Part shown: positions 1-64,000 of the stretch, in pieces
Numbering within the stretch: the first letter of the stretch is position 1
Layout of the letters: each line of letters starts with the position of its first letter
Assembly (NCBI GenBank): GCA_905178155.1
Contig: CAJINV010000011.1
Location: 2,838,485 to 2,902,484 of the forward strand
Reading direction: 5' to 3'
DNA from: Amoebophrya sp. A120
Lineage: Eukaryota; Protista; Dinoflagellata
Length of the DNA: 64,000 bases
Program-made: the position numbers and the translations under genes
The notes under the pieces: model-generated
What the model was told of the DNA's origin: nothing
The model's input: only the letters and a program-made list of their open reading frames with translations
The model's database searches: none

Positions 1-664
1 AAAATGAAATGTAGGCTGGACCTCTCAACGCATGAATTCATGCGGAAGTCGAAAACCCTTGAAATGCTCGCTCAGGAATATTATGTGCACATCGTGTCAC
101 CACGTACCTCCGTGGCGTTGCCTCTCACAACTGTTCCTCCATCACTCATGATTGAAAAATACTGTCTAGCCATCCTGGATGAGATATCCCCGAACACCAT
201 ACCACTACACATTCCAAGTCGCAACAGGCCCGTCTTGGCCCTCCAGCAAAGAAACAGCCGCAGCTTTCTTTTTTTTCTTCAGTGAGAAAACCCCATGGAT
301 AACTTCATTACAACATGACGTCTGATTCAATACGTTCTCCTATTCCTTCCATCAGCAGAATTGATTTTTCACTGTTCGTCCCAAAGGATCCTTGCGTTCT
401 GCTTGTACCTGTGGGTATTTGGTTTGTGCGATTGAAAGTTAGTTGTTTTCACACCCAGTTTGCAGCTTTGAACCAACGATCACACGTAGCAAACTATAGC
501 TTTTTTGCATCAAATCAAAAACCGAAGAACCTGTACACAAGCACTTTACCTTCAATGTCTGCTTTCTCCGACGGAAGGCGAGATGAACCTCGTTGAAATC
601 TCAGTCTGATCTTTACACTGGGTTGTTTACGTAGTTCTCGTAAAAGTGACAAGTGCCGATCGAT

Positions 665-1363
665 TTACTTTCCACCACGCGGGGCCTGGACCGGGTCGCG
701 GGACGGGCGCTTGCGCACGCGGCGGGCGTCGGCGGAGCGGACGCGCACGATACGGGCGTGGATGGCGCAGGACACGCAGTACTGCTGCTTGATGTACAGA
801 CGCGGCAGCTATCAAATGCAAAAATATCTGGGTCTGGAAGAGTGCAGACTTGTCATGCATATTTTGCAACATAGATACCAAAACGCCACAAAGACCTCAA
901 GGAACCATCCACAACCAAGAACCTTGGAAAAGTGGAGTCCCCGAAGTCATGCATATTTTGCAAGATGATTGATGCCTGTAATGCATGATCTAGCAACACA
1001 GATTTTATTTAGAGGGCTTTCCAATGCCTACTCTGCATGAGAAATGCCCTCTCCGCATAAAAACACAAACTGGAGTTCTGTTGGTGGTCATGCAATACAG
1101 ATTTGCTTGGAATCTAAAGACAGCATTACAAGTTGCAACTTTCCAGACCCAGACATTTTTGCAATCCATAGCAGCTGGTAGGTGTCGATGGCGGACTGCT
1201 CCTTCAAATCACGCGCGGAGGAGGTATCAACGATGGTACGGACGACGAACTTGCGCACGGCCTTATCCTTGGGGACGGCACGGTAGCAGTTCGAGCAGCG
1301 CATGATGGCGGTGTGGCCACGGCCATGCTTGCTGCGTCCGTTGTTGCGGCGTTTAGACGGCAT
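665..1363 (-). CDS. RPS26: 40S ribosomal protein S26 (eS26), 2 exons
   Basis: [17 protein letters not shown]...[17 protein letters not shown] joins to [27 protein letters not shown] after removing the 810-1170 element plus one GCAGC copy; TAA at 665-667. Confidence 0.95.
810..1170. mobile_element. TIR introner, family A (tctgggtctggaa core); non-canonical intron of RPS26
   Basis: ~30-bp TIRs tatcaaatgcaaaaatatctgggtctggaa / ttccagacccagacatttttgcaatccata; direct repeat gcagc at 805-809 and 1171-1175. Confidence 0.92.
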
Positions 1364-2237
1364 CTTGTAATGAAGTGTAGGGTTGGAAGTAGATTATGAT
1401 CTACTTCGGGGTATGTCTCTACCGTGTTCTTTTGTTGTCCCTGTTTTTTGTGTAAAAGGAAGGAAAAGCGATGTGTGAGAAAAATCAAATTTTGTGCTAA
1501 GACGAGTTGTGATAGATACACGACTACCGTTGTAGGCAGTCTAAAATCGAAATCAAATCCGGGGAGAGTGGGGCAAGTTTTTGAGCTTCAGAAACCAACA
1601 ATTTAGATCTTCGCTATCGACTTTTCGAGCAGTATTTCGATCGGATCTCCTACTGCACAGGATCAGGAGCTTTAAATTGAGTGATTCGTATTTCCAAAGA
1701 TCTTTAGAAAATCCAAAATGTACTTGCTTTTTCGGGACAGCATTTTGCGACTCGGGAACTGAAACTGTGTTTGAAAGTAGATTTCATTCCTTCGATCATT
1801 GATTTTGCACCTGTAATTCAAATTACCGATCCGTTTCCTTTTCACTGTCTGGTGTAGTACAACAATCCTACGATCGCAATGCTTTTCTGGGATCATCTAA
1901 GAGAAACACTGCTACCCGAGCCAACTAGTTGCACCTTCTGCGTACAGTGCTGCAGCCCTGCAACTTCTTCGCGTCTATTTTTGTACTTCTGACGTCCGTA
2001 CTTTACTTATAGAAAAGGGGTCAACAACGCGGGAATGCTTCACTCCAGAGAAGCCACAGCTCCTCCGCTTCAAAAAATACTGTTCGGTAGTTTCCGGCGA
2101 GATATTATCAGGGCGTGAAAGAAGCATCAAGTATTCACACTAGGACAGGGGAGTTGTTTTTGGGATAATTATCCGAGTCGCAGTCTGTACGCTGCTGCAG
2201 GTGGAGGAGCACGAGCACAGTATGATCCACGACGACC

Positions 2238-3518
2238 TTACATTGCCATGTACTTGTGCAAAAAGCGTTTGTGGAAGTCGCTGCGCACGTTGTCGTTGAT
2301 GAAGCGCTTGGCCACTTTCGGTGCGGTTTTGGCCTGGTTTTTGAAGATGCTGTCTTCGTTCCAGGAGCGCTTGAGGGACTGGTTCACCTGCTGTCCTCCG
2401 GAGAGCAACGGATTGGAACTTCCGATGTTCTCCTGCCGCTCCGCCTCCTGCTTCTGCTGCTCCTCCGCCTCCTCCTTCTGCTTCGCGTCTTCCTTCTCCT
2501 GCCGAATCTTTGCAAGCTCCCGCTGCAGCTCTTCGTAGTCGCTGTCGCTGTTTTGGTTTTTGAAAGAAATATTGTATGACAACGAAAATAATGAAGCTGC
2601 ATCCAGAGATTTTGGGATTGTGCTTGCGTAAAGTTTTCAGACGGCCATACAGACCGATGTCTCCATCATTCAATATTTCAATTTCTATTTCATGTTTTCA
2701 TCTCCGTCAGTTCAAGCGCGAGTAAGTTTCTTTCCACACCATGATTCAGATCAAAGTGATGAAATGTTTCTTAGCTGTCATCCTGAGAAATGAGGCTTTT
2801 GTATTTATAACAGACGATACAAAGGGTTTTTTTTTTTGTTTCAGTCCAAGCGCGAGTAAATGTTTTTCCACACAATGTCTTTCAGATCAAAGTGATGAAA
2901 AATTTAGGCTGTCATCATGTTGGTCTTGGTCCTGTTTTCAGTGAAAATAAGAAGTACTTCAGAGCCAGATGAAACACGGACAAAAAAACAAACGCAATAC
3001 GAGTCGCTGTCGCTGTCACCGTCCTCATCCTCGCTATCCTTCCCTCCCTTTCCCGCCTTCCTGGGCTTCTCGTCCTCACTCTGGCTGTCGAAATCGGCAT
3101 CGGCGTCTTCCGGGAAGGGGTTGTCACCCTCTATTACTGGTAATTGCTTAAACCCGTCGTTGCTTTGAATCACAGATTTCGAAGACGCAGCTGTAGTTCC
3201 TATGCCCCCGACTCCACCTATTCCGGACTTTTTTATCCTGCTTGATGTTCCGCCCCCCGCGTCGGAGGTCGAGGATTTTCCCGTTCGGGATTTCAGGTCG
3301 TGTAACGACGAGGCTCCGTCCTGGTTTTGCTCCCTTTCCTCCATCTCCTCAATCATCTCCGCCCGGGTTTTGGGTTCGACCGTCCGCGTCTTCATGGTCA
3401 GCTCCTGCACGTGGTCCCGTCGCGACTGCTTGGTCGTGCGGGCCACCATCAGATTCCCACTCACCGCATTCTCGCCCCCCAACCGGGACGTAAACGTCGG
3501 CCGGTGCGCCGTCGTCAT
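2238..3518 (-). CDS. CWC15: Pre-mRNA splicing factor CWC15/Cwf15, 2 exons
   Basis: N-terminus MTTAHRPTF; C-terminus KRSWNEDSIFKNQAK...FINDNVRSDFHKRFLHKYM; in-frame GT-AG intron 2548-3000. Confidence 0.92.
2707..2784 (-). ncRNA. Intronic box C/D snoRNA, copy 2 (LSU rRNA guide, U37-like)
   Basis: C-like box AGGATGA, D' CTGA, D CTGA, short terminal stem tctc/gaga. Guides TTTCATCACTTTGA and TTACTCGCGCTTG are antisense to the conserved LSU segment UCAAAGUGA.GAAAUUCAACCAAGCGCGGGUAAAC (recalled, not aligned). Confidence 0.72.
2841..2918 (-). ncRNA. Intronic box C/D snoRNA, copy 1 (LSU rRNA guide, U37-like)
   Basis: C box ATGATGA (2918-2912), D' CTGA (2885-2882), D CTGA (2844-2841); same two antisense elements as copy 2 while the spacers have diverged. 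Confidence 0.78.
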
Positions 3519-4731
3519 CTTGTATAGTAGTTCTTGTGTATAGTACTCTGTTCTACTACTTAGACGGTTCTTGTCGTGCAAGTCGTTTGCTTCTCTAAAT
3601 TCATCTCTTTCTTGGCTTTTTTTTCATATTCAGAACGTCCTGGAAAATTCAGAAAGAGACGACTTCTACAAGTGGCATATTCTAGACGATCACAACAACC
3701 GAGAACGTTCCATTTTGATGATCCAAGTCCCCATGATATTTGAAGATTTTTCGGACGGGAGGATCTCGGCGTATTTCGACTTTCGTAAGTTGTACCTCCC
3801 TAGGCGATCGATTTTAGGCATTCTACTCCCTGCTGATCAGAGTCTTCATCATGCACCATAGGACGAACGAATTTTTTTCCGCTAGTATGGCACGCACTTT
3901 GGGTGCAGCAGCCTAGACGAGGAACAGGCAAGTCCGTATTGTGAAACGGGCTCACGGAAGAAAAAGTCGCCATCTCGGCACCGTATCCGCGAGACCTTGA
4001 CCTTCAGTTCTTGTGTATTACGCACCACGTCACATGCGGTCGCTTGACCTTAGATAGTGCGCGTGGAGATAATGAAAATAATGATCCTACACGTGAAGGA
4101 GCAAAAACAGTTTGCTATTTGCTTCGATCCTATCTCGTGCTAGTTCCTGCAACAGATGCCCCTAGCCTACATTTAAAAACTCATGTTTTGTGTAGTCGAC
4201 GCAAAAACGAGAGACAAAGATAGACGGAAAATTAGGAAACGGTATTTTGTTCGATACAAACCTCCAGTCGCACCAGCTGCCAATAGAAAATTTAGGCTTC
4301 GAAATCTAGATCTTCTACATTTGGAGTCCACAAATCTCTGTGCATCAAGTCAGCCTGTTGTAATTTAGTCGAAGATCTTCTACTGGGCACCACGCTATCA
4401 GTTGTCCAACTGGCGCGATTTCGCGACTCGTACCCTGCAGCACATAGTAATCGACGCAGCTGCGCCGTTTTGTTACTTCAAAAAGCGAACCTGCTGCTAA
4501 AATTTGGCTGCCTCTGGAGACGAAGCCGGAGATCAGAAAAAATTAGGGCTACTAGTACTGAAACAGAAACTGGTTTTAAAGTACTGCTGGGTTGTTGTAG
4601 TCGTTCATACAATACAACGAAAGCACTTCTACTTTTAGTACGTAGGTAAGTAGATCCTGATCCTGTCGTAGTCGCTCTACTAGAAAAATACTTACTGGGC
4701 ATGTAAGTCGTTCTGCCAGCCTGCATTGTCC

Positions 4732-5838
4732 TCACTTCGGCGGCTTCGCGCCCGTCTGCTTGGCGACCATTTCCGCCCGCTTCTTAATGCGCTCCATTTC
4801 CTGGGTAGTTGGCGCCGCCATGCGGACCTCCCGGGGACCATAAGTCGCCATCAGCTTCTTTGAGTATTCCTGCTCTGCCTTCTCAATGCCACATATGTAC
4901 CTGCAATCATGAGATGAGCGCTTTCAACCACAGATCATCTAAATGTTCGTCACAGATACAGAGTGGCGTCTCACATGGTATTGACGACCGTCAGAGTTTA
5001 ACTAGAATAACTTTGGTTTTCCACACAAGTTGCAACTTTCGGAGCACCTTATGAGAATTTAAAGAGGTTTCATCATGGTTGTGGTGCCGTGCGATTCGCT
5101 GCAGCGCAAACGTGCTTGTTCTTGCGCAGAAGAACTACTTACACGTAGAATTCGATCAACTGCATGTCATGCAATACCTGATGCACTGCTTGAGGAACCA
5201 GATTGGACCACCAGCAACGTCATTTCGGATCCAAATGGCCTCGTCCTTCTTATCTTCCACTACTGGCGGCGTCCACCCCTTGATCTTGCCTGATTCAATT
5301 TTTTTGAATCTTCACGTCAACAGACTTCCTGAACAAGTCGAAACAAACTGTAATCTTCACATTTGATCTGTCCGGTGCAATTACAACGCACTTGCATTTT
5401 GCAACGAAAAAATATGCGCAGATGAAAAAAACCAGACCACAACAACCCTCTGCGTACCAATGACTTTGTCAATCCCATGCTTCTCGAACGTGCCCGGCGG
5501 GTGAATGGTTTCAAACATGGCAGTCGGATCGGTTCCAGAGTTCGCCAGCAGAATGTCCTTGCCGCCCGGATGGACCTTCAGGAAGTGGGTCACGTTGACG
5601 ACGTTGCCCTTAATCACCACCCACGCGTCAGTCTCCTTGTTGTGGGGGGCAACCTGAGAAATTTTTTGTATGCTGATGTTTGAAGAAATTGACGGAACAT
5701 TGCCTTTCATGCACGAGCATAGTGGCCTACCAAAAAAAAATGCAAAATTAGGAGAAGATAAATCTTCACCTAAAACGTACACTGTACCTCCTCCATGGTG
5801 TACCACTTTTGGCCTGGCGGAAGTGCTGGCTCGCCCAT
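4732..5838 (-). CDS. Cytochrome b5-like heme-binding protein, 4 exons
   Basis: MGEPALPPGQKWYTMEE|VAPHNKETDAWVVIKGNVVNVTHFLKVHPGG...FETIH...VI|GKIKGW...; three in-phase GT-AG introns; TGA at 4732-4734. Confidence 0.85.
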
Positions 5839-6781
5839 TTTGATGCGTTTTTTGATCTAAAGATGAGGTAGGGGATGACAAGGGTATACTCAGTGCACTA
5901 CAATAGTAGTACCCGAATTTATGGAACAACAGATATTTTCGATTCTCGGATCCGATGTGTACTCTTTCGGGGTGATACAGCACTTACCTCGTACGACAAG
6001 GAAGGGGGTGTAAAAAATACACTCCTGGATATGGTTTGTGATGAAAGCGACTGATACAGAAAGTAGTAATTGTGCTAAAAGACGTTGTCCTCTACTCTGT
6101 TTACAAAACTCATTACTATACGGATGGTGTTGTACGACACGTCTTGTTCATCGCACGATTTAGGCCAAAGTTGTCCTCTTGTTGTACGATTTTTAACCGA
6201 CTTCGCTTCAGTTTTGGATTTGTGGCATCTCGAGTTTTTAACTAGCGCACGACTCATTCTATTGCTTAGGTTTGGTCAATGAAAAAACACCGATCGTCGT
6301 CCTGTGGACTCAGCGACTCACGACGCGGTTGGAAAAAAAAACTGCACTTGACAACGTGCGTGATTTTTGTACTTGACCGAAGAGTAAACTACTGAATTCA
6401 GTGACTATAACAAGACTGTGTCTGTTGACACGTGCACAACATGCAAGGGATATCTTCGCGGGGAAGGACGACAATAAAGAACATCACGTCGACCGGACCG
6501 GCGCAAAATAAAGCCTGGAGCTTTCCTAAAGGCAAACACGAGCAGCCTCTCTCACTTTTTTTCGAGTTGTCATCGTAGTTTCAGTTTCATCCGCGTTTGT
6601 TCAGATAGACATTGATCATGACACGATCCCTGTTGTGTTCTCCTCCGGAAAGCTGTGAAAATTCTCATAGGTAAGGTACGATTCATTTCAGCGACACAGG
6701 CTTCCTGAATTAAAAACTGTAGTTTTGGCCCAGCAAGAAAGCGAAAGTTTGAGCTTCACTTCCCCATCCGGAACAACCCAC

Positions 6782-7858
6782 TTACTTTCCCTCCTTCTGC
6801 TTGGCGGCCTTGTCGGCAGCGCGCTTCAACCTGCGGCCGAACATCTTCTTGTCGACGCGGGCCTTGCGGAGGACCTTGTAGGCGGAAGAAGCCTTCTCCT
6901 CGTCGGTGATCTTGCGGGCCTTGACGCGCAGGGACGGCTTGGCGATCGGCAAGACGGACTTGCAGGTGGCGGCGAGCTTGGCGCCCTGTAATAGGAAGGA
7001 TGTTTGGAAAGATGAAATTCAAATCTTGTTCAGGGCGCTCTCTCGATCATCTCGCTGTGTGAATAATCTAAATTACGAACGAACAATCTAAATCTATCAT
7101 CCGCACTCAAATAAGTCATGCTTGGCCCTCTCTGCAGGGCTAACGCTAAGCACGATCTCCTGTTTTCGCAGCCGAAGAATAAGAAAATTACATCAAAAGA
7201 TGTTTTTACCTCCAACTCAGCCTTGGGGGTGTCGCCCTTCTTCGGGGCCTTGGCCTTGCGGGGCATGATCATCAACTTGGACATGTACTCCTTCAGGCGG
7301 TCGGCGTTCAGGTCCAGGGATTCCTGGGACTTGTTCTTACGGCGGTGGTCCACGGCAACACCGATGGTCTGGGCCTGCTTGCGCGGGATACCTGTAGATG
7401 GCGGGATTTTCGAGATTTTTGAAAGAAGAGATTGTGAACCTCCGTGGGGTCAAAAGCAAAAGAAGTGGTCTCTTTAGTATACCGTACCAGTAGATCAAAC
7501 TCATCGCTCTAAAGCTCGACCACTACACGTGGCATCATCTGCCATGCCGACCTAGCATCACAAACGGAACTTCTTCTAAAACTAAATTACAATTAGCATC
7601 ACAAATACCAGCCTTCTTCAGCTCCTCCAACGTGAAGCCACGTCCGGCCCGCAGCTTGAAGTTGTAGCGGACGGTCGGCGGGTGCACGGCCGGGCGCAAC
7701 AGACCCAACGGACGCGGGGCGATGGCGGCCTTCTTGGCCTCACGGGCGGTACGACGGGACTTCTTGCGGCCGGCCTGGTTGAACCAGGTGCGGACGTACT
7801 TTTGCCACCACTTTCGGAAGTGGTTGTTCGGGATCACGTTGTTGCCACGGACGGCCAT
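6782..7858 (-). CDS. RPL13: 60S ribosomal protein L13 (eL13), 3 exons
   Basis: [27 protein letters not shown]...[25 protein letters not shown]; GT-AG introns 7392-7608 and 6986-7209; TAA at 6782-6784. Confidence 0.95.
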
Positions 7859-8723
7859 CTTTTGTCTGTTTCTGTGTCTACTACGCGAAGAAAGGTACTG
7901 AAAATACTACGAACTCGTAGTGGGTCCCTGTGAAAAGGAGAGTTAGTTGTGAAGCGGAGTTGTGTGGCAATTGCGCGTGTTTAAATTCATACACCGCTCC
8001 GTGTGTGCGGGAGAGTCAAAAGACCCTTAACGTGACATTTAGAAACATTTGTTGATCCGCTTCGTTCCTTGGGATCGGGAGATGATTTCTGTACTTGATC
8101 TAATTTCAGGAACTAGAAGATCTTCGTCTTGAAGTTTCTCGCGGATCGTACTTTTCATTTCGCTCTCTTTGTCTGTTGTAAGCCTCGTGTAATTTAGATT
8201 TCTTGCACCGGTGAACTTGAGAACATATCTCCTGTGATCGAAAGACCTGCTGATATTTGTGAGCAAGATGATCTGATTCACGATCTAAATTTTCCATCGT
8301 GCTGCAGAGATACACGTGCCAAACCGATTTCCGACTGAGATGTCAAAGACGCTGTTATGGATCTTTAGGTTTTACTTTCTTGTGCGAAGCGAAAGCGGCT
8401 GCGCTGACCGCCCTCTGACGGCGCGGAAATGACGTTCGGGAACGGGATGTGTTGGAAACTACGTGTGGCCTCAAATTTCAAATTCTCCATCAAGATCGAA
8501 ACCATCATAATTTTGTCATTGCAAAATCTTCAAATGCAGATTTCTTTAGATATCGGTGTTGCCCTGACTGATAGCCACTGTCAACTTCCACCCAAAACAA
8601 ACCACATTTGGGATTATGCAGGAGCCACTCCGGAACTACTAAGTTTAAAGTAGTTTCTACACACGCACCAAAGGCACATGTCGCAGCATTTGAAATTTCC
8701 ACAAGGAAAAAAGCTTTATAAGT

Positions 8724-10211
8724 TTAACTAGAAGTCCCGTCCGGGCTACGAGGTCGCTTCGATTTCGAAACTGATCTGTCTGCCGCACCGGGTGCCTCTC
8801 CCTGAGTGATCTCAGCAGGCCGGCGCGGCGGTAGATCAACATCGTCGTCTTTCTCCTCTCCCTCTTCGCCTATGCTTTGTTGCTGCTTTTGTAGATCCGC
8901 CCCCAGAAGTCCCTCTTGTGGCGCCGAAAGCTGTTGGTGTATCATCATACCGGACGATGGTGCTCCTGCTTGTTGTGGCAACTGCTGAGGCAAGTTCATC
9001 GCTACCCGCGAACCAACAGGGCCGAACGCCGGGGGCGCCATTTGCTGATGCACCATTCCGCTCCTCAGAAATTTCTGTGGCTGCAGTTGCTGTCGCACTG
9101 AAGCTGAACTTGTCCCCGGCATCGAGCCAGGTCGAGACATCTTTCCTCTACCACCACCCGGTGGAAGCATAGTACGACCAGCACCAGGAGGAAGCAAACT
9201 ACTACCACCGGGAGGAGGCATGCTACCTCCTCCCGGAAGATCTCCTCCGCCCTTCATCCTGTCGTCCTGTGCAGCGGATGGCGGCGGCCCTCCTTTTCCG
9301 TACAGTGCGCGACTGTTTGAGTGGATCCCCGTTGGGTTTGCGCAAAGGTTCGCCGCACACTGACCATCAAACGCGTAAGGGTTCTCCGCGATGCCATCCT
9401 GAAAATCCTGCTCCGAAACGTAAATGTTTTCGGTTTTCGGATCCACCCGGACCCTGTGCACCTGCTGGAAAACGGTTGCCGACTCCTGCAACCCGGATTT
9501 CTTCATGCTAAACTGACCCGTGACCGGATCTACGTGCGGCTTCACGCTCTCTGTGTACTTCCGGCCGGTGGTCAGGGAAATGCGGTGCATGTGCCAGGGA
9601 CAGAGAATCGCAAGGTCTCTCGTTGGGTCGTCGGCGCTCGTTAGTGGTGGGAGATTTTGCTGTTCTCCTGATTCTGCCTCGGTCTTCTGCTTTTTTGCCG
9701 CGGGATTGTTCGGTGTGCCATTTTCAGTACCACCACCTGTGGACGTCGATGGCGTCAGTGTCGCAGTTGCCCCCTGGCTCTGCTCCTGGTCCCGAGGACT
9801 ACTACTGCCCGCAGCTCCTCCACCAAACAGACTTAAATTACTGGCTGCGCTGTAAAATAGACTCGATGCGGCAGCGAGTAGCGATCCAGTGGCACTGCCC
9901 GGGTCTGCTGAGCTACTGGACGCTGGACCAGTTCCTACTCTAGGTCCTCTATTGTTTTTGTTCTGCTTCCTCGCGCCAGCCGGTATTAGTACGTCCTCAA
10001 TGTCGCCCGCGCCGAGTGGGCCCCCCATGTGGTAGCAATTGCTGTCGATGCAGTAGTAGTCACTGTTTGCACCGTGACGCACCAGCGTCACATACCGCCC
10101 GCTGGCTAACTGTCGGTGGCACCGCTCGTCTTCGCCGAAGTCCCGGATTGTCGCGACTTTTTCTTCCTGCTCTCCGCGAGGAGTTCCGTCCGCACCTTGA
10201 TCTACGAGCAT
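8724..10211 (-). CDS. Rieske [2Fe-2S] domain protein with low-complexity inserts
   Basis: 495-aa ORF with CYHMGGPL and CPWH Rieske ligand motifs. Confidence 0.8.
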   Translation of the reverse strand: MLVDQGADGTPRGEQEEKVATIRDFGEDERCHRQLASGRYVTLVRHGANSDYYCIDSNCYHMGGPLGAGDIEDVLIPAGARKQNKNNRGPRVGTGPASSSSADPGSATGSLLAAASSLFYSAASNLSLFGGGAAGSSSPRDQEQSQGATATLTPSTSTGGGTENGTPNNPAAKKQKTEAESGEQQNLPPLTSADDPTRDLAILCPWHMHRISLTTGRKYTESVKPHVDPVTGQFSMKKSGLQESATVFQQVHRVRVDPKTENIYVSEQDFQDGIAENPYAFDGQCAANLCANPTGIHSNSRALYGKGGPPPSAAQDDRMKGGGDLPGGGSMPPPGGSSLLPPGAGRTMLPPGGGRGKMSRPGSMPGTSSASVRQQLQPQKFLRSGMVHQQMAPPAFGPVGSRVAMNLPQQLPQQAGAPSSGMMIHQQLSAPQEGLLGADLQKQQQSIGEEGEEKDDDVDLPPRRPAEITQGEAPGAADRSVSKSKRPRSPDGTSS

Positions 10212-10825
10212 GGTTACGGTTAATGCTTTACTTTTCTTGATCTACGTACTTATCGCAAGAATAAATAAGTAGAAACGCTGCAATTGAGCACGAAGCACTG
10301 CGGGGCCGCTCAAGTTATGGTGAACGTGAAATACAAATCAATGTCAATCTCAATGGTTGTGGTAGTTTGTTAGTATAGTGCTACTAAATACTCCTCTCTC
10401 GCGGCGCTTAAGATGGATACTGCCTGATTGATTTAGATTTTGAAAAAAAACGCTGAACTCTTGCTCGGATGAAAACATTGAGAAGAAAGAAAATCGCTCA
10501 ACAACATCTCGACGCCCCAAAATCTTAAATTTACAGCCCCACTTGAACACTACTTTTATGTCGTGTACCTTGAGGAACAGTGTTTTACCGCACCTTGTTT
10601 CAAATACGTACTTGCTAGACCGGAGTTTGATCCCATTTCCGTCCTCTTTCGTCCTGTGGCTGGAGTTCCTTGCCACACAAGTGGGAGTTCTCTCTACTTC
10701 TTGGTGACACGCTCGCAAAATCAAATGAAACTAGACACGAAACAGGCTGGAAATAAATCGCTCTGGACTGATGTCTCAGGTACTGCTACCACCCCACTGG
10801 CGGCTTCATCCGCTTCTCTAGTCGG

Positions 10826-11956
10826 CTATTTCCTGTACGTACTCACTAGCACTTCATCCGGGATGCTTGGACAGTATTCCACGTGCAATAGATGCACTTC
10901 GGTTGAAAACAGCTTTTTCCCCTCCTCTCCGAGCACCCAGGCACGGTAGTCCGGCGCGCCCGGGCTTAGGATGTTGTCCGCGACCACCGTCGCGTTGTTC
11001 GCCAAAGAGGGCAGGGAAAGGTGTAAATCCGACAGGTACAGGTGCTTCAAATGGTCCAGGAACAGCAAATCGATATTTTTACCGAGCCTCTCAGCATCCT
11101 TTTCCTTCTTGTTGTACTCTTCCAGGATATTGCTCGAGTAATCTTTTCGCAGCCGGACAGTGATGTCGGCTTCGATTTTCGAATTTTGTTCTCCTCGACG
11201 CTGCTCCTCACTCCCTCTTCCCTCGCCGCCGCGGCCGTCGTATCTCCTGGTTCCTACAACGCCGGCGAAATCTAAAACGGCCAAGGTTGAGGAATAGCTG
11301 AGGGCTGCAGGATCGACGGAATCGATGTTGACTGATAGCTTGTTCGGTAGTTGCGGTGCACCACCACGAGGAACTACGTCAGTCGTGTTTGTCACTGTTG
11401 CTGTTTTTCCTATTTCATCAATCGCTTCTCGCACTCCTTGCACAATTTGCAGCGTTCCGTACCCGAGGAACGCGCCCATTTCCACGATGTTGATTTGTAT
11501 CAGATTTTCTTCATCGCCATTGTTTGTTTTTGATGTCGAGGACTGTTTGACTTTGTCCAAAACGCGGCTCTTCACGGCGCTGCGTAAAACCGCACCTTTG
11601 ACGTTTCCGATGTTGATCAGCATGTTGCCCTTCCAACCAAAATCATCGATGGTTTTAATCGCATTTTCCACGTCGTTTGGCTTTCCGATTGAAAATAAAT
11701 GGTCCACCAGGTGGAGCTGCGGGTGCAGGTTCGTCGGATCGACGTAGATCATAAAGGCCAAAATTTTCGCAAGGCTCCGATTGAAGCGAACGTAGCTTCC
11801 AAAATACTCGCCAACTAATTGTTCCGGGTTGGCGTGAAGAAAAACGCCGAGCAAAAGACCGCAAACCGCTGCACAGGTGATGCACGTGAATTGACAAACC
11901 GTTAGAAATTTCTGCCGCGCCGCCGTCGCGGAGGAGGGAGACATCATTTTGTACAT
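10826..11956 (-). CDS. Catechol O-methyltransferase-like SAM-dependent methyltransferase with N-terminal membrane anchor
   Basis: 376-aa ORF with NIGNVKG, VEMGAFLGYGT, DLLFLDHLKHLYLSDL and VVADNILSPGAPDY motifs; hydrophobic N-terminus. Confidence 0.85.
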   Translation of the reverse strand: MYKMMSPSSATAARQKFLTVCQFTCITCAAVCGLLLGVFLHANPEQLVGEYFGSYVRFNRSLAKILAFMIYVDPTNLHPQLHLVDHLFSIGKPNDVENAIKTIDDFGWKGNMLINIGNVKGAVLRSAVKSRVLDKVKQSSTSKTNNGDEENLIQINIVEMGAFLGYGTLQIVQGVREAIDEIGKTATVTNTTDVVPRGGAPQLPNKLSVNIDSVDPAALSYSSTLAVLDFAGVVGTRRYDGRGGEGRGSEEQRRGEQNSKIEADITVRLRKDYSSNILEEYNKKEKDAERLGKNIDLLFLDHLKHLYLSDLHLSLPSLANNATVVADNILSPGAPDYRAWVLGEEGKKLFSTEVHLLHVEYCPSIPDEVLVSTYRK

Positions 11957-12534
11957 ATGTCTTTTTGTCCTGTAGATCGTTTACTCTTGCTCAATCGATT
12001 GAGTGCAGTGAAGAAGTTCTCAAATCTATCTTTTACTCTGGCGTGATGCCGACAACTACAACGCGATAGAAGATCGTACCGTGGTCGCGTTTTCTGTGGT
12101 CTTAGTCAAATTGCTTGCCACATGGAGACGAGGCAGTGTGCTCCTGCAATACTAAGTCCATAACTACTAGCGCTCCTCGTCATTTTTCTCCGTCTCTTGT
12201 ACTTAAAACCCCTCTGGTCGTGCATGTGCAACTCTCTTTTTTCTAGAGGTCAGGACACGGTTGCCCACGAGCTGCCACAGGAAACACACCGATAGCGGTA
12301 GATGCGGATGATCTACCAGCAAATTGCGTCTCCCTTCTGCAAGGAGAGAGACCCCAGCAGAGATCAAGACCACTTATGAAGTGGCGGCTCCAGCGTGCTT
12401 ATTTCGATTTCTAAATAAACTTGAGACGGATCGCTGTCGGGAGGTCAGCCCACTCAACACCAGAAGGAGGGTCTATTTCTTTATACTTTTATTATATTTG
12501 TCTCTAGTTGAGTGGCACTAGTCGTGAATCATTA

Positions 12535-14407
12535 TCATATTTCCGCGAAAACCTTGTAGGGATTGAGAATTCCATTTGGATCCATGGTTTTCTTCAAACT
12601 CCGCATCAAATTTATCGCAGACGCGTTTTTTGAATACTGAATCGCATTCACTTTCATCAAGCCTATGCCGTGCTCCGCGCTGATGCTGCCATTGTATTTC
12701 TGCACCTCCGTCCACAGCCACGGCTCGAGCAAATCCTGGATCTTTGGGCTGAACTTCCTACTCGTCACGTTTAAATGGAGGTTCCCATCCCCCATGTGCC
12801 CGTACCCGACGATGCGGGTGGCTTGGTCGTGATTATCATTATTTCCGTCACGACCCTCAGTGCTGGACGATGTTGCAGTTCTTGCTGCGAACACACCGCC
12901 TTCGACTAATCTTTCCTCACACGCGCCCACGATTTTGTAGATGTCGGACAGGTTCGGCACGGAAACGTCATATTTGTAGGTGTAGCCATCGTGAACCAGC
13001 GCCTCGGCGATTCGTTCCCGCATCGCCCAGAAATCCTTTTGCTGCTGCTTCGACGCGGCAACGGAACCGTCGGTAATCATATCAAATGCAAATATGTCTG
13101 GGTCTGGAAAGGACGGGATTTGTGATGCTAGCTGTGGACCACTACCAGACAAAAATCTGTATTGCAAGAGAGGCGAAGGAGCCTCAGAGTCAGACTGTTG
13201 CCACCCGGAGTGGGCATTTCTCATGCAGTATAGGAATGAGCAAACCTTCGCGAAAGCCAAAGCTGTCATGCTAGAGCATGCATCACAGGCACCGGGAGCC
13301 ATGTACAATTTGCAGCATGACAAACCCCCTAAATCTTCCAGACGCAGACCCAGACATATAAATTTGCAATGCATAAATCAAATCGCTTGACGATTCCAAA
13401 AAGGATTCCAGCTTCTCCTGGTCATGCTCGCCGTTCCCGCCGCTGGTTTCGACCAGCACCGCGAAAAAGTTTTTGTCCTCTTGTGGGTCCTCCAAGCTTG
13501 TTGCTGGAAAAAACTCTGGCGGCTTCAATTTCAGATTCTCGCTTGTGACCTTCACGCACCGACTGTCGAAGAATTCGAACGCGGAGAGAATTTCCCCGAG
13601 CTGCTCGCGTGCTTTCTTGAACAACTCCACACAGTCGTTATAGGAGCGAGCGCAGCAGAGTAACACGTTCACATCGTTCGGCAGCACCGGGCACTGAAAC
13701 GCCGCTTTCGTGATCACCCCGAGCGTCCCCTCGGAGCCGATTAACAACTGTTTCAAGTCGATTCCCGTGTTGTCCTTTTTGTTTCGCGACAAAACATCCA
13801 CAATGGTCCCGTCCGCCTTCACGAACTCCAGACCGAGGCAAGAGCCGTGCAGGTTTCCGTACCGCAACAGCCGCAGCCCGCCGGCGTTCGTGGCCAGGTT
13901 GCCGCCCAATTGACAGCTGCCCTTCGCGCCCAGGTCGAGGGGGAAAAGAAGTTCTTTCTCATTCAACTCGGCGTTTGCCTGCTCGAGTATTTTTCCCGCC
14001 TCGAAGACCGCAACGCCCGCCTTTTCGTCGATCTTGATCGTCTTGTTCATTTTCTCCATAGAAAGCACCACTTCGTCGAATACGGGCACGGACCCGCCGA
14101 CGAGGCCCGTGTTCCCGCCCTGGGGGGTCACCGCGAGTTTCTGCGCGTTGCAGTGTTTCAGGATTTTGGAAACCTGTCGAGTGGAACCCGGCCGGATTAC
14201 ACACTTCGATTCGCCTTTTACAATCCCCAGCCAATCCTGGTTGTACTTCGTTAAGTCGTCGTTGTTTGCCGCCGTGAAAACGTTGGCCGCGCCGCAAATC
14301 TCCTGGAATCTTGCAATGTCGGGTGGCTTAAGCTCGTTGAAGAGGTTGCTCCGCTGCAGATTCGCAGGACGACCGAAACGACGGAGGGACGAACAACGGA
14401 GGAACAT
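12535..14407 (-). CDS. D2HGDH: D-2-hydroxyglutarate dehydrogenase (FAD-linked), 2 exons
   Basis: PQGGNTGLVGGSVPVFDE, DLGAKGSCQLGGNLATNAGG, GHMGDGNLHLN, GSISAEHGIG, DPNGILNPYK; junction SSDLITDG restored across the 13080-13375 element. Confidence 0.92.
13080..13375. mobile_element. TIR introner, family A, in D2HGDH
   Basis: tat...ata ends; direct repeat aatca at 13075-13079 and 13376-13380; no register gives a GT start or an AG end. Confidence 0.92.
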
Positions 14408-15500
14408 TTTCGGGTTATTTTTGGGTAGAAATGAAGACAAAGCTAGACGAACAAATAGTATCGCGCAGCTAAATCACAAGTGACACGATGACGATCTCAT
14501 GCTCAAGCTCATCCTGAAATTACTTGTGTATATTAAAAAAACTGTAGGCGGACCGCGGCAGCTAGAGGACTCAGTCTACAAACTTGTATGGGGACCGGCC
14601 AACATCAACGTCGTGGTTTTTTCTTTTTTACTTTATCTCGGTAAGCCTGGCTCGACAGAGCAACAATAACGACGAATGGCCTGCATAATGAGCATCAAGA
14701 TCGCTAAAGCTAAAAGTATGGCAACGCCGACAATGTGAGTACGTGCCGGGCAGTTGTGGGGGTTAGGATTTAGGACACAGGTTCAATTCACGACAATTGA
14801 CAGAAGACCACTTAGGCTGGTGGGTTCGGGTTGCTGATGTCGAGGTTTATGCGATGGGGATTTCTTATTTTCATCCAGTACAATACAAGCAAGACCAAAA
14901 GGAAACATCCACTCTGATTCAGAGTCGGATAGTAGTAGTACTGCCATACATGTCTACAAGGACCGAAAATTCTTCGAGTCGAACGACAAAAATTCTCTAG
15001 TAAGTATTCACGATGGGAAACGACCGCTGGTGATGAACATAAACTGATATCAGATACGGAAAACGTAGCCACGACGGATGCAGCGAAGGAGCCTGGCGAT
15101 TGTTATTTTTGTTTATTCTACTTTGGCACGAAAAATAGAAGCGAGTATTAGCATCGCTCGATCTATCATCTCGGAATCCTTGGAGCACTGTGCTCCGGAA
15201 TGGGGTAACCAAAAAGAAAACCACGATATTAGTGTTGGGTAGCGCATCCACTGAAGCGAAAAGATGTTCGGGAAAATGAAAATTTACATTTAGAACAGGA
15301 TGGGGATTCAACTGCTGAACTACTTACAGAAAAAAAAAACAGCTGATATGATACAAAAAAAGCAAAGACTGCAATTTCGAATCAATTTCGCGCAAATAAA
15401 CAGGCGACTCTGATATGAAAAAGGCGGGGATCATCTTCGGGGAAGATAGATCCATGGTCGGTCCAGGTCCAGGTCCTCTCCTGTCCAAACCAAACCACGA

Positions 15501-18500
15501 CTACAGATACTGCACCGCCGCCTTCGTGTCGGCGAGCACGCTGGCCATGGTTCTCCTGACCTCGTCGGAGATCACCCGGCGCAGGTACTTCTCGAAGTTT
15601 TCGTGCTGAGCCGCCTGTGCCGCTTTGGTGTTGACGTTCAGGGCGTGTTTCAAAGTTTCAATTTCCAACCGCGCCCGCGCGACGTCCTTTTCGATGGTGA
15701 GCATTTGCGTCGAGTTCACCGGCTCGCGTACCTGCATGGCGGCGCGCACCAAGTCGTCGATCACGATTTCGCCGCGGTTGTCCACGTCCAGGATGTTGAA
15801 AAGTTCCTCCTGTTTCGCCGTGGACCCAAACGCCTGAGCGACGTACTCCGCCGGGGCGTCGGCTAACTCCTCCCGGTTGATGGTACCGTTTCCGTCCTTA
15901 TCCGTGTCGTGGTACAGCTTCCGGACCATGTTATCGAGTGCAAATATGTCTGGGTCTGGAAGATTCGGGGCTTGTCATGCGCATTTTGCATGACCCGTGA
16001 GGTCTGTGATGCTGGTGCTAGCATCACAGATTTTTTGAGAGCTTCTTGATGCTAATTACGCATGAGAAATGCCCTTTCTGCGTGCCAAGAGCTGACTTCT
16101 CTTGCTGCTCATGCAACACAGACATTTTTAGAATCCGCAGACAGCATTACAAGTTCCACTCTTCCAGACCCAGACATATTTGCAATCCATACATGTCCAG
16201 GTTCCGCATTTTTTCCTCCTCGATCTTGATCATGGCTTCCTCCTCCATGTCGCGGGAAATCTCGACCACGTTGTCCACGATAATTGCGGTAACCAGGTAT
16301 GCTGTGCAAAAATATCGTACTCGTAGTAATTGCAATCATGCATGTCAAGCTAAATCCGCACTACAAATTTTATTTCTCATGCAGAGGAAATTTGTATATG
16401 CATCTATACGAGTAGGTACGATGCTTTTGCATTGCATACCAGGTTGAAGATCGCCATGTTGGTCAGCAAAATGAAGCACACGAAAAACAACCCCAGGGCT
16501 GGGGCGTCGTTCATCTATCAAGTGTAAAAGTGTCTGGGTCTGGAAGATTGCAACTTGTCATGGTAAATCTGAAGCATGCAAAAATCTGTGTTGCATGAGC
16601 GCCAAAAGCTGCACACTTTTGACCAAGTTGGAAGGGAGTTTCTCATGCAGGATAGGCATGACAGAGACCTCGCAGACTCTGTCATGCTACGCCCCGCATT
16701 CCAGACCTCATGGGGCATGGAAAATCTGCATGACAAGTCTACACTTTTCCAGACCCAGACATTTTTGCATTTGCTATCATCACCAGCCGCGCAATGTAGC
16801 CCCACTGTTCCAGCGTCATGATCTGGAACAGGGTGAAGAACGACCCGAGCAAAGTGCCGAAGTACTTCTTGACCTCGTGGTCTTGGAAGGTGTCCCCCTC
16901 CTCGCAACAGTCTTGCCCAATCAAGCGCGTGAGAAACATGCCGCACATGAACAGGGCGACGCCCAGCAACACGCCCGTCCAAAGCAGCGCCCGGAAACTG
17001 CCGATAATTCCCTTGGCTAACAGGACGAGCTCCCGCAGGAAACGGAACAAGCGAACCAGCCGCAGGACGCGCTGTGATAGATCAGATAAGGAGATGACCA
17101 TAAGATTCTTTATAGCGCTACCACTCGAAATTAAAATTATGAGAGAGCTCGCAAAGAAAATAAACTGAACAGCTTGTCTTCTACGCGATGGGACCAGTAG
17201 TATAGTACCAAAAAGAAGTTATTCTCATAATGAAAAAAAAAACATAAATCATACCACAAGCCTGAGCAATCGGAAGATCCGCAAGACCGTAACCGACCGC
17301 AAGTCGCTGTCTTCGTCGGCGGCCGCGAACCTCAGGACCCAGGTGTCCAAAACCCCGACCGTGACGAGGAGCAAGTCGAAGCAGTTCCAGATGTCTCGGT
17401 ACCACCCGCAGGGGGCGTAGCAAATGCGCAGGAATAACTCGAAAAGAAATATCACGTTGAAAAAGGAGTCCGAAATGAATATTGTGAGGAAAAATCCCCC
17501 CTCCCCATATCCAAAACGAAATTTGTGTTGCTGTATTTGAGTACACAAATCGACTTGTATTGCTAGAAGGCCAAGAGACGCAGCTGCTCCCTCGTTTGCA
17601 GGCAATTTGTCATGCTGTTTTCCGTTTCCAGTTGCTTTCTGTCATGCTAAAGGCGCAAGGCTTTCCAACGCCAGCCAGCACTACAATCCGCATCTCTTCC
17701 CTTCTAGCATGACAACATGATTTGTGGTCACAAATCATGCTACACAAATCTCCCTTTCGATATGGGGAGGGGGGATTTTTCATTTTCATAATGAACCAGC
17801 CGATGTCGTCCTCGTTTATGAAATGCAAAAGTGTCTGGGTCTGGAAACTTGTGATGCAAGTCAGTCAATAGGAACAAATGCACTGTAATGCGCCGCCAAG
17901 CATGACAAGTTGCTTCGTGCTTCTGTGCTGCGTATCCCGCATGAGAAACTGCGTTTTTGCATGACAGGCGAGAGAGGCTGTTTGTCACCACGCAACACAG
18001 ATTTAAGGGCCATGCCAGATCAGCATGACAAATCTCGCAATCTTCCAGACCCAGACATTTTTGCATTTGATATCGTTCGCCTCGGTCCGGTTGTCTGTCT
18101 CGATCGCTAACACCAGTGCATTATCCTGTGTAAAAACGCCCCCAAAACCCAGAATTGTCATGCAAATACGCAATGACAGGAACATTTGCAATGCGCATCT
18201 CCATGAGAGGCATTTCCAGTCGTGTTTTGCTGGCATTTGTAATGCTGTAAACAAGATGAGAAAGTGGCTTTCTCGTGCGGCTTTCCTTGCTAGCCAGCAC
18301 TACGCTGCAGATGGAAACTTGTCATGCAGAACTCCCGAAACTTGGGGATTTGTGTTGCAGACTTCCCATCTTGACTATGGTGATGTGGGGACGTTTTTAT
18401 TACATGTGATATGCATTCACCAAAATCATGCAGGCAAAGAAGATGTCCGCTTGCGGGCGGGAAATCCATTCCACGCATCCCTTTTCCAGGCCGAGCGTCA

Positions 18501-18690
18501 CGAGAACGCGGCGAATCGGGCCCTTGGCTCGCTCCGCCTTGAGCGCTTCCGCCAGCGCCTCCTTCTCTCGGCGGTTTGCCTCCACCCGAACGCGGATCTG
18601 GTCCAGATCCGTCACCGAAAGGCTTTTGGTCGGACCGCTGGTAATGCCACTCTCCTTCTTCTTCATCGCTGACCTGCCACCCATACCCAT
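15501..18690 (-). CDS. Single-domain (6-TM) voltage-gated Na+/Ca2+-type channel with C-terminal EF-hands, 8 exons
   Basis: S3 WNCFD, S4 LRIFRLLRLVRVLRLVRLFRFLREL, filter FQIMTLEQW, S6 FNLVTAIIVDN, EF-hand DTDKDGNGTINREEL; six introners plus one GT-AG intron (17072-17254). Confidence 0.88.
15932..16191. mobile_element. TIR introner, family A
   Basis: Direct repeat catgt; junction NLDMVRKL in frame. Confidence 0.9.
16298..16438. mobile_element. TIR introner, family B (gcaaaagtatcgtac core)
   Basis: Direct repeat ccagg; junction FNLVTAI in frame. Confidence 0.9.
16516..16776. mobile_element. TIR introner, family A
   Basis: Direct repeat tcatc; right end reads cta instead of ata; junction LVMNDAP in frame. 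Confidence 0.9.
17480..17790. mobile_element. TIR introner, family C (aaaaatcccccctccccatatc core)
   Basis: Direct repeat atgaa; junction GWFISDSF in frame. Confidence 0.9.
17817..18072. mobile_element. TIR introner, family A
   Basis: Direct repeat tcgtt; junction EANEDDIG in frame. Confidence 0.9.
18122..18411. mobile_element. TIR introner, family C-like (aaaaacgycccca core)
   Basis: Direct repeat tgcat; junction ILVNALVL in frame. Confidence 0.88.
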
Positions 18691-21158
18691 CTTGACAAAG
18701 CTGCTTTTGCCGCTAGGCAGCTGACGGAAAGACTATGACTATGAGTAACAAGCGCAAGAAGGGTCTTGAAAGAAGATGAAATTTGAATTTCGAAACGAAA
18801 TTTTAATCGATTTCGATTTTGTACAATAGTATAATACGGAGGTCGTGCTACGAAGTGTTAAATGGTGGCACCGGAAGGAATTTAGCCTTCAAAAACTAGA
18901 GGTACTAGGTCGTGGAGCCGATGCTTATTTATACCAACATGATGCCTCGCAGGAAAATCATGCGGCGCAGAAGTGTCGTTTGTACTTTGTGCCCACGAGA
19001 CGCGGCATGCACCATCTAGATCTACCTAATATGGAAAAATTATACGAAAAGGAAAACAAAAGGAAAGTTTGAAAATGTGTATTTCAGGGGGTGACCACTA
19101 CATGCAGAAGGAGCGTGAGAGTCCTGATTGCAATTTTTCGGTTGGAAACGCAAACGATTTCTATTTCTAGTTCTTCCAATTTGACACGACATACGAATGC
19201 CAAGGAGATTCAACCACTTGGACTTCTGACGATGGATGAATTGTCGTCACGGGTCTTTTTGTTTTTTTGTACGATGTCGCATTATTTTAATAGACCTGAA
19301 AGACTTTTCAGCATAATGCATCTCCAGACCTGGCCAGAAGATGACCGGCGGCGGCGTCAAATTCTTTTTCGTAGCGCGATAGGAATAGGATTATAATCTG
19401 CACGATAACGAATAAAACCAGACACAGTTGTAGTTGTACGAAGTACCAGCAGTAGCACAAGATGAAGGCGTCTGAAAAAGACAGAAAGAACGAACTCCTG
19501 CACAAACGTACGAAACAGAGCAAAGATAGCGTGGAGAACATTTCAGTGGGAGCTTCTGCTGCGCGCGCGGCTGTTACCGCGGGACAAAAATCAATTCTTG
19601 GGTATGTCGTCAAAGATGAACGAACAAAACCACTCAAGCGCCTTGGTGACAAGCCAACTCCAAGAACATGTGTGCGCTTATTTTGTAAATTATCCTCAGC
19701 AGCACGTTTCTTCATTCACAACAAGCTCCTGCGACAAATCAATACTATGTATTCTCAAAATTTTCCAAAGTAGATAATTATCCACTAGTAGTGTAGGTAG
19801 AGACGGCGCCAGAGGAAGAAGTACATCAAGAATATCACCAGCAACACGACCAGATTGCTTCCAAAGATTTCCATATGGGCAAGTAGAAACATATGACCTT
19901 CACATCGCCGTCAGGAAATCATACAAGCAGCCCTCTAGTAGGGTGGTGATCAGTTTTTTTCGTTTTCTTGGGAGAAGTGAACAGCCAAGTGGTGCGTCGT
20001 GGAGTTGCGCCGTTGGCTGGCCCCAGCATTCACAGCAAAAAAAAGTACAAATAACTGCAAGAACGCTGCAAAAAAAGTACAAATGAGGTAACTTTGCTGC
20101 GCGAGGTCCTCCAGCAGCTGGAGCTTCGTTCCCGCGCCCTAAGTAACGCTAACACTGCTCTTACTTTCATATCCTCGACTACAGTCAGTCCTAGGGATTA
20201 GGTGAAGAAAAAGAATACACAACGAAAAAAAAAAAAGTCGTGTAGCCCTCCTGGTTATCCAGGAGGAAGCGTAGCCATATTAACCTCGTAATGTTTTTCC
20301 GGTTTTTCCGCAGCTGGCGAGAACCTCGAGATAGTTACCAAAAAAAAGTTCTACCTTGTACTTGTAGACGAAGTGACATCCTACTTGTTCTTCATCAATA
20401 ACATGTTCATTTTTCTATGTCGCAGCATCAGTCTGGTTACGATTCATTTCACCGCACCAGAGTGCCGAACGAGCTGCCTCCAAAGTATGGAGGAGATCAT
20501 TGCTCTGCTATGCATATTGCTGTACGACCTCTTGAATGTAAAAATGTAAAAAAGAGAAACCACCACGACACCATCATAATATATTTGGCGTTTGATATCA
20601 GTTGTTGACCCATGGTATTTCAATTTTCTATGCGGAACATGAAGATATTGATATTGCAGGCGTGTGCATGTACATGTAGATGTACTACTAGCAACGCCCA
20701 TACAAGACAAGAGCTTTATTCAGCAGATGTCTTCCTCAGAGTGAGACGAATTGTCTTTATCGAAAAGAGTGAAATTTCATATTGGGCCTTTTCATTTGTC
20801 AGTACAACGTCAACAAGTAACAACTACAATTGAGATTCCCGATGCGGAGGCTCCGAACTTCGTACTTTCGCAGAGACTACGAGTACGACTGGATCCTTTG
20901 TCAGAGAGAATAATTTCTTTTGACTAATGGCGCCATGAATGGTATAGATACCATGTAATTGAAATTGTAATTTAAACTGATAAGTATCTCTATCTGTTGT
21001 AAGTCTATAGCTGCTATGATCCCTGTGTAAATTTTTTTCCCGTATTTCTAAGTTTTCCCAGAACCCCCGGTTCTTCAAAAATCGCGTCCTCTCGTCCCCC
21101 TGCCGTTGGAGGAACTTCCATAGCTGCCCACGTTAGAAGATCGATCTTCGCCGGTACT

Positions 21159-21426
21159 TATCAAATGTAAAAATGTCTGGGTCTCGTCTGGAAGATTTTT
21201 AGATTTGTCATGCACATTTTCCATGACCCATAATTTCTGTGATGCATGCCGTAGCATCACAGATTTTTAGAGCGCTTTCTGACGCCTCTACCGCATGACA
21301 AATGCCCTCTCCGCTTAGCCAAAATTGCATTCCCTTTGCTGGTCATACAGTACAGATTTTTTTGGAATCGAAATGCAGCATCACAAGTTCGGACTCTTCC
21401 AGACCCAGACACTTTTACATTTGATA
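21159..21426. mobile_element. TIR introner, family A (host exon uncertain)
   Basis: tatcaaatgtaaaaatgtctggg...cccagacacttttacatttgata; direct repeat gtact. Confidence 0.88.
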
Positions 21427-21468
21427 GTACTAAACTCGGAAGACGTGTGGGTACGCCAGGTGCCGGCC

Positions 21469-22376
21469 GCCTGCAAGCGCTATCATGAGTAGTGACACGA
21501 CGACCCTCGAGCTTGACGCTACGTTTTTGCCGATCATAAAAATTATGGCCCGGACAACTCGTGATTTGAAAAAGCGTTTTCTTTTTTTAATATAGCTACT
21601 TCGGCGATCCTTCTGCTACGCCTGAGGCAAATGGTTACTTTTGTTCCCCCTTGGGGTAGCTACTGATGAAGGTAGGTAAGCTAGCTATCTAATGAACTTG
21701 AAGAAGTTGCGACGGCCAAGAGTCATCACGATCGTCAGGAACAAACGGCGCCATCGCGCATCCGTTCCCCTAAGCATCGCCTTGCCAGATTTTGAGTGGT
21801 CGGAAGTAGATCGCGCCCTCATTACAAGTAAGCAAGTTGGAGGGACAAGCTCAATTTGAAGAATAGATTTGCAGTACAAGTTCGCGACGACTTGCCCTCC
21901 CGATGTGGGCTGGTCGGGGGCCCTATAGGGATATCCATATCCCTTACAGGGAACATAAAGGGATATATGGATTTTCGGGCGAGCGAAGGGCTGAGTCAGG
22001 GGATCAGTCAGGCGGATCATGATCCCCCCTGATGATCTCCTCAGAAACGCGGCAAGGAAAAATCAGCATAGCGCGCAGGCTAGCTTCAAAGGGGGGGATC
22101 GAAACAGGGGATCTCTATCCCTTCCAAATCGAGGCGGGTTTGAAGGGATCGCCAGGGGACATCATAGGGTGTGATCATAGGGTGGGGGGTGAACTATCCC
22201 CCCCCCCGGAGGGGTAAACCACCCCCCTGGAAGGAAAAATAGTCAAGACATGCACCATCCGGGAACGCGTCACACAGGCGCTATCATGAGTAGTGAAGCG
22301 TCAAGGCCTGCAAGCGCTATCATGAGTAGTGACACGACGACCCTCGAGCTTGACGCTACGTTTTTGCCGATCATAA
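21469..22376. mobile_element. 766-bp insertion (21540-22305) between identical 71-bp direct repeats
   Basis: gcctgcaagcgctatcatgag...gccgatcataa at 21469-21539 and 22306-22376; interior rich in G/C runs and gatc; no recognisable product. Confidence 0.6.
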
Positions 22377-22550
22377 TTAAATAAGTACAAATGCATATGC
22401 AGACATATTAGACAAAAATGGAATTTGTAATACCCTTAGGCCCCTTAAAATGCTATTGCTAGTAAAAGATACATGCTCGGCGAGGACCAAGTGCGAGTGC
22501 ATACTTACTAGAAGAAAAGAACAGGAGGAGGGACCACATCAGGGAGGAGG

Positions 22551-25500
22551 TCAAGATCTTGTCACTGATGATAAGCGCCGCTGGACGTTTGTTATCCTGA
22601 TTAAAAACGTCCCCACACCAGAGTCAAGATGGGAAATCTGCTAGACAAACCAACCAGCTTTGGTTGTTTGGCATGACAAGTTTGTCCTCGTAGTGTAGTC
22701 TGTTTTAGGTAGGTCAGCAGCATTACAGACCTAGCATAGCATGCTGATTCTCGCAACACAAATTCCAAAACACAAATAGAAAATGCTTCTCATAGGGCTC
22801 CGCATGAGAAACTTTTTATTTTTGGCATGCAGAATTGCATGACAACTCTGGGGTGGGGATGTTTTTGCACGGGATATTTATAACGCTCTCGTTATCGCTG
22901 TCGGACGAGAACACCTGGGCATCTGTGTGGTCCGGGTTTTCAACCGCTCGTCGCCGCCCGGCCTGGGCCTGTTCTACTTGTTGTTCAACATCAGATGGTG
23001 AAAACAGGTTGTCAATCCTTTCCTGCTCGGAAACAGCCCCGCCGTCATAATACGAGCTGCCCTCGCCGTACTCGAAAGACGATGAAAAGCTGCGGTTTGT
23101 AATTGTTTTTCCCGTTGCAGCTCCTACAGTTTCTGGAGGTTGACGCGTTGGCACAGCAGGAGCAGCAGCAGGGACGACAGGAGCTGAAAGAACACCACGA
23201 AGTCCTGAAGCTTTCTTGTCCACCACGTCTTGGTCGCCACCAGCTCCGTCCTGGTCCTGCCCAGCACTGGAGGTAGTTGTGGCTGTCGTGCTGTTAGCCA
23301 TGGAATTCGTCATCGTCGAGTTAACCCGTTGTACTTCGTCTCTGTCTTTCGGAGGTGGATGAAGGTGTTGCTGTGCTCGCTCGTCAACTAGACGATAGCG
23401 GTCATCTTGTTGTATCTTGACGCCCGGCGACGCAAGACGCTTGCCACTGTTGCCAAACGACCCGCCGGCACGGCCCAGCACTGCTTGTTCCCCATGGTTC
23501 AGCTGCTGCGCAAAAGACATCAGGCTAGAGGCGCCGGACCGAGAACTCTGCGAACGGCTCAACGAGTTAGTACTAGGGTCCACGCTGGACGAGAGGGAGT
23601 CCCTGGCAGACATGTCATTGAAAAAAGAGTACCGGTTCTGCTCTTGTTGAGAGGTTGACGTGCTGTATGTTGTGCTGTGCGTTCTACTGTTCCGCGCTAG
23701 CGCAGCTAACTCATGACTCATTCTCATTTGCTGCAGAGTCGCACAAAAATCGCTGCTTCCTGCGGGAGACGTGAACCGCTGCGGATCTGGATCTAGTTCT
23801 GCGCCGACGACGCCCTCCTGTTCGGGCGGCGACACAGCCGCTGCCCTGGAAGTCGATGAAGATGCTGGCGCACCACGTCCTCCCCTGCCGCTCCGGAGAA
23901 GGTCCGGCGCGGGCGCTGTTCTTTTTCGGTCGCTTGCTTTATTCTTGGTGCTGCCTAGTATCAGTTGCTTCACCCGATCGTGCTGGACTGGGGGAACGTC
24001 GATGCCATCGTCGTCCCTAGAGCTAAAGGAAGCTTCGGCACCAGTGCTGGAATTAGAAGGCGAGTAGTTAACGTCCTCTAAACGAGCACTCGCACTCGCT
24101 TCCGCACCGGCAGTGCGAGCGGCCATCGAGGCGGGCGGAGATTTAATATTCCGCCATGATTCAGCACCACCTAAGCGCGGCACAGCAGTCTCAGCAGGAC
24201 CATGATCCTGTAGTTGATCGCAGCTGCTGGTGCACCAGCTTGTTCTTTTGCTTGACGACAAATTTGTCCCGTCCACCGATCTTCCCTCAGTGCAAGATGA
24301 AACGTCCCCCGCCCAGCGCTCGCTGGAACAACTGCTTTTACTGTGGCTGGCACAACGTCGGTCGTGTTCGTCGTCAACGGTTCGGATGTGAAGAACTCGA
24401 TGCAGATGGTGTTCGTGCACGTCGACCTCAGCGGGTTGTTCACGATTGGTCACGGTGCCACTGCAGCTCAAGGTTTTTTCTTTTTGTTCTTCGAAGCCAA
24501 TAATATGCATCGCAAATAACAATCCGGGTCTGATTGAGCATGAACAATCTGCGTCGGATGAAGACAAAGTTCTGCAACACTTTGTCAGAGAACCCAGATC
24601 GATATTTGCAATGCATAGCCAGCTTGTTCCATTCTGTCGCACGCCGTAGCTGGTCCTCCTCCTCGTTGATCGTCCAGCGGTCGAGAAGCTGCAGCTGCGC
24701 CATTCAATGATTCATCTCCTTTCATCTTGTTTGGAGGGGACGAGGACCTCCGCGTACTCCTGGCGCAGTCGGTGCTGAGCTGAAGCTGTTGATGCACTGT
24801 CGTGGCACCGACGTGCCCATCACACCACTCGCTGCTCTGTGCCAGTTGCCGCACCACCTCGCGGAGGGGAACCGAGGTCATTAAGCGAGCAGGCCGAGTT
24901 TGGTCATGATGATCTCGTCCGGGAGGTTCTGTGGCCGCGGAGGCAGCAGCACCTCCAGCAGCAGAGGTTTTATAGGCTGGTTGCTGTGGCTGCACTACCT
25001 TTCGTAGATCCTCTCCGCGTAACACCCTTGCGGCCGCGTCAGCTTCTGCTGGGTCACGACAATTCGTTCGGTGATGATCGCGAAACAGCTCGTGTAGAAT
25101 CTTGGACTGTTGACTCTCCGTGGCCTGGCTAACGCTGTCCCTACCATCGCCGACATTGTCGTATTGCACCGCTAATGTGAATATGCATGGCAAATATGTC
25201 TACGCCGTCTTGAAGATTGCAAGATTTGCTATGCTTGTCTGTTAACATGAATGCCTCTCCTACTGAGCTCTGTGACAAATGAGAGACGCGTATTAAATGC
25301 GAGAAAGACCTTAGCTTCACAGACTTGCATCACAACTTTATTTTTCCAGGAGGCCCGGACATATCTACCTTCATAGAACTCGACGACAGGCGGTCGTCTG
25401 CCCTGCTTGTCGTGCCCCCGGGGCTGTGCGGACAATGTTGAGTTTGTTCCCGGTCGCGCTCTACGGGAGCACCTCCTCCACATCCGGACACGTGAAGCTT

Positions 25501-28500
25501 GTTCTGCGCATCAAAACACTTCGCCAGCTGCAGACTTCCGCTGTTATTTTCCAAGTTGTCTACGAAGGTGGCATCTTGTTCTGCAGCGGCCACGACTTCT
25601 CCGCGCCCGGACCAATCCGGCAGGTCCTCCTCTTGTTCCACCTCATGCTGATTATACATTTTGCTCGACTTCTGCCGACGAAGTACAACAACGGCGGGGG
25701 TCTGTTGCGGTTTTTGCTGGGGCTGCTCCGTGTCCTCTCGTGGAAGACGAACAGCAGGCAAGGGAGTGGTTAATATTGCAGCTTCCGTCGCCGCCCCTCC
25801 GGCGGTTAACTGTGGCCGATGTCCTCGTCGTGGTGGTCCTGCACCAGTCCCTGTGGCAGAAGACGAGGACGGCGTTTGGATGAATCTAGCCGGCTCTGCT
25901 GAGCGCCGCACCTCCTTGTTCCTGCTCTCTACTATCATGTCTTGCTCACAGCAGTCTCGCAGTAGCTCGTCCACTGCTCTTGTATCCACAAGTCGTCGTG
26001 GCTCTTCACCCTTATTTCCAAGAAAGCCATTAGCTTGTCCAGGTGGATCCTGTAGCTGCTCCTGCTGCGCACGGACTTGCTGCAGCGGATCAGGATAGCC
26101 CAGTGAGCTAACGCAGGACTGGTAGGACGTGCACACAGATTCGGATGCATTCGGCGGCAATTGTACTACGGGAGGTGGGCACCCCCGCTTTATTCTTCTG
26201 TCTGCAGCTTGTCCGCGTGTCTCGTCGCAGTGAGCTGAAAATTAGTTGGGAGTCGGAATCTGAGTCGAGATCGAGAACGAGAACGAATTTTTGTAATATC
26301 AACCCGCATGCGAAATAGACACACACTTTTGCACCGCCGTGAAATTGTGCCTGAGTCCCCCCTCATCCTCAAATGCTCTGCCTCTGCAGCATGCTGGAGC
26401 GAAAAATACTTCTACAGTAGTATAGTTACTTTGAAAAATGGCATCTTTCAAAAGCAAAAATGTAGTACCACTTAGTACCATGAAGTTCCTCTAAGCTTGC
26501 GCCAGCAGCCTCATCCGCACTGGAGTAGCTGATTCCCAATGTTGACCTCGGAGTTAACTGTCCCTCATCTTCGGACGAAAGCGGGGCCACGTGGATGCTG
26601 CTAGCACCGCGCCCCCTGTTCCGCCGGCTCGCCACACACGACCAGAAGGAGTGCCAAAGAAATACGTAGCACCGCTCGCAGGCTCGAGTTGTCCCTCGCC
26701 GCCAAACGCTGATGCTGGGGCGTATGCTTTCTTGTTTTTCGCCGCCTGTAGAAGTTCTTGTGTAGTCCGGCTGGTGCTCAACAGCTGTAGAAGCAGCGTC
26801 CTTTCCTTTGTTCATCGCATGTAGATGTACGAGGTTGATAGCTCCTGCTGGGCGGCCTTGAAGATGCAGTTTGTTTTCGTCCCCCTGTATGTGCAGTACA
26901 TCTACATCTCCACTTCCACTTCCGCACAGAATGCCTCCGTGCCGGTCATCTACCCCGCGGAGGTGTTCCAGACTGTCTTTTTTATACGGGTCTACCTCGC
27001 ACAGGCTCGGCGACTTGCTACTGTTTGTCCTACAGGTAGTACTAGCGGGGCCAGTCGCGGTGCTGGTGAACATGCTTTGTTCGGACGAGCCGGCAGATGA
27101 ATGGTGCTGGAGATGATGAGCAGCTGGCTGATTGTCGTGCTCTACGGCCACGCCTTTTCTTGGAGGCGTTCCACTTCTTTTTCCCAATGTTGTTGATTTC
27201 GGCTGCAGAAACGAAGAAGTTGATACTGTTCCAACTTCTCCTGCTGCCCGCCGTCCTCGCGAAGGACTTTTTGTACTATCTGCGTTGGACGTGAAGAACG
27301 ACGTCGACCCACCACGGCTTCGTATGATCTCCTGCTGCTTCATCTGAAGTTCGTCCTCGCAGCGCTCTAGGTCGTGCTCGTCCTCGTGGTCCACCTCCGC
27401 ATGATAGTCTGAGGAACAGCCTGCCTCGTCATTTGAAGACGACGTTAGTACACTACCTGCTGTGCCGCCGGGTCCTCGTGCAGCACGACCTTGTTGTGCA
27501 AGTAGATCGTGGCGGTGCTGGTTCTTCGCGGGACCACGCGCTAATAGACTTTGCATCGACGTCACGGAGGCGCTTAATAAACTCGCTGCGTCGTCATCAG
27601 GAACAAAAGTGAGACCAGCAGCTGGAGCACCAATAACTTGCGGAAGAATGTTGTTCATGTTGACCTGGACTCCGGTTGAGGACGAGCCCTGTTCTTGTGA
27701 GGACGACAGTGGCGGGTAGGAGGTGCAGATTGAGGCCGCGCTGCTGTCGCTGAAACTGCGTCCTCCGATACAACCTCTGGAAGACGACAATCGCGAGGTC
27801 GGCGACACGCACGCGGAGGCGCCGGATGCGGACCCCCCTGTCGTCGTGCTTTGGTGCTCGCAAATGGTTGCCGGCGGCTCGGTGGAAGACACCGAGGACG
27901 AGCGTGGACCACTACCGTGAAGGATATAGTGCGTCGCCGTGGAGGTCTTCTGCTCGTTGGTTTCAAGCTCGTCCTCGTCCTGCACAACTTGCAAGCGAAT
28001 GCCCTTCTGCGGTTGAGATGAAGAAGCACAAGCGCCCTTATTTGATGGTGCAGAAGATGAAGCTGCTGCAGCTGCGCCACCTCGTGCGTAATTCTCACCC
28101 GCGGCCCCCTCGCCTCCTCGCGCCGAAGATGCTGAAGTAGAGCTGGTTTTATTCCCGCCACCAACTGTGGTAGAGAAGATCGAAGTTTTTCCACCCGATG
28201 AAGAGGCTTTTGACGCACGACTTTTCGTACTGCTACTCCCCGTGGAGGTTCGAGTCCCGGTGGCAGTTCGCGTCGCCCGGCTGAGCATCATATGATCAGA
28301 GGAACTAGTACCCAGGACCTCCACTTGCTGAAAGTACGGCACGCCGTCTGCCATCACCGCGCCGCCCGCACCCGTTGTAGTAGCCATGATCTGTGCGTAG
28401 CACGGGGTAGCGTCCGGCTGCACAAGTAGTTGCAGTTGTTGATGTCGCCGCTGGTGTCCACCTCCACCTCCAGGCCGCGCTTGGTGCTGTTGGTCCTCTT

Positions 28501-30293
28501 GCCGTTTAGTGTCTTCATTTTTGGCTAAAAATTGTACGTCACTACAAGTTGTACTCTCTTTGAAAACACCAGCAGGAGAGGAGGACGCAGCTCCTGCACC
28601 AGTTGGGGATTTTTTTTTCCTGTCCCGAGGTGGACCCGCCAGAAGCGATTGCGCCAGTATCACAGGAAAAAGTGTTAACGTTAACGGAATTTGTGATGCA
28701 ATACAGCATCACAAAACGTGCCCAAATTTGTAATGCATAACATGCACGCTGGGCAAAATTTGTCATGCTCATTTGCAATCCATGAAAACCGTTAACGTTA
28801 ACACTTTTTTGTTTCATAGCCAGCGGGGGCGGACCAAGAAGATCTCCTAGTCCGATCGCTTGAACAAAGGGGCTGTCGCGTCCTTTTGACGTCGGAGATG
28901 AGTTTTTACTTTCGTAATATAATCCCTGTAGCTGTTTGCTCGTGGTGCCTTGAGGCGGCTCCGCTATTTGTTGTAGTTGTTCTGCGTGTTGATCAATTTC
29001 ATCTCCGGTTCTTGCTCCTCCAATGAGGGGTTCGCGCTCTACCTGTTCCACCCCGCGCCAACATCGTGAAGACGACGAGGCCGGCTGTTCTACTCGTCGA
29101 CCGCCCGCCCGTCCAGGTGCGGGAACCGACATGAAGGAGCAGAGCGATGCGAGCGCGCGACCACGACGGGGAACGATGGGACAACTCTCAAACTTTTTCG
29201 GCGATAGCAGGCCCCTCGTCTCCGAGGACGAAGAAGCATTTGCTGCGTCCTCATCCTCGTCATGAAACAAACAGACGCCTGCCGCACCCTGTTGGGTGGC
29301 CGGCGGGGCGGTATGGCGTGGCTGAACGCTACGACCACCTCCACCTGGCACTACCTGCTTCGAACGCCCGCCCTTCCGCAAGCGCAGGGTGTGATTGCTG
29401 CGCAAACTGGCGTCCCGCGCAGACGACTGCATCAAAAGCGCAGGTTCTTGTGAAGACGCGTTTCTAGCTTGCGAAGTAGAGGTCGTTATGTTGTTGAAAT
29501 AAGCGCGTGCCGCTCCAGGAAGCGCCAGCAGTTCTATCGGGGACTGGTCTTCAGAGTGGAATGGTGCCTCTTGCTGCAGCACCGTCTGCAAGGTCGAGGG
29601 CGCCGTGTAGTGTCTGCGGAACACGCTCATGTCAATTTGTGCTGCTTCAAACGCTGCATTCGAAGTACACATGGTGCAGATCGCGTCGGGAGATGACATG
29701 GGTCGCGGGAGATGCGCTGGAGGCGGGCCAATTGAAGCTTCTTGCTTTTTGGCGATCTGAAGAACGGGCTCTTGCCCGGATTCCGAACAACAAGCGTCAC
29801 GAAAAACGTCTTTCGTGTAGTTCTTTTTGTTCGGCTCGGACGGCGAAGTAGGAGTGCCGGCATTCATCATCAGCTCGACGTCGCTACTAGCAGTCTTGAC
29901 GCTCCCCTCGTCCACGGCCATTGCCGTGGCGTTTAGAGTGGCTAAGTCGTTAATGACGTTTGCCAGAAGGTTCGCCGTTAGTTCCTCGAGCTCGACGTCT
30001 TCGTCCTGCCCCGGTTTAGTATTTGGTGCTGCTTCAACTGGTAGAGATGCAGCTGGTGGTGGTGCAGAAGAAGTACTACTCTCGACTACTTCCACCTCGT
30101 CCAGAGCAGGAGCTTGGTAAGCTTGCTCGTCGGTGTTGCTTTCGTGATAGGACCTCGGAGAAGCTCCAGCGCCACTAACGACGCGAATCGTGATAGGATT
30201 GCACAGCAGTTTACTTGCCACGGCAATTATTCCCGCGATATATAACAGCGACGCAGCATGAACATGCCGCAGCCGCTTCTGCGTGTCGATCAT
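22551..30293 (-). CDS. Very large low-complexity (Ser/Gly/Ala/Gln-rich) protein of unknown function, ~6 exons
   Basis: Five long minus-strand ORFs join in frame across introners at 28658, 25182, 24504 and 22593 and a GT-AG intron at ~26235-26478; no recognisable domain; both ends uncertain. Confidence 0.55.
22593..22876. mobile_element. TIR introner, family C-like
   Basis: tatcctgattaaaaacgtccccac / gtggggatgtttttgcacgggata; flanks tttgt / tttat (1 mismatch). Confidence 0.82.
24504..24617. mobile_element. Decayed family A introner
   Basis: tatgcatcgcaaat...ccgggtctga / cccagatcgatatttgcaatgcata; direct repeat lost, frame restored by removing element + 5 nt. Confidence 0.7.
25182..25375. mobile_element. 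Decayed family A introner
   Basis: tatgcatggcaaatatgtct / ggacatatctaccttcata; flanks gtgaa / gaact differ, frame restored by removing element + 5 nt. Confidence 0.68.
28658..28818. mobile_element. TIR introner, family D (aaaagtgttaacgttaacgg core)
   Basis: Direct repeat gccag; junction PPLAQSLL in frame. Confidence 0.9.
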
Positions 30294-32435
30294 AATCGCC
30301 GAACGAGGGCCGTCCACAGAGGGAAACTGTTGAAACTACCCGAAGAACAGACGTTTGCGTTGCTTCCTCGTGCTTCTACTTGCGATATCTTCGTGTTCGT
30401 GCTCGTGCGTAGCACAATGACGACGCGCCGGGAGCACCCACTGTTCAAGCGTTGAGGTGGAGGTCCTTGTGGCGGACAAAACGCGCCTCGTCCATCTCGC
30501 TGTGATGATGTTGTAAAGATGTGTAGCGAGCAAAAGCACTGCGGATCGTACTTCTATTATACGCAGTTTATACTTCCTCCGCGTTCATCCGTGGTGGAGG
30601 TGATGAACTTCTGCTTGTGTTGGTGATTTTCGTTCCTTTAGCTCCCTTGCCAAGGCCAGGGTCCTCACGGAGAAGCGTGAGCTTTTACTCCTAGGCCAGG
30701 CCTGATCGGATCAGGCCTGGCTCCTTACTGTAACTCTGCGCACGCGCGAACAGGAATACGATCTGGTAGATAACAACTTCAGTGTCCTTTATATTAGCTC
30801 CGGTTGCGTGCTGTCCTTTTTCGAAGCTAGAGAAGCTGCTGCGTGTCCTTTTGCGAAGGCACTACCGTGACCACTTCCTTTGGCTTCTGTTGTGCTCCTT
30901 TCTGATTGGAATTCTTATCAACATGGCTTACTTCTCGATTGCGATTTTCCCTTTCCATGCCGTTGACGTAGGTATAGCGCCGTGCGAACCTTCCACGCAA
31001 CGCAAGTTGTTCAGTTGGTTGGTTCTGGTTCGGCTCGTCAAGTCGTGTTAGAATTTGCCGGAGGCACAAGAAAAAAATTGTGTTGGTGGTACGTACACGT
31101 AGATGATCATGATGAGAAAACATGTAGTATAAAAAAACGTGGTTTTAGTTTTCGGCGTGTGGTTCGTCATGCTCTTTCTGATCGAATCCCATACTCGTCG
31201 ACTTCGTGATTGCTGTTCCCCTTCCCGCGAAGGGCGCCAATCGATGTCAAATACGGCCGGAGGAGAATAGGGGAAAACGAGGAACGGATTGTTGTGAGAG
31301 CAATAAGCGTAAGGTGTCAAATAGAAGCATCCGAGTGGTCAAGGAATAGTAATGTCATACTGAAAGAACTGAAAGTGGATAAAAAGTCAAAAGGTCCAAG
31401 GAGGTAATGGTAAATTGAAAACAACATCCATAAGAGGCGTGGCCCATGATCAGAATGAAGAACAAATACAAAAGCTACATATATATATTTCTTACGGTAA
31501 TTTTAATATACTAAGTACGTATACCGTGGGAAAACCGAGGACTACCAACAAACAAAGCTGTACTCACTTTGTCAATGTGGTATTTTCGTACAACTATCGA
31601 GATTCTGTAAAGGCCCGTGGCGATTATTTACACAGAATTAGCAGAAATCAATCAAGTTGCTTCCCATCCTATATTCCAGTGTACGACTAGAGGCTCAAGT
31701 TCACAAATAAGTTTAAGAAGCCCCTTGCTACGCGCCTGTAGACAGAGGGACCATATTTTTTCCGCTGGAATAAGATGCCGTTTTGGATGAAATCAACAGA
31801 TTGGAAAAACGTACAACATGAGAATCAGAATGAAACAAACGCAATCCGGAGTGATCTCGAGGTGAATGTCCTCTCCTGAGGCCAACAACAAGTGTTTTTC
31901 TTTCCTGTTCTTTCACATGACATTACCAGTGACTGCTCGATCATCTGAGTAGCGTCAACACAGACGAAATATGCTGCCGGACGTCAAAGCCTATCGGGGT
32001 TGAGGTTGTTCATTGGTCTTCAAATTTACGCCGGGCAAATGTCGCACTTCAATCAGGAGGGCATTGATTTTTGCACAGCCACAGCACTTGGCCCGGCATT
32101 GGTTCATTGATTTTTCGCAAGGATTGCGCAAGACTTCATTTGATAACATTCTTCCGAATTGTATTCAGATTCGAAAGCCATGCTGTGCGAATATCGCAAC
32201 ATACAAGCAACATCTCCAGTTGGGAAAAAAAAAGAATGGCTTTTTGTTTATTTCCATGAATGAAATAAGTAGCCTCCACGACTGGAATAGCCTAGATTTT
32301 TTTCCTGTGAGTTCGTGCCTTGTGCATTTTTGTTCCGGTCGTGGTAAGATGAAATAGAGCAGCGACAGCTACAACATCTCTCTGCAACAGCAGACCATCC
32401 ACAGCTATTCGACCACGCCGGCGGTCGTACTACTC

Positions 32436-35400
32436 TCAGTCCTCGTTTTATCCCACGAGAAAAGTGTTACAGTTACACATTTGTAGGCAATTCAGCAACA
32501 CAAATGTCCCTGCATGAGAGAGAAAACTTGTAATGCAGAAATCCTACGGGAAAACACCTATGAAACGAGGCTTCTATGCATATCCGGCATGACAGAGCTT
32601 GTCTGTCTTGCTTGGCCTGCAACACAATGTGTAACTGTAACACTTTTTTTTTGCAATACGTTTTCGTTTCCACCCTCGGAAGGCACGGAGTCCTCCTCAT
32701 CGTGTAGATCCACTTCGTCCACAGCATCGACGAAATCCTCTTCATCATCGACGTGCACACCAGCAGCGGTGGATGTGGCTCCTTCGCAGAGATTTGAGGT
32801 CAGCGCCCCCGTAGCCGTAGACGTTCTTGCTGCATCAACTCGGAGTTCACATGCGCCGACGCTCGGTTCTTGTCCTGTGAGACCACTGGTGCTCGTCAAA
32901 AGCGGTGCCAAGTGAGTCGGGTGCGGCGCGGCGCTCGCCGCAAGCAAGGTTGGGGGCGCTGCATGTTGTGTAGGTACGAATCGGGATGGTGCAGCAAGGT
33001 GGGCATCAGGTATTGCACTGCCACCTGGTGCTGTATTCTGCATTGGCTTGGAGCCTTGATGTAGTTGCCAAGGTGTTATTGCAGTCATACTACCAGTACT
33101 AGTTGAATTTGTGCCGTTTCTGGCGCTCTCCGCCCCGCCCCCTGCAACTGCTTCTAGTTTTGTAGCGGGGACGACTACTGGCTGAACAACGGAAAAAGCA
33201 GGAGCGGAGGGCCGCGTGAGTTTGTCTTCACATGCAATTCTTTCGTCCTCCACTTGCATACTTGTTTCAAGGGTCGCCGTGCTAGTGCCGCCACTCTTCA
33301 TCTCAGCCGTAGTATTTTTGCCGAGGACGGTCGTATGTTTATTCGGGAGGACGGTGCTTGCGACATGCTGCCCGGCACGACCTTCCTGCTTCGCGTTTAT
33401 TCCTGTTCCTGTTTGCATCAAGTCCTCTCGTGAAGAAGATGTCGTGTAATAGCCCGGCGCAGCGGATTTTAAAATCGCACTGCGGCCGTGCGCACGCGGA
33501 CCAGCAGGAACTTGCTGCTGGCCTTGCTTTTTCGCCGGCTTGCTGTTGCTGTTTGGAGCTGCACTTGAAGCAGGCTTCACATACAGGTCAAAGACCACCA
33601 CAAGCGGTTTATGGTCGCTGCCTTGCTGCTCCTATCCTCTGCAAATGTATCGCACTCGCAGTAATTACAACCAAGCATGACAAGGCCCACCTTCTAATAT
33701 CTGATCTAGCATGACAAATTGTATATTTTCTTGAAAAAATTTGTAATGCAGTTCATACGTAGTACGATGCTTTTGCAATGCATAGCTCCGAAACGACCAC
33801 AATATCCAGCTCATCCACGTGAAGCTGGTCGACGGCGCCCCCGCGTGGCTGGAACAAGAGAACCCGGTCTGCCGCCGCGGGGAAGTGAAACCTGAGAAAA
33901 GGGAAGATGAACCCGTGTGGTTGTGCAATTGCAACCAGGTCAAAATTCTATTCAACGTTTATACGTTTTCACATCATGCAGCAGAGGATGACGCGCCGCA
34001 ACTCTCTCTGTCCCACTGCCGCTTTGATACAACATCAGCAATTTCTTCGTACCTTTTGAACCGCTTTCCCTCGTCGGCACGGTCTCTGTAGAGAGCGCCT
34101 GGCCCCTCAAACGCGGAAATTCGGTCCAGGGCGGCGGCGTAAGCGTCGCGCGGCTCTCCGTTTGCAGATGAACCTGTATTTGTGCAAGAAGAGTTCTTGT
34201 CTACCTCGAAATGCTCGGTGTTTGAAGAAAACGACACCACAGCCGCGGACTGCTCGTAGTAACTGCCGCTGCGCTATCAAATGGAAATATGTCTGGGTCT
34301 GGAAATTTGGAATTTGTAATGCTAGCTTTTCATACCTAGGAAATCTGTACTGCATAACCAACAAAAGTCGCGGCCTCTTTTGTACACAGTTTCTCATGCG
34401 GGCTGCCTATGAGATTTTGTTCTGCAAAGTTGTCATGCTGGGCTGCATTCGAAAGTGTTTCCATCATCCACATTCTAGCATCACATTCACAAGTTTCCAG
34501 ACCCAGACATATTTGCAATGCATATCCGCGTGCGCCGGTCCAGGCTGTTCGGTTGGTTCAACACGTGTGCCATGTTATCCTGTGCAAAAGTATCGTACGC
34601 GTATAGATGCAAGTCTTGCATTACAAATCTTTTTATTAGGGCAAATCCGCATGACAAATTCCATTTCTCATGCTAAGGAAATTTGTATTGCAATTTATAC
34701 TAGTACGATACTTTTGCAATGCATACATGTCTTCCACGGACAGCGGGTGTTTCTGCTCGTAGTTCTCATGAAATTTGTAGGTGACCCAGTGCTGGGTCCC
34801 GCACGCGGTCGAAAGGTCAATCCAGTTGCCCGTGCCCTCGACGAGGCGATTGGATATCGCTGCGCAGTACCGGCGGTCCCGCAGGGTCTCCGTTAGCAGG
34901 TCCTTCACAACCAATCGGCCTTGTTGTTTCGACGTCCCATACGTGCTGGTGTTCAGAGAAGACTTAAACTGGTGGTGGTGGTCCTGCGGAGATGTAGTTG
35001 AAGCAGTCGACGCGACGGCTCGCCCTCCGGCATGAAAGTTACCACCACGGCGCTGTTGTGGCGCTGCGGAAGTACTCGAAGTTGTAGTAGAAGCCCCGCC
35101 CGATGGACCACGACTATGTTGCATAGTTATTCCCGGATCGAACAGAAGAAGCGTTCGGGAGTTTACATCTCCCGAAAGCATCACCAGTGTGTCATTGTCA
35201 AGCATCCCGGCCTCGGCGGCGCGCGCCAGCATCCGTCGGAGGTTCCGCGCCATCACATACTTGCAGCTTTCCAGGACGTCATTGTTGCCGCGCGAAAGAG
35301 CATGCTTTTTCTCAGGCTGCGGCTGCGGAGGAACTGCATGTGAAGAACCAGCCTCGTGCGCACGTGCAAAGTTCGATGGAATGCCGTTGACCTCACCATT

Positions 35401-37668
35401 GCGTGGTCCAGAAGTACCGTTAGATGCGGTAGAAGGGCCAGAGCCGCCACTTTGGTAGTTGTAAAGGTTTTGACGGTAGAAGTCTGGCGGCTCCGGGACG
35501 ACCATAGTACGCGGCTGGTGCGGCCCATGCTGATACTGTGAGGAGCCAGCCGGAAGCGGCCGTATCCTGTCTGTACTACTTGGATGGACCGAAGTGGAGG
35601 TCCCTGTGTGGTTCATCTGATTGTACAACGACGAGGCCGTCGACCCGTTTATCGCAGATGTTTCCCCAGATAAACTCGACGTAGCCACTGGTGCGGCTTT
35701 CTTTCCCCTATCATCTACTCTAGACCGAGAATCAGAACCTCCCGCAGATGAACAAGACGAAGACGACGCAACAATATGATCTTCCGGCGCAAAATGACTA
35801 CTCCCGGGTACGCAGTGGGGGAAGTATTCTTCTCCGTTGCGCCACCCGACGTCGTACGTGTTTTGTTCGAGATGCCGCGCGATCTTTCCGATCGGGAAGT
35901 GGGCGCCGATGCACAGAATTTTCACCTTGCTGTTGCGCAGCCGGAGTTCCTTGCCCGAGAAGGCCTTCTTCGGGTTTGGAATGTTCTCGTGTTCCGGGCA
36001 AATGCCGAAAAACGTCTTCGGCTGTGGCTGGAACACGGAGCTCTTCGCGAGGAGCAAGGTTTTCAGATTTCCGTTCCAGTTGGTCGCCAGTTTCGCGGTC
36101 AGCGACTGCCACATGCCCCCGCCGAATTTCTCCTGGTGCTCGATGCGCGTGCTATGAGAGTGCACAACTCCCCGTCCCCCTCATTTGTATGGCAAGAACA
36201 GCAACACAAACAACAGCAGCTAAGTGCCTTCCGCATGACAAACCGGACATGGATTGTAGTCCTGTGTGAGTGTCCGAAACTTGTCATGCAAAAAGTGCTT
36301 AAAGCCACCAAGTAGATTCGGTATTTTGCATTACAAATGAGGGGGAGGGGGAGTTGTGCAATCTCATACGCGTTCGTCTGCTCGCAGATGTCCAGTCCGC
36401 GCTTGTCCGCGAGCTGCTTCTTCCACTTCTTCACAAAAGGGGTCAAAGCGCTCTGCGTCTCCGCAAAGGAGAAAAAGATCAGATCGCGGGTCGTCGCAGG
36501 GGACTCGATCATGTCAGATGAGGATGCTTCTAGGGCGGGGGGCATCTCGAAAGAACGACCTCCAAATCGTGAAACATTGCTCGCGGGTCCCCTTGGGTTT
36601 CTTGACATTTGGATTTGGTCAACAGCATAATCATGATACACGTGTGCACTACTACTACTCCCGTTGGTGTTTGTCCTTACAAATTGCGGTTCAGAATTTT
36701 GAGAGCCTGGTGGCTGTTGATGCTGCGACGACGTGTAATCAACACGTCGATTCGGCTGCTCGTGCTGCAGTGCAGTGTGGTCTGTACCACTTCTACCGGC
36801 GCTCCACCTTCCATCCGGCGGAGGGCCTCCCGATGTGGTGCGAGTGGTCGTGCTACTTGAGGTGCGCGACGCGAACGATACCCGAGGACCCGGGAAAGGA
36901 GCATGGTGCTGTTCTGCGAACAAGATCGAAGATGAGCGACCTCCTGTCTTACAACTAGTACTCGAACACGAAGACGCGGTCGACGACACCCGCGCGAGGC
37001 GGTGAATCCCTTTCTTGAACTGCACCTGCTCTTCTTCCTCGTCGGTGGACGACACAGACGAATCCGAATCCGTAGAGGAACCGCCTCTACTTTTATTCCC
37101 TCGTCCCGCATAATACAGCCGATCCCCACTTCCATGCACCGTCCCCCCACCGCGGACCGACACGATCGAAGCAGTGAGACGACGGCGCGGGTTCTCGTTC
37201 GGTAAACCAGAGGTGGAGTTGTGGTCGTCTCCACTAGGAGGGGAGGCGGAAGTTGCAGCCAAGCGGGAATGATTCGACGGCGGGGTCGTGTGCGTAGTCT
37301 GTGATGTTGTAGTGGCTGTGCCTCCACCTGCAGACGGTGGTTTTCTGCAGCTTGAGCGTCCCTGGCTGGATCTGGTCGGCTCCTTCACTACATTTTTGCC
37401 CCTACTCGCCTATCCAGGAAAAAAGACCGATACCCATCCATTTTTTGCATGACAAATACAGGATTTTATGCACGTTTTGCATGGCAAATTGGCTGGGGAT
37501 TGGTGTTTTTGTGGATATCGCCCCTGGGTCTTCCACTTCCACGGGAACAGGCACCAACAGGTCGGTGATCTCCAAATTACTGTTGTTGCCCATGTTGAAA
37601 GTGTACACACAGCAGCGGATCCGCTCCCCTAAGTCGTGGTGGTCGTGGAGGCCAGCATCATGCTCCAT
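32436..37668 (-). CDS. Inositol polyphosphate 5-phosphatase-like (EEP fold) protein with long low-complexity inserts, 8 exons
   Basis: Motifs in the expected order: VYTFNMGN, CIGAHF, SGDVNSR, VTYKF, PAAADRVL, SDHKPL; six introners plus GT-AG intron 33892-34052. Confidence 0.8.
32449..32658. mobile_element. TIR introner, family D-like (aaaagtgttacagttacac core)
   Basis: Direct repeat cgttt; lies two codons before the stop. Confidence 0.88.
33633..33784. mobile_element. TIR introner, family B
   Basis: Direct repeat gctcc; junction VSEQQGSDHKP in frame. Confidence 0.88.
34275..34524. mobile_element. TIR introner, family A
   Basis: Flanks tgcgc / tccgc (1 mismatch); junction TRSGSY in frame. 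Confidence 0.88.
34576..34725. mobile_element. TIR introner, family B
   Basis: Direct repeat catgt; junction EDMAHVL in frame. Confidence 0.9.
36153..36368. mobile_element. TIR introner, family E (tgcacaactcccc.tccccctcatttgta core)
   Basis: ~37-bp TIRs; flanks cgtgc / cgcgt (3/5 match); removing element + 5 nt restores TNARIEHQ. Confidence 0.85.
37411..37517. mobile_element. Short TIR introner (107 bp)
   Basis: tatcca...tggata ends; direct repeat tcgcc; junction PGASRGKN in frame. Confidence 0.85.
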
Positions 37669-38680
37669 AATTGCTCTTTATTGGATGAGTCGTTCTTCTT
37701 CTGGCAAATAACGTGGAAATCGAAGTAAGTAAAATGATAGGCAACGAGGTAGTAGTCCAGTACGTGATCGAGGCCGAAGGATCTTCACCTTGTATTTCTA
37801 TAAAAAGTTAAGATGTTTGAGTTTGTCTTTGCGTACTTGTGATCTTTAAGACAACAACAAAAACAGCACGAAGGTGGATCAACATGTCAATGTCACATCA
37901 GAGAAACGGTAGCGAGAAAAGGAAAACAAAGGCGAGTTTCACATTTAGGTTTACGGTAGAAGAAAAAACAGAAGCCATGCCTTTCAGAAGTTGATGTGGG
38001 CATCGCGTTCACGATCACGAGAAGATCAAAGCTGATTCCGCACGAGCATAAGTAGATGAACTACACCACCCAACGCTAGTATCTGTTAAGAGCAGTGTCG
38101 AACGGCCATGCGAGTGCCACTTGTAGCAGACACGACTGCATGCCAGAATTGCTACCTCGAGGCATGTATTGATTTGTGACCAAAACTTGCATACTTGGAA
38201 ACTATCTACTGAGCCTTCAATTGTACACGAGACACTACAAAGCGGCCATAAAGCAGCGCTGTGCTTGTTTTTTCATTCTGGTATATTGGACATAGACATT
38301 GACACTCTGAAGGCAGCCGATCGACAAGTGTCTTGCCTCTTTTCTTCGCTTTGTTTTCGTCATTCTCCTAAAGAGACACTCAAATCAGCAGCTGGCTAAT
38401 CATTTCTAATGCACTTGCTATGTTAATGAGATTCATTACTTTATGCGTTCTTATTCTTTCATCTGCGAAGATTTTTACACTCTCACTCTGTACGCTCACT
38501 GACAACAAGATTGCTTATTTATGTACCAGATTTGTTTATTCACACGAACTCGAATTGAGCACAACAAGCACAAAAGACAATTGGAATTGGTTTGAAAACA
38601 TTGATATCGACATCATTATTCTTGACAACTCGCACATAGACCATATCCCTTCGCGCCGCCGGTTTATTTCCTGTTCATCT

Positions 38681-41600
38681 TCAGAACTGCAGCGGAATCA
38701 GCGCCTCCTCGATCGCTCCCGTGGGCGCGTCTGCGGTGATGTCGACCACTTTTTTCAAGCGGGTCAGTTTTGATTCGTTATAAATCAAATGCGACATCGG
38801 TCCGCGCAGCTTCGCCTCGCGTGGTGTTTCCAGCGCTGCAAGCAGCGTGTTATTCTGGTTATTCATTTTCGAGCCGTTCCTACCTGCGTCGTCGACCAGA
38901 CCCTTGCTGCTCGTCGTCCCCCGCCGTCCACCCGCGATGGTGGCCCGTGGATTCGGGCTTGCCTTCAAAAACGCGGGCGTCGCCTGGGCCATAGAGAGGC
39001 TCGTCCGCGCGTTAGCCGCCGGGCTTTTTGCAAGCGAGCCGGCGGCTGTTGTTGTTCCCGCGGAGCCGGGCCTTTGTACTACTACATCATCTTCGTCTCC
39101 CCATGGGTCGGCTTGGTTCAGCGTGTTGGTCACGACTTGAAACTGCATCGCGGGTAAGCCGTCGCGGCACCGCTGGATCATATCGCGGAGGTCGGCGTCG
39201 GAAGGAAGGTGGAAACAGGGCCAGGCCGGGCATTCCCACACGACGGACGGAGCCTTCAGCTCCGCGTTTCCGAGGACTTCGTAGGCCTGTGGTCGTAATA
39301 TTCTTTTCGTCTCAAAGTCAAATGTTTTGCCTATCAGGTTCAAATGAGAAGTAGCACGTTGAAAGAGAAATAACTTCCCAAGGATCTTTCTCTTTGAACA
39401 ATAGGATCTTTCTCTTTGAACAACAAAGTTGACCTCAGCATTAACACGCCTTATACCTCCCTCTCAGCTCGCCACTCTCGAATTTCGCCCCACCAGTCCT
39501 CTAGTTGCTGTGCGTAGCCCCGCAAATGCGGCACGAGGTAGTAGCGCTTCATCCGGAGTTCTTGGGTTATGAACGCCATGCGCACGTCCGCCGGCTGCTC
39601 CAACGCGTGCAGGTGAGCCTGTTAGAGTCAGTCATGTTTTTGTATATGCGAACATCCGCTGGACTTCAAATGAGCATATGAACTTCGCAATCGTCATCAC
39701 GTCATCTGTGATATCGTGATCAAAAATAGCAATACATACCGAAAAGTCCATATCCAGATGATCCCCGGCACCACCCCTTCCCCCCTTGGCGTGATGTGGT
39801 TTCTCCTTAGAGTGCGTGACACTCCTTCGTCTCTGCCCGGTGGTCGCGGCCCCACCGTGGTGTGCTGCGGTCGTTTTGCTTGTGTTGTTATGCTTGTCCT
39901 TGCTTCCCTGCGCGCCGGTTGTTGCTGTGCTATGCTCTTTTTCCTTACTGCGCCTTGACGTGCTGACGCCGTGGTTCTGGAGTCCAGCGTGGGATCTCAG
40001 ATCGACCGAGGCGGTTGGATTATGATTGTTCTGATAGAAGTCCTTGTCTGCTGTATGTGTTGTTCCTCCTGAAGCATTTCCACCCGCCGCCTCTGCTTTA
40101 TTCTTATGGTCCTTCTTCGCATGGTGGTGGTGGTGGTCCTTTTTCGGCATCACTGTCCCTCCGTGCATCGCCACCAACTCCTGCAGCAAGATCTCGTGCT
40201 CCATTTCCAACCATCTCGCCGCAGTCTCCTGTCGGTGCCGTTCGAGTTTCTCGAAACTGCGGCGCCAAAACCGCTGTATTTTGATCATCGCACCGTGAAA
40301 TTTTCGGATGGTGATCATAAACTTCCCGCCCTCGCTCCACAACTTCATGCAGTGAAAAATCGCCGCCGCTTTTTTTCGCCGCAGCATTACCCGGGCCCGC
40401 AACGCGATCGGCCGTTGGATCTCGGCAAACCTTTTTTTAACGTAGTACTAACAGTGTTAAGTGACGACGGTGAAGTAGTATTTTTGGAAATGTTGAGTCG
40501 GCAATATTAATTTGAAGTGACGAGGCTAAAGTGATTTTTTCCATATGTTGCGTCGGCAGTTTTTTTGAAGGGCGAACTACAAATCATTATTCCGTAATCG
40601 TATACAGCGCTGCAGGACGAAGCAGTAAACAGAAAGACGAAAAGAGCATCTGCCTAAAAAAAACTTTACCTCGCCATGGTCGCGGGCTGTTGGAAATCCT
40701 TGATGAAGGCTTCCCAGGCGATGGCCTGCCGGCGCTTTTTCCGGAGCATTGATCCCACAGAAAAAAGCAGCAGGGAGGGCATATTTGTAATGCAAAAACA
40801 AGTACACAGAAGAATCTGTCATGGGCGGCCGCATAGCATGCTGTTTAGGATAATACGCAATGCAGATTTCTCTGTATATTCATTTTTGCATTACAAAAAT
40901 GACCTGCCTGCTTTTTTCTGTGTGCTAGCATTACCCGCAACGCCATGGCGATTTCCTCGCGCTCGGTCATTGCAACGGGCTCCTCTTTCTGTTCCCGGAG
41001 CTGGGTGTGCTTGCTGTCCATCTGGTCGAGGGGGATGGTCAGGGCGGTCAGCATGTACCAGAAAGTCGTAACGAGGTTTGTTTTCAGCTGTACATTCGTC
41101 TTGTCATGGAGAAGGTCTTCTTGGAGACTGATAAGTAGTGTTTTTCGAATTCGAACAAAGAGGAAGAACAAGAAAAACAAATGCAAATCATTTTACTGGT
41201 ACAGCAGATATTAAATTCGCACCGCGTCGCTCTACTTGTGCCTTCACGAGGCTGAAGTACAACTTGCACTTACCTGATCGCCAAAGGATTTCCCTCCGTC
41301 ATATTCGTCCTTTTTATCCCCGCAAACGCAAATTTCCCGTCCGCCCCCGCTTTTGGCGACAAGAGACTCGCTCGAGACGTCGGCGACAAGGGTGACCGCG
41401 ACGACGCCGGGGACGCGCTGGCTCCACCGCTATCCTGTGCAAAAGTATCGTAAGTACTCGTTGTGTTGCAATCATGCATTACAAATCCTTTTCTTAGGGT
41501 CAATCCGCATTACAAATTTCATTTGTCATGCTGAGGAAATTTGTCATGCATTTATAGGAGTACGATACTTTTGCAGTTCATAACCGCCTCCCTTCATGGA

Positions 41601-43494
41601 TCTCGGCGATCTCGAGCGCTCCCGCTTCAGCGAACTGGCGGACCGCTTCACGTACTCCCGTTCCCACTGCATGATCTTTTCCTGCATCTGCTCCACCTTC
41701 CGACACTGCGTGTCGAAAATTCGCTTGTTCAAAAGCGCGTTTTGCACCCGCAAGCGGTGCTTTTTCGCGTCGGGTAAAAACTGTTTCAGCGACTCGGTCG
41801 ATTGGTTCTTCGCCATGAAGTCGCATCAAGAGCAAATATGTCTGGGTCTGGAAGAATGCATGTTTGTCATGCTTGGCTGGCATGATTCTCAAATCTGTCA
41901 CGCACGTTACCCAAGAGCCCGATTTGTCTGTCATGCAGAGCCGCAGTTTGTCATGCAGAATAGGCAACACCTAGAAGGTGCTCAGAAACTTGTCATGCTG
42001 AGCCAGCACTCGTGGCCTCCTCAGGATACGCCACTCAGCATCACAAGTTTCCAGACCCAGACATATTTGCAATGCATAAGTCGTGTTGGTGAGTGATCTT
42101 CCAGGGTAAAGGGGACAGCTTATTCAGCTTTAACGGCGGGAGGTCGATAAAATTGTTGTTTCGCGACGAGCTACTGTTCGAGTGGCTACTGCCTGCTCCG
42201 AAGAAAGAGGAAAAGTCGTTGCTGGGGTCGAACTTCGTGCTGGAGGTCCTGGAAAGCGTGCGCCGCGGGGAATCACCGGCGGAGTTTAGAAGGGTTGGGT
42301 AAGAGGAGGTGCTGGTCATACCTGTGGAGGATTTCGTGATGTGCTTCGGCGTGTATTCAAAATTTCTGATTCTACAGAACAGAACGATATACAGTCTGGC
42401 ACTTCTATATATCCGTTGTGGGGCGCGGCATGGATGGTACTATTCAAAAATTTGCACCGAAGAAACTTTAACTTTTCTCAAAAACTCTGTACGCGTCACT
42501 CCAAACCCGCTTTTCTTGTTCCCCGAGCCGCCACTCGGCGTGGAGGAAGATTTGTTGCTTTTCACTTTTCCGATCGGCGTATTGGGCATATTGTCCTTCT
42601 GCGTTCCCCTTCTTTCCATTCCCGTATAATTACCGCCGTTCTTGGGCCGAAAGCCCCCGCCGGTGCTGTTTGCCGAGCCGGGCTTGGTCAATTTCCCGCT
42701 GTTTGTGAAGCTCGCGTGCGTCGTCAGCGTCTGCCGGATCCGCTTCGCGAGCCGCTCCGGTATCGGATTCTCAGACGTTACATTCTCATCTGTTACATGA
42801 TTTGTCATGCAAAACGACCATAAGCCGCCACACGATCAAGGTGCTTCGCATGACAAATTCTCGAAGGGCTAAACACCAACTGAATCTGCTTCAAATTTGT
42901 AATGCGAAGCGCGCAATCTTCCCGCGTTCACTTTTGCTGTTCTTGCATCACAAATCCATGTAACAGTTGAGAATGTAACAGTTGAAAACACCATATCCGG
43001 CTCGTTTTCCTTCGGAATCCCGTTGGCGACCTGCTCCAAAATTTTCGTTTTGGACGGCGAGCTGCCGTTCCGGTTGCTGTTCATAACGTATGCATTGCAA
43101 AAGTAACGTACTAGTTCTAGTATGAATTGCATTACAAATTAGCCCAGCATTGGAAATGGAATTTGTAATGCTGTTTTACCTTGAGAACGAGATCTGTATT
43201 GCATAAATGCAATTACTACGAGTACGATACTTTTGCACAGGATATAACGAGCGTGGCGTCGATCCCGAGTTCGGACTCCGGACAATTGTACTTGGCCACG
43301 TAGGGGTTGTGCAGCGGCGACCCGGGCGGGCTCCACTGCGCGTTGAAGGTCAGCTGCGCACGGGCCTTCGGGGAGCCCACCGGCGCCACCGCGGTTGTGG
43401 AGGTCACACTCCATTCGGACTGCTCGTTCCGGTTGCCGCCGAGGTGGAGCAGCAGGCCGGGGCGCTCGCGGCCCCGCCACGAGGTACTAGTCAT
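38681..43494 (-). CDS. Hypothetical protein with an IQ-like motif and predicted coiled-coil stretches, ~11 exons
   Basis: Exons join in frame across five introners and five GT-AG introns; MIKIQRFWRRSFEK IQ-like motif; start uncertain. Confidence 0.65.
40751..40927. mobile_element. TIR introner, family G (cacagaaaaaagcag core), degenerate ends
   Basis: Direct repeat gcatt; ends gat...cta; junction LRVMLRKK in frame. Confidence 0.8.
41431..41582. mobile_element. TIR introner, family B
   Basis: Direct repeat accgc; junction MKGGGGAS in frame. Confidence 0.9.
41824..42078. mobile_element. TIR introner, family A
   Basis: Direct repeat agtcg; left end reads cat instead of tat; junction QHDFMAKN in frame. 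Confidence 0.9.
42761..42995. mobile_element. TIR introner, family F (gttacattctca.ctgttacatg core)
   Basis: Direct repeat tccgg; junction ENEPERLAK in frame. Confidence 0.9.
43089..43244. mobile_element. TIR introner, family B (opposite orientation to 34576 and 41431)
   Basis: Direct repeat taacg; junction TLVMNSN in frame. Confidence 0.9.
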
Positions 43495-43985
43495 GAGGCT
43501 GGAGTGCGGGGTGGTGCAGGAGAGGTACTCATGGTGTTGTCGTGGGGAAACCGGACCTTCTGTGGCGCTTCTAACGAACCTGCTCTTCTACTGATGCACT
43601 AGCTTGTTGTCCGGGCAAAAATACTGCTGGACGCGCTGAACCATCACTCCGCGCAGCATTGCGCAGCACTCTGACCACGATGGCAAAAATGCTCCTGATG
43701 TGCTGTGGTCCTGCTCTCTAGAACTGCACGCTTTCATCTAGAATAGGCATTCGGTGGTGCAGCAGAAAACCTGCTCCTCTCAAACCAGCTCCGTGATGTT
43801 ATCTGATCGGAGTTGACAAATTAAACACTCCACAGCGTAAAAATGCTGGCTCCGGTGACTGGCTGTCTTGTACTTGAATGACTTTCCTTCGTGCTTTTAG
43901 AAAGAGAAACCTTTTTTACATTATAAGCTTAGATAGATAGTATGCACTTCTTGCTGTACAAGGTGCTCGTATTGTTCATTCTCAT

Positions 43986-45011
43986 TCATCGGTAGATTTT
44001 CATACAAGTTTTGAACAGGTCTTCCAAGTCGTATTTTCGGCATTCTGCCGCGAGCAGGTTCATTTCGTCAGGGCCAAACTCGTGAAACAGGCCCAGGGGT
44101 AATTTTCGCAAGCTGTTGATCGTTCCTGTCGCTAAACACTCGTCATCTGCCTCGACAATCTCCTCCCCGCGCACTGCGAAGTATTTCCACCGGAGTCGCT
44201 GAATTGCATTCACATACGCGTCGCACGCGTCCTCCTCGCCCTCAATTAGGACCACCCCAGGGTACCCGATTTTGCTGAAGCCGGAAAGGTTCAGCTGTCT
44301 CGCGCACTCGATAATGGCCCGTCTCTTTCCCGGCGCGCGAATGTGGTGCGAGTACATCAGCCGCCGCCCCAGCTTTTTCGCTTTCGTGATGGTCTGTCCG
44401 GTGCTGGTTACCTCCGTGTTGCCAAAAAAGTTGTCAAAAACTACAGAACTGCTGTCAGCATCGTCATCATCGAAGTCTGTCGCTGCTTCCACTTGCCGCA
44501 ACTGCTCCTGGTCGTGCAATAAATCTGTGGCGTGCTGCGCTATCTCCAGTAGCATCTCCACCGGCTCGTCGCGGGACGCGCTTTGCTCATAGACGAACGC
44601 TTGGAGCGCAGCGTCCAAGACGTCCTTTTGGGCCACTATGGTGCCCGGGCTCGACGCTTTGTCTCGACTTCTTTCTCCATGGTCGAGCCACACCAAGGGA
44701 ACGGCATCCGGGTCGAGAAGGTAACGGACTGGCAGCAAGGCGCGCAAGGTCGTTGTGTCGTTGAGACGAAGCTTCACGTCGGGAAGTTCTTTTAGAACGG
44801 GCGTGAATTCAGAAGTTCTTGCGGTAGATGAATGCTCAGGCGCCTGTCGGCTGCGTGCGGCGCTAGAAGGGTCGCTAGTCGTGGTGCTGATTCGGCGTAA
44901 TTCCGATAGGGCATCGCTGTCCGTGGAAAAGTCGAGCCCATAGATGCTCTGCAAAGCGTCAAACTCGTCGACGACGCGACGAACAGCTTCGAGGATTGCA
45001 GGAGGATGCAT
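43986..45011 (-). CDS. RWDD2: RWD domain-containing protein 2-like (DUF1115)
   Basis: N-terminal EFDALQSIY (RWD); C-terminal RRLMYSHHIRAPGKR...LSGFSKIGYPGVVLIEG...IQRLRWK. Confidence 0.82.
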   Translation of the reverse strand: MHPPAILEAVRRVVDEFDALQSIYGLDFSTDSDALSELRRISTTTSDPSSAARSRQAPEHSSTARTSEFTPVLKELPDVKLRLNDTTTLRALLPVRYLLDPDAVPLVWLDHGERSRDKASSPGTIVAQKDVLDAALQAFVYEQSASRDEPVEMLLEIAQHATDLLHDQEQLRQVEAATDFDDDDADSSSVVFDNFFGNTEVTSTGQTITKAKKLGRRLMYSHHIRAPGKRRAIIECARQLNLSGFSKIGYPGVVLIEGEEDACDAYVNAIQRLRWKYFAVRGEEIVEADDECLATGTINSLRKLPLGLFHEFGPDEMNLLAAECRKYDLEDLFKTCMKIYR

Positions 45012-45179
45012 TTTGCGGGGGGAGTCGTGATTAAGAGGCGCTGCCCCACCGCAGCTCTTTCGTCATTGATATTGTTCGACTTCTACTATGAGCTTGCGTC
45101 TAGCGCAGTGCATTGCTTAAGCAACAAGTATAGGTTTGATTTGTCATAGATTATGATTGTCTTTTTTGTTCGAGTTGCG

Positions 45180-47160
45180 TGCAAGAAGGCTGAACACTGA
45201 ACGGGCCGCGAAACCAATGCGGAGGCCCTTCGCCTCTGCATCAGCGTCGAAGCTGCCTGAAAGCCTGCACGCATTTTCCTACAGATATTTCGCTTCTTCT
45301 TTTGACGTACGTGGAGCAACGGCGATAGCCACCCGAAGGTGCTTTGTGCCTGCTGCGCACCACAGGCAATGCCTGTTGAAAGATGGCATGGTGAGCAAGC
45401 CCACCACCAACCGCAGGCGCATCGGCAAACAATGCATGCCCACCAACCGAGGCGGGCGCGCAGGTTGCAAAGGCTGCCTGGCCAACACAATCACTGCGCC
45501 GGGCGCCAAACGAGTCGCGCAATGAGTGTTTGCTTGGGCCGGGCAGCTGCAGGGGGTGCGCCCGCGCGGCCTGGCGGTGGCTGGCATTCCGACCGCGCGG
45601 CCTGGAGCATCCTCTCCCGCCCTGCGTGCCCGCTCCGCATGTAGTGGATTTCGCCGGCTTCGAAGCGCTTCGTCTCGGCGTGCCCGAATGCGCCATGCTT
45701 GGGGGCGCCCGTGCCCCCACACCGGGGACGCCCATCACAGAAGGGCAAGAATCGCCGACAGTGGGCCTAGCCTCAGCGCTGGACCTTCATCCCGGGGCGC
45801 CCGGGCGCCGGGGGAAGCCGGCGCGCCAAGTCGCTGCCGCCGCGCGCGGGGATTCCCCCCGCGTCCGTGGTGTGGTGCTTCGCGCCTTTTGCGCGGCCTG
45901 CCCCCCGATTTCCCGACGGCCGAGGCTCTGCTCGGTGCATGCCCAGGCCGTTCCGGCGCGAGTGCGCTCGATGGCGCCTCCGGGCCCCAGCGCTTTCATT
46001 GGCCTTGTTCCCTTTCCGGTGTCCGTCTGCAGTCTCACTCTCACTCCTGCTGCACAACCAGCCTGGCTGTGGCTATTTTCCGAACCTCGGGCGGCCCTCG
46101 GCCCAGACGATAGAGGCCCAAGCTGAACGCGCCAGCAGGCCGGGCCGGGTCGTTACATACCGGCACGCAAAGCCACTGCGGGTTGCCGACTCAGCCCAGA
46201 ATGAAACCGCGGCGACACGCGCGCAACCAGCTTGCCGCGCGCGAGAAAGGGGCCGACTCGGGAGGGCCCCAGGGGTTTGCTTCGTGAGGGTCCTGCGGGT
46301 TGAAAAATGACAAAAAGGGTGGACAAAAAGCGGGGGCCTCGCGCAACAAGGTGGGCAAAAAGGGCGGACGGTAAAGATTAAACGGGCCGCGGCGGGCGGT
46401 GAAAATTACGCGAACCGTCCGAACCAGGCGGGCGGCGCGGCCCCGGCGCGCGTGCGGGCCGGGCTGGGCTACGTGACGGCGTGGCGCCCAGCTTGATGCC
46501 GCGGCGCTTGCTGCTGCGCTTGCCGCCTGAAATAACTCACCCGGATGCGCGCCTGGCTGCCGCCGACGCTCAGCGCCTGCGACTTGCACCGGGCTGCCCC
46601 CTGCAAGCCGCCGAAGGAGGGGCCTGCTGGCGGCTGGAGCCTGTGGTTGAAAATTACCGCCCGAGACAAATCGGCCACCGCGCCTTCCCCGCCCCATCGC
46701 AGCCGCTTCCGCGGCAAAGGCGGGCCAACGTTCTGCCCCGGACCGCGGGCAGAAGGTGGGCGCCGTGGTCCGGCAGCAATGAAAAGACGGCCGCCGCCCC
46801 GGTTTTGGCGTGGCCGGGGCCCAATGCGCCCCACCGCCGCTTCTGCCTTTGCAGACAAAGGCCGCAACCAAACACCAGCGCCCTGCCTTGTAGGCCTCCA
46901 CTGCGCAGCCCTGGCGCGCCATCAGTCCCGGCGCTGTCGCTCTTGGCCCGCTCTGCGCCGGGCTCTCGCGCTCCTCCACAGTGGTGAGAGGCAAACTCAG
47001 ACAGCCCGGAGGCTTCAGCCCAGAGGCTTGCAAGCCACCCGCGACGAGACAGGCCGGCATCGAGTGCACGCAGACGAAGTCCACGCCCATTATAATAATC
47101 CGGCCGCCGCCCATAGTTAGCCACAGCCGGGCCGGGCGGAGCGAGCCCGGCACTTCCTAC
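45180..47160. other. GC-rich intergenic island, probably a repeat or inserted element
   Basis: Abrupt rise in GC relative to other intergenic DNA; overlapping ORFs on both strands, none with a recognisable product; boundaries approximate. Confidence 0.4.
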
Positions 47161-47786
47161 CTGTGAATGCGAACAACAAACAAAGCTGCTTGCGCCCTCC
47201 TCGCTGAAGATCCTTTTGAAATTTTTTTTCGGCAAGAACACGTAGAAGATAAATACAACCTCGTCTTGCAGAAGAACGCGCAAACCATCGCCTGCGCTAG
47301 TACAGGTGAGGTACTTATTCATCCTTTTCCGTAAATTCTTCTTTAGTTTGCATTGCCATCTGCGTGTAATGTCCAGTGTGATGAATTGCCCCAACATGAT
47401 TTTTCTGTTGCTCTTTGTGTGGAGCCTGTGTCGTCATTCATTTTCTTGCAACCAAAAAAAAGCGATAGCCTTAGCCACCATGGGTGAAATAAATGTGTAA
47501 GCAATAGATTCGTGAAAAGCGTTTTTTATTACATTCTGCTATGAATGTGAATGTCAATGTCAACACGACTGTGTAACTGATTCCAAGCGTCAACATCTGC
47601 AGCAAACATTGTCATCTCTCTCCCACTACGCATGATCTTCGAACCAGCCTCAATCACTAGGACGGAAGACGGAGCGCAGCGGAACGATGATGTGCAGCTG
47701 GTGGAAGCTCAACAACAGACGCCGGTAGTAGACAATTGTCGTTTCTCCTCTTGTCCCCGACTCGTTCCACTGAGACCGTTCCCACC

Positions 47787-50700
47787 TTACGCGCCCGCGA
47801 CCACCGCGGCGGCGATCTTGTCCAGCAGGTGGATTTCGCGAATGTAGGTGCTCGAGAAGTCTTTCTGTTGCTTCTGGATGCTGATTTGCACTTCGCCGTC
47901 CTTCACGGAAAAGTTCACGTCGGTGCACACCTTCGGGAGACCGGGGAGGAGAGACGGTCCGCCAGCGTCGCCTGATAACAAGCAATGGTTTAGGATTTAG
48001 GAAAGCCGAAAGATCCAGATTGAAATTTCCGAGCTGTCTGGTAGTTGCTGAAGTGGAAAAACATAGCAAATTGGCAAAAGAAGTTTCTCGTATAATATCA
48101 TACTTGTGTCCATGACGATCTGGAGGTTTTTTGACTCGACGAAGGCGAGGCGTTCCTTGCACTCTTCTTCGTCCCGGAAGTTGCAGAGGCTGGTTAATTT
48201 GGCGAGGGAGATTTTACTGTACATGCGCAGGACGTTCCTCACCCACGGGACGTACCTCTGGCTCATCATCCGCCCCCAGAAGAGCTCCCACTGTCGCTTG
48301 TGGCCCTCCATGGAGTCCTGGCTACCCGTGAGGTCCTCGTCCAGAATGGTGACAAATCGCGGCTGAATCGCGTTGAAAAACTCGACTAATTTCGCCATCC
48401 ACGGCTTCGTGTTCATATCGGTTTCCTGTATGAATTTTTGGGGTTTAGTTATAGGAGGGCAGTTTGCTGCTTTAGCTTTGGAAGATAACTGTACTTTTGA
48501 CACCGACATACAGATCGATATGATCTGTGCCGACATGACTCCTGTAGGCAGTGGAAAGTGCAGCTGGTGGACCAACGCAAGGGAGAACAAGAGACTGAAG
48601 GCTTCTTTCCCTTGCTCTCTCAAGAATGCATGTTACATTTTAGCATTAGCAAGACATCGGTTCAACATTAACATCAATTTCATGTCTCCAAAAGATACCG
48701 GTCCCGCGACGTCTTTGCTGCCCCAGGTTTTCAGAACCTTAATGTCGTCCGCGTACTTGTCCGCGCACCAGTTGGCGACGTTTTCTTCCGGGATGCACTG
48801 GTACCCGTCCGGGGAGAACACCTGACAGAGGACGAACAACCTGACCATGCGGTCCTGCTGTTTCATCAGCTGTCCGGCGTACTGTTCCTGCAACGGCGGG
48901 AACCGCTGCAACTTCTGGATGAAGTGAAGGGTCTGTTTTGGTCGGGTTTGGTTTCGATTGGACATTCATTTGTATTTATCGCCAGGCTACTTCACAACTA
49001 CATGCACTCTGGGTCTGGTATCTTGCCATACTCATTTCTCAACGGTGCATTGAAAGAACTGAAGAAACAGCATGAGAAATTCGTATTCGTAAACACAGCC
49101 ATACAATTTCTATTTTTACCTTGGACACCACGGAGAGGCAGTCGCTGTAGCGTTCGGACATGAAGAGAGAGAAGGCGACAAAGTAGCAAAAAGACACGTG
49201 CGCGGCGGGGCAGCGGTAGTAGAGCGCGTTTTCCCAGCCGAAGTCGAGCTCACCCACACGCTTCAGCGCAACGTCGTATTCACCAAGCATCAAGTGGTAA
49301 CGAACCTGCTGGATCTTCGCGAAGTAACCTGTGGCAATTCCAATTTTTGTGTTTATGCATTAGAAATGTTTTTCGGAAGCGAAACCAGCATTACAACAAA
49401 TTCCACTTGTCACGCGGAGCAAAGCCAAAGTTGTATATGCAAAAACCTAAATACCTAAGAATTTGGCTTGCTCGGAGATCCCGCTGACGTCTCCCTCGTC
49501 GATGCCCTTTTCGATGCGGATAATGGCGTCGATGTTGCTGCCCATTACTAATCGCTTCAAGGTGTAGAACACTTCGCCGGAGTCGAAGACGTTTTTCTGC
49601 TCCTTTACAATGTCGAAGTCCATCAAGGTTTGCCGATTCACCGGCACGGAGGCCTGGCTCGGGTCCTGCTCCAACTGCTTTTGTAATTTCGCCCGCTGCT
49701 GGGTGACCTTGGCCTTGAAGAAGCAGTAGGTGGTGTAGTGGTACAGAAATTCGTCCAGCATCTCCCACAACCAGCAGACGGGGATCACCTGTAATAACCC
49801 GGTGGGCGGCTGCTGTCCGTCGGAAATAGCCTGCAGGTCCTTGCCAACCCGGTCGAAAATGTCTTGGTAGTTGTTCCACGCGTCCACGCGATCCATAGCG
49901 GTCACATGCTTGTCCAATCTGGTAGATAGTTTTTAGATTCCATTTGTCATCTACGTACTGGCGAACATTCCTGCATCCAGAAATATTTCCCGCGTTGGGT
50001 TTTTTGAACTAGGAAGTATCCTCGAGCTCGAGACTCTAATATGCATGAGAAACAAATTCATAGTAAAGTCAAAGAAAGTTACCTTGAGAACAAGTGTCGG
50101 TAGTAAAGTTCCTTGTAGAGAAGGTGCACGTTGTGGTTGTCAGAAAGGCAGGCGCGGGCATCCTCCAGAGACGGCCACTTCTGGTTTTTACCTGTGATGG
50201 AAGTAGATGTTGTCGCTTGCGGTCATCCATTTTTATGTTCTTACGCAAGTAGTACTACTCCCAGCATCAAAATATGCAACTACACAACAAGCACAGCAGG
50301 ACAAAATGTTGTTGTTGACTCCAAGAAAAATCATCATAGTACCGTGCTTCTGTCGAAAGATTCCCTCGGAGAGTTTTGGGTATTCCTTTACGAAAATATC
50401 CTCCACGGTGTCTGCTCTTGACTCCTGAACCGCCTGTGCAAAATCCTCGAGGAAGTTTCTAACCGTAATTGGCACGTCACCGTCTCCCTCACCCATCATC
50501 ATATCATCCTGCCCGCCGCGACCGCCTTGTCCGCCTAGGTTTGGGAAAAGAATTGAGTACTTTACTAGATAATTTTCGCAAAATTGAGTGGTAATACACG
50601 AATGCAAAACAGCTTCATCCATATTGCACTCGTCTCTTTCATCTGATCCTGATGCTGTTGATGTAATTGTAAATCTTGGCACTATAAAATTTATGGTCAA

Positions 50701-51318
50701 TACGTCCCCACTGTCCGCCCCTCTGGTTATTTCTTCTGTTGTCCCCGCCTCGGCTTTTGTTTTGAATTTTCTATGAACTGCAAAAGTATCGTACTCGTAT
50801 AAATGCATGACAAATTCTCTCAGCATGAGAAATAAAATTTGTCATGCTGATTTACCTTACGAAAAATATTTGTAATGCAAGACCTGCATTTATACGAGTA
50901 CGATACTTTTGCACAGGATATTTTCTGAAAGCCACCCATATCCTGCCCCATGTGCGCCTTGGAGGCCAGGTATCAAAAGGAAAAATCCCCCCTCCCCATA
51001 TCGTCTGAAAATTTGTGATGCGGATTTGTGACCTCAAATCCTGTCTGTCTTGCAAGAAGGCAAATCCAGAAAGCGTTCCGCATTTTTCAGGCGGTTTGTG
51101 ATGCTGTTTGCCTCAGAGCATACACGTTTGTCATGCTAGGCGCCTACGTCAAACCTCTCGGCTGAGGCTTGACATATGCCTGCATTCCTCTACTGCAAGA
51201 CAAATCTGATTTGTGTATGGAAATCCAGCATCAGAAACTTCGTTTCGATATGGGGAGGGGGCATTTTTCCTCATGATACCAAGTAGGCCTGCATCATTGC
51301 CTCTTGACTGTTGTCCAT
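47787..51318 (-). CDS. EIF3L: Eukaryotic translation initiation factor 3 subunit L, multi-exon
   Basis: LYKELYYRHL, WLWEMLDEFLYHY, MLGEYDVALK, YFVAFSLFMSERYSD, VRNVLRMYSKISLAKL, DVNFSVKDGEVQI; two 5' introners plus several GT-AG introns. Confidence 0.88.
50772..50920. mobile_element. TIR introner, family B (reverse-complement homologue of 41431-41582)
   Basis: Direct repeat ttttc; junction FQKIQNKS in frame. Confidence 0.9.
50971..51278. mobile_element. TIR introner, family C
   Basis: Flanks ccagg / ccaag (1 mismatch); junction YLASKAH in frame. Confidence 0.88.
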
Positions 51319-52462
51319 TTTGGAATAAACTGATGTTTCTTTGAAATAGGGTGTAATTGTACGTTTAGAAAGTTAAAAACATGAAACGTTAACGTGGTGG
51401 GAAATCAATAAAGTGCTCCTTCTTCGAAAAAAGAGAAACACAAAGCATATAGTGGTGAAACGGAAGATGATGTATTTCACTATGTGCACAGTGCAATGAA
51501 AATCCTACTTCTAGCTCGGTTCGAACCCTGCTATACGAAAAATTGATGGAAATTTGTATTTTGTGAGAATGAAGATTGACAAATTTTTGAGAGCGAAAAG
51601 GAAGCCACATAGCAGGTCGGTCGAAATTAGTGGGCGGAAAAAGATCTTCGCAGCAATGAGGAAGAGTTCCAGAACGATCTTTCAAGATCGCGACTCAAGC
51701 CACGAAGTGGCCTTTTGCAGCGTGATGGATCTCGTCTTTTTGGGTGTACTACTTGATCTTCCAAAGAGTGGTGCAAAGCCAGTGTCACAGGCACTCTATG
51801 CAGGTGATCCATCGTCAAGCACAAAAATTAAAATTCAGGGCGATCTTTTTGCTTTGCGAGCTTTCTGTAGTTGGTTCGTCTTCGTGCTAAAAAAAATTGA
51901 GAATAACACACATCATCTGGCAATAGAACGTTTCTTCATTTTGCACTGGTGTCCTCGCATCAAGCAAGCAGCTTGCAGATTTACATTAGGGGTCTGCAGA
52001 CCACGGTGGAAACCAGTCGACAAGAGACGTCAACTCACTTTGGTACATTGTCATTGAAATCGAATTCGCTGCAAGCGTCTCACTAATTTACACAGGAGCT
52101 ATAGCTGCAAGGGTGCTGGGGCTCTTTGTAGTTTTTACGTGGTGGCAAAAACTTCTAGCTGTAGCTGCTTCTAGTATTACGGTCTCCGTACTACATTTCG
52201 CGTCTAAATATGAATCGACAGTTACAAGACCTCCTTACCCTTAGTAAGAATAGGATCTTTTTTAGGACTCGACTGACGCTTGTGCTTGATAGATAAATAG
52301 AAAAGGAAAACGATGTTCCTGAGCCTTAAATTGTACAAGGAAGAACTACTGCTCCTGGCAGGGTGTTTTTCAGGAACTAGGTCGTCTAGGTGTAGGTACA
52401 TTCTGAGTTGGGTTTTGGTATTCACATGATTAATAAACACATCAAGAAATATTTCCACTTCC

Positions 52463-55400
52463 TCACCGCAGCATAGCAGCCAAATCTCGTGTTTCCCCTC
52501 CGTCTCCTTGCGTCGAGGGCCTCGCGACGTGGGTGTAGTCGGTTTTCCGCAAATCGCCCGCGTCTCGCAACGTTTCCGCGCTGTCGTCGTATTCGGGGTG
52601 GGCCTTCGGCAAGTCCTGCTGGGCTTGTTCTGCGTCAGCCTTCTTACTGTCTCTGGTGCTCTTCCCGTCGGTCCCCGTTTTCGGCGGGACGGTGTAGTTG
52701 TGGTGCATGTCCAGAAAGTTAAACTTGCGCCGCTCCTGCAAGTGCTCCAACTCCTCCTTTTCGTGATCGCGGATAAAGTAGCAAAACGCGGCGATCAATA
52801 GTGCACCGAACATGAAAATGAGCAAGAACGCGTCGTCCACCCAGGAAAACTTGCGGGCGACGTAGGACGTTTGCTCGTACCCGACCGTGATATCGCCACT
52901 GGCAAGCGCGTCCTGCCCCGGCCGGAAATCGCTGTACAGCGCCGTGCAGACCGAACCGCGGATAGAGGTCTGATTTTCGATTTTGCAGTTGTGGTGTTAC
53001 GTTAGTGATTATGTGACGTGACGACGATGAGATAAGAAAGTAACAGCATGACACGCTACAGTTAGTACACAAAAACATCTTCGACGCAATTATACCCAGT
53101 AATTCAATCTCGATGATGGAAGCAGAAGAACTGTGCTTTCGTCTTCAACACGAAAGCACATCCTGTGCCTAAACACGTGAAGATCGTCCTTACCCCCTGC
53201 TCCCTTTCTTTTGCGGCGTAGATCGAGCTGAGCTGCGTGTGGACGAAATCTAGGCGGAACGTCGCGGTTAAGCCTCCGTTGTTACAGAGGTAAAATTTGC
53301 TGATGCCGGTGATTGCGTCTTCCTTCACGCACCAGTAGTAGTTGTCTTCGCAGAGTTGGAGCATGTTCGCCACATAGTTCCTCTCCTCTACGGGGTAGCT
53401 GCTTGGATAGTCCATGTGCTTCTGGTACACATCCTGTCGTGATAAAGGGTGAGAAAAGGGCATAGAAACAATCACAGAAACTACAATCTTCAACGTCGAC
53501 GAGCATAACCACGAGGCCCACAATTAAACCAGAAAAACAAAAAGAATTCCTACCACGAGCGCGTTTTTTTTCGCGAGGCTGCATTGGTAGCGGATTCGGA
53601 ACACGTTCTTTCGGTCCGGCAGTTGCGGTTCCAACACAAAGTAGAAAGACTCGTCCTCGTGCATGGGAAACACCTTCGTCTGCACGCCTCGTGCGTCCCC
53701 CACGTCGTAGGTCTCGCTGTTCACCATCACGTTGCCCGCGAGGCTGTCCAGGGTGGAGAACATCTTTTTGATCTCGTACTTTTTCTCGGCCACCACGAAC
53801 GGGTCGGCCCGCGGGACATTTCCCGCGTCCGCCAGCGTTTGCTCCCCGGAGGTACCCGCAATCACCTCCACATCCCGCGCATACTGCTGTTCCGCGGTTA
53901 AATTAGACGTTGTAGTTTGATTGTTCACGGGAATGGTGCGCACCCCGCCCAGCCCGGAGGCGAAGTTGGTGTCGCGGAACAGTTCCCCGTCCGAGTTTTG
54001 ATAGTTGTCCGGCTGCGGAAAGGACTGGGAGAACAGGGCGACTTTGATGCCGCAGTTGGGCAGAATTTGCACGTTGTACATCTGGAACCCCTGGAACTCG
54101 GTCGGCGGCACCAGCCAGGATGATTGAACGAGTTCTTGCGGACCGGAGTTTGTTCCGCTGCTAGAGAACGACGCATCGTCTCCTGTCGTAGTCGTGGTGG
54201 ACCACGCTGACCCAGTGTCTGAGAGCACGGCGCTGCTGCGGTAGAACCCGTTGCGCCGCTCAAGCTGGTCCACTGCGCTGTTAGTGCCTAGCAGTGCGGC
54301 GGCGGAACGTTGTTGGGGACTTGAAGATGAAGAATCCGTGGCAGAGGAACCGCCATTCGCGCGCGCAAAACTCGCCAGGGACCGCAACAGCCGCGGGCGG
54401 GGCGTGGACTTTGTCTGAGAGAGGTTGGAAATCGAAGTTCAAACATCAAACATGATCTTCTAGTATCGTCCGGTGACCTTTCAACGTTTTCATCACTAAG
54501 CGGCCTACGAAGGCGTCGCCTAATGTGCTTTGCATGAGTATCATTTCTGAAACACATCCCAAGAAACCAACTCTCTTACCTCGGCAAAGGCTATCTGGTT
54601 CCGCTGTGCCAAAGCGGTTGCGTTGCTGCTGCTACCGGAACTACTACTGGCAGCGGGGTTGTAAGAGTACGCTGTCCCGTCGCACTCCAGGAATTTCAGC
54701 CCGTTCAGGATATTTTCTCGATCCCCCGCGCAAACCGGCGTTGTCGAATTTGTCCCGCTTGTGCTGTCAAGGAAATGTCGGATTTCCTGCTGGATCTCAC
54801 AGCGGCAGTGCTTCTCGTTAGTTTCCGCCGTGGTGGAAAGCATAGCGGTGATCTGCGAGATGAATGTTAGTTTTTTTTTGGATTAAAGACAGCTGCATCC
54901 TCGTGGGCACCACTGCAGCACTAGCACATCGACATCTGCTCGGAATCAATCTAGGACTAGCAAACGAGTTAAGCCAGAGTGGCTTTGAATCAATGAATTA
55001 CACCAGCAGTGATTTCTTTTTAGTATTGATATATACCAGCATCGACGTGACGTGGCAGAGTGTTGCTTCCTGCGCCAAATAAGCCTGACAATCCTTGTTC
55101 GTTAGAATCATCACGTCTTGCGCACTGTGTCCCCGCCACCCGTTCCAGATGCACAGGTTCGCCAAGTCCGCCTCCACCGGCGGGCGCCCGAGCGTCAGTG
55201 CCGCGGCGCGGAAGTACTCGTTTTGTGCCTGCGAGCAGGTCGTGTACACCGACAGTTGCCGCTCGCTGTGTGCTCTGGTGGTCGTGGTTTGTCCGGAAAC
55301 GCCGGAAGAAGGTAAGACATCCCAGTCCGGGTTGCGACAGTCGCCCCGGGCAAGGGGATTGGCCACCAACGTGTAATACTCTTTCCCGGTGTTCTTGTCA

Positions 55401-56044
55401 GACGAAACGCTCGGACAGACCTTCACGGCCTCCGAAGACTCGCAGTTCCGGTCACCTTGGCAGTACAAAATTTGCACCCGCGCGTAAGGATTCGGCGCGA
55501 GCGCTTTCCCGTCGATGAAGGAGGACGGAGGGATGTTGTGGGCGGCGCGGCGGGACCGCTTAATTGTTTGATGGTGGGAGGAGGTTCTTGTTCTTGGAAG
55601 ACCATGTTCATCTACTCGTTGTGTTGACATGCTTGATGCAGGTATTGTCGGCCTAGGCTCGTGATGTCCTCCTCGTCGAACAAAGTGCTGGCGCTGATGA
55701 GAGACTGCGTCGAGACTGTGACTGAGATCTTCGTTGTGCGACGCTACTGCTCTCTCAAGTTCTTCTGTAGCAGCGTCTATTTGCAACATTTGCACATTGT
55801 CAGGTGCACGAGGAACCCCCGCGACGGGAATACTGGGGTACAACCCTGAGTCTTGTTGCGCTCCCACCTCGTCGACAGGTTGTTGTCCCGCCGTCGTACC
55901 TCCAGCAAGGACCACGTCTACCAGGAAATGCCGCTGCTCGAGCAAAGCGGTGGTGAGAAGGCCGACTAGGCGAGTCATAGTTGCGGAAATAGAGCAGGTC
56001 GCTCTACTCCTGCTTCCGGAATTTGCGAAACTGGTCCGGCGCAT
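52463..56044 (-). CDS. Hypothetical Cys-containing protein with a C-terminal transmembrane segment, multi-exon
   Basis: Series of minus-strand ORFs (348, 100, 287, 139 and 125 aa) separated by AT-rich gaps; hydrophobic N-terminal stretch and AFLLIFMFGALLIAAFCYFI near the end; junctions not all verified. Confidence 0.55.
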
Positions 56045-56615
56045 TTTGTTTCTACTACACCAGCGAGGTCAAGGATGAGATTGTTGGCGTCAGTGGAATC
56101 TTTTTGTTTTTGATACGTCGAGGTGTCACTGTTAAGCTGTTTCCTTGTAGCTGCTATATGAATTCTGTAGTACTTCTAGAAGTAGCCTAGCGTAGTTTTC
56201 ACAACTGATGTCATGGTCCTCGTAGACGATACATCATGGCAACGCCAATTAGAAATCAGTTGTCAACTACAACTCATCAAATTGTGTATACCACGATGGT
56301 TCGAAGATACGATTTGATTTTTTTTCAAACGACAACGATAGCCGCGACGACGACTACGAGGGCGAATAAGAAGACGAAAAGCGCGAATAATACAAAACGA
56401 CTGCGAGATCAAAAAGAGCGAAGAAATTCAGGATGTTCAGTTCTTCTTCTTCTGGGATGGAACCAGAAATTCGTTTGCCAATGAGAATGAACAATATCAC
56501 CACGACACACACCCGATCTATTTGAAGGGTGCCCGGTCTTTCAAGTATTCCAACTGTTTCTACTTGCTCTTGCAGTTGCATTGGCACTTCTACCTACCAT
56601 CATATAAATTCGTGC

Positions 56616-59600
56616 TCACTTTACAGCAACGACATGCACCGCTTGCGGTTTCCTTTCCGACCCGCCCGGACACAGAGCCGGCAGGGAATCTAAAAACTGC
56701 GGTACGATCCGTAACAGAAGTTCGCGGTAGATCCTCTTGTCCGCAAAGTTATCCAGGTGGACCTGCAGGCAGTCCACGTCGTTTAACACTCGTTGCAGTG
56801 CTTGGCCCTGCTTCTCGTAACGGTAGTTCCACCACAGGTGCGAAAACTTGTTCGCGGAGGAACGGGTGGTGTCGCCACTTGAAGTCTCGCTCCCGTCGAG
56901 GACCGCGTCTTCTTGCCTTGTATCATCGCCCGCACGACCAACATCCTTCTGCAAGAAGTGTGTCTCGAACCACGAGTGTGTAAATCCGCCGTTGTAGTGA
57001 TAAGGCAGGTTGTGGAGGAAGCTCCCGTAGGGGTGCGAGAGGAAAAACTTTCCCCCCGGCTTCAAAAGCCGGTGGATTTCCTGTATCGCAGCGATGGGCT
57101 TGGGCAAGTGCTCCAAAACCTGGTCGCACACGATTACGTCAATGCTGTTGCTTGGTAAAGGGATCGCAGTTATGTCACTTGTCACATCCAATTCTGAGTA
57201 ACCCTGTTTGTTGTGAATGGAGCTCGCGTAGGCGAAGGGGGAGAGTCCCTGTTGGTGCGCTTTTTTGTGGATTTGCTTGCCGCGCTCGTCCGCGTCCAGA
57301 CTGGTATCGTACTTCGACTACCGGAATTTAAGCACGGGGTCACAATTGTCTTCTTTTTGGGCTTGGTGCGCCTAGCCCGCATCGCTTGCGTTTGTGCCTG
57401 TTTTTGCACCTTTTTGCGTGCCTGATTTTCCGCCTGTTTCTGTAGCTGTTTCTGGGCCTGTTTTTGCGGCTGCGCCTGTTTTAGTGCCCCCCGAGCCGCC
57501 ACATTCATAGAAGAGGGCGCTTTAAGTGCCAAAGTGCCTCCTTCTACGATAGCGTCTAGTAGGCACATGCATAACACAACGCCGGGCAGTCTACAAAGCA
57601 CGCTCACGCACGCAGCGCCTGCCTGCCTCAAAAAAAATGGCGCGCGGAAGGGCATCGAAAAAGATATTCCGGGCGCGCTGAATGAATCAATCTGAAAGAG
57701 AATAGGTGCCCGGCAATCCACCTCTTCGGGCATGCCTCTACTCATCCGCCACAGGGCCTCCCAGCGCTGCAGAGCCCGCGGCGCCTTGAAGTGCCGGGGT
57801 CGACTGCTGGCTCTGGGTCAGCTTCTGCAACAGCTGCCCTGTCCTTTTGTTTGCACTACTCCATTGCGAGCGAAGGGCAACACTCGACCAACCGACCACC
57901 CAACCAGCCACCTCTCTCTCTTTGTTGCTAGAAGTCCTGCTGGGCCCACATCTTAATACCAAAAGCAAAGAGAAAGATACCTGCTAAGAGACGACCACTC
58001 CGTGGCGAATAAAGTTCTACAAAAATATTTGCACTTCAGAAGCATGGTCGTTCCCGATCATATCCGCCGGGGCTGGCATCCCGGCTGCTGACTTCAGCAG
58101 GCTGCTTACTTTCTGCTTCCTTTGACATGGACGAACAAGGGTGGGTTACATCTGCTTTTTTTCAAAAAGGTCTAACCCCCGCTAGTGGGTGGGCACTAGC
58201 GGGGGTTAGCTTCGGACGAATGTAACCCACCCTTGTTCATTTGTTCTAGGATGAACAAAGGTGGGTTACATTCGTCTGACCCTAACCCCCGCTAGTGCCC
58301 ACCCACTAGCGGGGGTTAGAACTTTTTGGAAAACAGACAACCTAACCCACCCTTGTTCGTCGGATCCAAATCATGGCGCTTCACATCGCCGGGTGGGCTC
58401 CGGCGATCAGGGTCGGCGAGCCTCCAAAGACATCAACTACAGAACAGATCTGCAGCGTACCACCCAGAATAAAATATGCCACCATGGTATGGGGCGCGGA
58501 TTAATATCGCGCACCAGGCCATGCTGCAGAGCCCTACTCCCGACGGAAAACTAAAGGGCTACAATGCGAATTTCGCACCCGCCATGCCGCGCGAAGGGTG
58601 AAATGGGACTGGGCATAACAAGTCACAACACAATACCTTGAGCCAAAAGCCTCCCACTGCAACACGCTTGACATCGATTTCATAATCCACAAGTCTCAAT
58701 AAGCGACGCTTCAGGTTGACATCAGTGCACTGAATGCCGAAAACCTGTCGCGCCAGATCTGCACACACTTAATTGAGACTTGTGGACTACAAGATCAATG
58801 TGTCAAAGCTTGCGATGTCGGCACTTTGGCTCAAGGTGCAATGGCGTGAGTTGCTACGCCCAATCCCTTTTCACCCCTCACGCGGATTGACAACCACAGC
58901 GACGCACCCAGGGGCCGCCCGCGTGGAGGACACGCATGCAGGAATTTTTGGCCCCCTAGATACAACCGGAAAAGTGCTTTGGTTTTTGCGCTGGAACCCG
59001 CGTCAAAAAGTAGAATTGTGATCCCGCGCTCGTCCGCGTCCAGACTGGTATCGTACATGCCAAAATCCTGCTTGAGGTAAAAAACCTTTTATGGCGGGAG
59101 CAAAGTGATATTTTTGAAAACAATAAAATTTTCGTCGATGGGTCTTGAGGTACTTGCGCTTACCATATTGAAAAGCAACGCAGGAAGAAAGCCGCAAAAG
59201 TATGCAGGGCAACTAGCTAGCGAGAAGAGGCGCGACTGAGCGGCATCAATTCGGGGGAAGGACGGCCCGGCCGGTCAATGTCGTGCTTTAGAATGATGCG
59301 CGGGCGGGTGATTGGGGGGCGCCATGATTTGCCTGCCGCGAAGACTAGTGCGGCAGCCGACCTGCTTGGCCTGGCAGAGATTGCGTGCCGGGTTCACTCC
59401 CTGCGCAACAATAAGGGGCCGCCGCTTTGCAATTGCCATGCAAATGAGGGACATGGGGCGGTGGCGCAGGGAAGCGCTTTGCACCGGGTGGGCCAGTCCG
59501 CAGGCCGCAGCGGCCCAATGAGGTGCGCGTAAGCTGCGGCCGTTCCCTTGCTGGAGGACCTCAGCCGCAAATGGGCGGGCTGCAACAATGTCGGCGCCGA

Positions 59601-62600
59601 GACTCCTTCCCACCGCCGCTAGTGGCTAGGGTCTGCAGAGGGCACCGCCGCCGGCGTTTTTCCTGGTGCCCAGTCTTCCCAACAAAAGACTGAAGCCATA
59701 GCGGCCCCCGCCCGGGTAGCACATTGGCGGGCTCTGTTCTGCCGCCACACAAAGCGGCCACTTCAAAACCCACGACGCGCTGCCCGGCCCCGCCCCCGAG
59801 GGGTTGGCGCGCATGGCTTTGGGGCCTTCTCCGTCGCGGTCCAGAAACCCCAACGAAAGCCCCCCCGCCTGCAGCGTCGGCAGCGCTTCTCAACCCTGTG
59901 CCGCTTCCTCCTCTGTTCGCCGTTCTCTCCCTGCTCTTCTCATCTTTTGCGAGCATTTCAAGCCGGGAGCGGGTTGGGGAGATGTCTTGGCTACCGCGGC
60001 AACGCGATCGCCATGGCCCGGCTCCCGCGGGGCTCGGCCTCACCCAAGGGGCCAAGGGTTGTGTGCTGGCTTTGTGATTTCGGGCTTCGGACTTGCAATG
60101 CCCCTCGCGCCGTACTTGCCGCGGCCCAATCACAGACCTTGAAACCATATAAAGCCCGCAGAGGGCCGACCCAAGATCCCTATGCAGGTTGTGCAACCTC
60201 GGGCGGGCGTCGGGCCCCAAGTCCACCCGGACCCTTTGCAAGACCTGAAAACGCGAGTTTCTGATGGGGGACGCCCGGGCCCCCGCAAGCTGCCCCCGCG
60301 TGGGCCCCCACAACCGGGGCCCCCGCAAGCTTTTTTGTGGATTTGCTTGCCGCGCTCGTCCGCGTCCAGACTGGTATCGTACATGCCAAAATCCTGCTTG
60401 AGGTAAAAAACCTTTTATGGCGGGAGCAAAGTGATATTTTTGAAAACAATAAAATTTTCGTCGATGGGTCTTGAGGTACTTGCGCTTACCATATTGAAAA
60501 GCGACGCAGGAAGAAAGCCACAAAAATATGCAGGGCAACTAGCTAGCGAGAAGAGGCGCGACGGAGCGGCATCAATTCGGGGGAAGGACGGCCCGGCCGG
60601 TCAATGTCGTGCGTTAGAATGATGCGCGGGCGGGTGATTGGGGGGCGCCGTGATTTGCCTGCCTCGAAGACTAGTGCGGCAGCCGACCTGCTTGGCCTGG
60701 CAGAGATTACGTGCCGGGTTCACTCCCTGCGCAACAATAAGGGGCCGCCGCTTTGCAATTGCCATGCAAATGAGGGACATGGGGCGGTGGCGCAGGGAAG
60801 CGCTTTGCACCGGGTGGGCCAGTCCGCAGGCCGCAGCGGCCCAATGAGGTGCGCGTAAGCTGCGGCCGTTCCCTTGCTGGAGGACCTCAGCCGCAAATGG
60901 GCGGGCTGCAACAATGTCGGCGCCGAGACTCCTTCCCACCGCCGCTAGTGGCTAGGGTCTGCAGAGGGCACCGCCGCCGGCGTTTTTCCTGGTGCCCAGT
61001 CTTCCCAACAAAAGACTGAAGCCATAGCGGCCCCCGCCCGGGTAGCACATTGGCGGGCTCTGTTCTGCCGCCACACAAAGCGGCCACTTCAAAACCCACG
61101 ACGCGCTGCCCGGCCCCGCCCCCGAGGGGTTGGCGCGCATGGCTTTGGGGCCTTCTCCGTCGCGGTCCAGAAACCCCAACGAAAGCCCCCCCGCCTGCAG
61201 CGTCGGCAGCGCTTCTCAACCCTGTGCCGCTTCCTCCTCTGTTCGCCGTTCTCTCCCTGCTCTTCTCATCTTTTGCGAGCATTTCAAGCCGGGAGCGGGT
61301 TGGGGAGATGTCTTGGCTACCGCGGCAACGCGATCGCCATGGCCCGGCTCCCGCGGGGCTCGGCCTCACCCAAGGGGCCAAGGGTTGTGTGCTGGCTTTG
61401 TGATTTCGGGCTTCGGACTTGCAATGCCCCTCGCGCCGTACTTGCCGCGGCCCAATCACAGACCTTGAAACCATATAAAGCCCGCAGAGGGCCGACCCAA
61501 GATCCCTATGCAGGTTGTGCAACCTCGGGCGGGCGTCGGGCCCCAAGTCCACCCGGACCCTTTGCAAGACCTGAAAACGCGAGTTTCTGATGGGGGACGC
61601 CCGGGCCCCCGCAAGCTGCCCCCGCGTGGGCCCCCACAACCGGGGCCCCCGCAAGCTTTTTTGTGGATTTGCTTGCCGCGCTCGTCCGCGTCCAGACTGG
61701 TATCGTACATGCCAAAATCCTGCTTGAGGTAAAAAACCTTCCCCGGTGCCGTATTCCGCCAGTCCGGTTCGCACGGGGCGGTGCCTGCACCCACGTCGAG
61801 GACGACGAAGCCCGTTTCGAGACGGGTCTTTGTTCCTGTTTTCCTACTTGATGATGCACTAGAAGATGTCACTTCCCCTGTTTCTTCTTTATCTTTGACA
61901 AGCTTCCCCGTGCTTTTATCGAGAAACAAGTCGCTTGAAATAACCGGCGGGGGTACTTCGTTTCTCTTCAACTCCTCCATGATGCCGCGCAGATGCCCGC
62001 ACCGAGCCGCATCCTTGTAGAGGACGAAGTCGTCTCGAAATTGCAGAAACGGCACTGCGTACGCAGGCACGGCTTCGCGAGTGCGCGTGTCGATCAGTTG
62101 GTCGGATGAAGTACCAGGTTGTGCGCCTGCAACCGCAAGAACTCCTGTAGTTGTTGTACTACTAGCGTCTTGATCATGCACTTCATCGAGACTGCCTGTT
62201 CCTGCAGCTCCTGCAAGCACACTATCGTGTTTATCCGACGTAATGGTCGTGAAGATTTTTGCAAGATGAAACGAGCCTTCTTCGGAATCTTTCGTTTTCT
62301 CTTCCACAATTTCCTCCAGTTTTTCCGCGGCGCGAAATAGCATGGACCACGTCTCACTCCGCTTGTAGTCTACGTCGCGCCACCGGAAGGGCGCGTCGTA
62401 CAGGGACCATAGGTGATCCAGAGCGCGGAAGATCCGCAGTTCCTGTTTTTGCTCCTGTATAATTTTAGGCGCAGCCAGATGTGGTCGTCCTTGTGGCGCT
62501 TCATGATCTTCACCGTCTGCGACTTCTGTCGTTGTTATCTTCCTGTTCGTTTCCAATCTCCGGTACTCCTTTTCCGCCATGTCCACGAGCGAGAGCCAGG

Positions 62601-63937
62601 TACTCGTGTCGTTACTTCGGAACGTCTTGATCGCAACCTGTAAATACGCGCCGACCTTGCCCTTGTCCGCGAGTAAAAGGTCCGTCGGGTCAGCAAGCTC
62701 GGTTATGTCATCGTGGTCCTCTACTTCGCTGTCCTCTTCAGAATCTCCTTTTTCGCTGGCCTCATCTGACAACATAATTTCTCGCTGCTTCAACATCCTA
62801 CCTCCGTCCTCGATAGCAATCTTCAATCTCTGCAACTGCAGCCCGAATAGCGGATGCCGGTGCTGGACACCCTCGACCCAGGTTATCGCCCGATGCTCCC
62901 CAGCATTCCGAAACAGGTCAACGCTTGCGCCAAGGGAAAAGTCGGCCTCCGTTTGGAGAATGGCGCCGTCGGCGGAGTAGAGAGTTCCCGGTTGTGCCAA
63001 AGATGCAGCCGCTGATGTCGAGCTTGCTCTACTATTCGGGTCCATTTTCGTACCAATTTTATTGTTCTCATCAGTTTTTCTCTTCATTTCATCCAGGAAC
63101 TGCACGACGTTATACGCTGCCTCGCTGTCGGTGCACCGCTCCTGTAGGAAACGGGTCATGGTCACCCGTATGGGTACGTTTTGCGCGTCTCTGCAGTCGG
63201 CGGCCCCGGGTATGTTCATAGGGAGATCGGGGTCCAGTAATCGGGGTGCGGCGGTCTTGGGTTCGCAACAGACCTCCGGGGAAAGCGCGGCGGGATATGA
63301 ATAGAAGAAAAAGTGATAGGCCGCTTGGTGAACAGTTCAAATCTCATCTTCGCACCAGAGAGGGGCTTAATAAGTAAAGCTGGTTGCGCAGTGTGATGTT
63401 CCTACAGATTTCTCATTCGGTTGTCGTGGTTGTAACATCTCTTAGTACCTACATGCATGTTGATCTTGATGCGCATATTTGCATCATTAACTCTACAGGT
63501 ACAACAACCACGGCGACCTCCCACTTTTCCGTGTCTATAAAGACATCGTTGCCAACGAAGCAGCTGGGGTTCACCACGGCGGTGGTGATTGGCAGTTTTT
63601 CCCCGTTTTTTCCTCGCACCGCCAAGTCTAGTTCGTAGCCGCAACACAGCTTCTCGCTGAAATCCGCATTGAAGCAACTGTTGGTCGCGTAAAGACGGAA
63701 TAAGTGGTCGAACCCGTGCCCGCAGAACTGGTCGAGCACTTGCAGCATCTGCGGACACTGCTGCTCCCAGCACTTGTGGTACAAAGGCGTGGAAGCATCG
63801 CAAATCGGCGGGCCGGCGGCAACTAACGACGATCGCGAATCCTCGAACCAGTGTGATGCTCCCAGCAGCAACAGGACGAAGACCTGGGCGGAAGTTAGGA
63901 CCGCAGCAGCAGAACAAAACGGACGATAGCGGGCCAT
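56616..63937 (-). CDS. Class I SAM-dependent methyltransferase-domain protein, interrupted by a 4.4-kb insertion (spliced or pseudogenised)
   Basis: VVLDVGAG...QDFGMYD...QIHKK (61655) resumes in frame at 57258 as AHQQG...[28 protein letters not shown]...EIHRLLKPGGKF; probable upstream exon with signal peptide at ~63500-63937. Confidence 0.7.
57385..57485. repeat. Degenerate 12-nt tandem repeat (gcctgttt... units)
   Basis: Minus-strand translation KQAQPQKQAQKQLQKQAENQARKKVQKQAQTQA shows a 4-codon period. Confidence 0.6.
58130..58361. repeat. Nested palindrome: two ~110-bp hairpin units in inverted orientation
   Basis: Each arm is bounded by gaacaa(g/a)ggtgggtta / taacccacccttgttc and holds the hairpin ctaacccccgctagtg...cactagcgggggttag. 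Confidence 0.9.
59089..61654. repeat. Two near-identical 1240-bp GC-rich units (X) separated and flanked by copies of an 86-bp host exon segment; period 1326 bp
   Basis: Units 59089-60328 and 60415-61654; host segment at 60329-60414 and 61655-61740, partial at 59024-59088; ORF track repeats at +1326. Confidence 0.92.
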
Positions 63938-64000
63938 TGTCGCTTTGTTTGTATTCCTCAGGATCTGCGACTTCGAAAGAAAATGTGCATACGCCATATT

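Follow-up and report, generated by a model that had tools for sequence, protein, structure and literature searches.

Palindromic transposon copies with 5-nt TSDs that interrupt genes of Amoebophrya sp. A120 are missing from RNA-like contigs as the element plus 5 nt, function in both orientations, and keep three nucleotides of their ends (U1, A2 and A(-3)) according to the direction of the transcript. We give somewhat better than an even chance to removal by a modified spliceosome, in which a stem would bridge the intron ends, N-U-A would serve as donor, and the invariant A located 7-8 nt from the junction would be the lariat branch point.

Anatomy and distribution of the elements

Two scans of the window, i.e. 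the whole 64-kb stretch of DNA analysed, yielded 26 foldback elements of 107-361 nt between positions 810 and 51278, the loosest being 33633-33784 and 37411-37517.

Element 1, 810-1170, minus strand: in RPS26; family A; TSD GCTGC (sense); donor U-A 1170-1169; predicted branch A 812
Element 2, 13080-13375, minus strand: in D2HGDH; family A; TSD TGATT; predicted branch A 13082
Element 3, 15932-16191, minus strand: in an Ion_trans/EF-hand channel gene; family A; TSD ACATG
Element 4, 16298-16438, minus strand: family B; TSD CCTGG
Element 5, 16516-16776, minus strand: family A; TSD GATGA; 5' variant TAG
Element 6, 17480-17790, minus strand: family C; TSD TTCAT
Element 7, 17817-18072, minus strand: family A; TSD AACGA
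Element 8, 18122-18411, minus strand: family D; TSD ATGCA
Element 9, 21159-21426, unstranded: family A; TSD GTACT; without coding flanks (intergenic or UTR)
Element 10, 22593-22876, minus strand: family D; imperfect TSD ATAAA/ACAAA
Element 11, 24504-24617, minus strand: singleton; degenerate TSD; left boundary ambiguous by 3 nt (24501 or 24504)
Element 12, 25182-25375, minus strand: degenerate singleton; repeat of just 3 nt; right end 25375; removal with +5 keeps the frame open
Element 13, 28658-28818, minus strand: singleton; TSD CTGGC
Element 14, 32449-32658, minus strand: TSD AAACG; skipped in RNA-like contig (32443/32659)
Element 15, 33633-33784, minus strand: family B; TSD GGAGC; skipped in RNA-like contig, retained in DNA-like contig 32625-34303
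Canonical GT-AG intron (GTACG...CTCAG), 33892-34052, minus strand: in the transcript shared with elements 14-18
Element 16, 34275-34524, minus strand: family A; imperfect TSD GCGGA/GCGCA; RNA piece ends match registers 0-1 alone
Element 17, 34576-34725, minus strand: family B; TSD ACATG; skipped in RNA-like contig
Element 18, 36153-36368, minus strand: imperfect TSD ACGCG/GCACG; RNA loses element+5 (registers 0-2), not the +7 perfect repeat
Element 19, 37411-37517, minus strand: TSD GGCGA; skipped in RNA-like contig (37405/37518), retained in DNA-like contig 36341-41495
Element 20, 40751-40927, minus strand: TSD AATGC; variants TAG (5') and ATC (3')
Element 21, 41431-41582, minus strand: family B; TSD GCGGT
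Element 22, 41824-42078, minus strand: family A; TSD CGACT; 3' variant ATG
Element 23, 42761-42995, minus strand: singleton; TSD CCGGA
Element 24, 43089-43244, minus strand: family B; TSD CGTTA
Element 25, 50772-50920, minus strand: in the N-terminal part of eIF3L (Paf67); family B; TSD GAAAA
Element 26, 50971-51278, minus strand: in the N-terminal part of eIF3L; family C; imperfect TSD CTTGG/CCTGG

The elements have TIRs, no coding capacity and a TSD of fixed length, the features of MITEs, or non-autonomous TIR DNA transposons. Their ends read TAT...ATA, with one-base variants confined to elements 5, 20 and 22, and an exact 5-nt direct repeat flanks 20 of them (all but elements 10, 11, 12, 16, 18 and 26). 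The TIR cores form 12 groups (sizes 8, 6, 2 and 2, plus eight singletons) with 72-87% identity within families, and none of the 26 elements has GT-AG in any of the six possible registers. A first-pass annotation of this DNA had described 26 elements in at least six TIR families, with TAT...ATA ends or one-base variants, usually a 5-bp direct repeat and no shared GT-AG, and all of this was confirmed. An internal motif common to all families, GCATNACAAA, had gone unnoticed.

The same annotation was right to link the elements to Amoebophrya introners. They are A120-type introner elements, a class already known (Farhat et al. 2021), with which they share an identical anatomy (TIRs with TAT, seven looser bases and AAA; 5-bp direct repeats; a length of ~240 nt; many families genome-wide), RNA-supported non-canonical removal, and coexistence with GT-AG introns. 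A120 introners have been divided into 58 families (Gozashti et al. 2025, PMC12130899), of which Family 38 is annotated as "5-bp TSD, TA/TA termini, Ginger" (supplement file 8). Their splice sites were reported to be variable and their border unknown (Farhat et al. 2021, PMC7789003). For the over 60% of Amoebophrya introns that lack GT-AG, the mode of removal has been a standing question from 2021 onwards. New here are a register bounded to 0-1, polar ends and the internal motif shared across families; figures of Farhat et al. (2021) aside, we found neither the bounded register (one contig) nor the polar end conservation in print.

Another assembly contained 149 loci matching the elements. Among 339 copies found there without requiring a repeat, 254 had an exact 5-nt repeat, compared with 0-1 for repeats of 4, 6, 7, 8 or 9 nt, and no TSD consensus was seen in these copies or in the window. 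Of 678 ends, 93-98% carry A at positions 11-13, a figure from a scan that itself required an A-run there. Oriented by an internal marker, the elements lie 41 one way and 52 the other, and in a DNA-like run the summed depth of element bins reached up to 150,000. The TIR pattern had no match in viral contigs, and no transposase was found in 599 kb of loci, where the longest candidate with a perfect TSD measured 834 nt and its 137-aa ORF had no Pfam match; long elements were mostly two joined neighbours or had unique interiors. The elements would have been spread by a trans-acting transposase recognising the TAT-N7-AAA ends and the shared internal motif.

Removal from RNA and the register of the cut

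Removal of element+5 leaves an open frame at 25 junctions, as the first-pass annotation had stated, the exception being element 9. A stop codon follows element 10 by 12 codons and element 14 by 2. When aligned to the solved eS26 chain 5xxu_a, exon 1 of RPS26 covers residues 1-64 and exon 2 starts from residue 66, so that the junction amounts to exactly one codon. D2HGDH becomes a 523-aa protein that aligns without gaps to Amoebophrya A25 P0001, an offset of d=5 scored best among 16 offsets, and its best matches are from Amoebophrya A25 (61%) and an A120 paralogue (60%). Its six registers (TA-TT, TT-AT, TT-GA, AT-TG, GA-AT and TG-TA) include neither a GT start nor an AG end, as claimed earlier. 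Homology thus upholds the proposed joining of RPS26 and D2HGDH; for eIF3L, whose elements lie upstream of the Pfam match, the support is frame continuity. At other loci the flanking frames alone imply element+5 in 105 of 111 confident copies, and in 211 of 254 at the loosest cut, where chance is one third.

The RNA-like contigs come from run X3, which has no depth across most intergenic bins and whose RNA status is a tool's guess. They span 32001-52000; elements 1-13, among them the register-informative 10, 11 and 12, lie outside, and elements 20-26 are without exon coverage. Raw-read RNA runs X9 and X10 had two reads each in the window. At all six covered sites (elements 14-19) these contigs skip element+5, and they skip one GT-AG intron alongside; the six elements are absent from two contigs with flat exon depth. 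DNA-like contigs of run X1, with a depth of ~45x outside elements, retain the elements among the joints listed.

The imperfect duplications at elements 16 and 18 revealed that the upstream copy is kept in RNA. At element 18 the RNA ignores a perfect repeat 2 nt away (+7) and joins at d=5 with r=0-2, and at element 16 the piece ends match r=0 or 1 only. In this contig the donor cut therefore falls 0-1 nt before TAT, as read from two short pieces of one RNA-like run under a convention for piece ends that was deduced from perfect repeats. Over r=0-5, mismatched TSDs gave flat profiles of codon likelihood, GC polarity and stops, and target-site asymmetry gave no clear boundary signal after frame control.

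A strong stem with polar ends

Folding supports a strong stem joining the element ends: z values of all 26 elements ranged from -2.7 to -16.9, versus -1.8 to +0.9 for eight canonical-intron stretches. Positions 8-24 are predicted to be paired (P about 0.8-0.9), and the terminal three pairs to be about half formed (mean P 0.46-0.59). For every terminal pair there are copies in which it is disrupted, and the altered base is always the one on a given side of the transcript; a shared, polar sequence signal therefore exists.

This polarity was scored in 236 oriented copies from an assembly other than that of the window, at loci fetched with a family-A pattern. Variants at positions 1, 2 and 3 numbered 0, 0 and 7 in 174 scored 5' ends, and those at -1, -2 and -3 numbered 9, 3 and 0 in 179 scored 3' ends (Fisher p=9e-5; sign test 16:0, p=1.5e-5). 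Thus T1-A2 is kept and T3 varies at the transcript-5' end, while at the 3' end the first A of ATA is kept and the last letter varies; U1, A2 and A(-3) are fixed and their partners A(-1), U(-2) and U3 are variable. With looser strand margins one copy contradicted the polarity (16:1, 19:1) and one 5' position-2 variant appeared. Positions 4-20 showed no asymmetry. A strand-specific mutation bias was rejected because the same base on the same strand behaves oppositely (T1 versus T3, A(-1) versus A(-3)). The internal motif was likewise dismissed as a splicing signal, its orientations being equal (127 vs 153).

At 7-8 nt from the junction, the invariant A (no variant among 179 ends) lacks a CURAY context, no U2-type branch consensus being found upstream of it and positions 4-5 being symmetric. 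All three -2 variants are U to C, in weak agreement with an A-Y following a branch A. Selection for G at +1 or for an AG acceptor was not detected, GT-AG occurring in any register in 11 of 168 copies; G stands at +5 in ~30%, and the downstream exon start has no purine bias.

Canonical introns were called by a Viterbi parse whose donor model was GT only and which also makes false calls in GC-rich genes. AT-rich predicted introns start with GTA in 22 of 35 cases, as do 12 of 13 introns in five recognisable genes (counted from the parse output). Since canonical donors start with GTA, the invariant U-A corresponds to canonical +2/+3 in register 1. In Table S4 of Farhat et al. (2021), T occupies +2 in each of the nine predominant motifs of every strain, which may reflect aligner bias.

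A candidate splicing code and its alternatives

In the mechanism we favour, the stem would bring the intron ends together in place of U1-type bridging; the U-A at the 5' end would be read as a relaxed donor N-U-A (canonical donors here being GUA), the cut lying in register 1 rather than 0; and the first A of the terminal ATA would act as branch point of a lariat formed by the spliceosome. T1-A2 would provide the donor at the 5' end, and T3, through its complement at the 3' end, the branch A. TAT...ATA is a palindrome, so an element carries both signals whichever way round it lies, and this would explain TAT ends across unrelated TIR families. Nearly all spliceosomal proteins are present in A120, together with U2, U4, U5 and U6; U1 was not found (PMC7789003).

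The most serious competitor, though an unlikely one, is a spliceosome-independent endonuclease and ligase (tRNA-splicing, IRE1/RtcB or RNase III-like) that would bind the stem, read a few end nucleotides and cut twice in a staggered fashion, a scheme put forward for the nonconventional introns of euglenozoans. The strong stem in 26 of 26 elements, the missing GT, AG and branch consensus and the missing U1 suit such an enzyme, but a reader of a symmetric duplex should co-conserve pairing partners, and the fixed letters match donor +2/+3 and an A at branch distance. An enzyme with asymmetric base contacts is a version compatible with unequal partner conservation. That only the closed stem is recognised and no nucleotide identity read, as the first-pass annotation proposed, is improbable. 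The lack of a TSD consensus, the use of both orientations and the 12 TIR groups speak for it, yet the terminal pairs are weak and broken in viable copies, and three positions are invariant and transcript-oriented (p about 1e-5 to 1e-4). As the partners are not co-conserved, the closed stem alone is not the signal; what stands of that proposal is GT-AG-free removal of introner type, as element+5, and a strong stem that joins the ends.

A hairpin with a direct repeat is the typical profile of reverse-transcriptase template-switch artefacts. The elements fit this profile and all RNA evidence comes from cDNA-derived contigs, but we hold it very improbable that the junctions are such switches, or DNA-level excisions, in unspliced genes: the junction of element 18 uses +5 although a perfect repeat is available at +7, two contigs lack six elements while their exon depth is flat, RPS26 and D2HGDH require exact removal, DNA-like contigs retain the elements (among the joints listed), and selection that follows the direction of the transcript at the ends calls for a role in RNA. 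About as improbable as recognition of the stem alone are degenerate group III-like or self-splicing introns, in which an A bulged out 7-8 nt before the 3' end would be used and a protein cofactor would replace snRNPs. Group III introns retain just 5'-NUNNG and, in a pseudo-domain VI, the bulged A (PMC3534033), and register 1 reads N-U-A-U-S here; but the elements work in both orientations with unrelated internal sequences, have no strand-conserved local 3' hairpin, and carry G at +5 in a minority. Neither domains V/VI nor NUNNG with pseudo-domain VI was found, and no Rfam family matched in the window.

Known systems resemble the elements in part. U2-type introns have a GT/GC donor and AG acceptor, absent here. 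Euglena nonconventional introns are MITE-like, have paired ends without GT-AG, are cut at fixed spacers from a paired motif, the 3' spacer being longer than the 5', and are reported to yield circles (PMC12501133, PMC11282704), which lends the endonuclease some support. Their code 5'-N3CDG...CHGN5-6|R differs from TAT(C/G)...(C/G)ATA plus TSD; their motif is described as base-pairing, whereas partners vary independently here, and their purine rule is absent here. The euglenid analogy drawn earlier thus stands for geometry but not for motif (TAT/ATA vs CAG/CTG). Giardia has donor VTATGTT, a 3' site into which the branch point is merged (VCTRACACRCAG) and base-paired long introns (PMC6679479); Giardia and Trichomonas would share with the elements a relaxed first donor base, a fixed branch-to-3' distance (A at -8) and this pairing, but keep AG and a CTRAC branch consensus, both of which are missing from the elements, themselves palindromic copies of transposons. 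Non-GT/AG introns of Fritillaria borealis (PMC13326754, PMC11282704) share a transposon origin with TIR and TSD and are removed by an adapted U2 spliceosome; they keep preferred AG-AC/AT dinucleotides and U1, whereas junction dinucleotides are free here.

The bounded register and the three invariant nucleotides name the exact base for lariat-branch probing, so that the choice between spliceosome and endonuclease-ligase reduces to one experiment. We see an even chance that the palindromic TAT...ATA constitutes a second splicing code, providing donor (N-U-A) and branch A, with a hairpin in place of U1 and free junction dinucleotides. The TTA ends of A25 may obey the same N-T-A rule. If true, a spliceosomal core works with U+2, A+3 and a measured branch A alone, and a transposon of this kind would make a perfect intron wherever, and whichever way round, it inserts. 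This would show how a transposon becomes harmless at any coding site and explain tens of thousands of new introns.

Foldback elements and their host genes

The window is eukaryotic DNA, dense in genes, and every recognised gene lies on the minus strand.

Recognised genes, minus strand: RPS26, Cwc15, cytochrome b5, D2HGDH, an Ion_trans/EF-hand channel and eIF3L/Paf67

A further gene is, from its sequence, what we take to be RPL13. Two genes are related to splicing, Cwc15 at 2238-3518 and, at 43986-45062, an ORF that carries a Prp3 C-terminal domain.

Inverted-end scans recovered the 26 foldback elements described in the first-pass annotation (107-361 nt, 20 with an exact 5-nt duplication), and their TIR cores formed 12 groups, in keeping with its claim of at least six families. 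None of the 26 exhibited GT-AG in any of the six registers. All 26 folded much more strongly than shuffled sequences (z -2.7 to -16.9), and eight canonical-intron stretches showed no such strong folding in the same comparison. Removal of the element plus one 5-nt copy (element+5), said to keep the frame in 25 cases, left an open frame across 25 of the 26 sites. After removal of element+5, RPS26 runs from residues 1-64 of a solved eS26, by way of exactly one codon, into residues 66 onward, and D2HGDH became a protein of 523 aa with no gap at the junction relative to its best match, from Amoebophrya A25 (61%). Since the region is variable, only 25 of 118 D2HGDH homologues are gapless there.

In the region 21159-22400, no clear ORF contains element 9, and next to it lies a direct repeat of 71 nt without mismatches (copies at 21469 and 22306) that encloses a block rich in G/C runs. 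Positions 57280-61740 carry a GC-rich 1326-bp unit repeated in tandem, about twice in full and further in part. Inverted repeats there, one of 111 nt (58130-58361) and a second, long one (58587-58885), do not have TAT ends, and the ORFs tested had no Pfam match.

Removal from RNA-like contigs and the splice register

Four of 11 listed runs were compared over window positions 32001-52000, and DNA of this interval was absent from two raw-read RNA runs. The DNA-like run X1 covered all 30 bins (about 45x outside elements), and its contigs read through elements 15, 19 and 20, thus retaining them. Run X3 was counted as RNA by guess, with most intergenic bins empty. Its first contig (3191 nt) comprised pieces 32047-32443, 32659-33627, 34051-34269 and 34726-36147, and its second 36484-37405 and 37518-37787. 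The two stretches between listed pieces (105 and 46 nt) match in length the small exons that would remain once elements 15-17 (+5) and a single GT-AG intron are taken out. Therefore all six covered elements were skipped as element+5 among the joints listed.

Elements 16 and 18 fix the register because their duplications are imperfect. With r as the number of upstream-copy bases lying within the intron, simulation of piece ends fitted element 16 with r=0 or 1 only and element 18 with r=0-2, on the basis of one cDNA-derived contig and an inferred piece-end convention, a further 708 joints lying beyond those listed. The run comparison listed no base differences at either junction. A perfect 5-nt repeat available to element 18 at element+7 was unused in the RNA-like contig.

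Copies in other loci and polar conservation of the ends

With the family-A end pattern as query, the 14 of 64 scan parts covered yielded at least 149 partly overlapping loci (599 kb, de-duplicated in the analysis), all from one public metagenome assembly. The pattern had no match in viral contigs. They hold 339 elements found without requiring a repeat; 254 have an exact 5-nt repeat of near-random composition, and repeats of 4 or 6-9 nt occur zero or one time each. A codon model, trained on exons of the window and scoring flanks only, implied element+5 in 105 of the 111 confident cases, in 211 of 254 when the cut was loosest, and in 13 of 15 window elements. GT-AG in some register was present in 11 of 168 oriented copies. 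The families occupy both orientations and share an internal motif, GCAT[GCT]ACAAA (39 occurrences in the 5,714 nt of window elements against two in the remaining 58,286 nt of the window), which is equally frequent in both orientations and is a candidate DNA-level transposase site.

In 213 oriented copies with perfect TSDs from these loci, the TSD started at codon position 3, 2 and 1 in 105, 63 and 45 cases, a bias that persists under a mononucleotide target model and would be a phase-0 excess if r=1. TSD mismatches in loci and window were synonymous in 22 of 41 and at third codon positions in 21 of 41 (36% expected by position), a pattern between one-copy and two-copy coding constraint. Three long family-A elements with perfect TSDs (L025:632-1465, 834 nt; L054:3862-4492, 631 nt; L053:571-1051, 481 nt) have mostly unique interiors; the first is close in size to the 808-nt family 38 of A120, with no further resemblance.

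A polarity of the ends, first suggested by the three variant window elements, was then checked against the other loci, using scans that treat both strands alike, with copies oriented from flanks alone. The scans gave 348 elements, 20 of them within the window; 236 of the others passed the strict strand margin, and after ends matching the search pattern were removed, 174 5' and 179 3' ends were left. Variants numbered 0, 0 and 7 at T1, A2 and T3 of the transcript 5' end, and 9, 3 and 0 at A(-1), T(-2) and A(-3) of the 3' end (Fisher p=9e-5). In a sign test the split was 16:0 (p=1.5e-5), changing to 16:1 and 19:1 when the strand margin was relaxed; the copies that depart from the rule are weakly assigned to a strand, and reversing them would restore agreement. 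The window's own four variant ends agree as well. Positions 4-20 are symmetric between ends, and the free end positions vary at a rate near 4%, close to that of mismatches in TSDs (41 in 252 x 5 sites). Since the direction of host transcription is invisible to a transposase, the polarity presumably reflects selection at the RNA level. Each terminal pair (U1 with A(-1), A2 with U(-2), U3 with A(-3)) has one partner that is free to vary; it is thus the identity of the end letters that is read and not a closed helix, in agreement with folding (pairing probability 0.46-0.59 at positions 1-3, about 0.8-0.9 at 8-24).

Mechanism of removal and relation to earlier work

With r=1 the intron begins N-U-A-U-S with an invariant A at -7, and with r=0 it begins U-A-U with A at -8; register tests on mismatched TSDs and target sites did not separate the two. 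Canonical introns of the window mostly have GUA-N donors (22 of 35 AT-rich predicted introns), so r=1 puts the invariant U-A at the usual +2/+3, with +1 free and +4 variable, matching the observed ends. Such introns start GTA (e.g. 7608-7392, 5787-5654, 49119-48933), and many have A-rich ends (...ACAG/ATCAG) with no clear pyrimidine tract. An A held at a constant 7-8 nt before the junction has the geometry of a branch point: Giardia has VTATGTT donors plus a fused VCTRACACRCAG (PMC6679479), and group III introns retain NUNNG and a bulged A (PMC3534033).

We lean towards removal by a modified spliceosome, in which the stem would bring the intron ends together, U-A would enter the catalytic core as donor, the invariant A would attack to form a predicted lariat, and the 3' cut would be placed by measuring from this A. 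Against this reading, oriented copies exhibited neither a branch consensus nor selection for G at +1 or AG at the acceptor. An endonuclease-ligase making asymmetric contacts is the main rival, and a rather doubtful one. Recognition of the stem alone, as first proposed, does not agree with polar end letters whose partners are free; it is improbable and requires amending. A group III-like intron is likewise improbable, and an artefact is very unlikely.

The elements are real, and their class is already known: Farhat 2021 (PMC7789003) describes the same elements in A120 (29,850 copies, TAT-N7-AAA ends, 5-bp repeats, hairpins), with U1 not found and element borders termed 'unknown', and its Fig. 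3 and S19-S25 logos may already show part of the findings given here. In Gozashti 2025 (PMC12130899), most among 23 of 58 A120 rows are classed as TIR DNA transposons, one Ginger-like with '5-bp TSD, TA/TA termini' (supplement file 8). Mostly non-subscription literature yielded no paper stating, for Amoebophrya, that the register is fixed, that the ends are conserved in a polar way, that an A serves as branch point or that the families share an internal motif. The new part is the three-letter polar code together with the bounded register. As the nine predominant A25 motifs of Table S4 (PMC7789003) all begin TT, possibly through aligner bias, and A25 TIRs begin TTA, an N-T-A donor rule may cover both strains.

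Follow-up and report, generated by a model that had tools for sequence, protein, structure and literature searches.

The window analysed here is a 64,000-nt stretch of Amoebophrya A120-type DNA, and all coordinates are counted within it. It carries six copies of one introner family (family A), an element of ~150 nt that has inverted repeats (TAT...ATA) and is bordered by a 5-nt target duplication (TSD), the direct repeat being perfect in 6/6 copies. Introners are given without a strand of their own. Four copies share one orientation: 41431..41582 (152 nt; TSD at 41426-41430 and 41583-41587), whose TATCCTG end lies on the 3' side with respect to the minus-strand transcript, 34576..34725 (150 nt; TSD at 34571-34575 and 34726-34730), and two additional copies at 16298..16438 (141 nt) and 33633..33784 (152 nt). 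The opposite orientation is found at 50772..50920 (149 nt; TSD at 50767-50771 and 50921-50925) and at 43089..43244 (156 nt; TSD at 43084-43088 and 43245-43249), the last 20 nt of the latter containing no AG. The window ratio is 4:2.

Inspection confirmed a preliminary description of this DNA that had placed the TATCCTGTGC end on the left in the 34576 and 41431 copies and on the right in the 43089 and 50772 copies. Its claim that 50772-50920 is a full-length reverse-complement homologue of 41431-41582 also holds, the two matching end to end at 84.3% identity (E ~5e-43). With 40 nt cut off each end, the cores still align in opposite orientation (z 10.9; same orientation, z 1.2), and therefore the inverted homology is not due to the terminal repeats.

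The 50772 copy lies in exon 1 of an eIF3L-like gene with a Paf67 domain (47787..51318, minus strand), modelled as 620 aa with seven GT-AG introns and a second introner at 50971-51278. The 43089 and 41431 copies fall within a partial gene model of no known family (40670..43494, minus strand), together with introners at 42761-42995, 41824-42078 and 40751-40927. This transcript likely unites both family A orientations, although their placement in one gene hinges on one hand-picked GT-AG intron (42322-42492), and the model stops early, at a guessed third intron. Taking out introners 34275, 34576, 36153 and 37411 regains a 969-codon reading frame (33974..37628, minus strand). The 16298 copy belongs to an EF-hand ion-channel gene (15501..18690, minus strand) that has a single GT-AG intron besides its six introners; in this gene, two copies of another family, B, face opposite ways (15932-16191 and 16516-16776). 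Another family B introner (810..1170) interrupts the minus-strand gene for ribosomal protein eS26, and a family B-like one (13080..13375), its core opposite to those of 810 and 15932, a minus-strand D-2-hydroxyglutarate dehydrogenase gene. An Rfam search of the window gave no match. That the hosts lie on the minus strand, as first described, is borne out by the restored frames; for the 34576, 41431 and 43089 hosts the strand rests on frame continuity because they have no Pfam match, and at 41431 the local codon model is ambiguous, favouring plus by a margin of 2.3.

The junctions are in frame, as the preliminary description held, if the element and one 5-nt repeat are removed, as seen in the eIF3L-like, channel and 34576-host frames. 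The eIF3L-like frame yields 620 aa when five repeat bases are removed and 40-61 aa for 3, 4, 6 or 7. The ion-channel gene, minus its elements and one TSD each, gives the annotated Amoebophrya sp. A120 protein P0125 with exact identity, and 9/9 homologues have no indel at the 16298 junction. Against solved eS26 chains, the flanks of the 810 introner align to residues 1-64 and 66 onward, and removal there is therefore exact. The dehydrogenase junction has no indel in 25/115 homologues and is not a clean test because two extra residues occur nearby in 81. When 126 flanking exon pieces were run against Pfam, zero elements obtained a match on both sides, hence no general junction test; for two loci (L119 and L003) the upstream flank had no match in the PDB, and so no homologue-pinned junction is available for a 50772-oriented family A copy, and searches with an eIF3L exon returned nothing useful. 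An alternative genetic code was rejected, as standard-code models give the annotated protein, and so was a ciliate-type IES, the flanks being 5-nt duplications and not single TA.

An orientation count, suggested in the preliminary description, was run on the window copies plus 147 metagenome loci, most of them from one assembly and collected by a finder that demanded TAT-like ends. Relative to the host transcript, family A orientations are split 67:56 (p 0.37; 184 copies, 58 without a strand call and 3 ambiguous). Both orientations occur in 10/10 of the largest clusters, one cluster being skewed 8:1, and introners recur in unrelated genes. Independent frame calls on both flanks fit removal of the element plus 5 nt in 56/58 same-strand cases, where one third is expected, with a strand disagreement between flanks in eight further cases; retention would be harmless in just 2/108. 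These introners are MITE-like and sit in coding exons, in both orientations about equally.

We then consider what the target duplications could supply. A GT-AG register is available in 8/182 elements (antisense control, 5/182); GT-AG-permitting TSDs number 8/134, versus 4.7 +/- 2.1 expected from same-phase exon positions, and a G[TCA] donor with an AG acceptor, from TSD or element end, occurs in 15/134 versus 13.8 expected. The TSDs are unconstrained. Among homology-defined copies, 248/338 have a perfect 5-nt TSD and 80/338 (24%) an imperfect one; window introners with differing TSD copies include 34275-34524, 36153-36368 and 50971-51278. Of the single TSD mismatches, 22/32 affect third codon positions (site share 0.36), above the upper bound of 0.53 for one freely varying TSD copy (p 0.049); the signal weakens when double mismatches are added (29/50, p 0.27). 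Within family A, a donor-like GTA lies in the first 25 nt of 62/67 and 55/56 copies by orientation. Branch-point-like motifs differ (YTRAY, 5/67 and 13/56; CTRA, 1/67 and 36/56) and none is common to both orientations, a soft test as 10 canonical introns are also weak in consensus. The 5' logo is nearly identical to the reversed 3' logo, both reading TAT[CG]...TGCAAA from the element end, and the terminal inverted repeat (TAT, seven variable nt, AAA) is that of the Amoebophrya A120 introner elements.

Both the 41431 and the 50772 introner are predicted to fold end to end (z -4.0 and -10.2), and in 96% of 182 elements the predicted terminal stem has a probability >0.5. The predicted stem opens with three terminal pairs, pairs poorly over the next 4 nt and then continues for ~17 pairs. 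Note that paired ends are expected in any MITE from transposition alone. Folding is slightly favoured on the transcribed strand relative to the complementary one (mean -1.7 kcal/mol; 105 vs 77), with a within-family permutation p of 0.001 (n=170). No compensatory change was found in 31 predicted pairs across 16 family A copies. In the strand-specific test, G-U versus A-C mismatches in the stem stand at 113:98 overall (p 0.34), and at 53:32 in family A alone (p 0.03), one among many tests.

The introner class itself has been described. In the text of Farhat 2021 (PMC7789003), ~65% of A120 introns are non-canonical, such introns being supported by RNA-seq and free of a boundary signature; U1 snRNA was undetected and no cognate transposase found. 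The elements reported there show no difference in kind from ours and come from the same organism type, with inverted repeats of TAT, seven variable bases and at least three A, a hairpin, direct repeats of 3-5 nt (here 5) and co-oriented genes. The sections and supplement text consulted contain no orientation count, TSD-constraint test or cut register, and a literature search over openly readable text found no orientation analysis for Amoebophrya introners. The even orientation split and the free TSDs are a useful new constraint on a known class. A 149-bp TIR family with 372 copies and mixed annotated boundaries, fam17 in the available part of Gozashti 2025, is possibly the same family, matched by description only.

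Three other systems invite comparison. In Polarella glacialis and Aureococcus anophagefferens, introners with TIRs and TSDs also act as introns in either orientation, but, in the part of the report available (10.1101/2020.10.14.339549), TSD or element end supplies the splice sites, the TSDs are constrained (GHN6, AGGH), the boundaries are G-/AG and, in the classes described, one orientation is favoured, whereas here the TSDs are free, GT-AG is possible in ~5% and the orientation split is near even. Euglenid nonconventional introns (PMC3935182; PMC12501133) likewise lack GT-AG and have direct repeats, a proposed MITE origin and an end-to-end stem (predicted here), and Euglena knock-in tests support a splicing role of the terminal repeats (PMC12501133); they belong to an unrelated lineage and carry the signature N3CDG...CHGN5-6|R (PMC12501133) instead of TAT-N7-AAA, a comparison in which our logos were counted from the element end only. 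No orientation analysis was found for them in these two reports. The introns of Fritillaria borealis are also MITE-derived, with TIRs, TSDs and non-canonical ends, but those described in the consulted sections of PMC11282704 prefer AG-AC/AG-AT boundaries and a preceding TAC target and are removed by the U2 spliceosome.

From the two orientations, the preliminary description had concluded that the removal signal is symmetric, the foldback itself, and had argued against the use of ordinary splice sites. Orientation alone does not prove this, because sequence inside a terminal inverted repeat reads identically both ways and because the two-way introners of Polarella and Aureococcus still use splice sites; the part that stands is carried by the free TSDs, the exact junctions and the lack of a common cryptic pair. 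As for the foldback, the stem is predicted, but sequence alone does not tell it apart from a linear repeat motif, because covariation is absent and the sense-strand folding advantage only small. On balance, we lean towards removal guided by the paired ends, in the form of the predicted stem, and not by GT-AG sites, with one copy of the 5-nt duplication left. A DNA-transposon-like enzyme would insert the element through a 5-nt staggered cut with little target or orientation preference; the terminal-repeat stem would be recognised in the transcript, a putative nuclease-ligase or stem-reading adaptor may cut and join, and the mature message would keep one copy of the duplication. The orientation split, free TSDs, exact frames, mirrored logos and slight sense-strand folding gain speak for this reading, as do the predicted terminal stems, the signature-free introns of Farhat 2021 and the Euglena knock-in tests; the missing compensatory changes, the lack of an overall G-U excess, the common GTA near the start, the retained spliceosomal proteins and the 8:1 cluster speak against it.

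Of the alternatives, the most serious, though we judge it unlikely, is a modified major spliceosome that reads a linear terminal-repeat motif in both orientations, the hairpin being a by-product of transposon origin. Such a motif exists, TAT-N7-AAA at the start with a U-rich mirror at the end, common to the families and to both ends, and the absence of covariation within the family is in keeping with it. According to the text of Farhat 2021, the spliceosomal protein set of A120 is nearly complete and U2, U4, U5 and U6 are present, U1 not being found, and the Fritillaria spliceosome does remove MITE-derived non-canonical introns (PMC11282704, sections consulted). At least one boundary would however have to sit in the unconstrained TSD sequence, the U2 pairing region is predicted to be double-stranded and the soft branch-point test found nothing shared. 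Far less credible is that each orientation relies on a cryptic GT/GC/GA-AG pair of its own, close to the element ends and frame-preserving, a case that the preliminary description had named as refuting. By chance most elements have some in-frame pair within 20 nt, and many 34576-oriented copies start TATG[CA] and end AGGATA, which would leave 12 nt. But this remnant contains TGA and the stop-making phase is not avoided (4/13); at 16298 neither the annotated protein nor any of the 9/9 homologues has an insertion, and the eS26 junction is exact. No donor-acceptor pair is common to most copies, the best stop-free one reaching just 14/30 and 8/20, and pairs near the ends are about equally frequent on the antisense strand (182 elements). 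Cryptic pairs are largely refuted.

It is also improbable that no splicing occurs, the element being lost by a polymerase jump between direct repeats, DNA excision or ribosome bypass, with junction reads partly reverse-transcriptase artefacts. A hairpin between direct repeats is a classic template-switching substrate (PMC13149111, part available), a jump would yield exactly the loss of element plus one repeat, and the third-position excess of single TSD mismatches looks as if either copy reaches mRNA. That excess fades with double mismatches, however, imperfect repeats are tolerated in the 80 copies above, six elements in one 485-aa gene would require very high efficiency, the sequences covered, none of them raw reads, showed no empty DNA site, and a pure laboratory artefact leaves the expression of the eS26 and eIF3L-like genes unexplained. 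Of similarly low probability is a homology-guided join, in which the hairpin unites both 5-nt duplications, and RNA recombination or a polymerase jump rejoins the message anywhere inside them. Such a join would have no direction and would dispense with donor, acceptor and branch point, and the apparent coding constraint on both TSD copies is a hint in its direction. If true, it would amount to a genome-wide, sequence-blind neutralising of any TIR transposon, at tens of thousands of sites.

Two features of the family bear on its mode of removal: the cut register would be readable from imperfect duplications, and a gene whose copies face opposite ways offers an internal control for efficiency. 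Given the even orientation split and the free target sites, the insertion site, unlike in other two-way introners, need not help. Any exon landing appears removable, which would account for a copy number in the tens of thousands.

Family A comprises six ~150-nt copies in the window (named by their start coordinates), each of which starts with TAT, ends with ATA and carries a perfect 5-nt target duplication (TSD) on its flanks. The copies at 16298, 33633, 34576 and 41431 face one way and those at 43089 and 50772 the other, which bears out the preliminary description, where 34576 and 41431 had been set against 43089 and 50772. Its claim that 50772-50920 is a full-length reverse-complement homologue of 41431-41582 also stands: the reverse complement aligns end to end at 84.3% identity and, after 40 nt had been cut off each end because inverted ends are present in each copy, the cores match with z 10.9 in opposite orientation vs 1.2 in the same orientation. 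Altogether, ~25 elements of several families combine the TAT/ATA repeat with a duplication within the window. A 114-nt element with TAT/ATA inverted ends at 24504-24617, without a duplication in register, is perhaps damaged. Part of the GT-AG intron at 49329-49454 of the eIF3L-like gene resembles the family A core (72% across 69 nt); this intron may harbour a decayed introner, or may have arisen from one that became canonical.

The DNA of the window is eukaryotic, and every identified gene lies on the minus strand; gene blocks of shared orientation are typical for these genomes, according to the available text of PMC7789003. The best matches of the dehydrogenase exon are Amoebophrya A25 proteins, and P0125, an annotated protein from Amoebophrya sp. 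A120 by its source, is 100% identical to the EF-hand ion-channel exon. These two genes adjoin (12535-18690), and the consecutive gene numbers of their relatives P0009 (dehydrogenase, g2635) and P0126 (channel, g2634) suggest that their order is conserved in another genome. Two inverted repeats unlike the TAT-type elements, one a long nested palindrome (58130-58361) whose 111-nt arms are 89% complementary and the other at 58587-58885, precede a GC-rich tandem repeat (59024-61740; period 1326 bp, at least two near-identical full units) without Rfam or Pfam match. A GC-rich (~60%) intergenic block at 45100-47150, where short frames are numerous on either strand, has no Pfam match.

The claim that the hosts are minus-strand and the junctions in frame holds once each element and one 5-nt repeat are removed, upon which the long minus-strand frames return; the codon model alone leaves the strand at 41431 unfixed. 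The eIF3L-like gene holding 50772 (47787-51318) reads 620 aa at 5 bases removed, vs 40-61 aa at 3, 4, 6 or 7. Once its six elements and single GT-AG intron are taken out, the channel gene (15501-18690) encodes a product that agrees with P0125 at every residue, and 9/9 homologues are free of indels at its junctions 15932, 16298 and 16516. In eS26, the two flanks align with solved chains at residues 1-64 and from residue 66 on. A weaker case is the dehydrogenase junction: of 115 homologues, 81 carry two extra residues close by and 25 carry none. No known family could be assigned to the hosts of 34576, 41431 and 43089, and 43089 and 41431 are linked into one gene by a single hand-picked intron. 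The longer family B copies 15932 and 16516 lie in opposite orientations within the channel gene, a cleaner case than the family A pair first described. Another family B copy (21159-21426), beside a locally duplicated stretch (21450-22573, including an odd repeat at 22318-22573), has no convincing host frame; an exonic location need not apply to every introner copy.

We then extended the copy set by a family A end-motif scan, giving 149 stretches of ~390 estimated, of which 147 metagenome loci, nearly all from one assembly, were analysed; the end motif also occurs in contigs of two other metagenome assemblies (L084, L127). The repeat-plus-duplication finder returned 124 matches across 40 loci and none after these had been shuffled. 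With a model trained on unjoined frames and the two flanks called independently, 66 of 320 unique elements received confident calls on both flanks: 56 fit excision of the element together with 5 nt, a shift was seen in 2, and in 8 the strands disagreed. Confident strand calls agreed in 93/93 within-locus pairs, and harmless retention is possible in only 2/108 elements. With membership set by homology, family A copies in the window and these loci split 67:56 by orientation to the transcript (p 0.37; a further 58 copies lack a strand call and 3 are ambiguous). Both orientations are present in all ten largest clusters, one of them skewed 8:1. Insertions are not spread evenly over codon phase: position 3/2/1 receives the first TSD base in 83/55/37 framed copies (p 1e-4; L001-L147 and window).

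The preliminary description took this two-way occurrence to argue against ordinary splice-site use. By itself it does not exclude the spliceosome, because a terminal-repeat signal reads identically both ways; Polarella and Aureococcus introners function either way, with splice sites supplied by constrained TSDs (available text of 10.1101/2020.10.14.339549). We therefore tested splice sites directly, allowing each element six registers. One giving GT-AG is available in 8/182 elements (antisense control, 5/182) and, in the framed set, in 8/134 vs 4.7 ± 2.1 expected; one giving G[TCA]-AG is available in 15/134 vs 13.8. TSD base composition is that of the same-phase exon background. These counts support the claim where orientation alone could not. 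Cryptic canonical sites, a pair for each orientation, are very improbable: the best built-in pair leaves a 12-nt remnant containing TGA, the phase turning it into a stop is not avoided (4/13), and the most common stop-free pair is shared by only 14/30 and 8/20 copies. The two orientations share no motif resembling a branch point, although in this DNA even canonical introns have only a weak one. Against an absence of splice signals, 117/123 family A copies carry a donor-like GTA within the first 25 nt.

The notion that the foldback itself is the signal fared partly well. An end-to-end fold is predicted for copies 41431 and 50772 (z -4.0 and -10.2), and 96% of 182 elements have a predicted terminal stem, with positions 1-3 and 8-24 paired and 4-7 poorly paired, a pattern partly shaped by the search pattern. 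By prediction the transcribed strand has a small stability advantage over its complement (-1.7 kcal/mol; p 0.001 by permutation), and the element interiors show no G+T skew. Stem G-U vs A-C mismatches stand at 113:98 and no compensatory change occurs among 16 copies. Overall, support for the fold is modest. We somewhat favour removal by a route that would recognise the paired ends and excise the element, leaving one TSD, through a putative machinery. The lack of compensatory change would also suit a modified spliceosome for which the repeat serves as a linear motif, an option that we consider appreciably less probable; removal without splicing, by a jumping polymerase or otherwise, is unlikely.

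Among 338 copies bounded without use of the repeat, the TSD matches at 5/5 positions in 248, 4 in 67, 3 in 13 and fewer in 10. Single mismatches fall at third codon positions in 22/32, exceeding the maximum share of ~0.53 expected if one TSD copy were unconstrained as intron sequence (p 0.049); counting double mismatches as well, the share is 29/50 (p 0.27), only a hint of coding constraint on both copies.

These introners are a real feature and belong to a known class. Farhat 2021 (PMC7789003), in its available text, already describes them with TAT-N7-AAA repeats and hairpins, U1 as missing and the removal mechanism as unknown. In the accessible parts, Gozashti 2025 clusters introners 5' with 5' and has, among 19 of 58 A120 rows, a TIR family of 149 bp whose boundaries are mixed, and Gozashti 2022 allows opposite-orientation matches, naming Amoebophrya in the references only. 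As a functional analogue, the introns of euglenids come closest (available text of PMC3935182 and PMC12501133). Our literature searches found no published orientation count for Amoebophrya introners. What is new is the even orientation split combined with free target sites, together with a means at hand of testing the cut register: window introners with differing 5-nt duplications lie at 36153-36368, 34275-34524, 50971-51278 and 22593-22876, and RNA reads across such copies would reveal which TSD copy is retained and where the cut falls.
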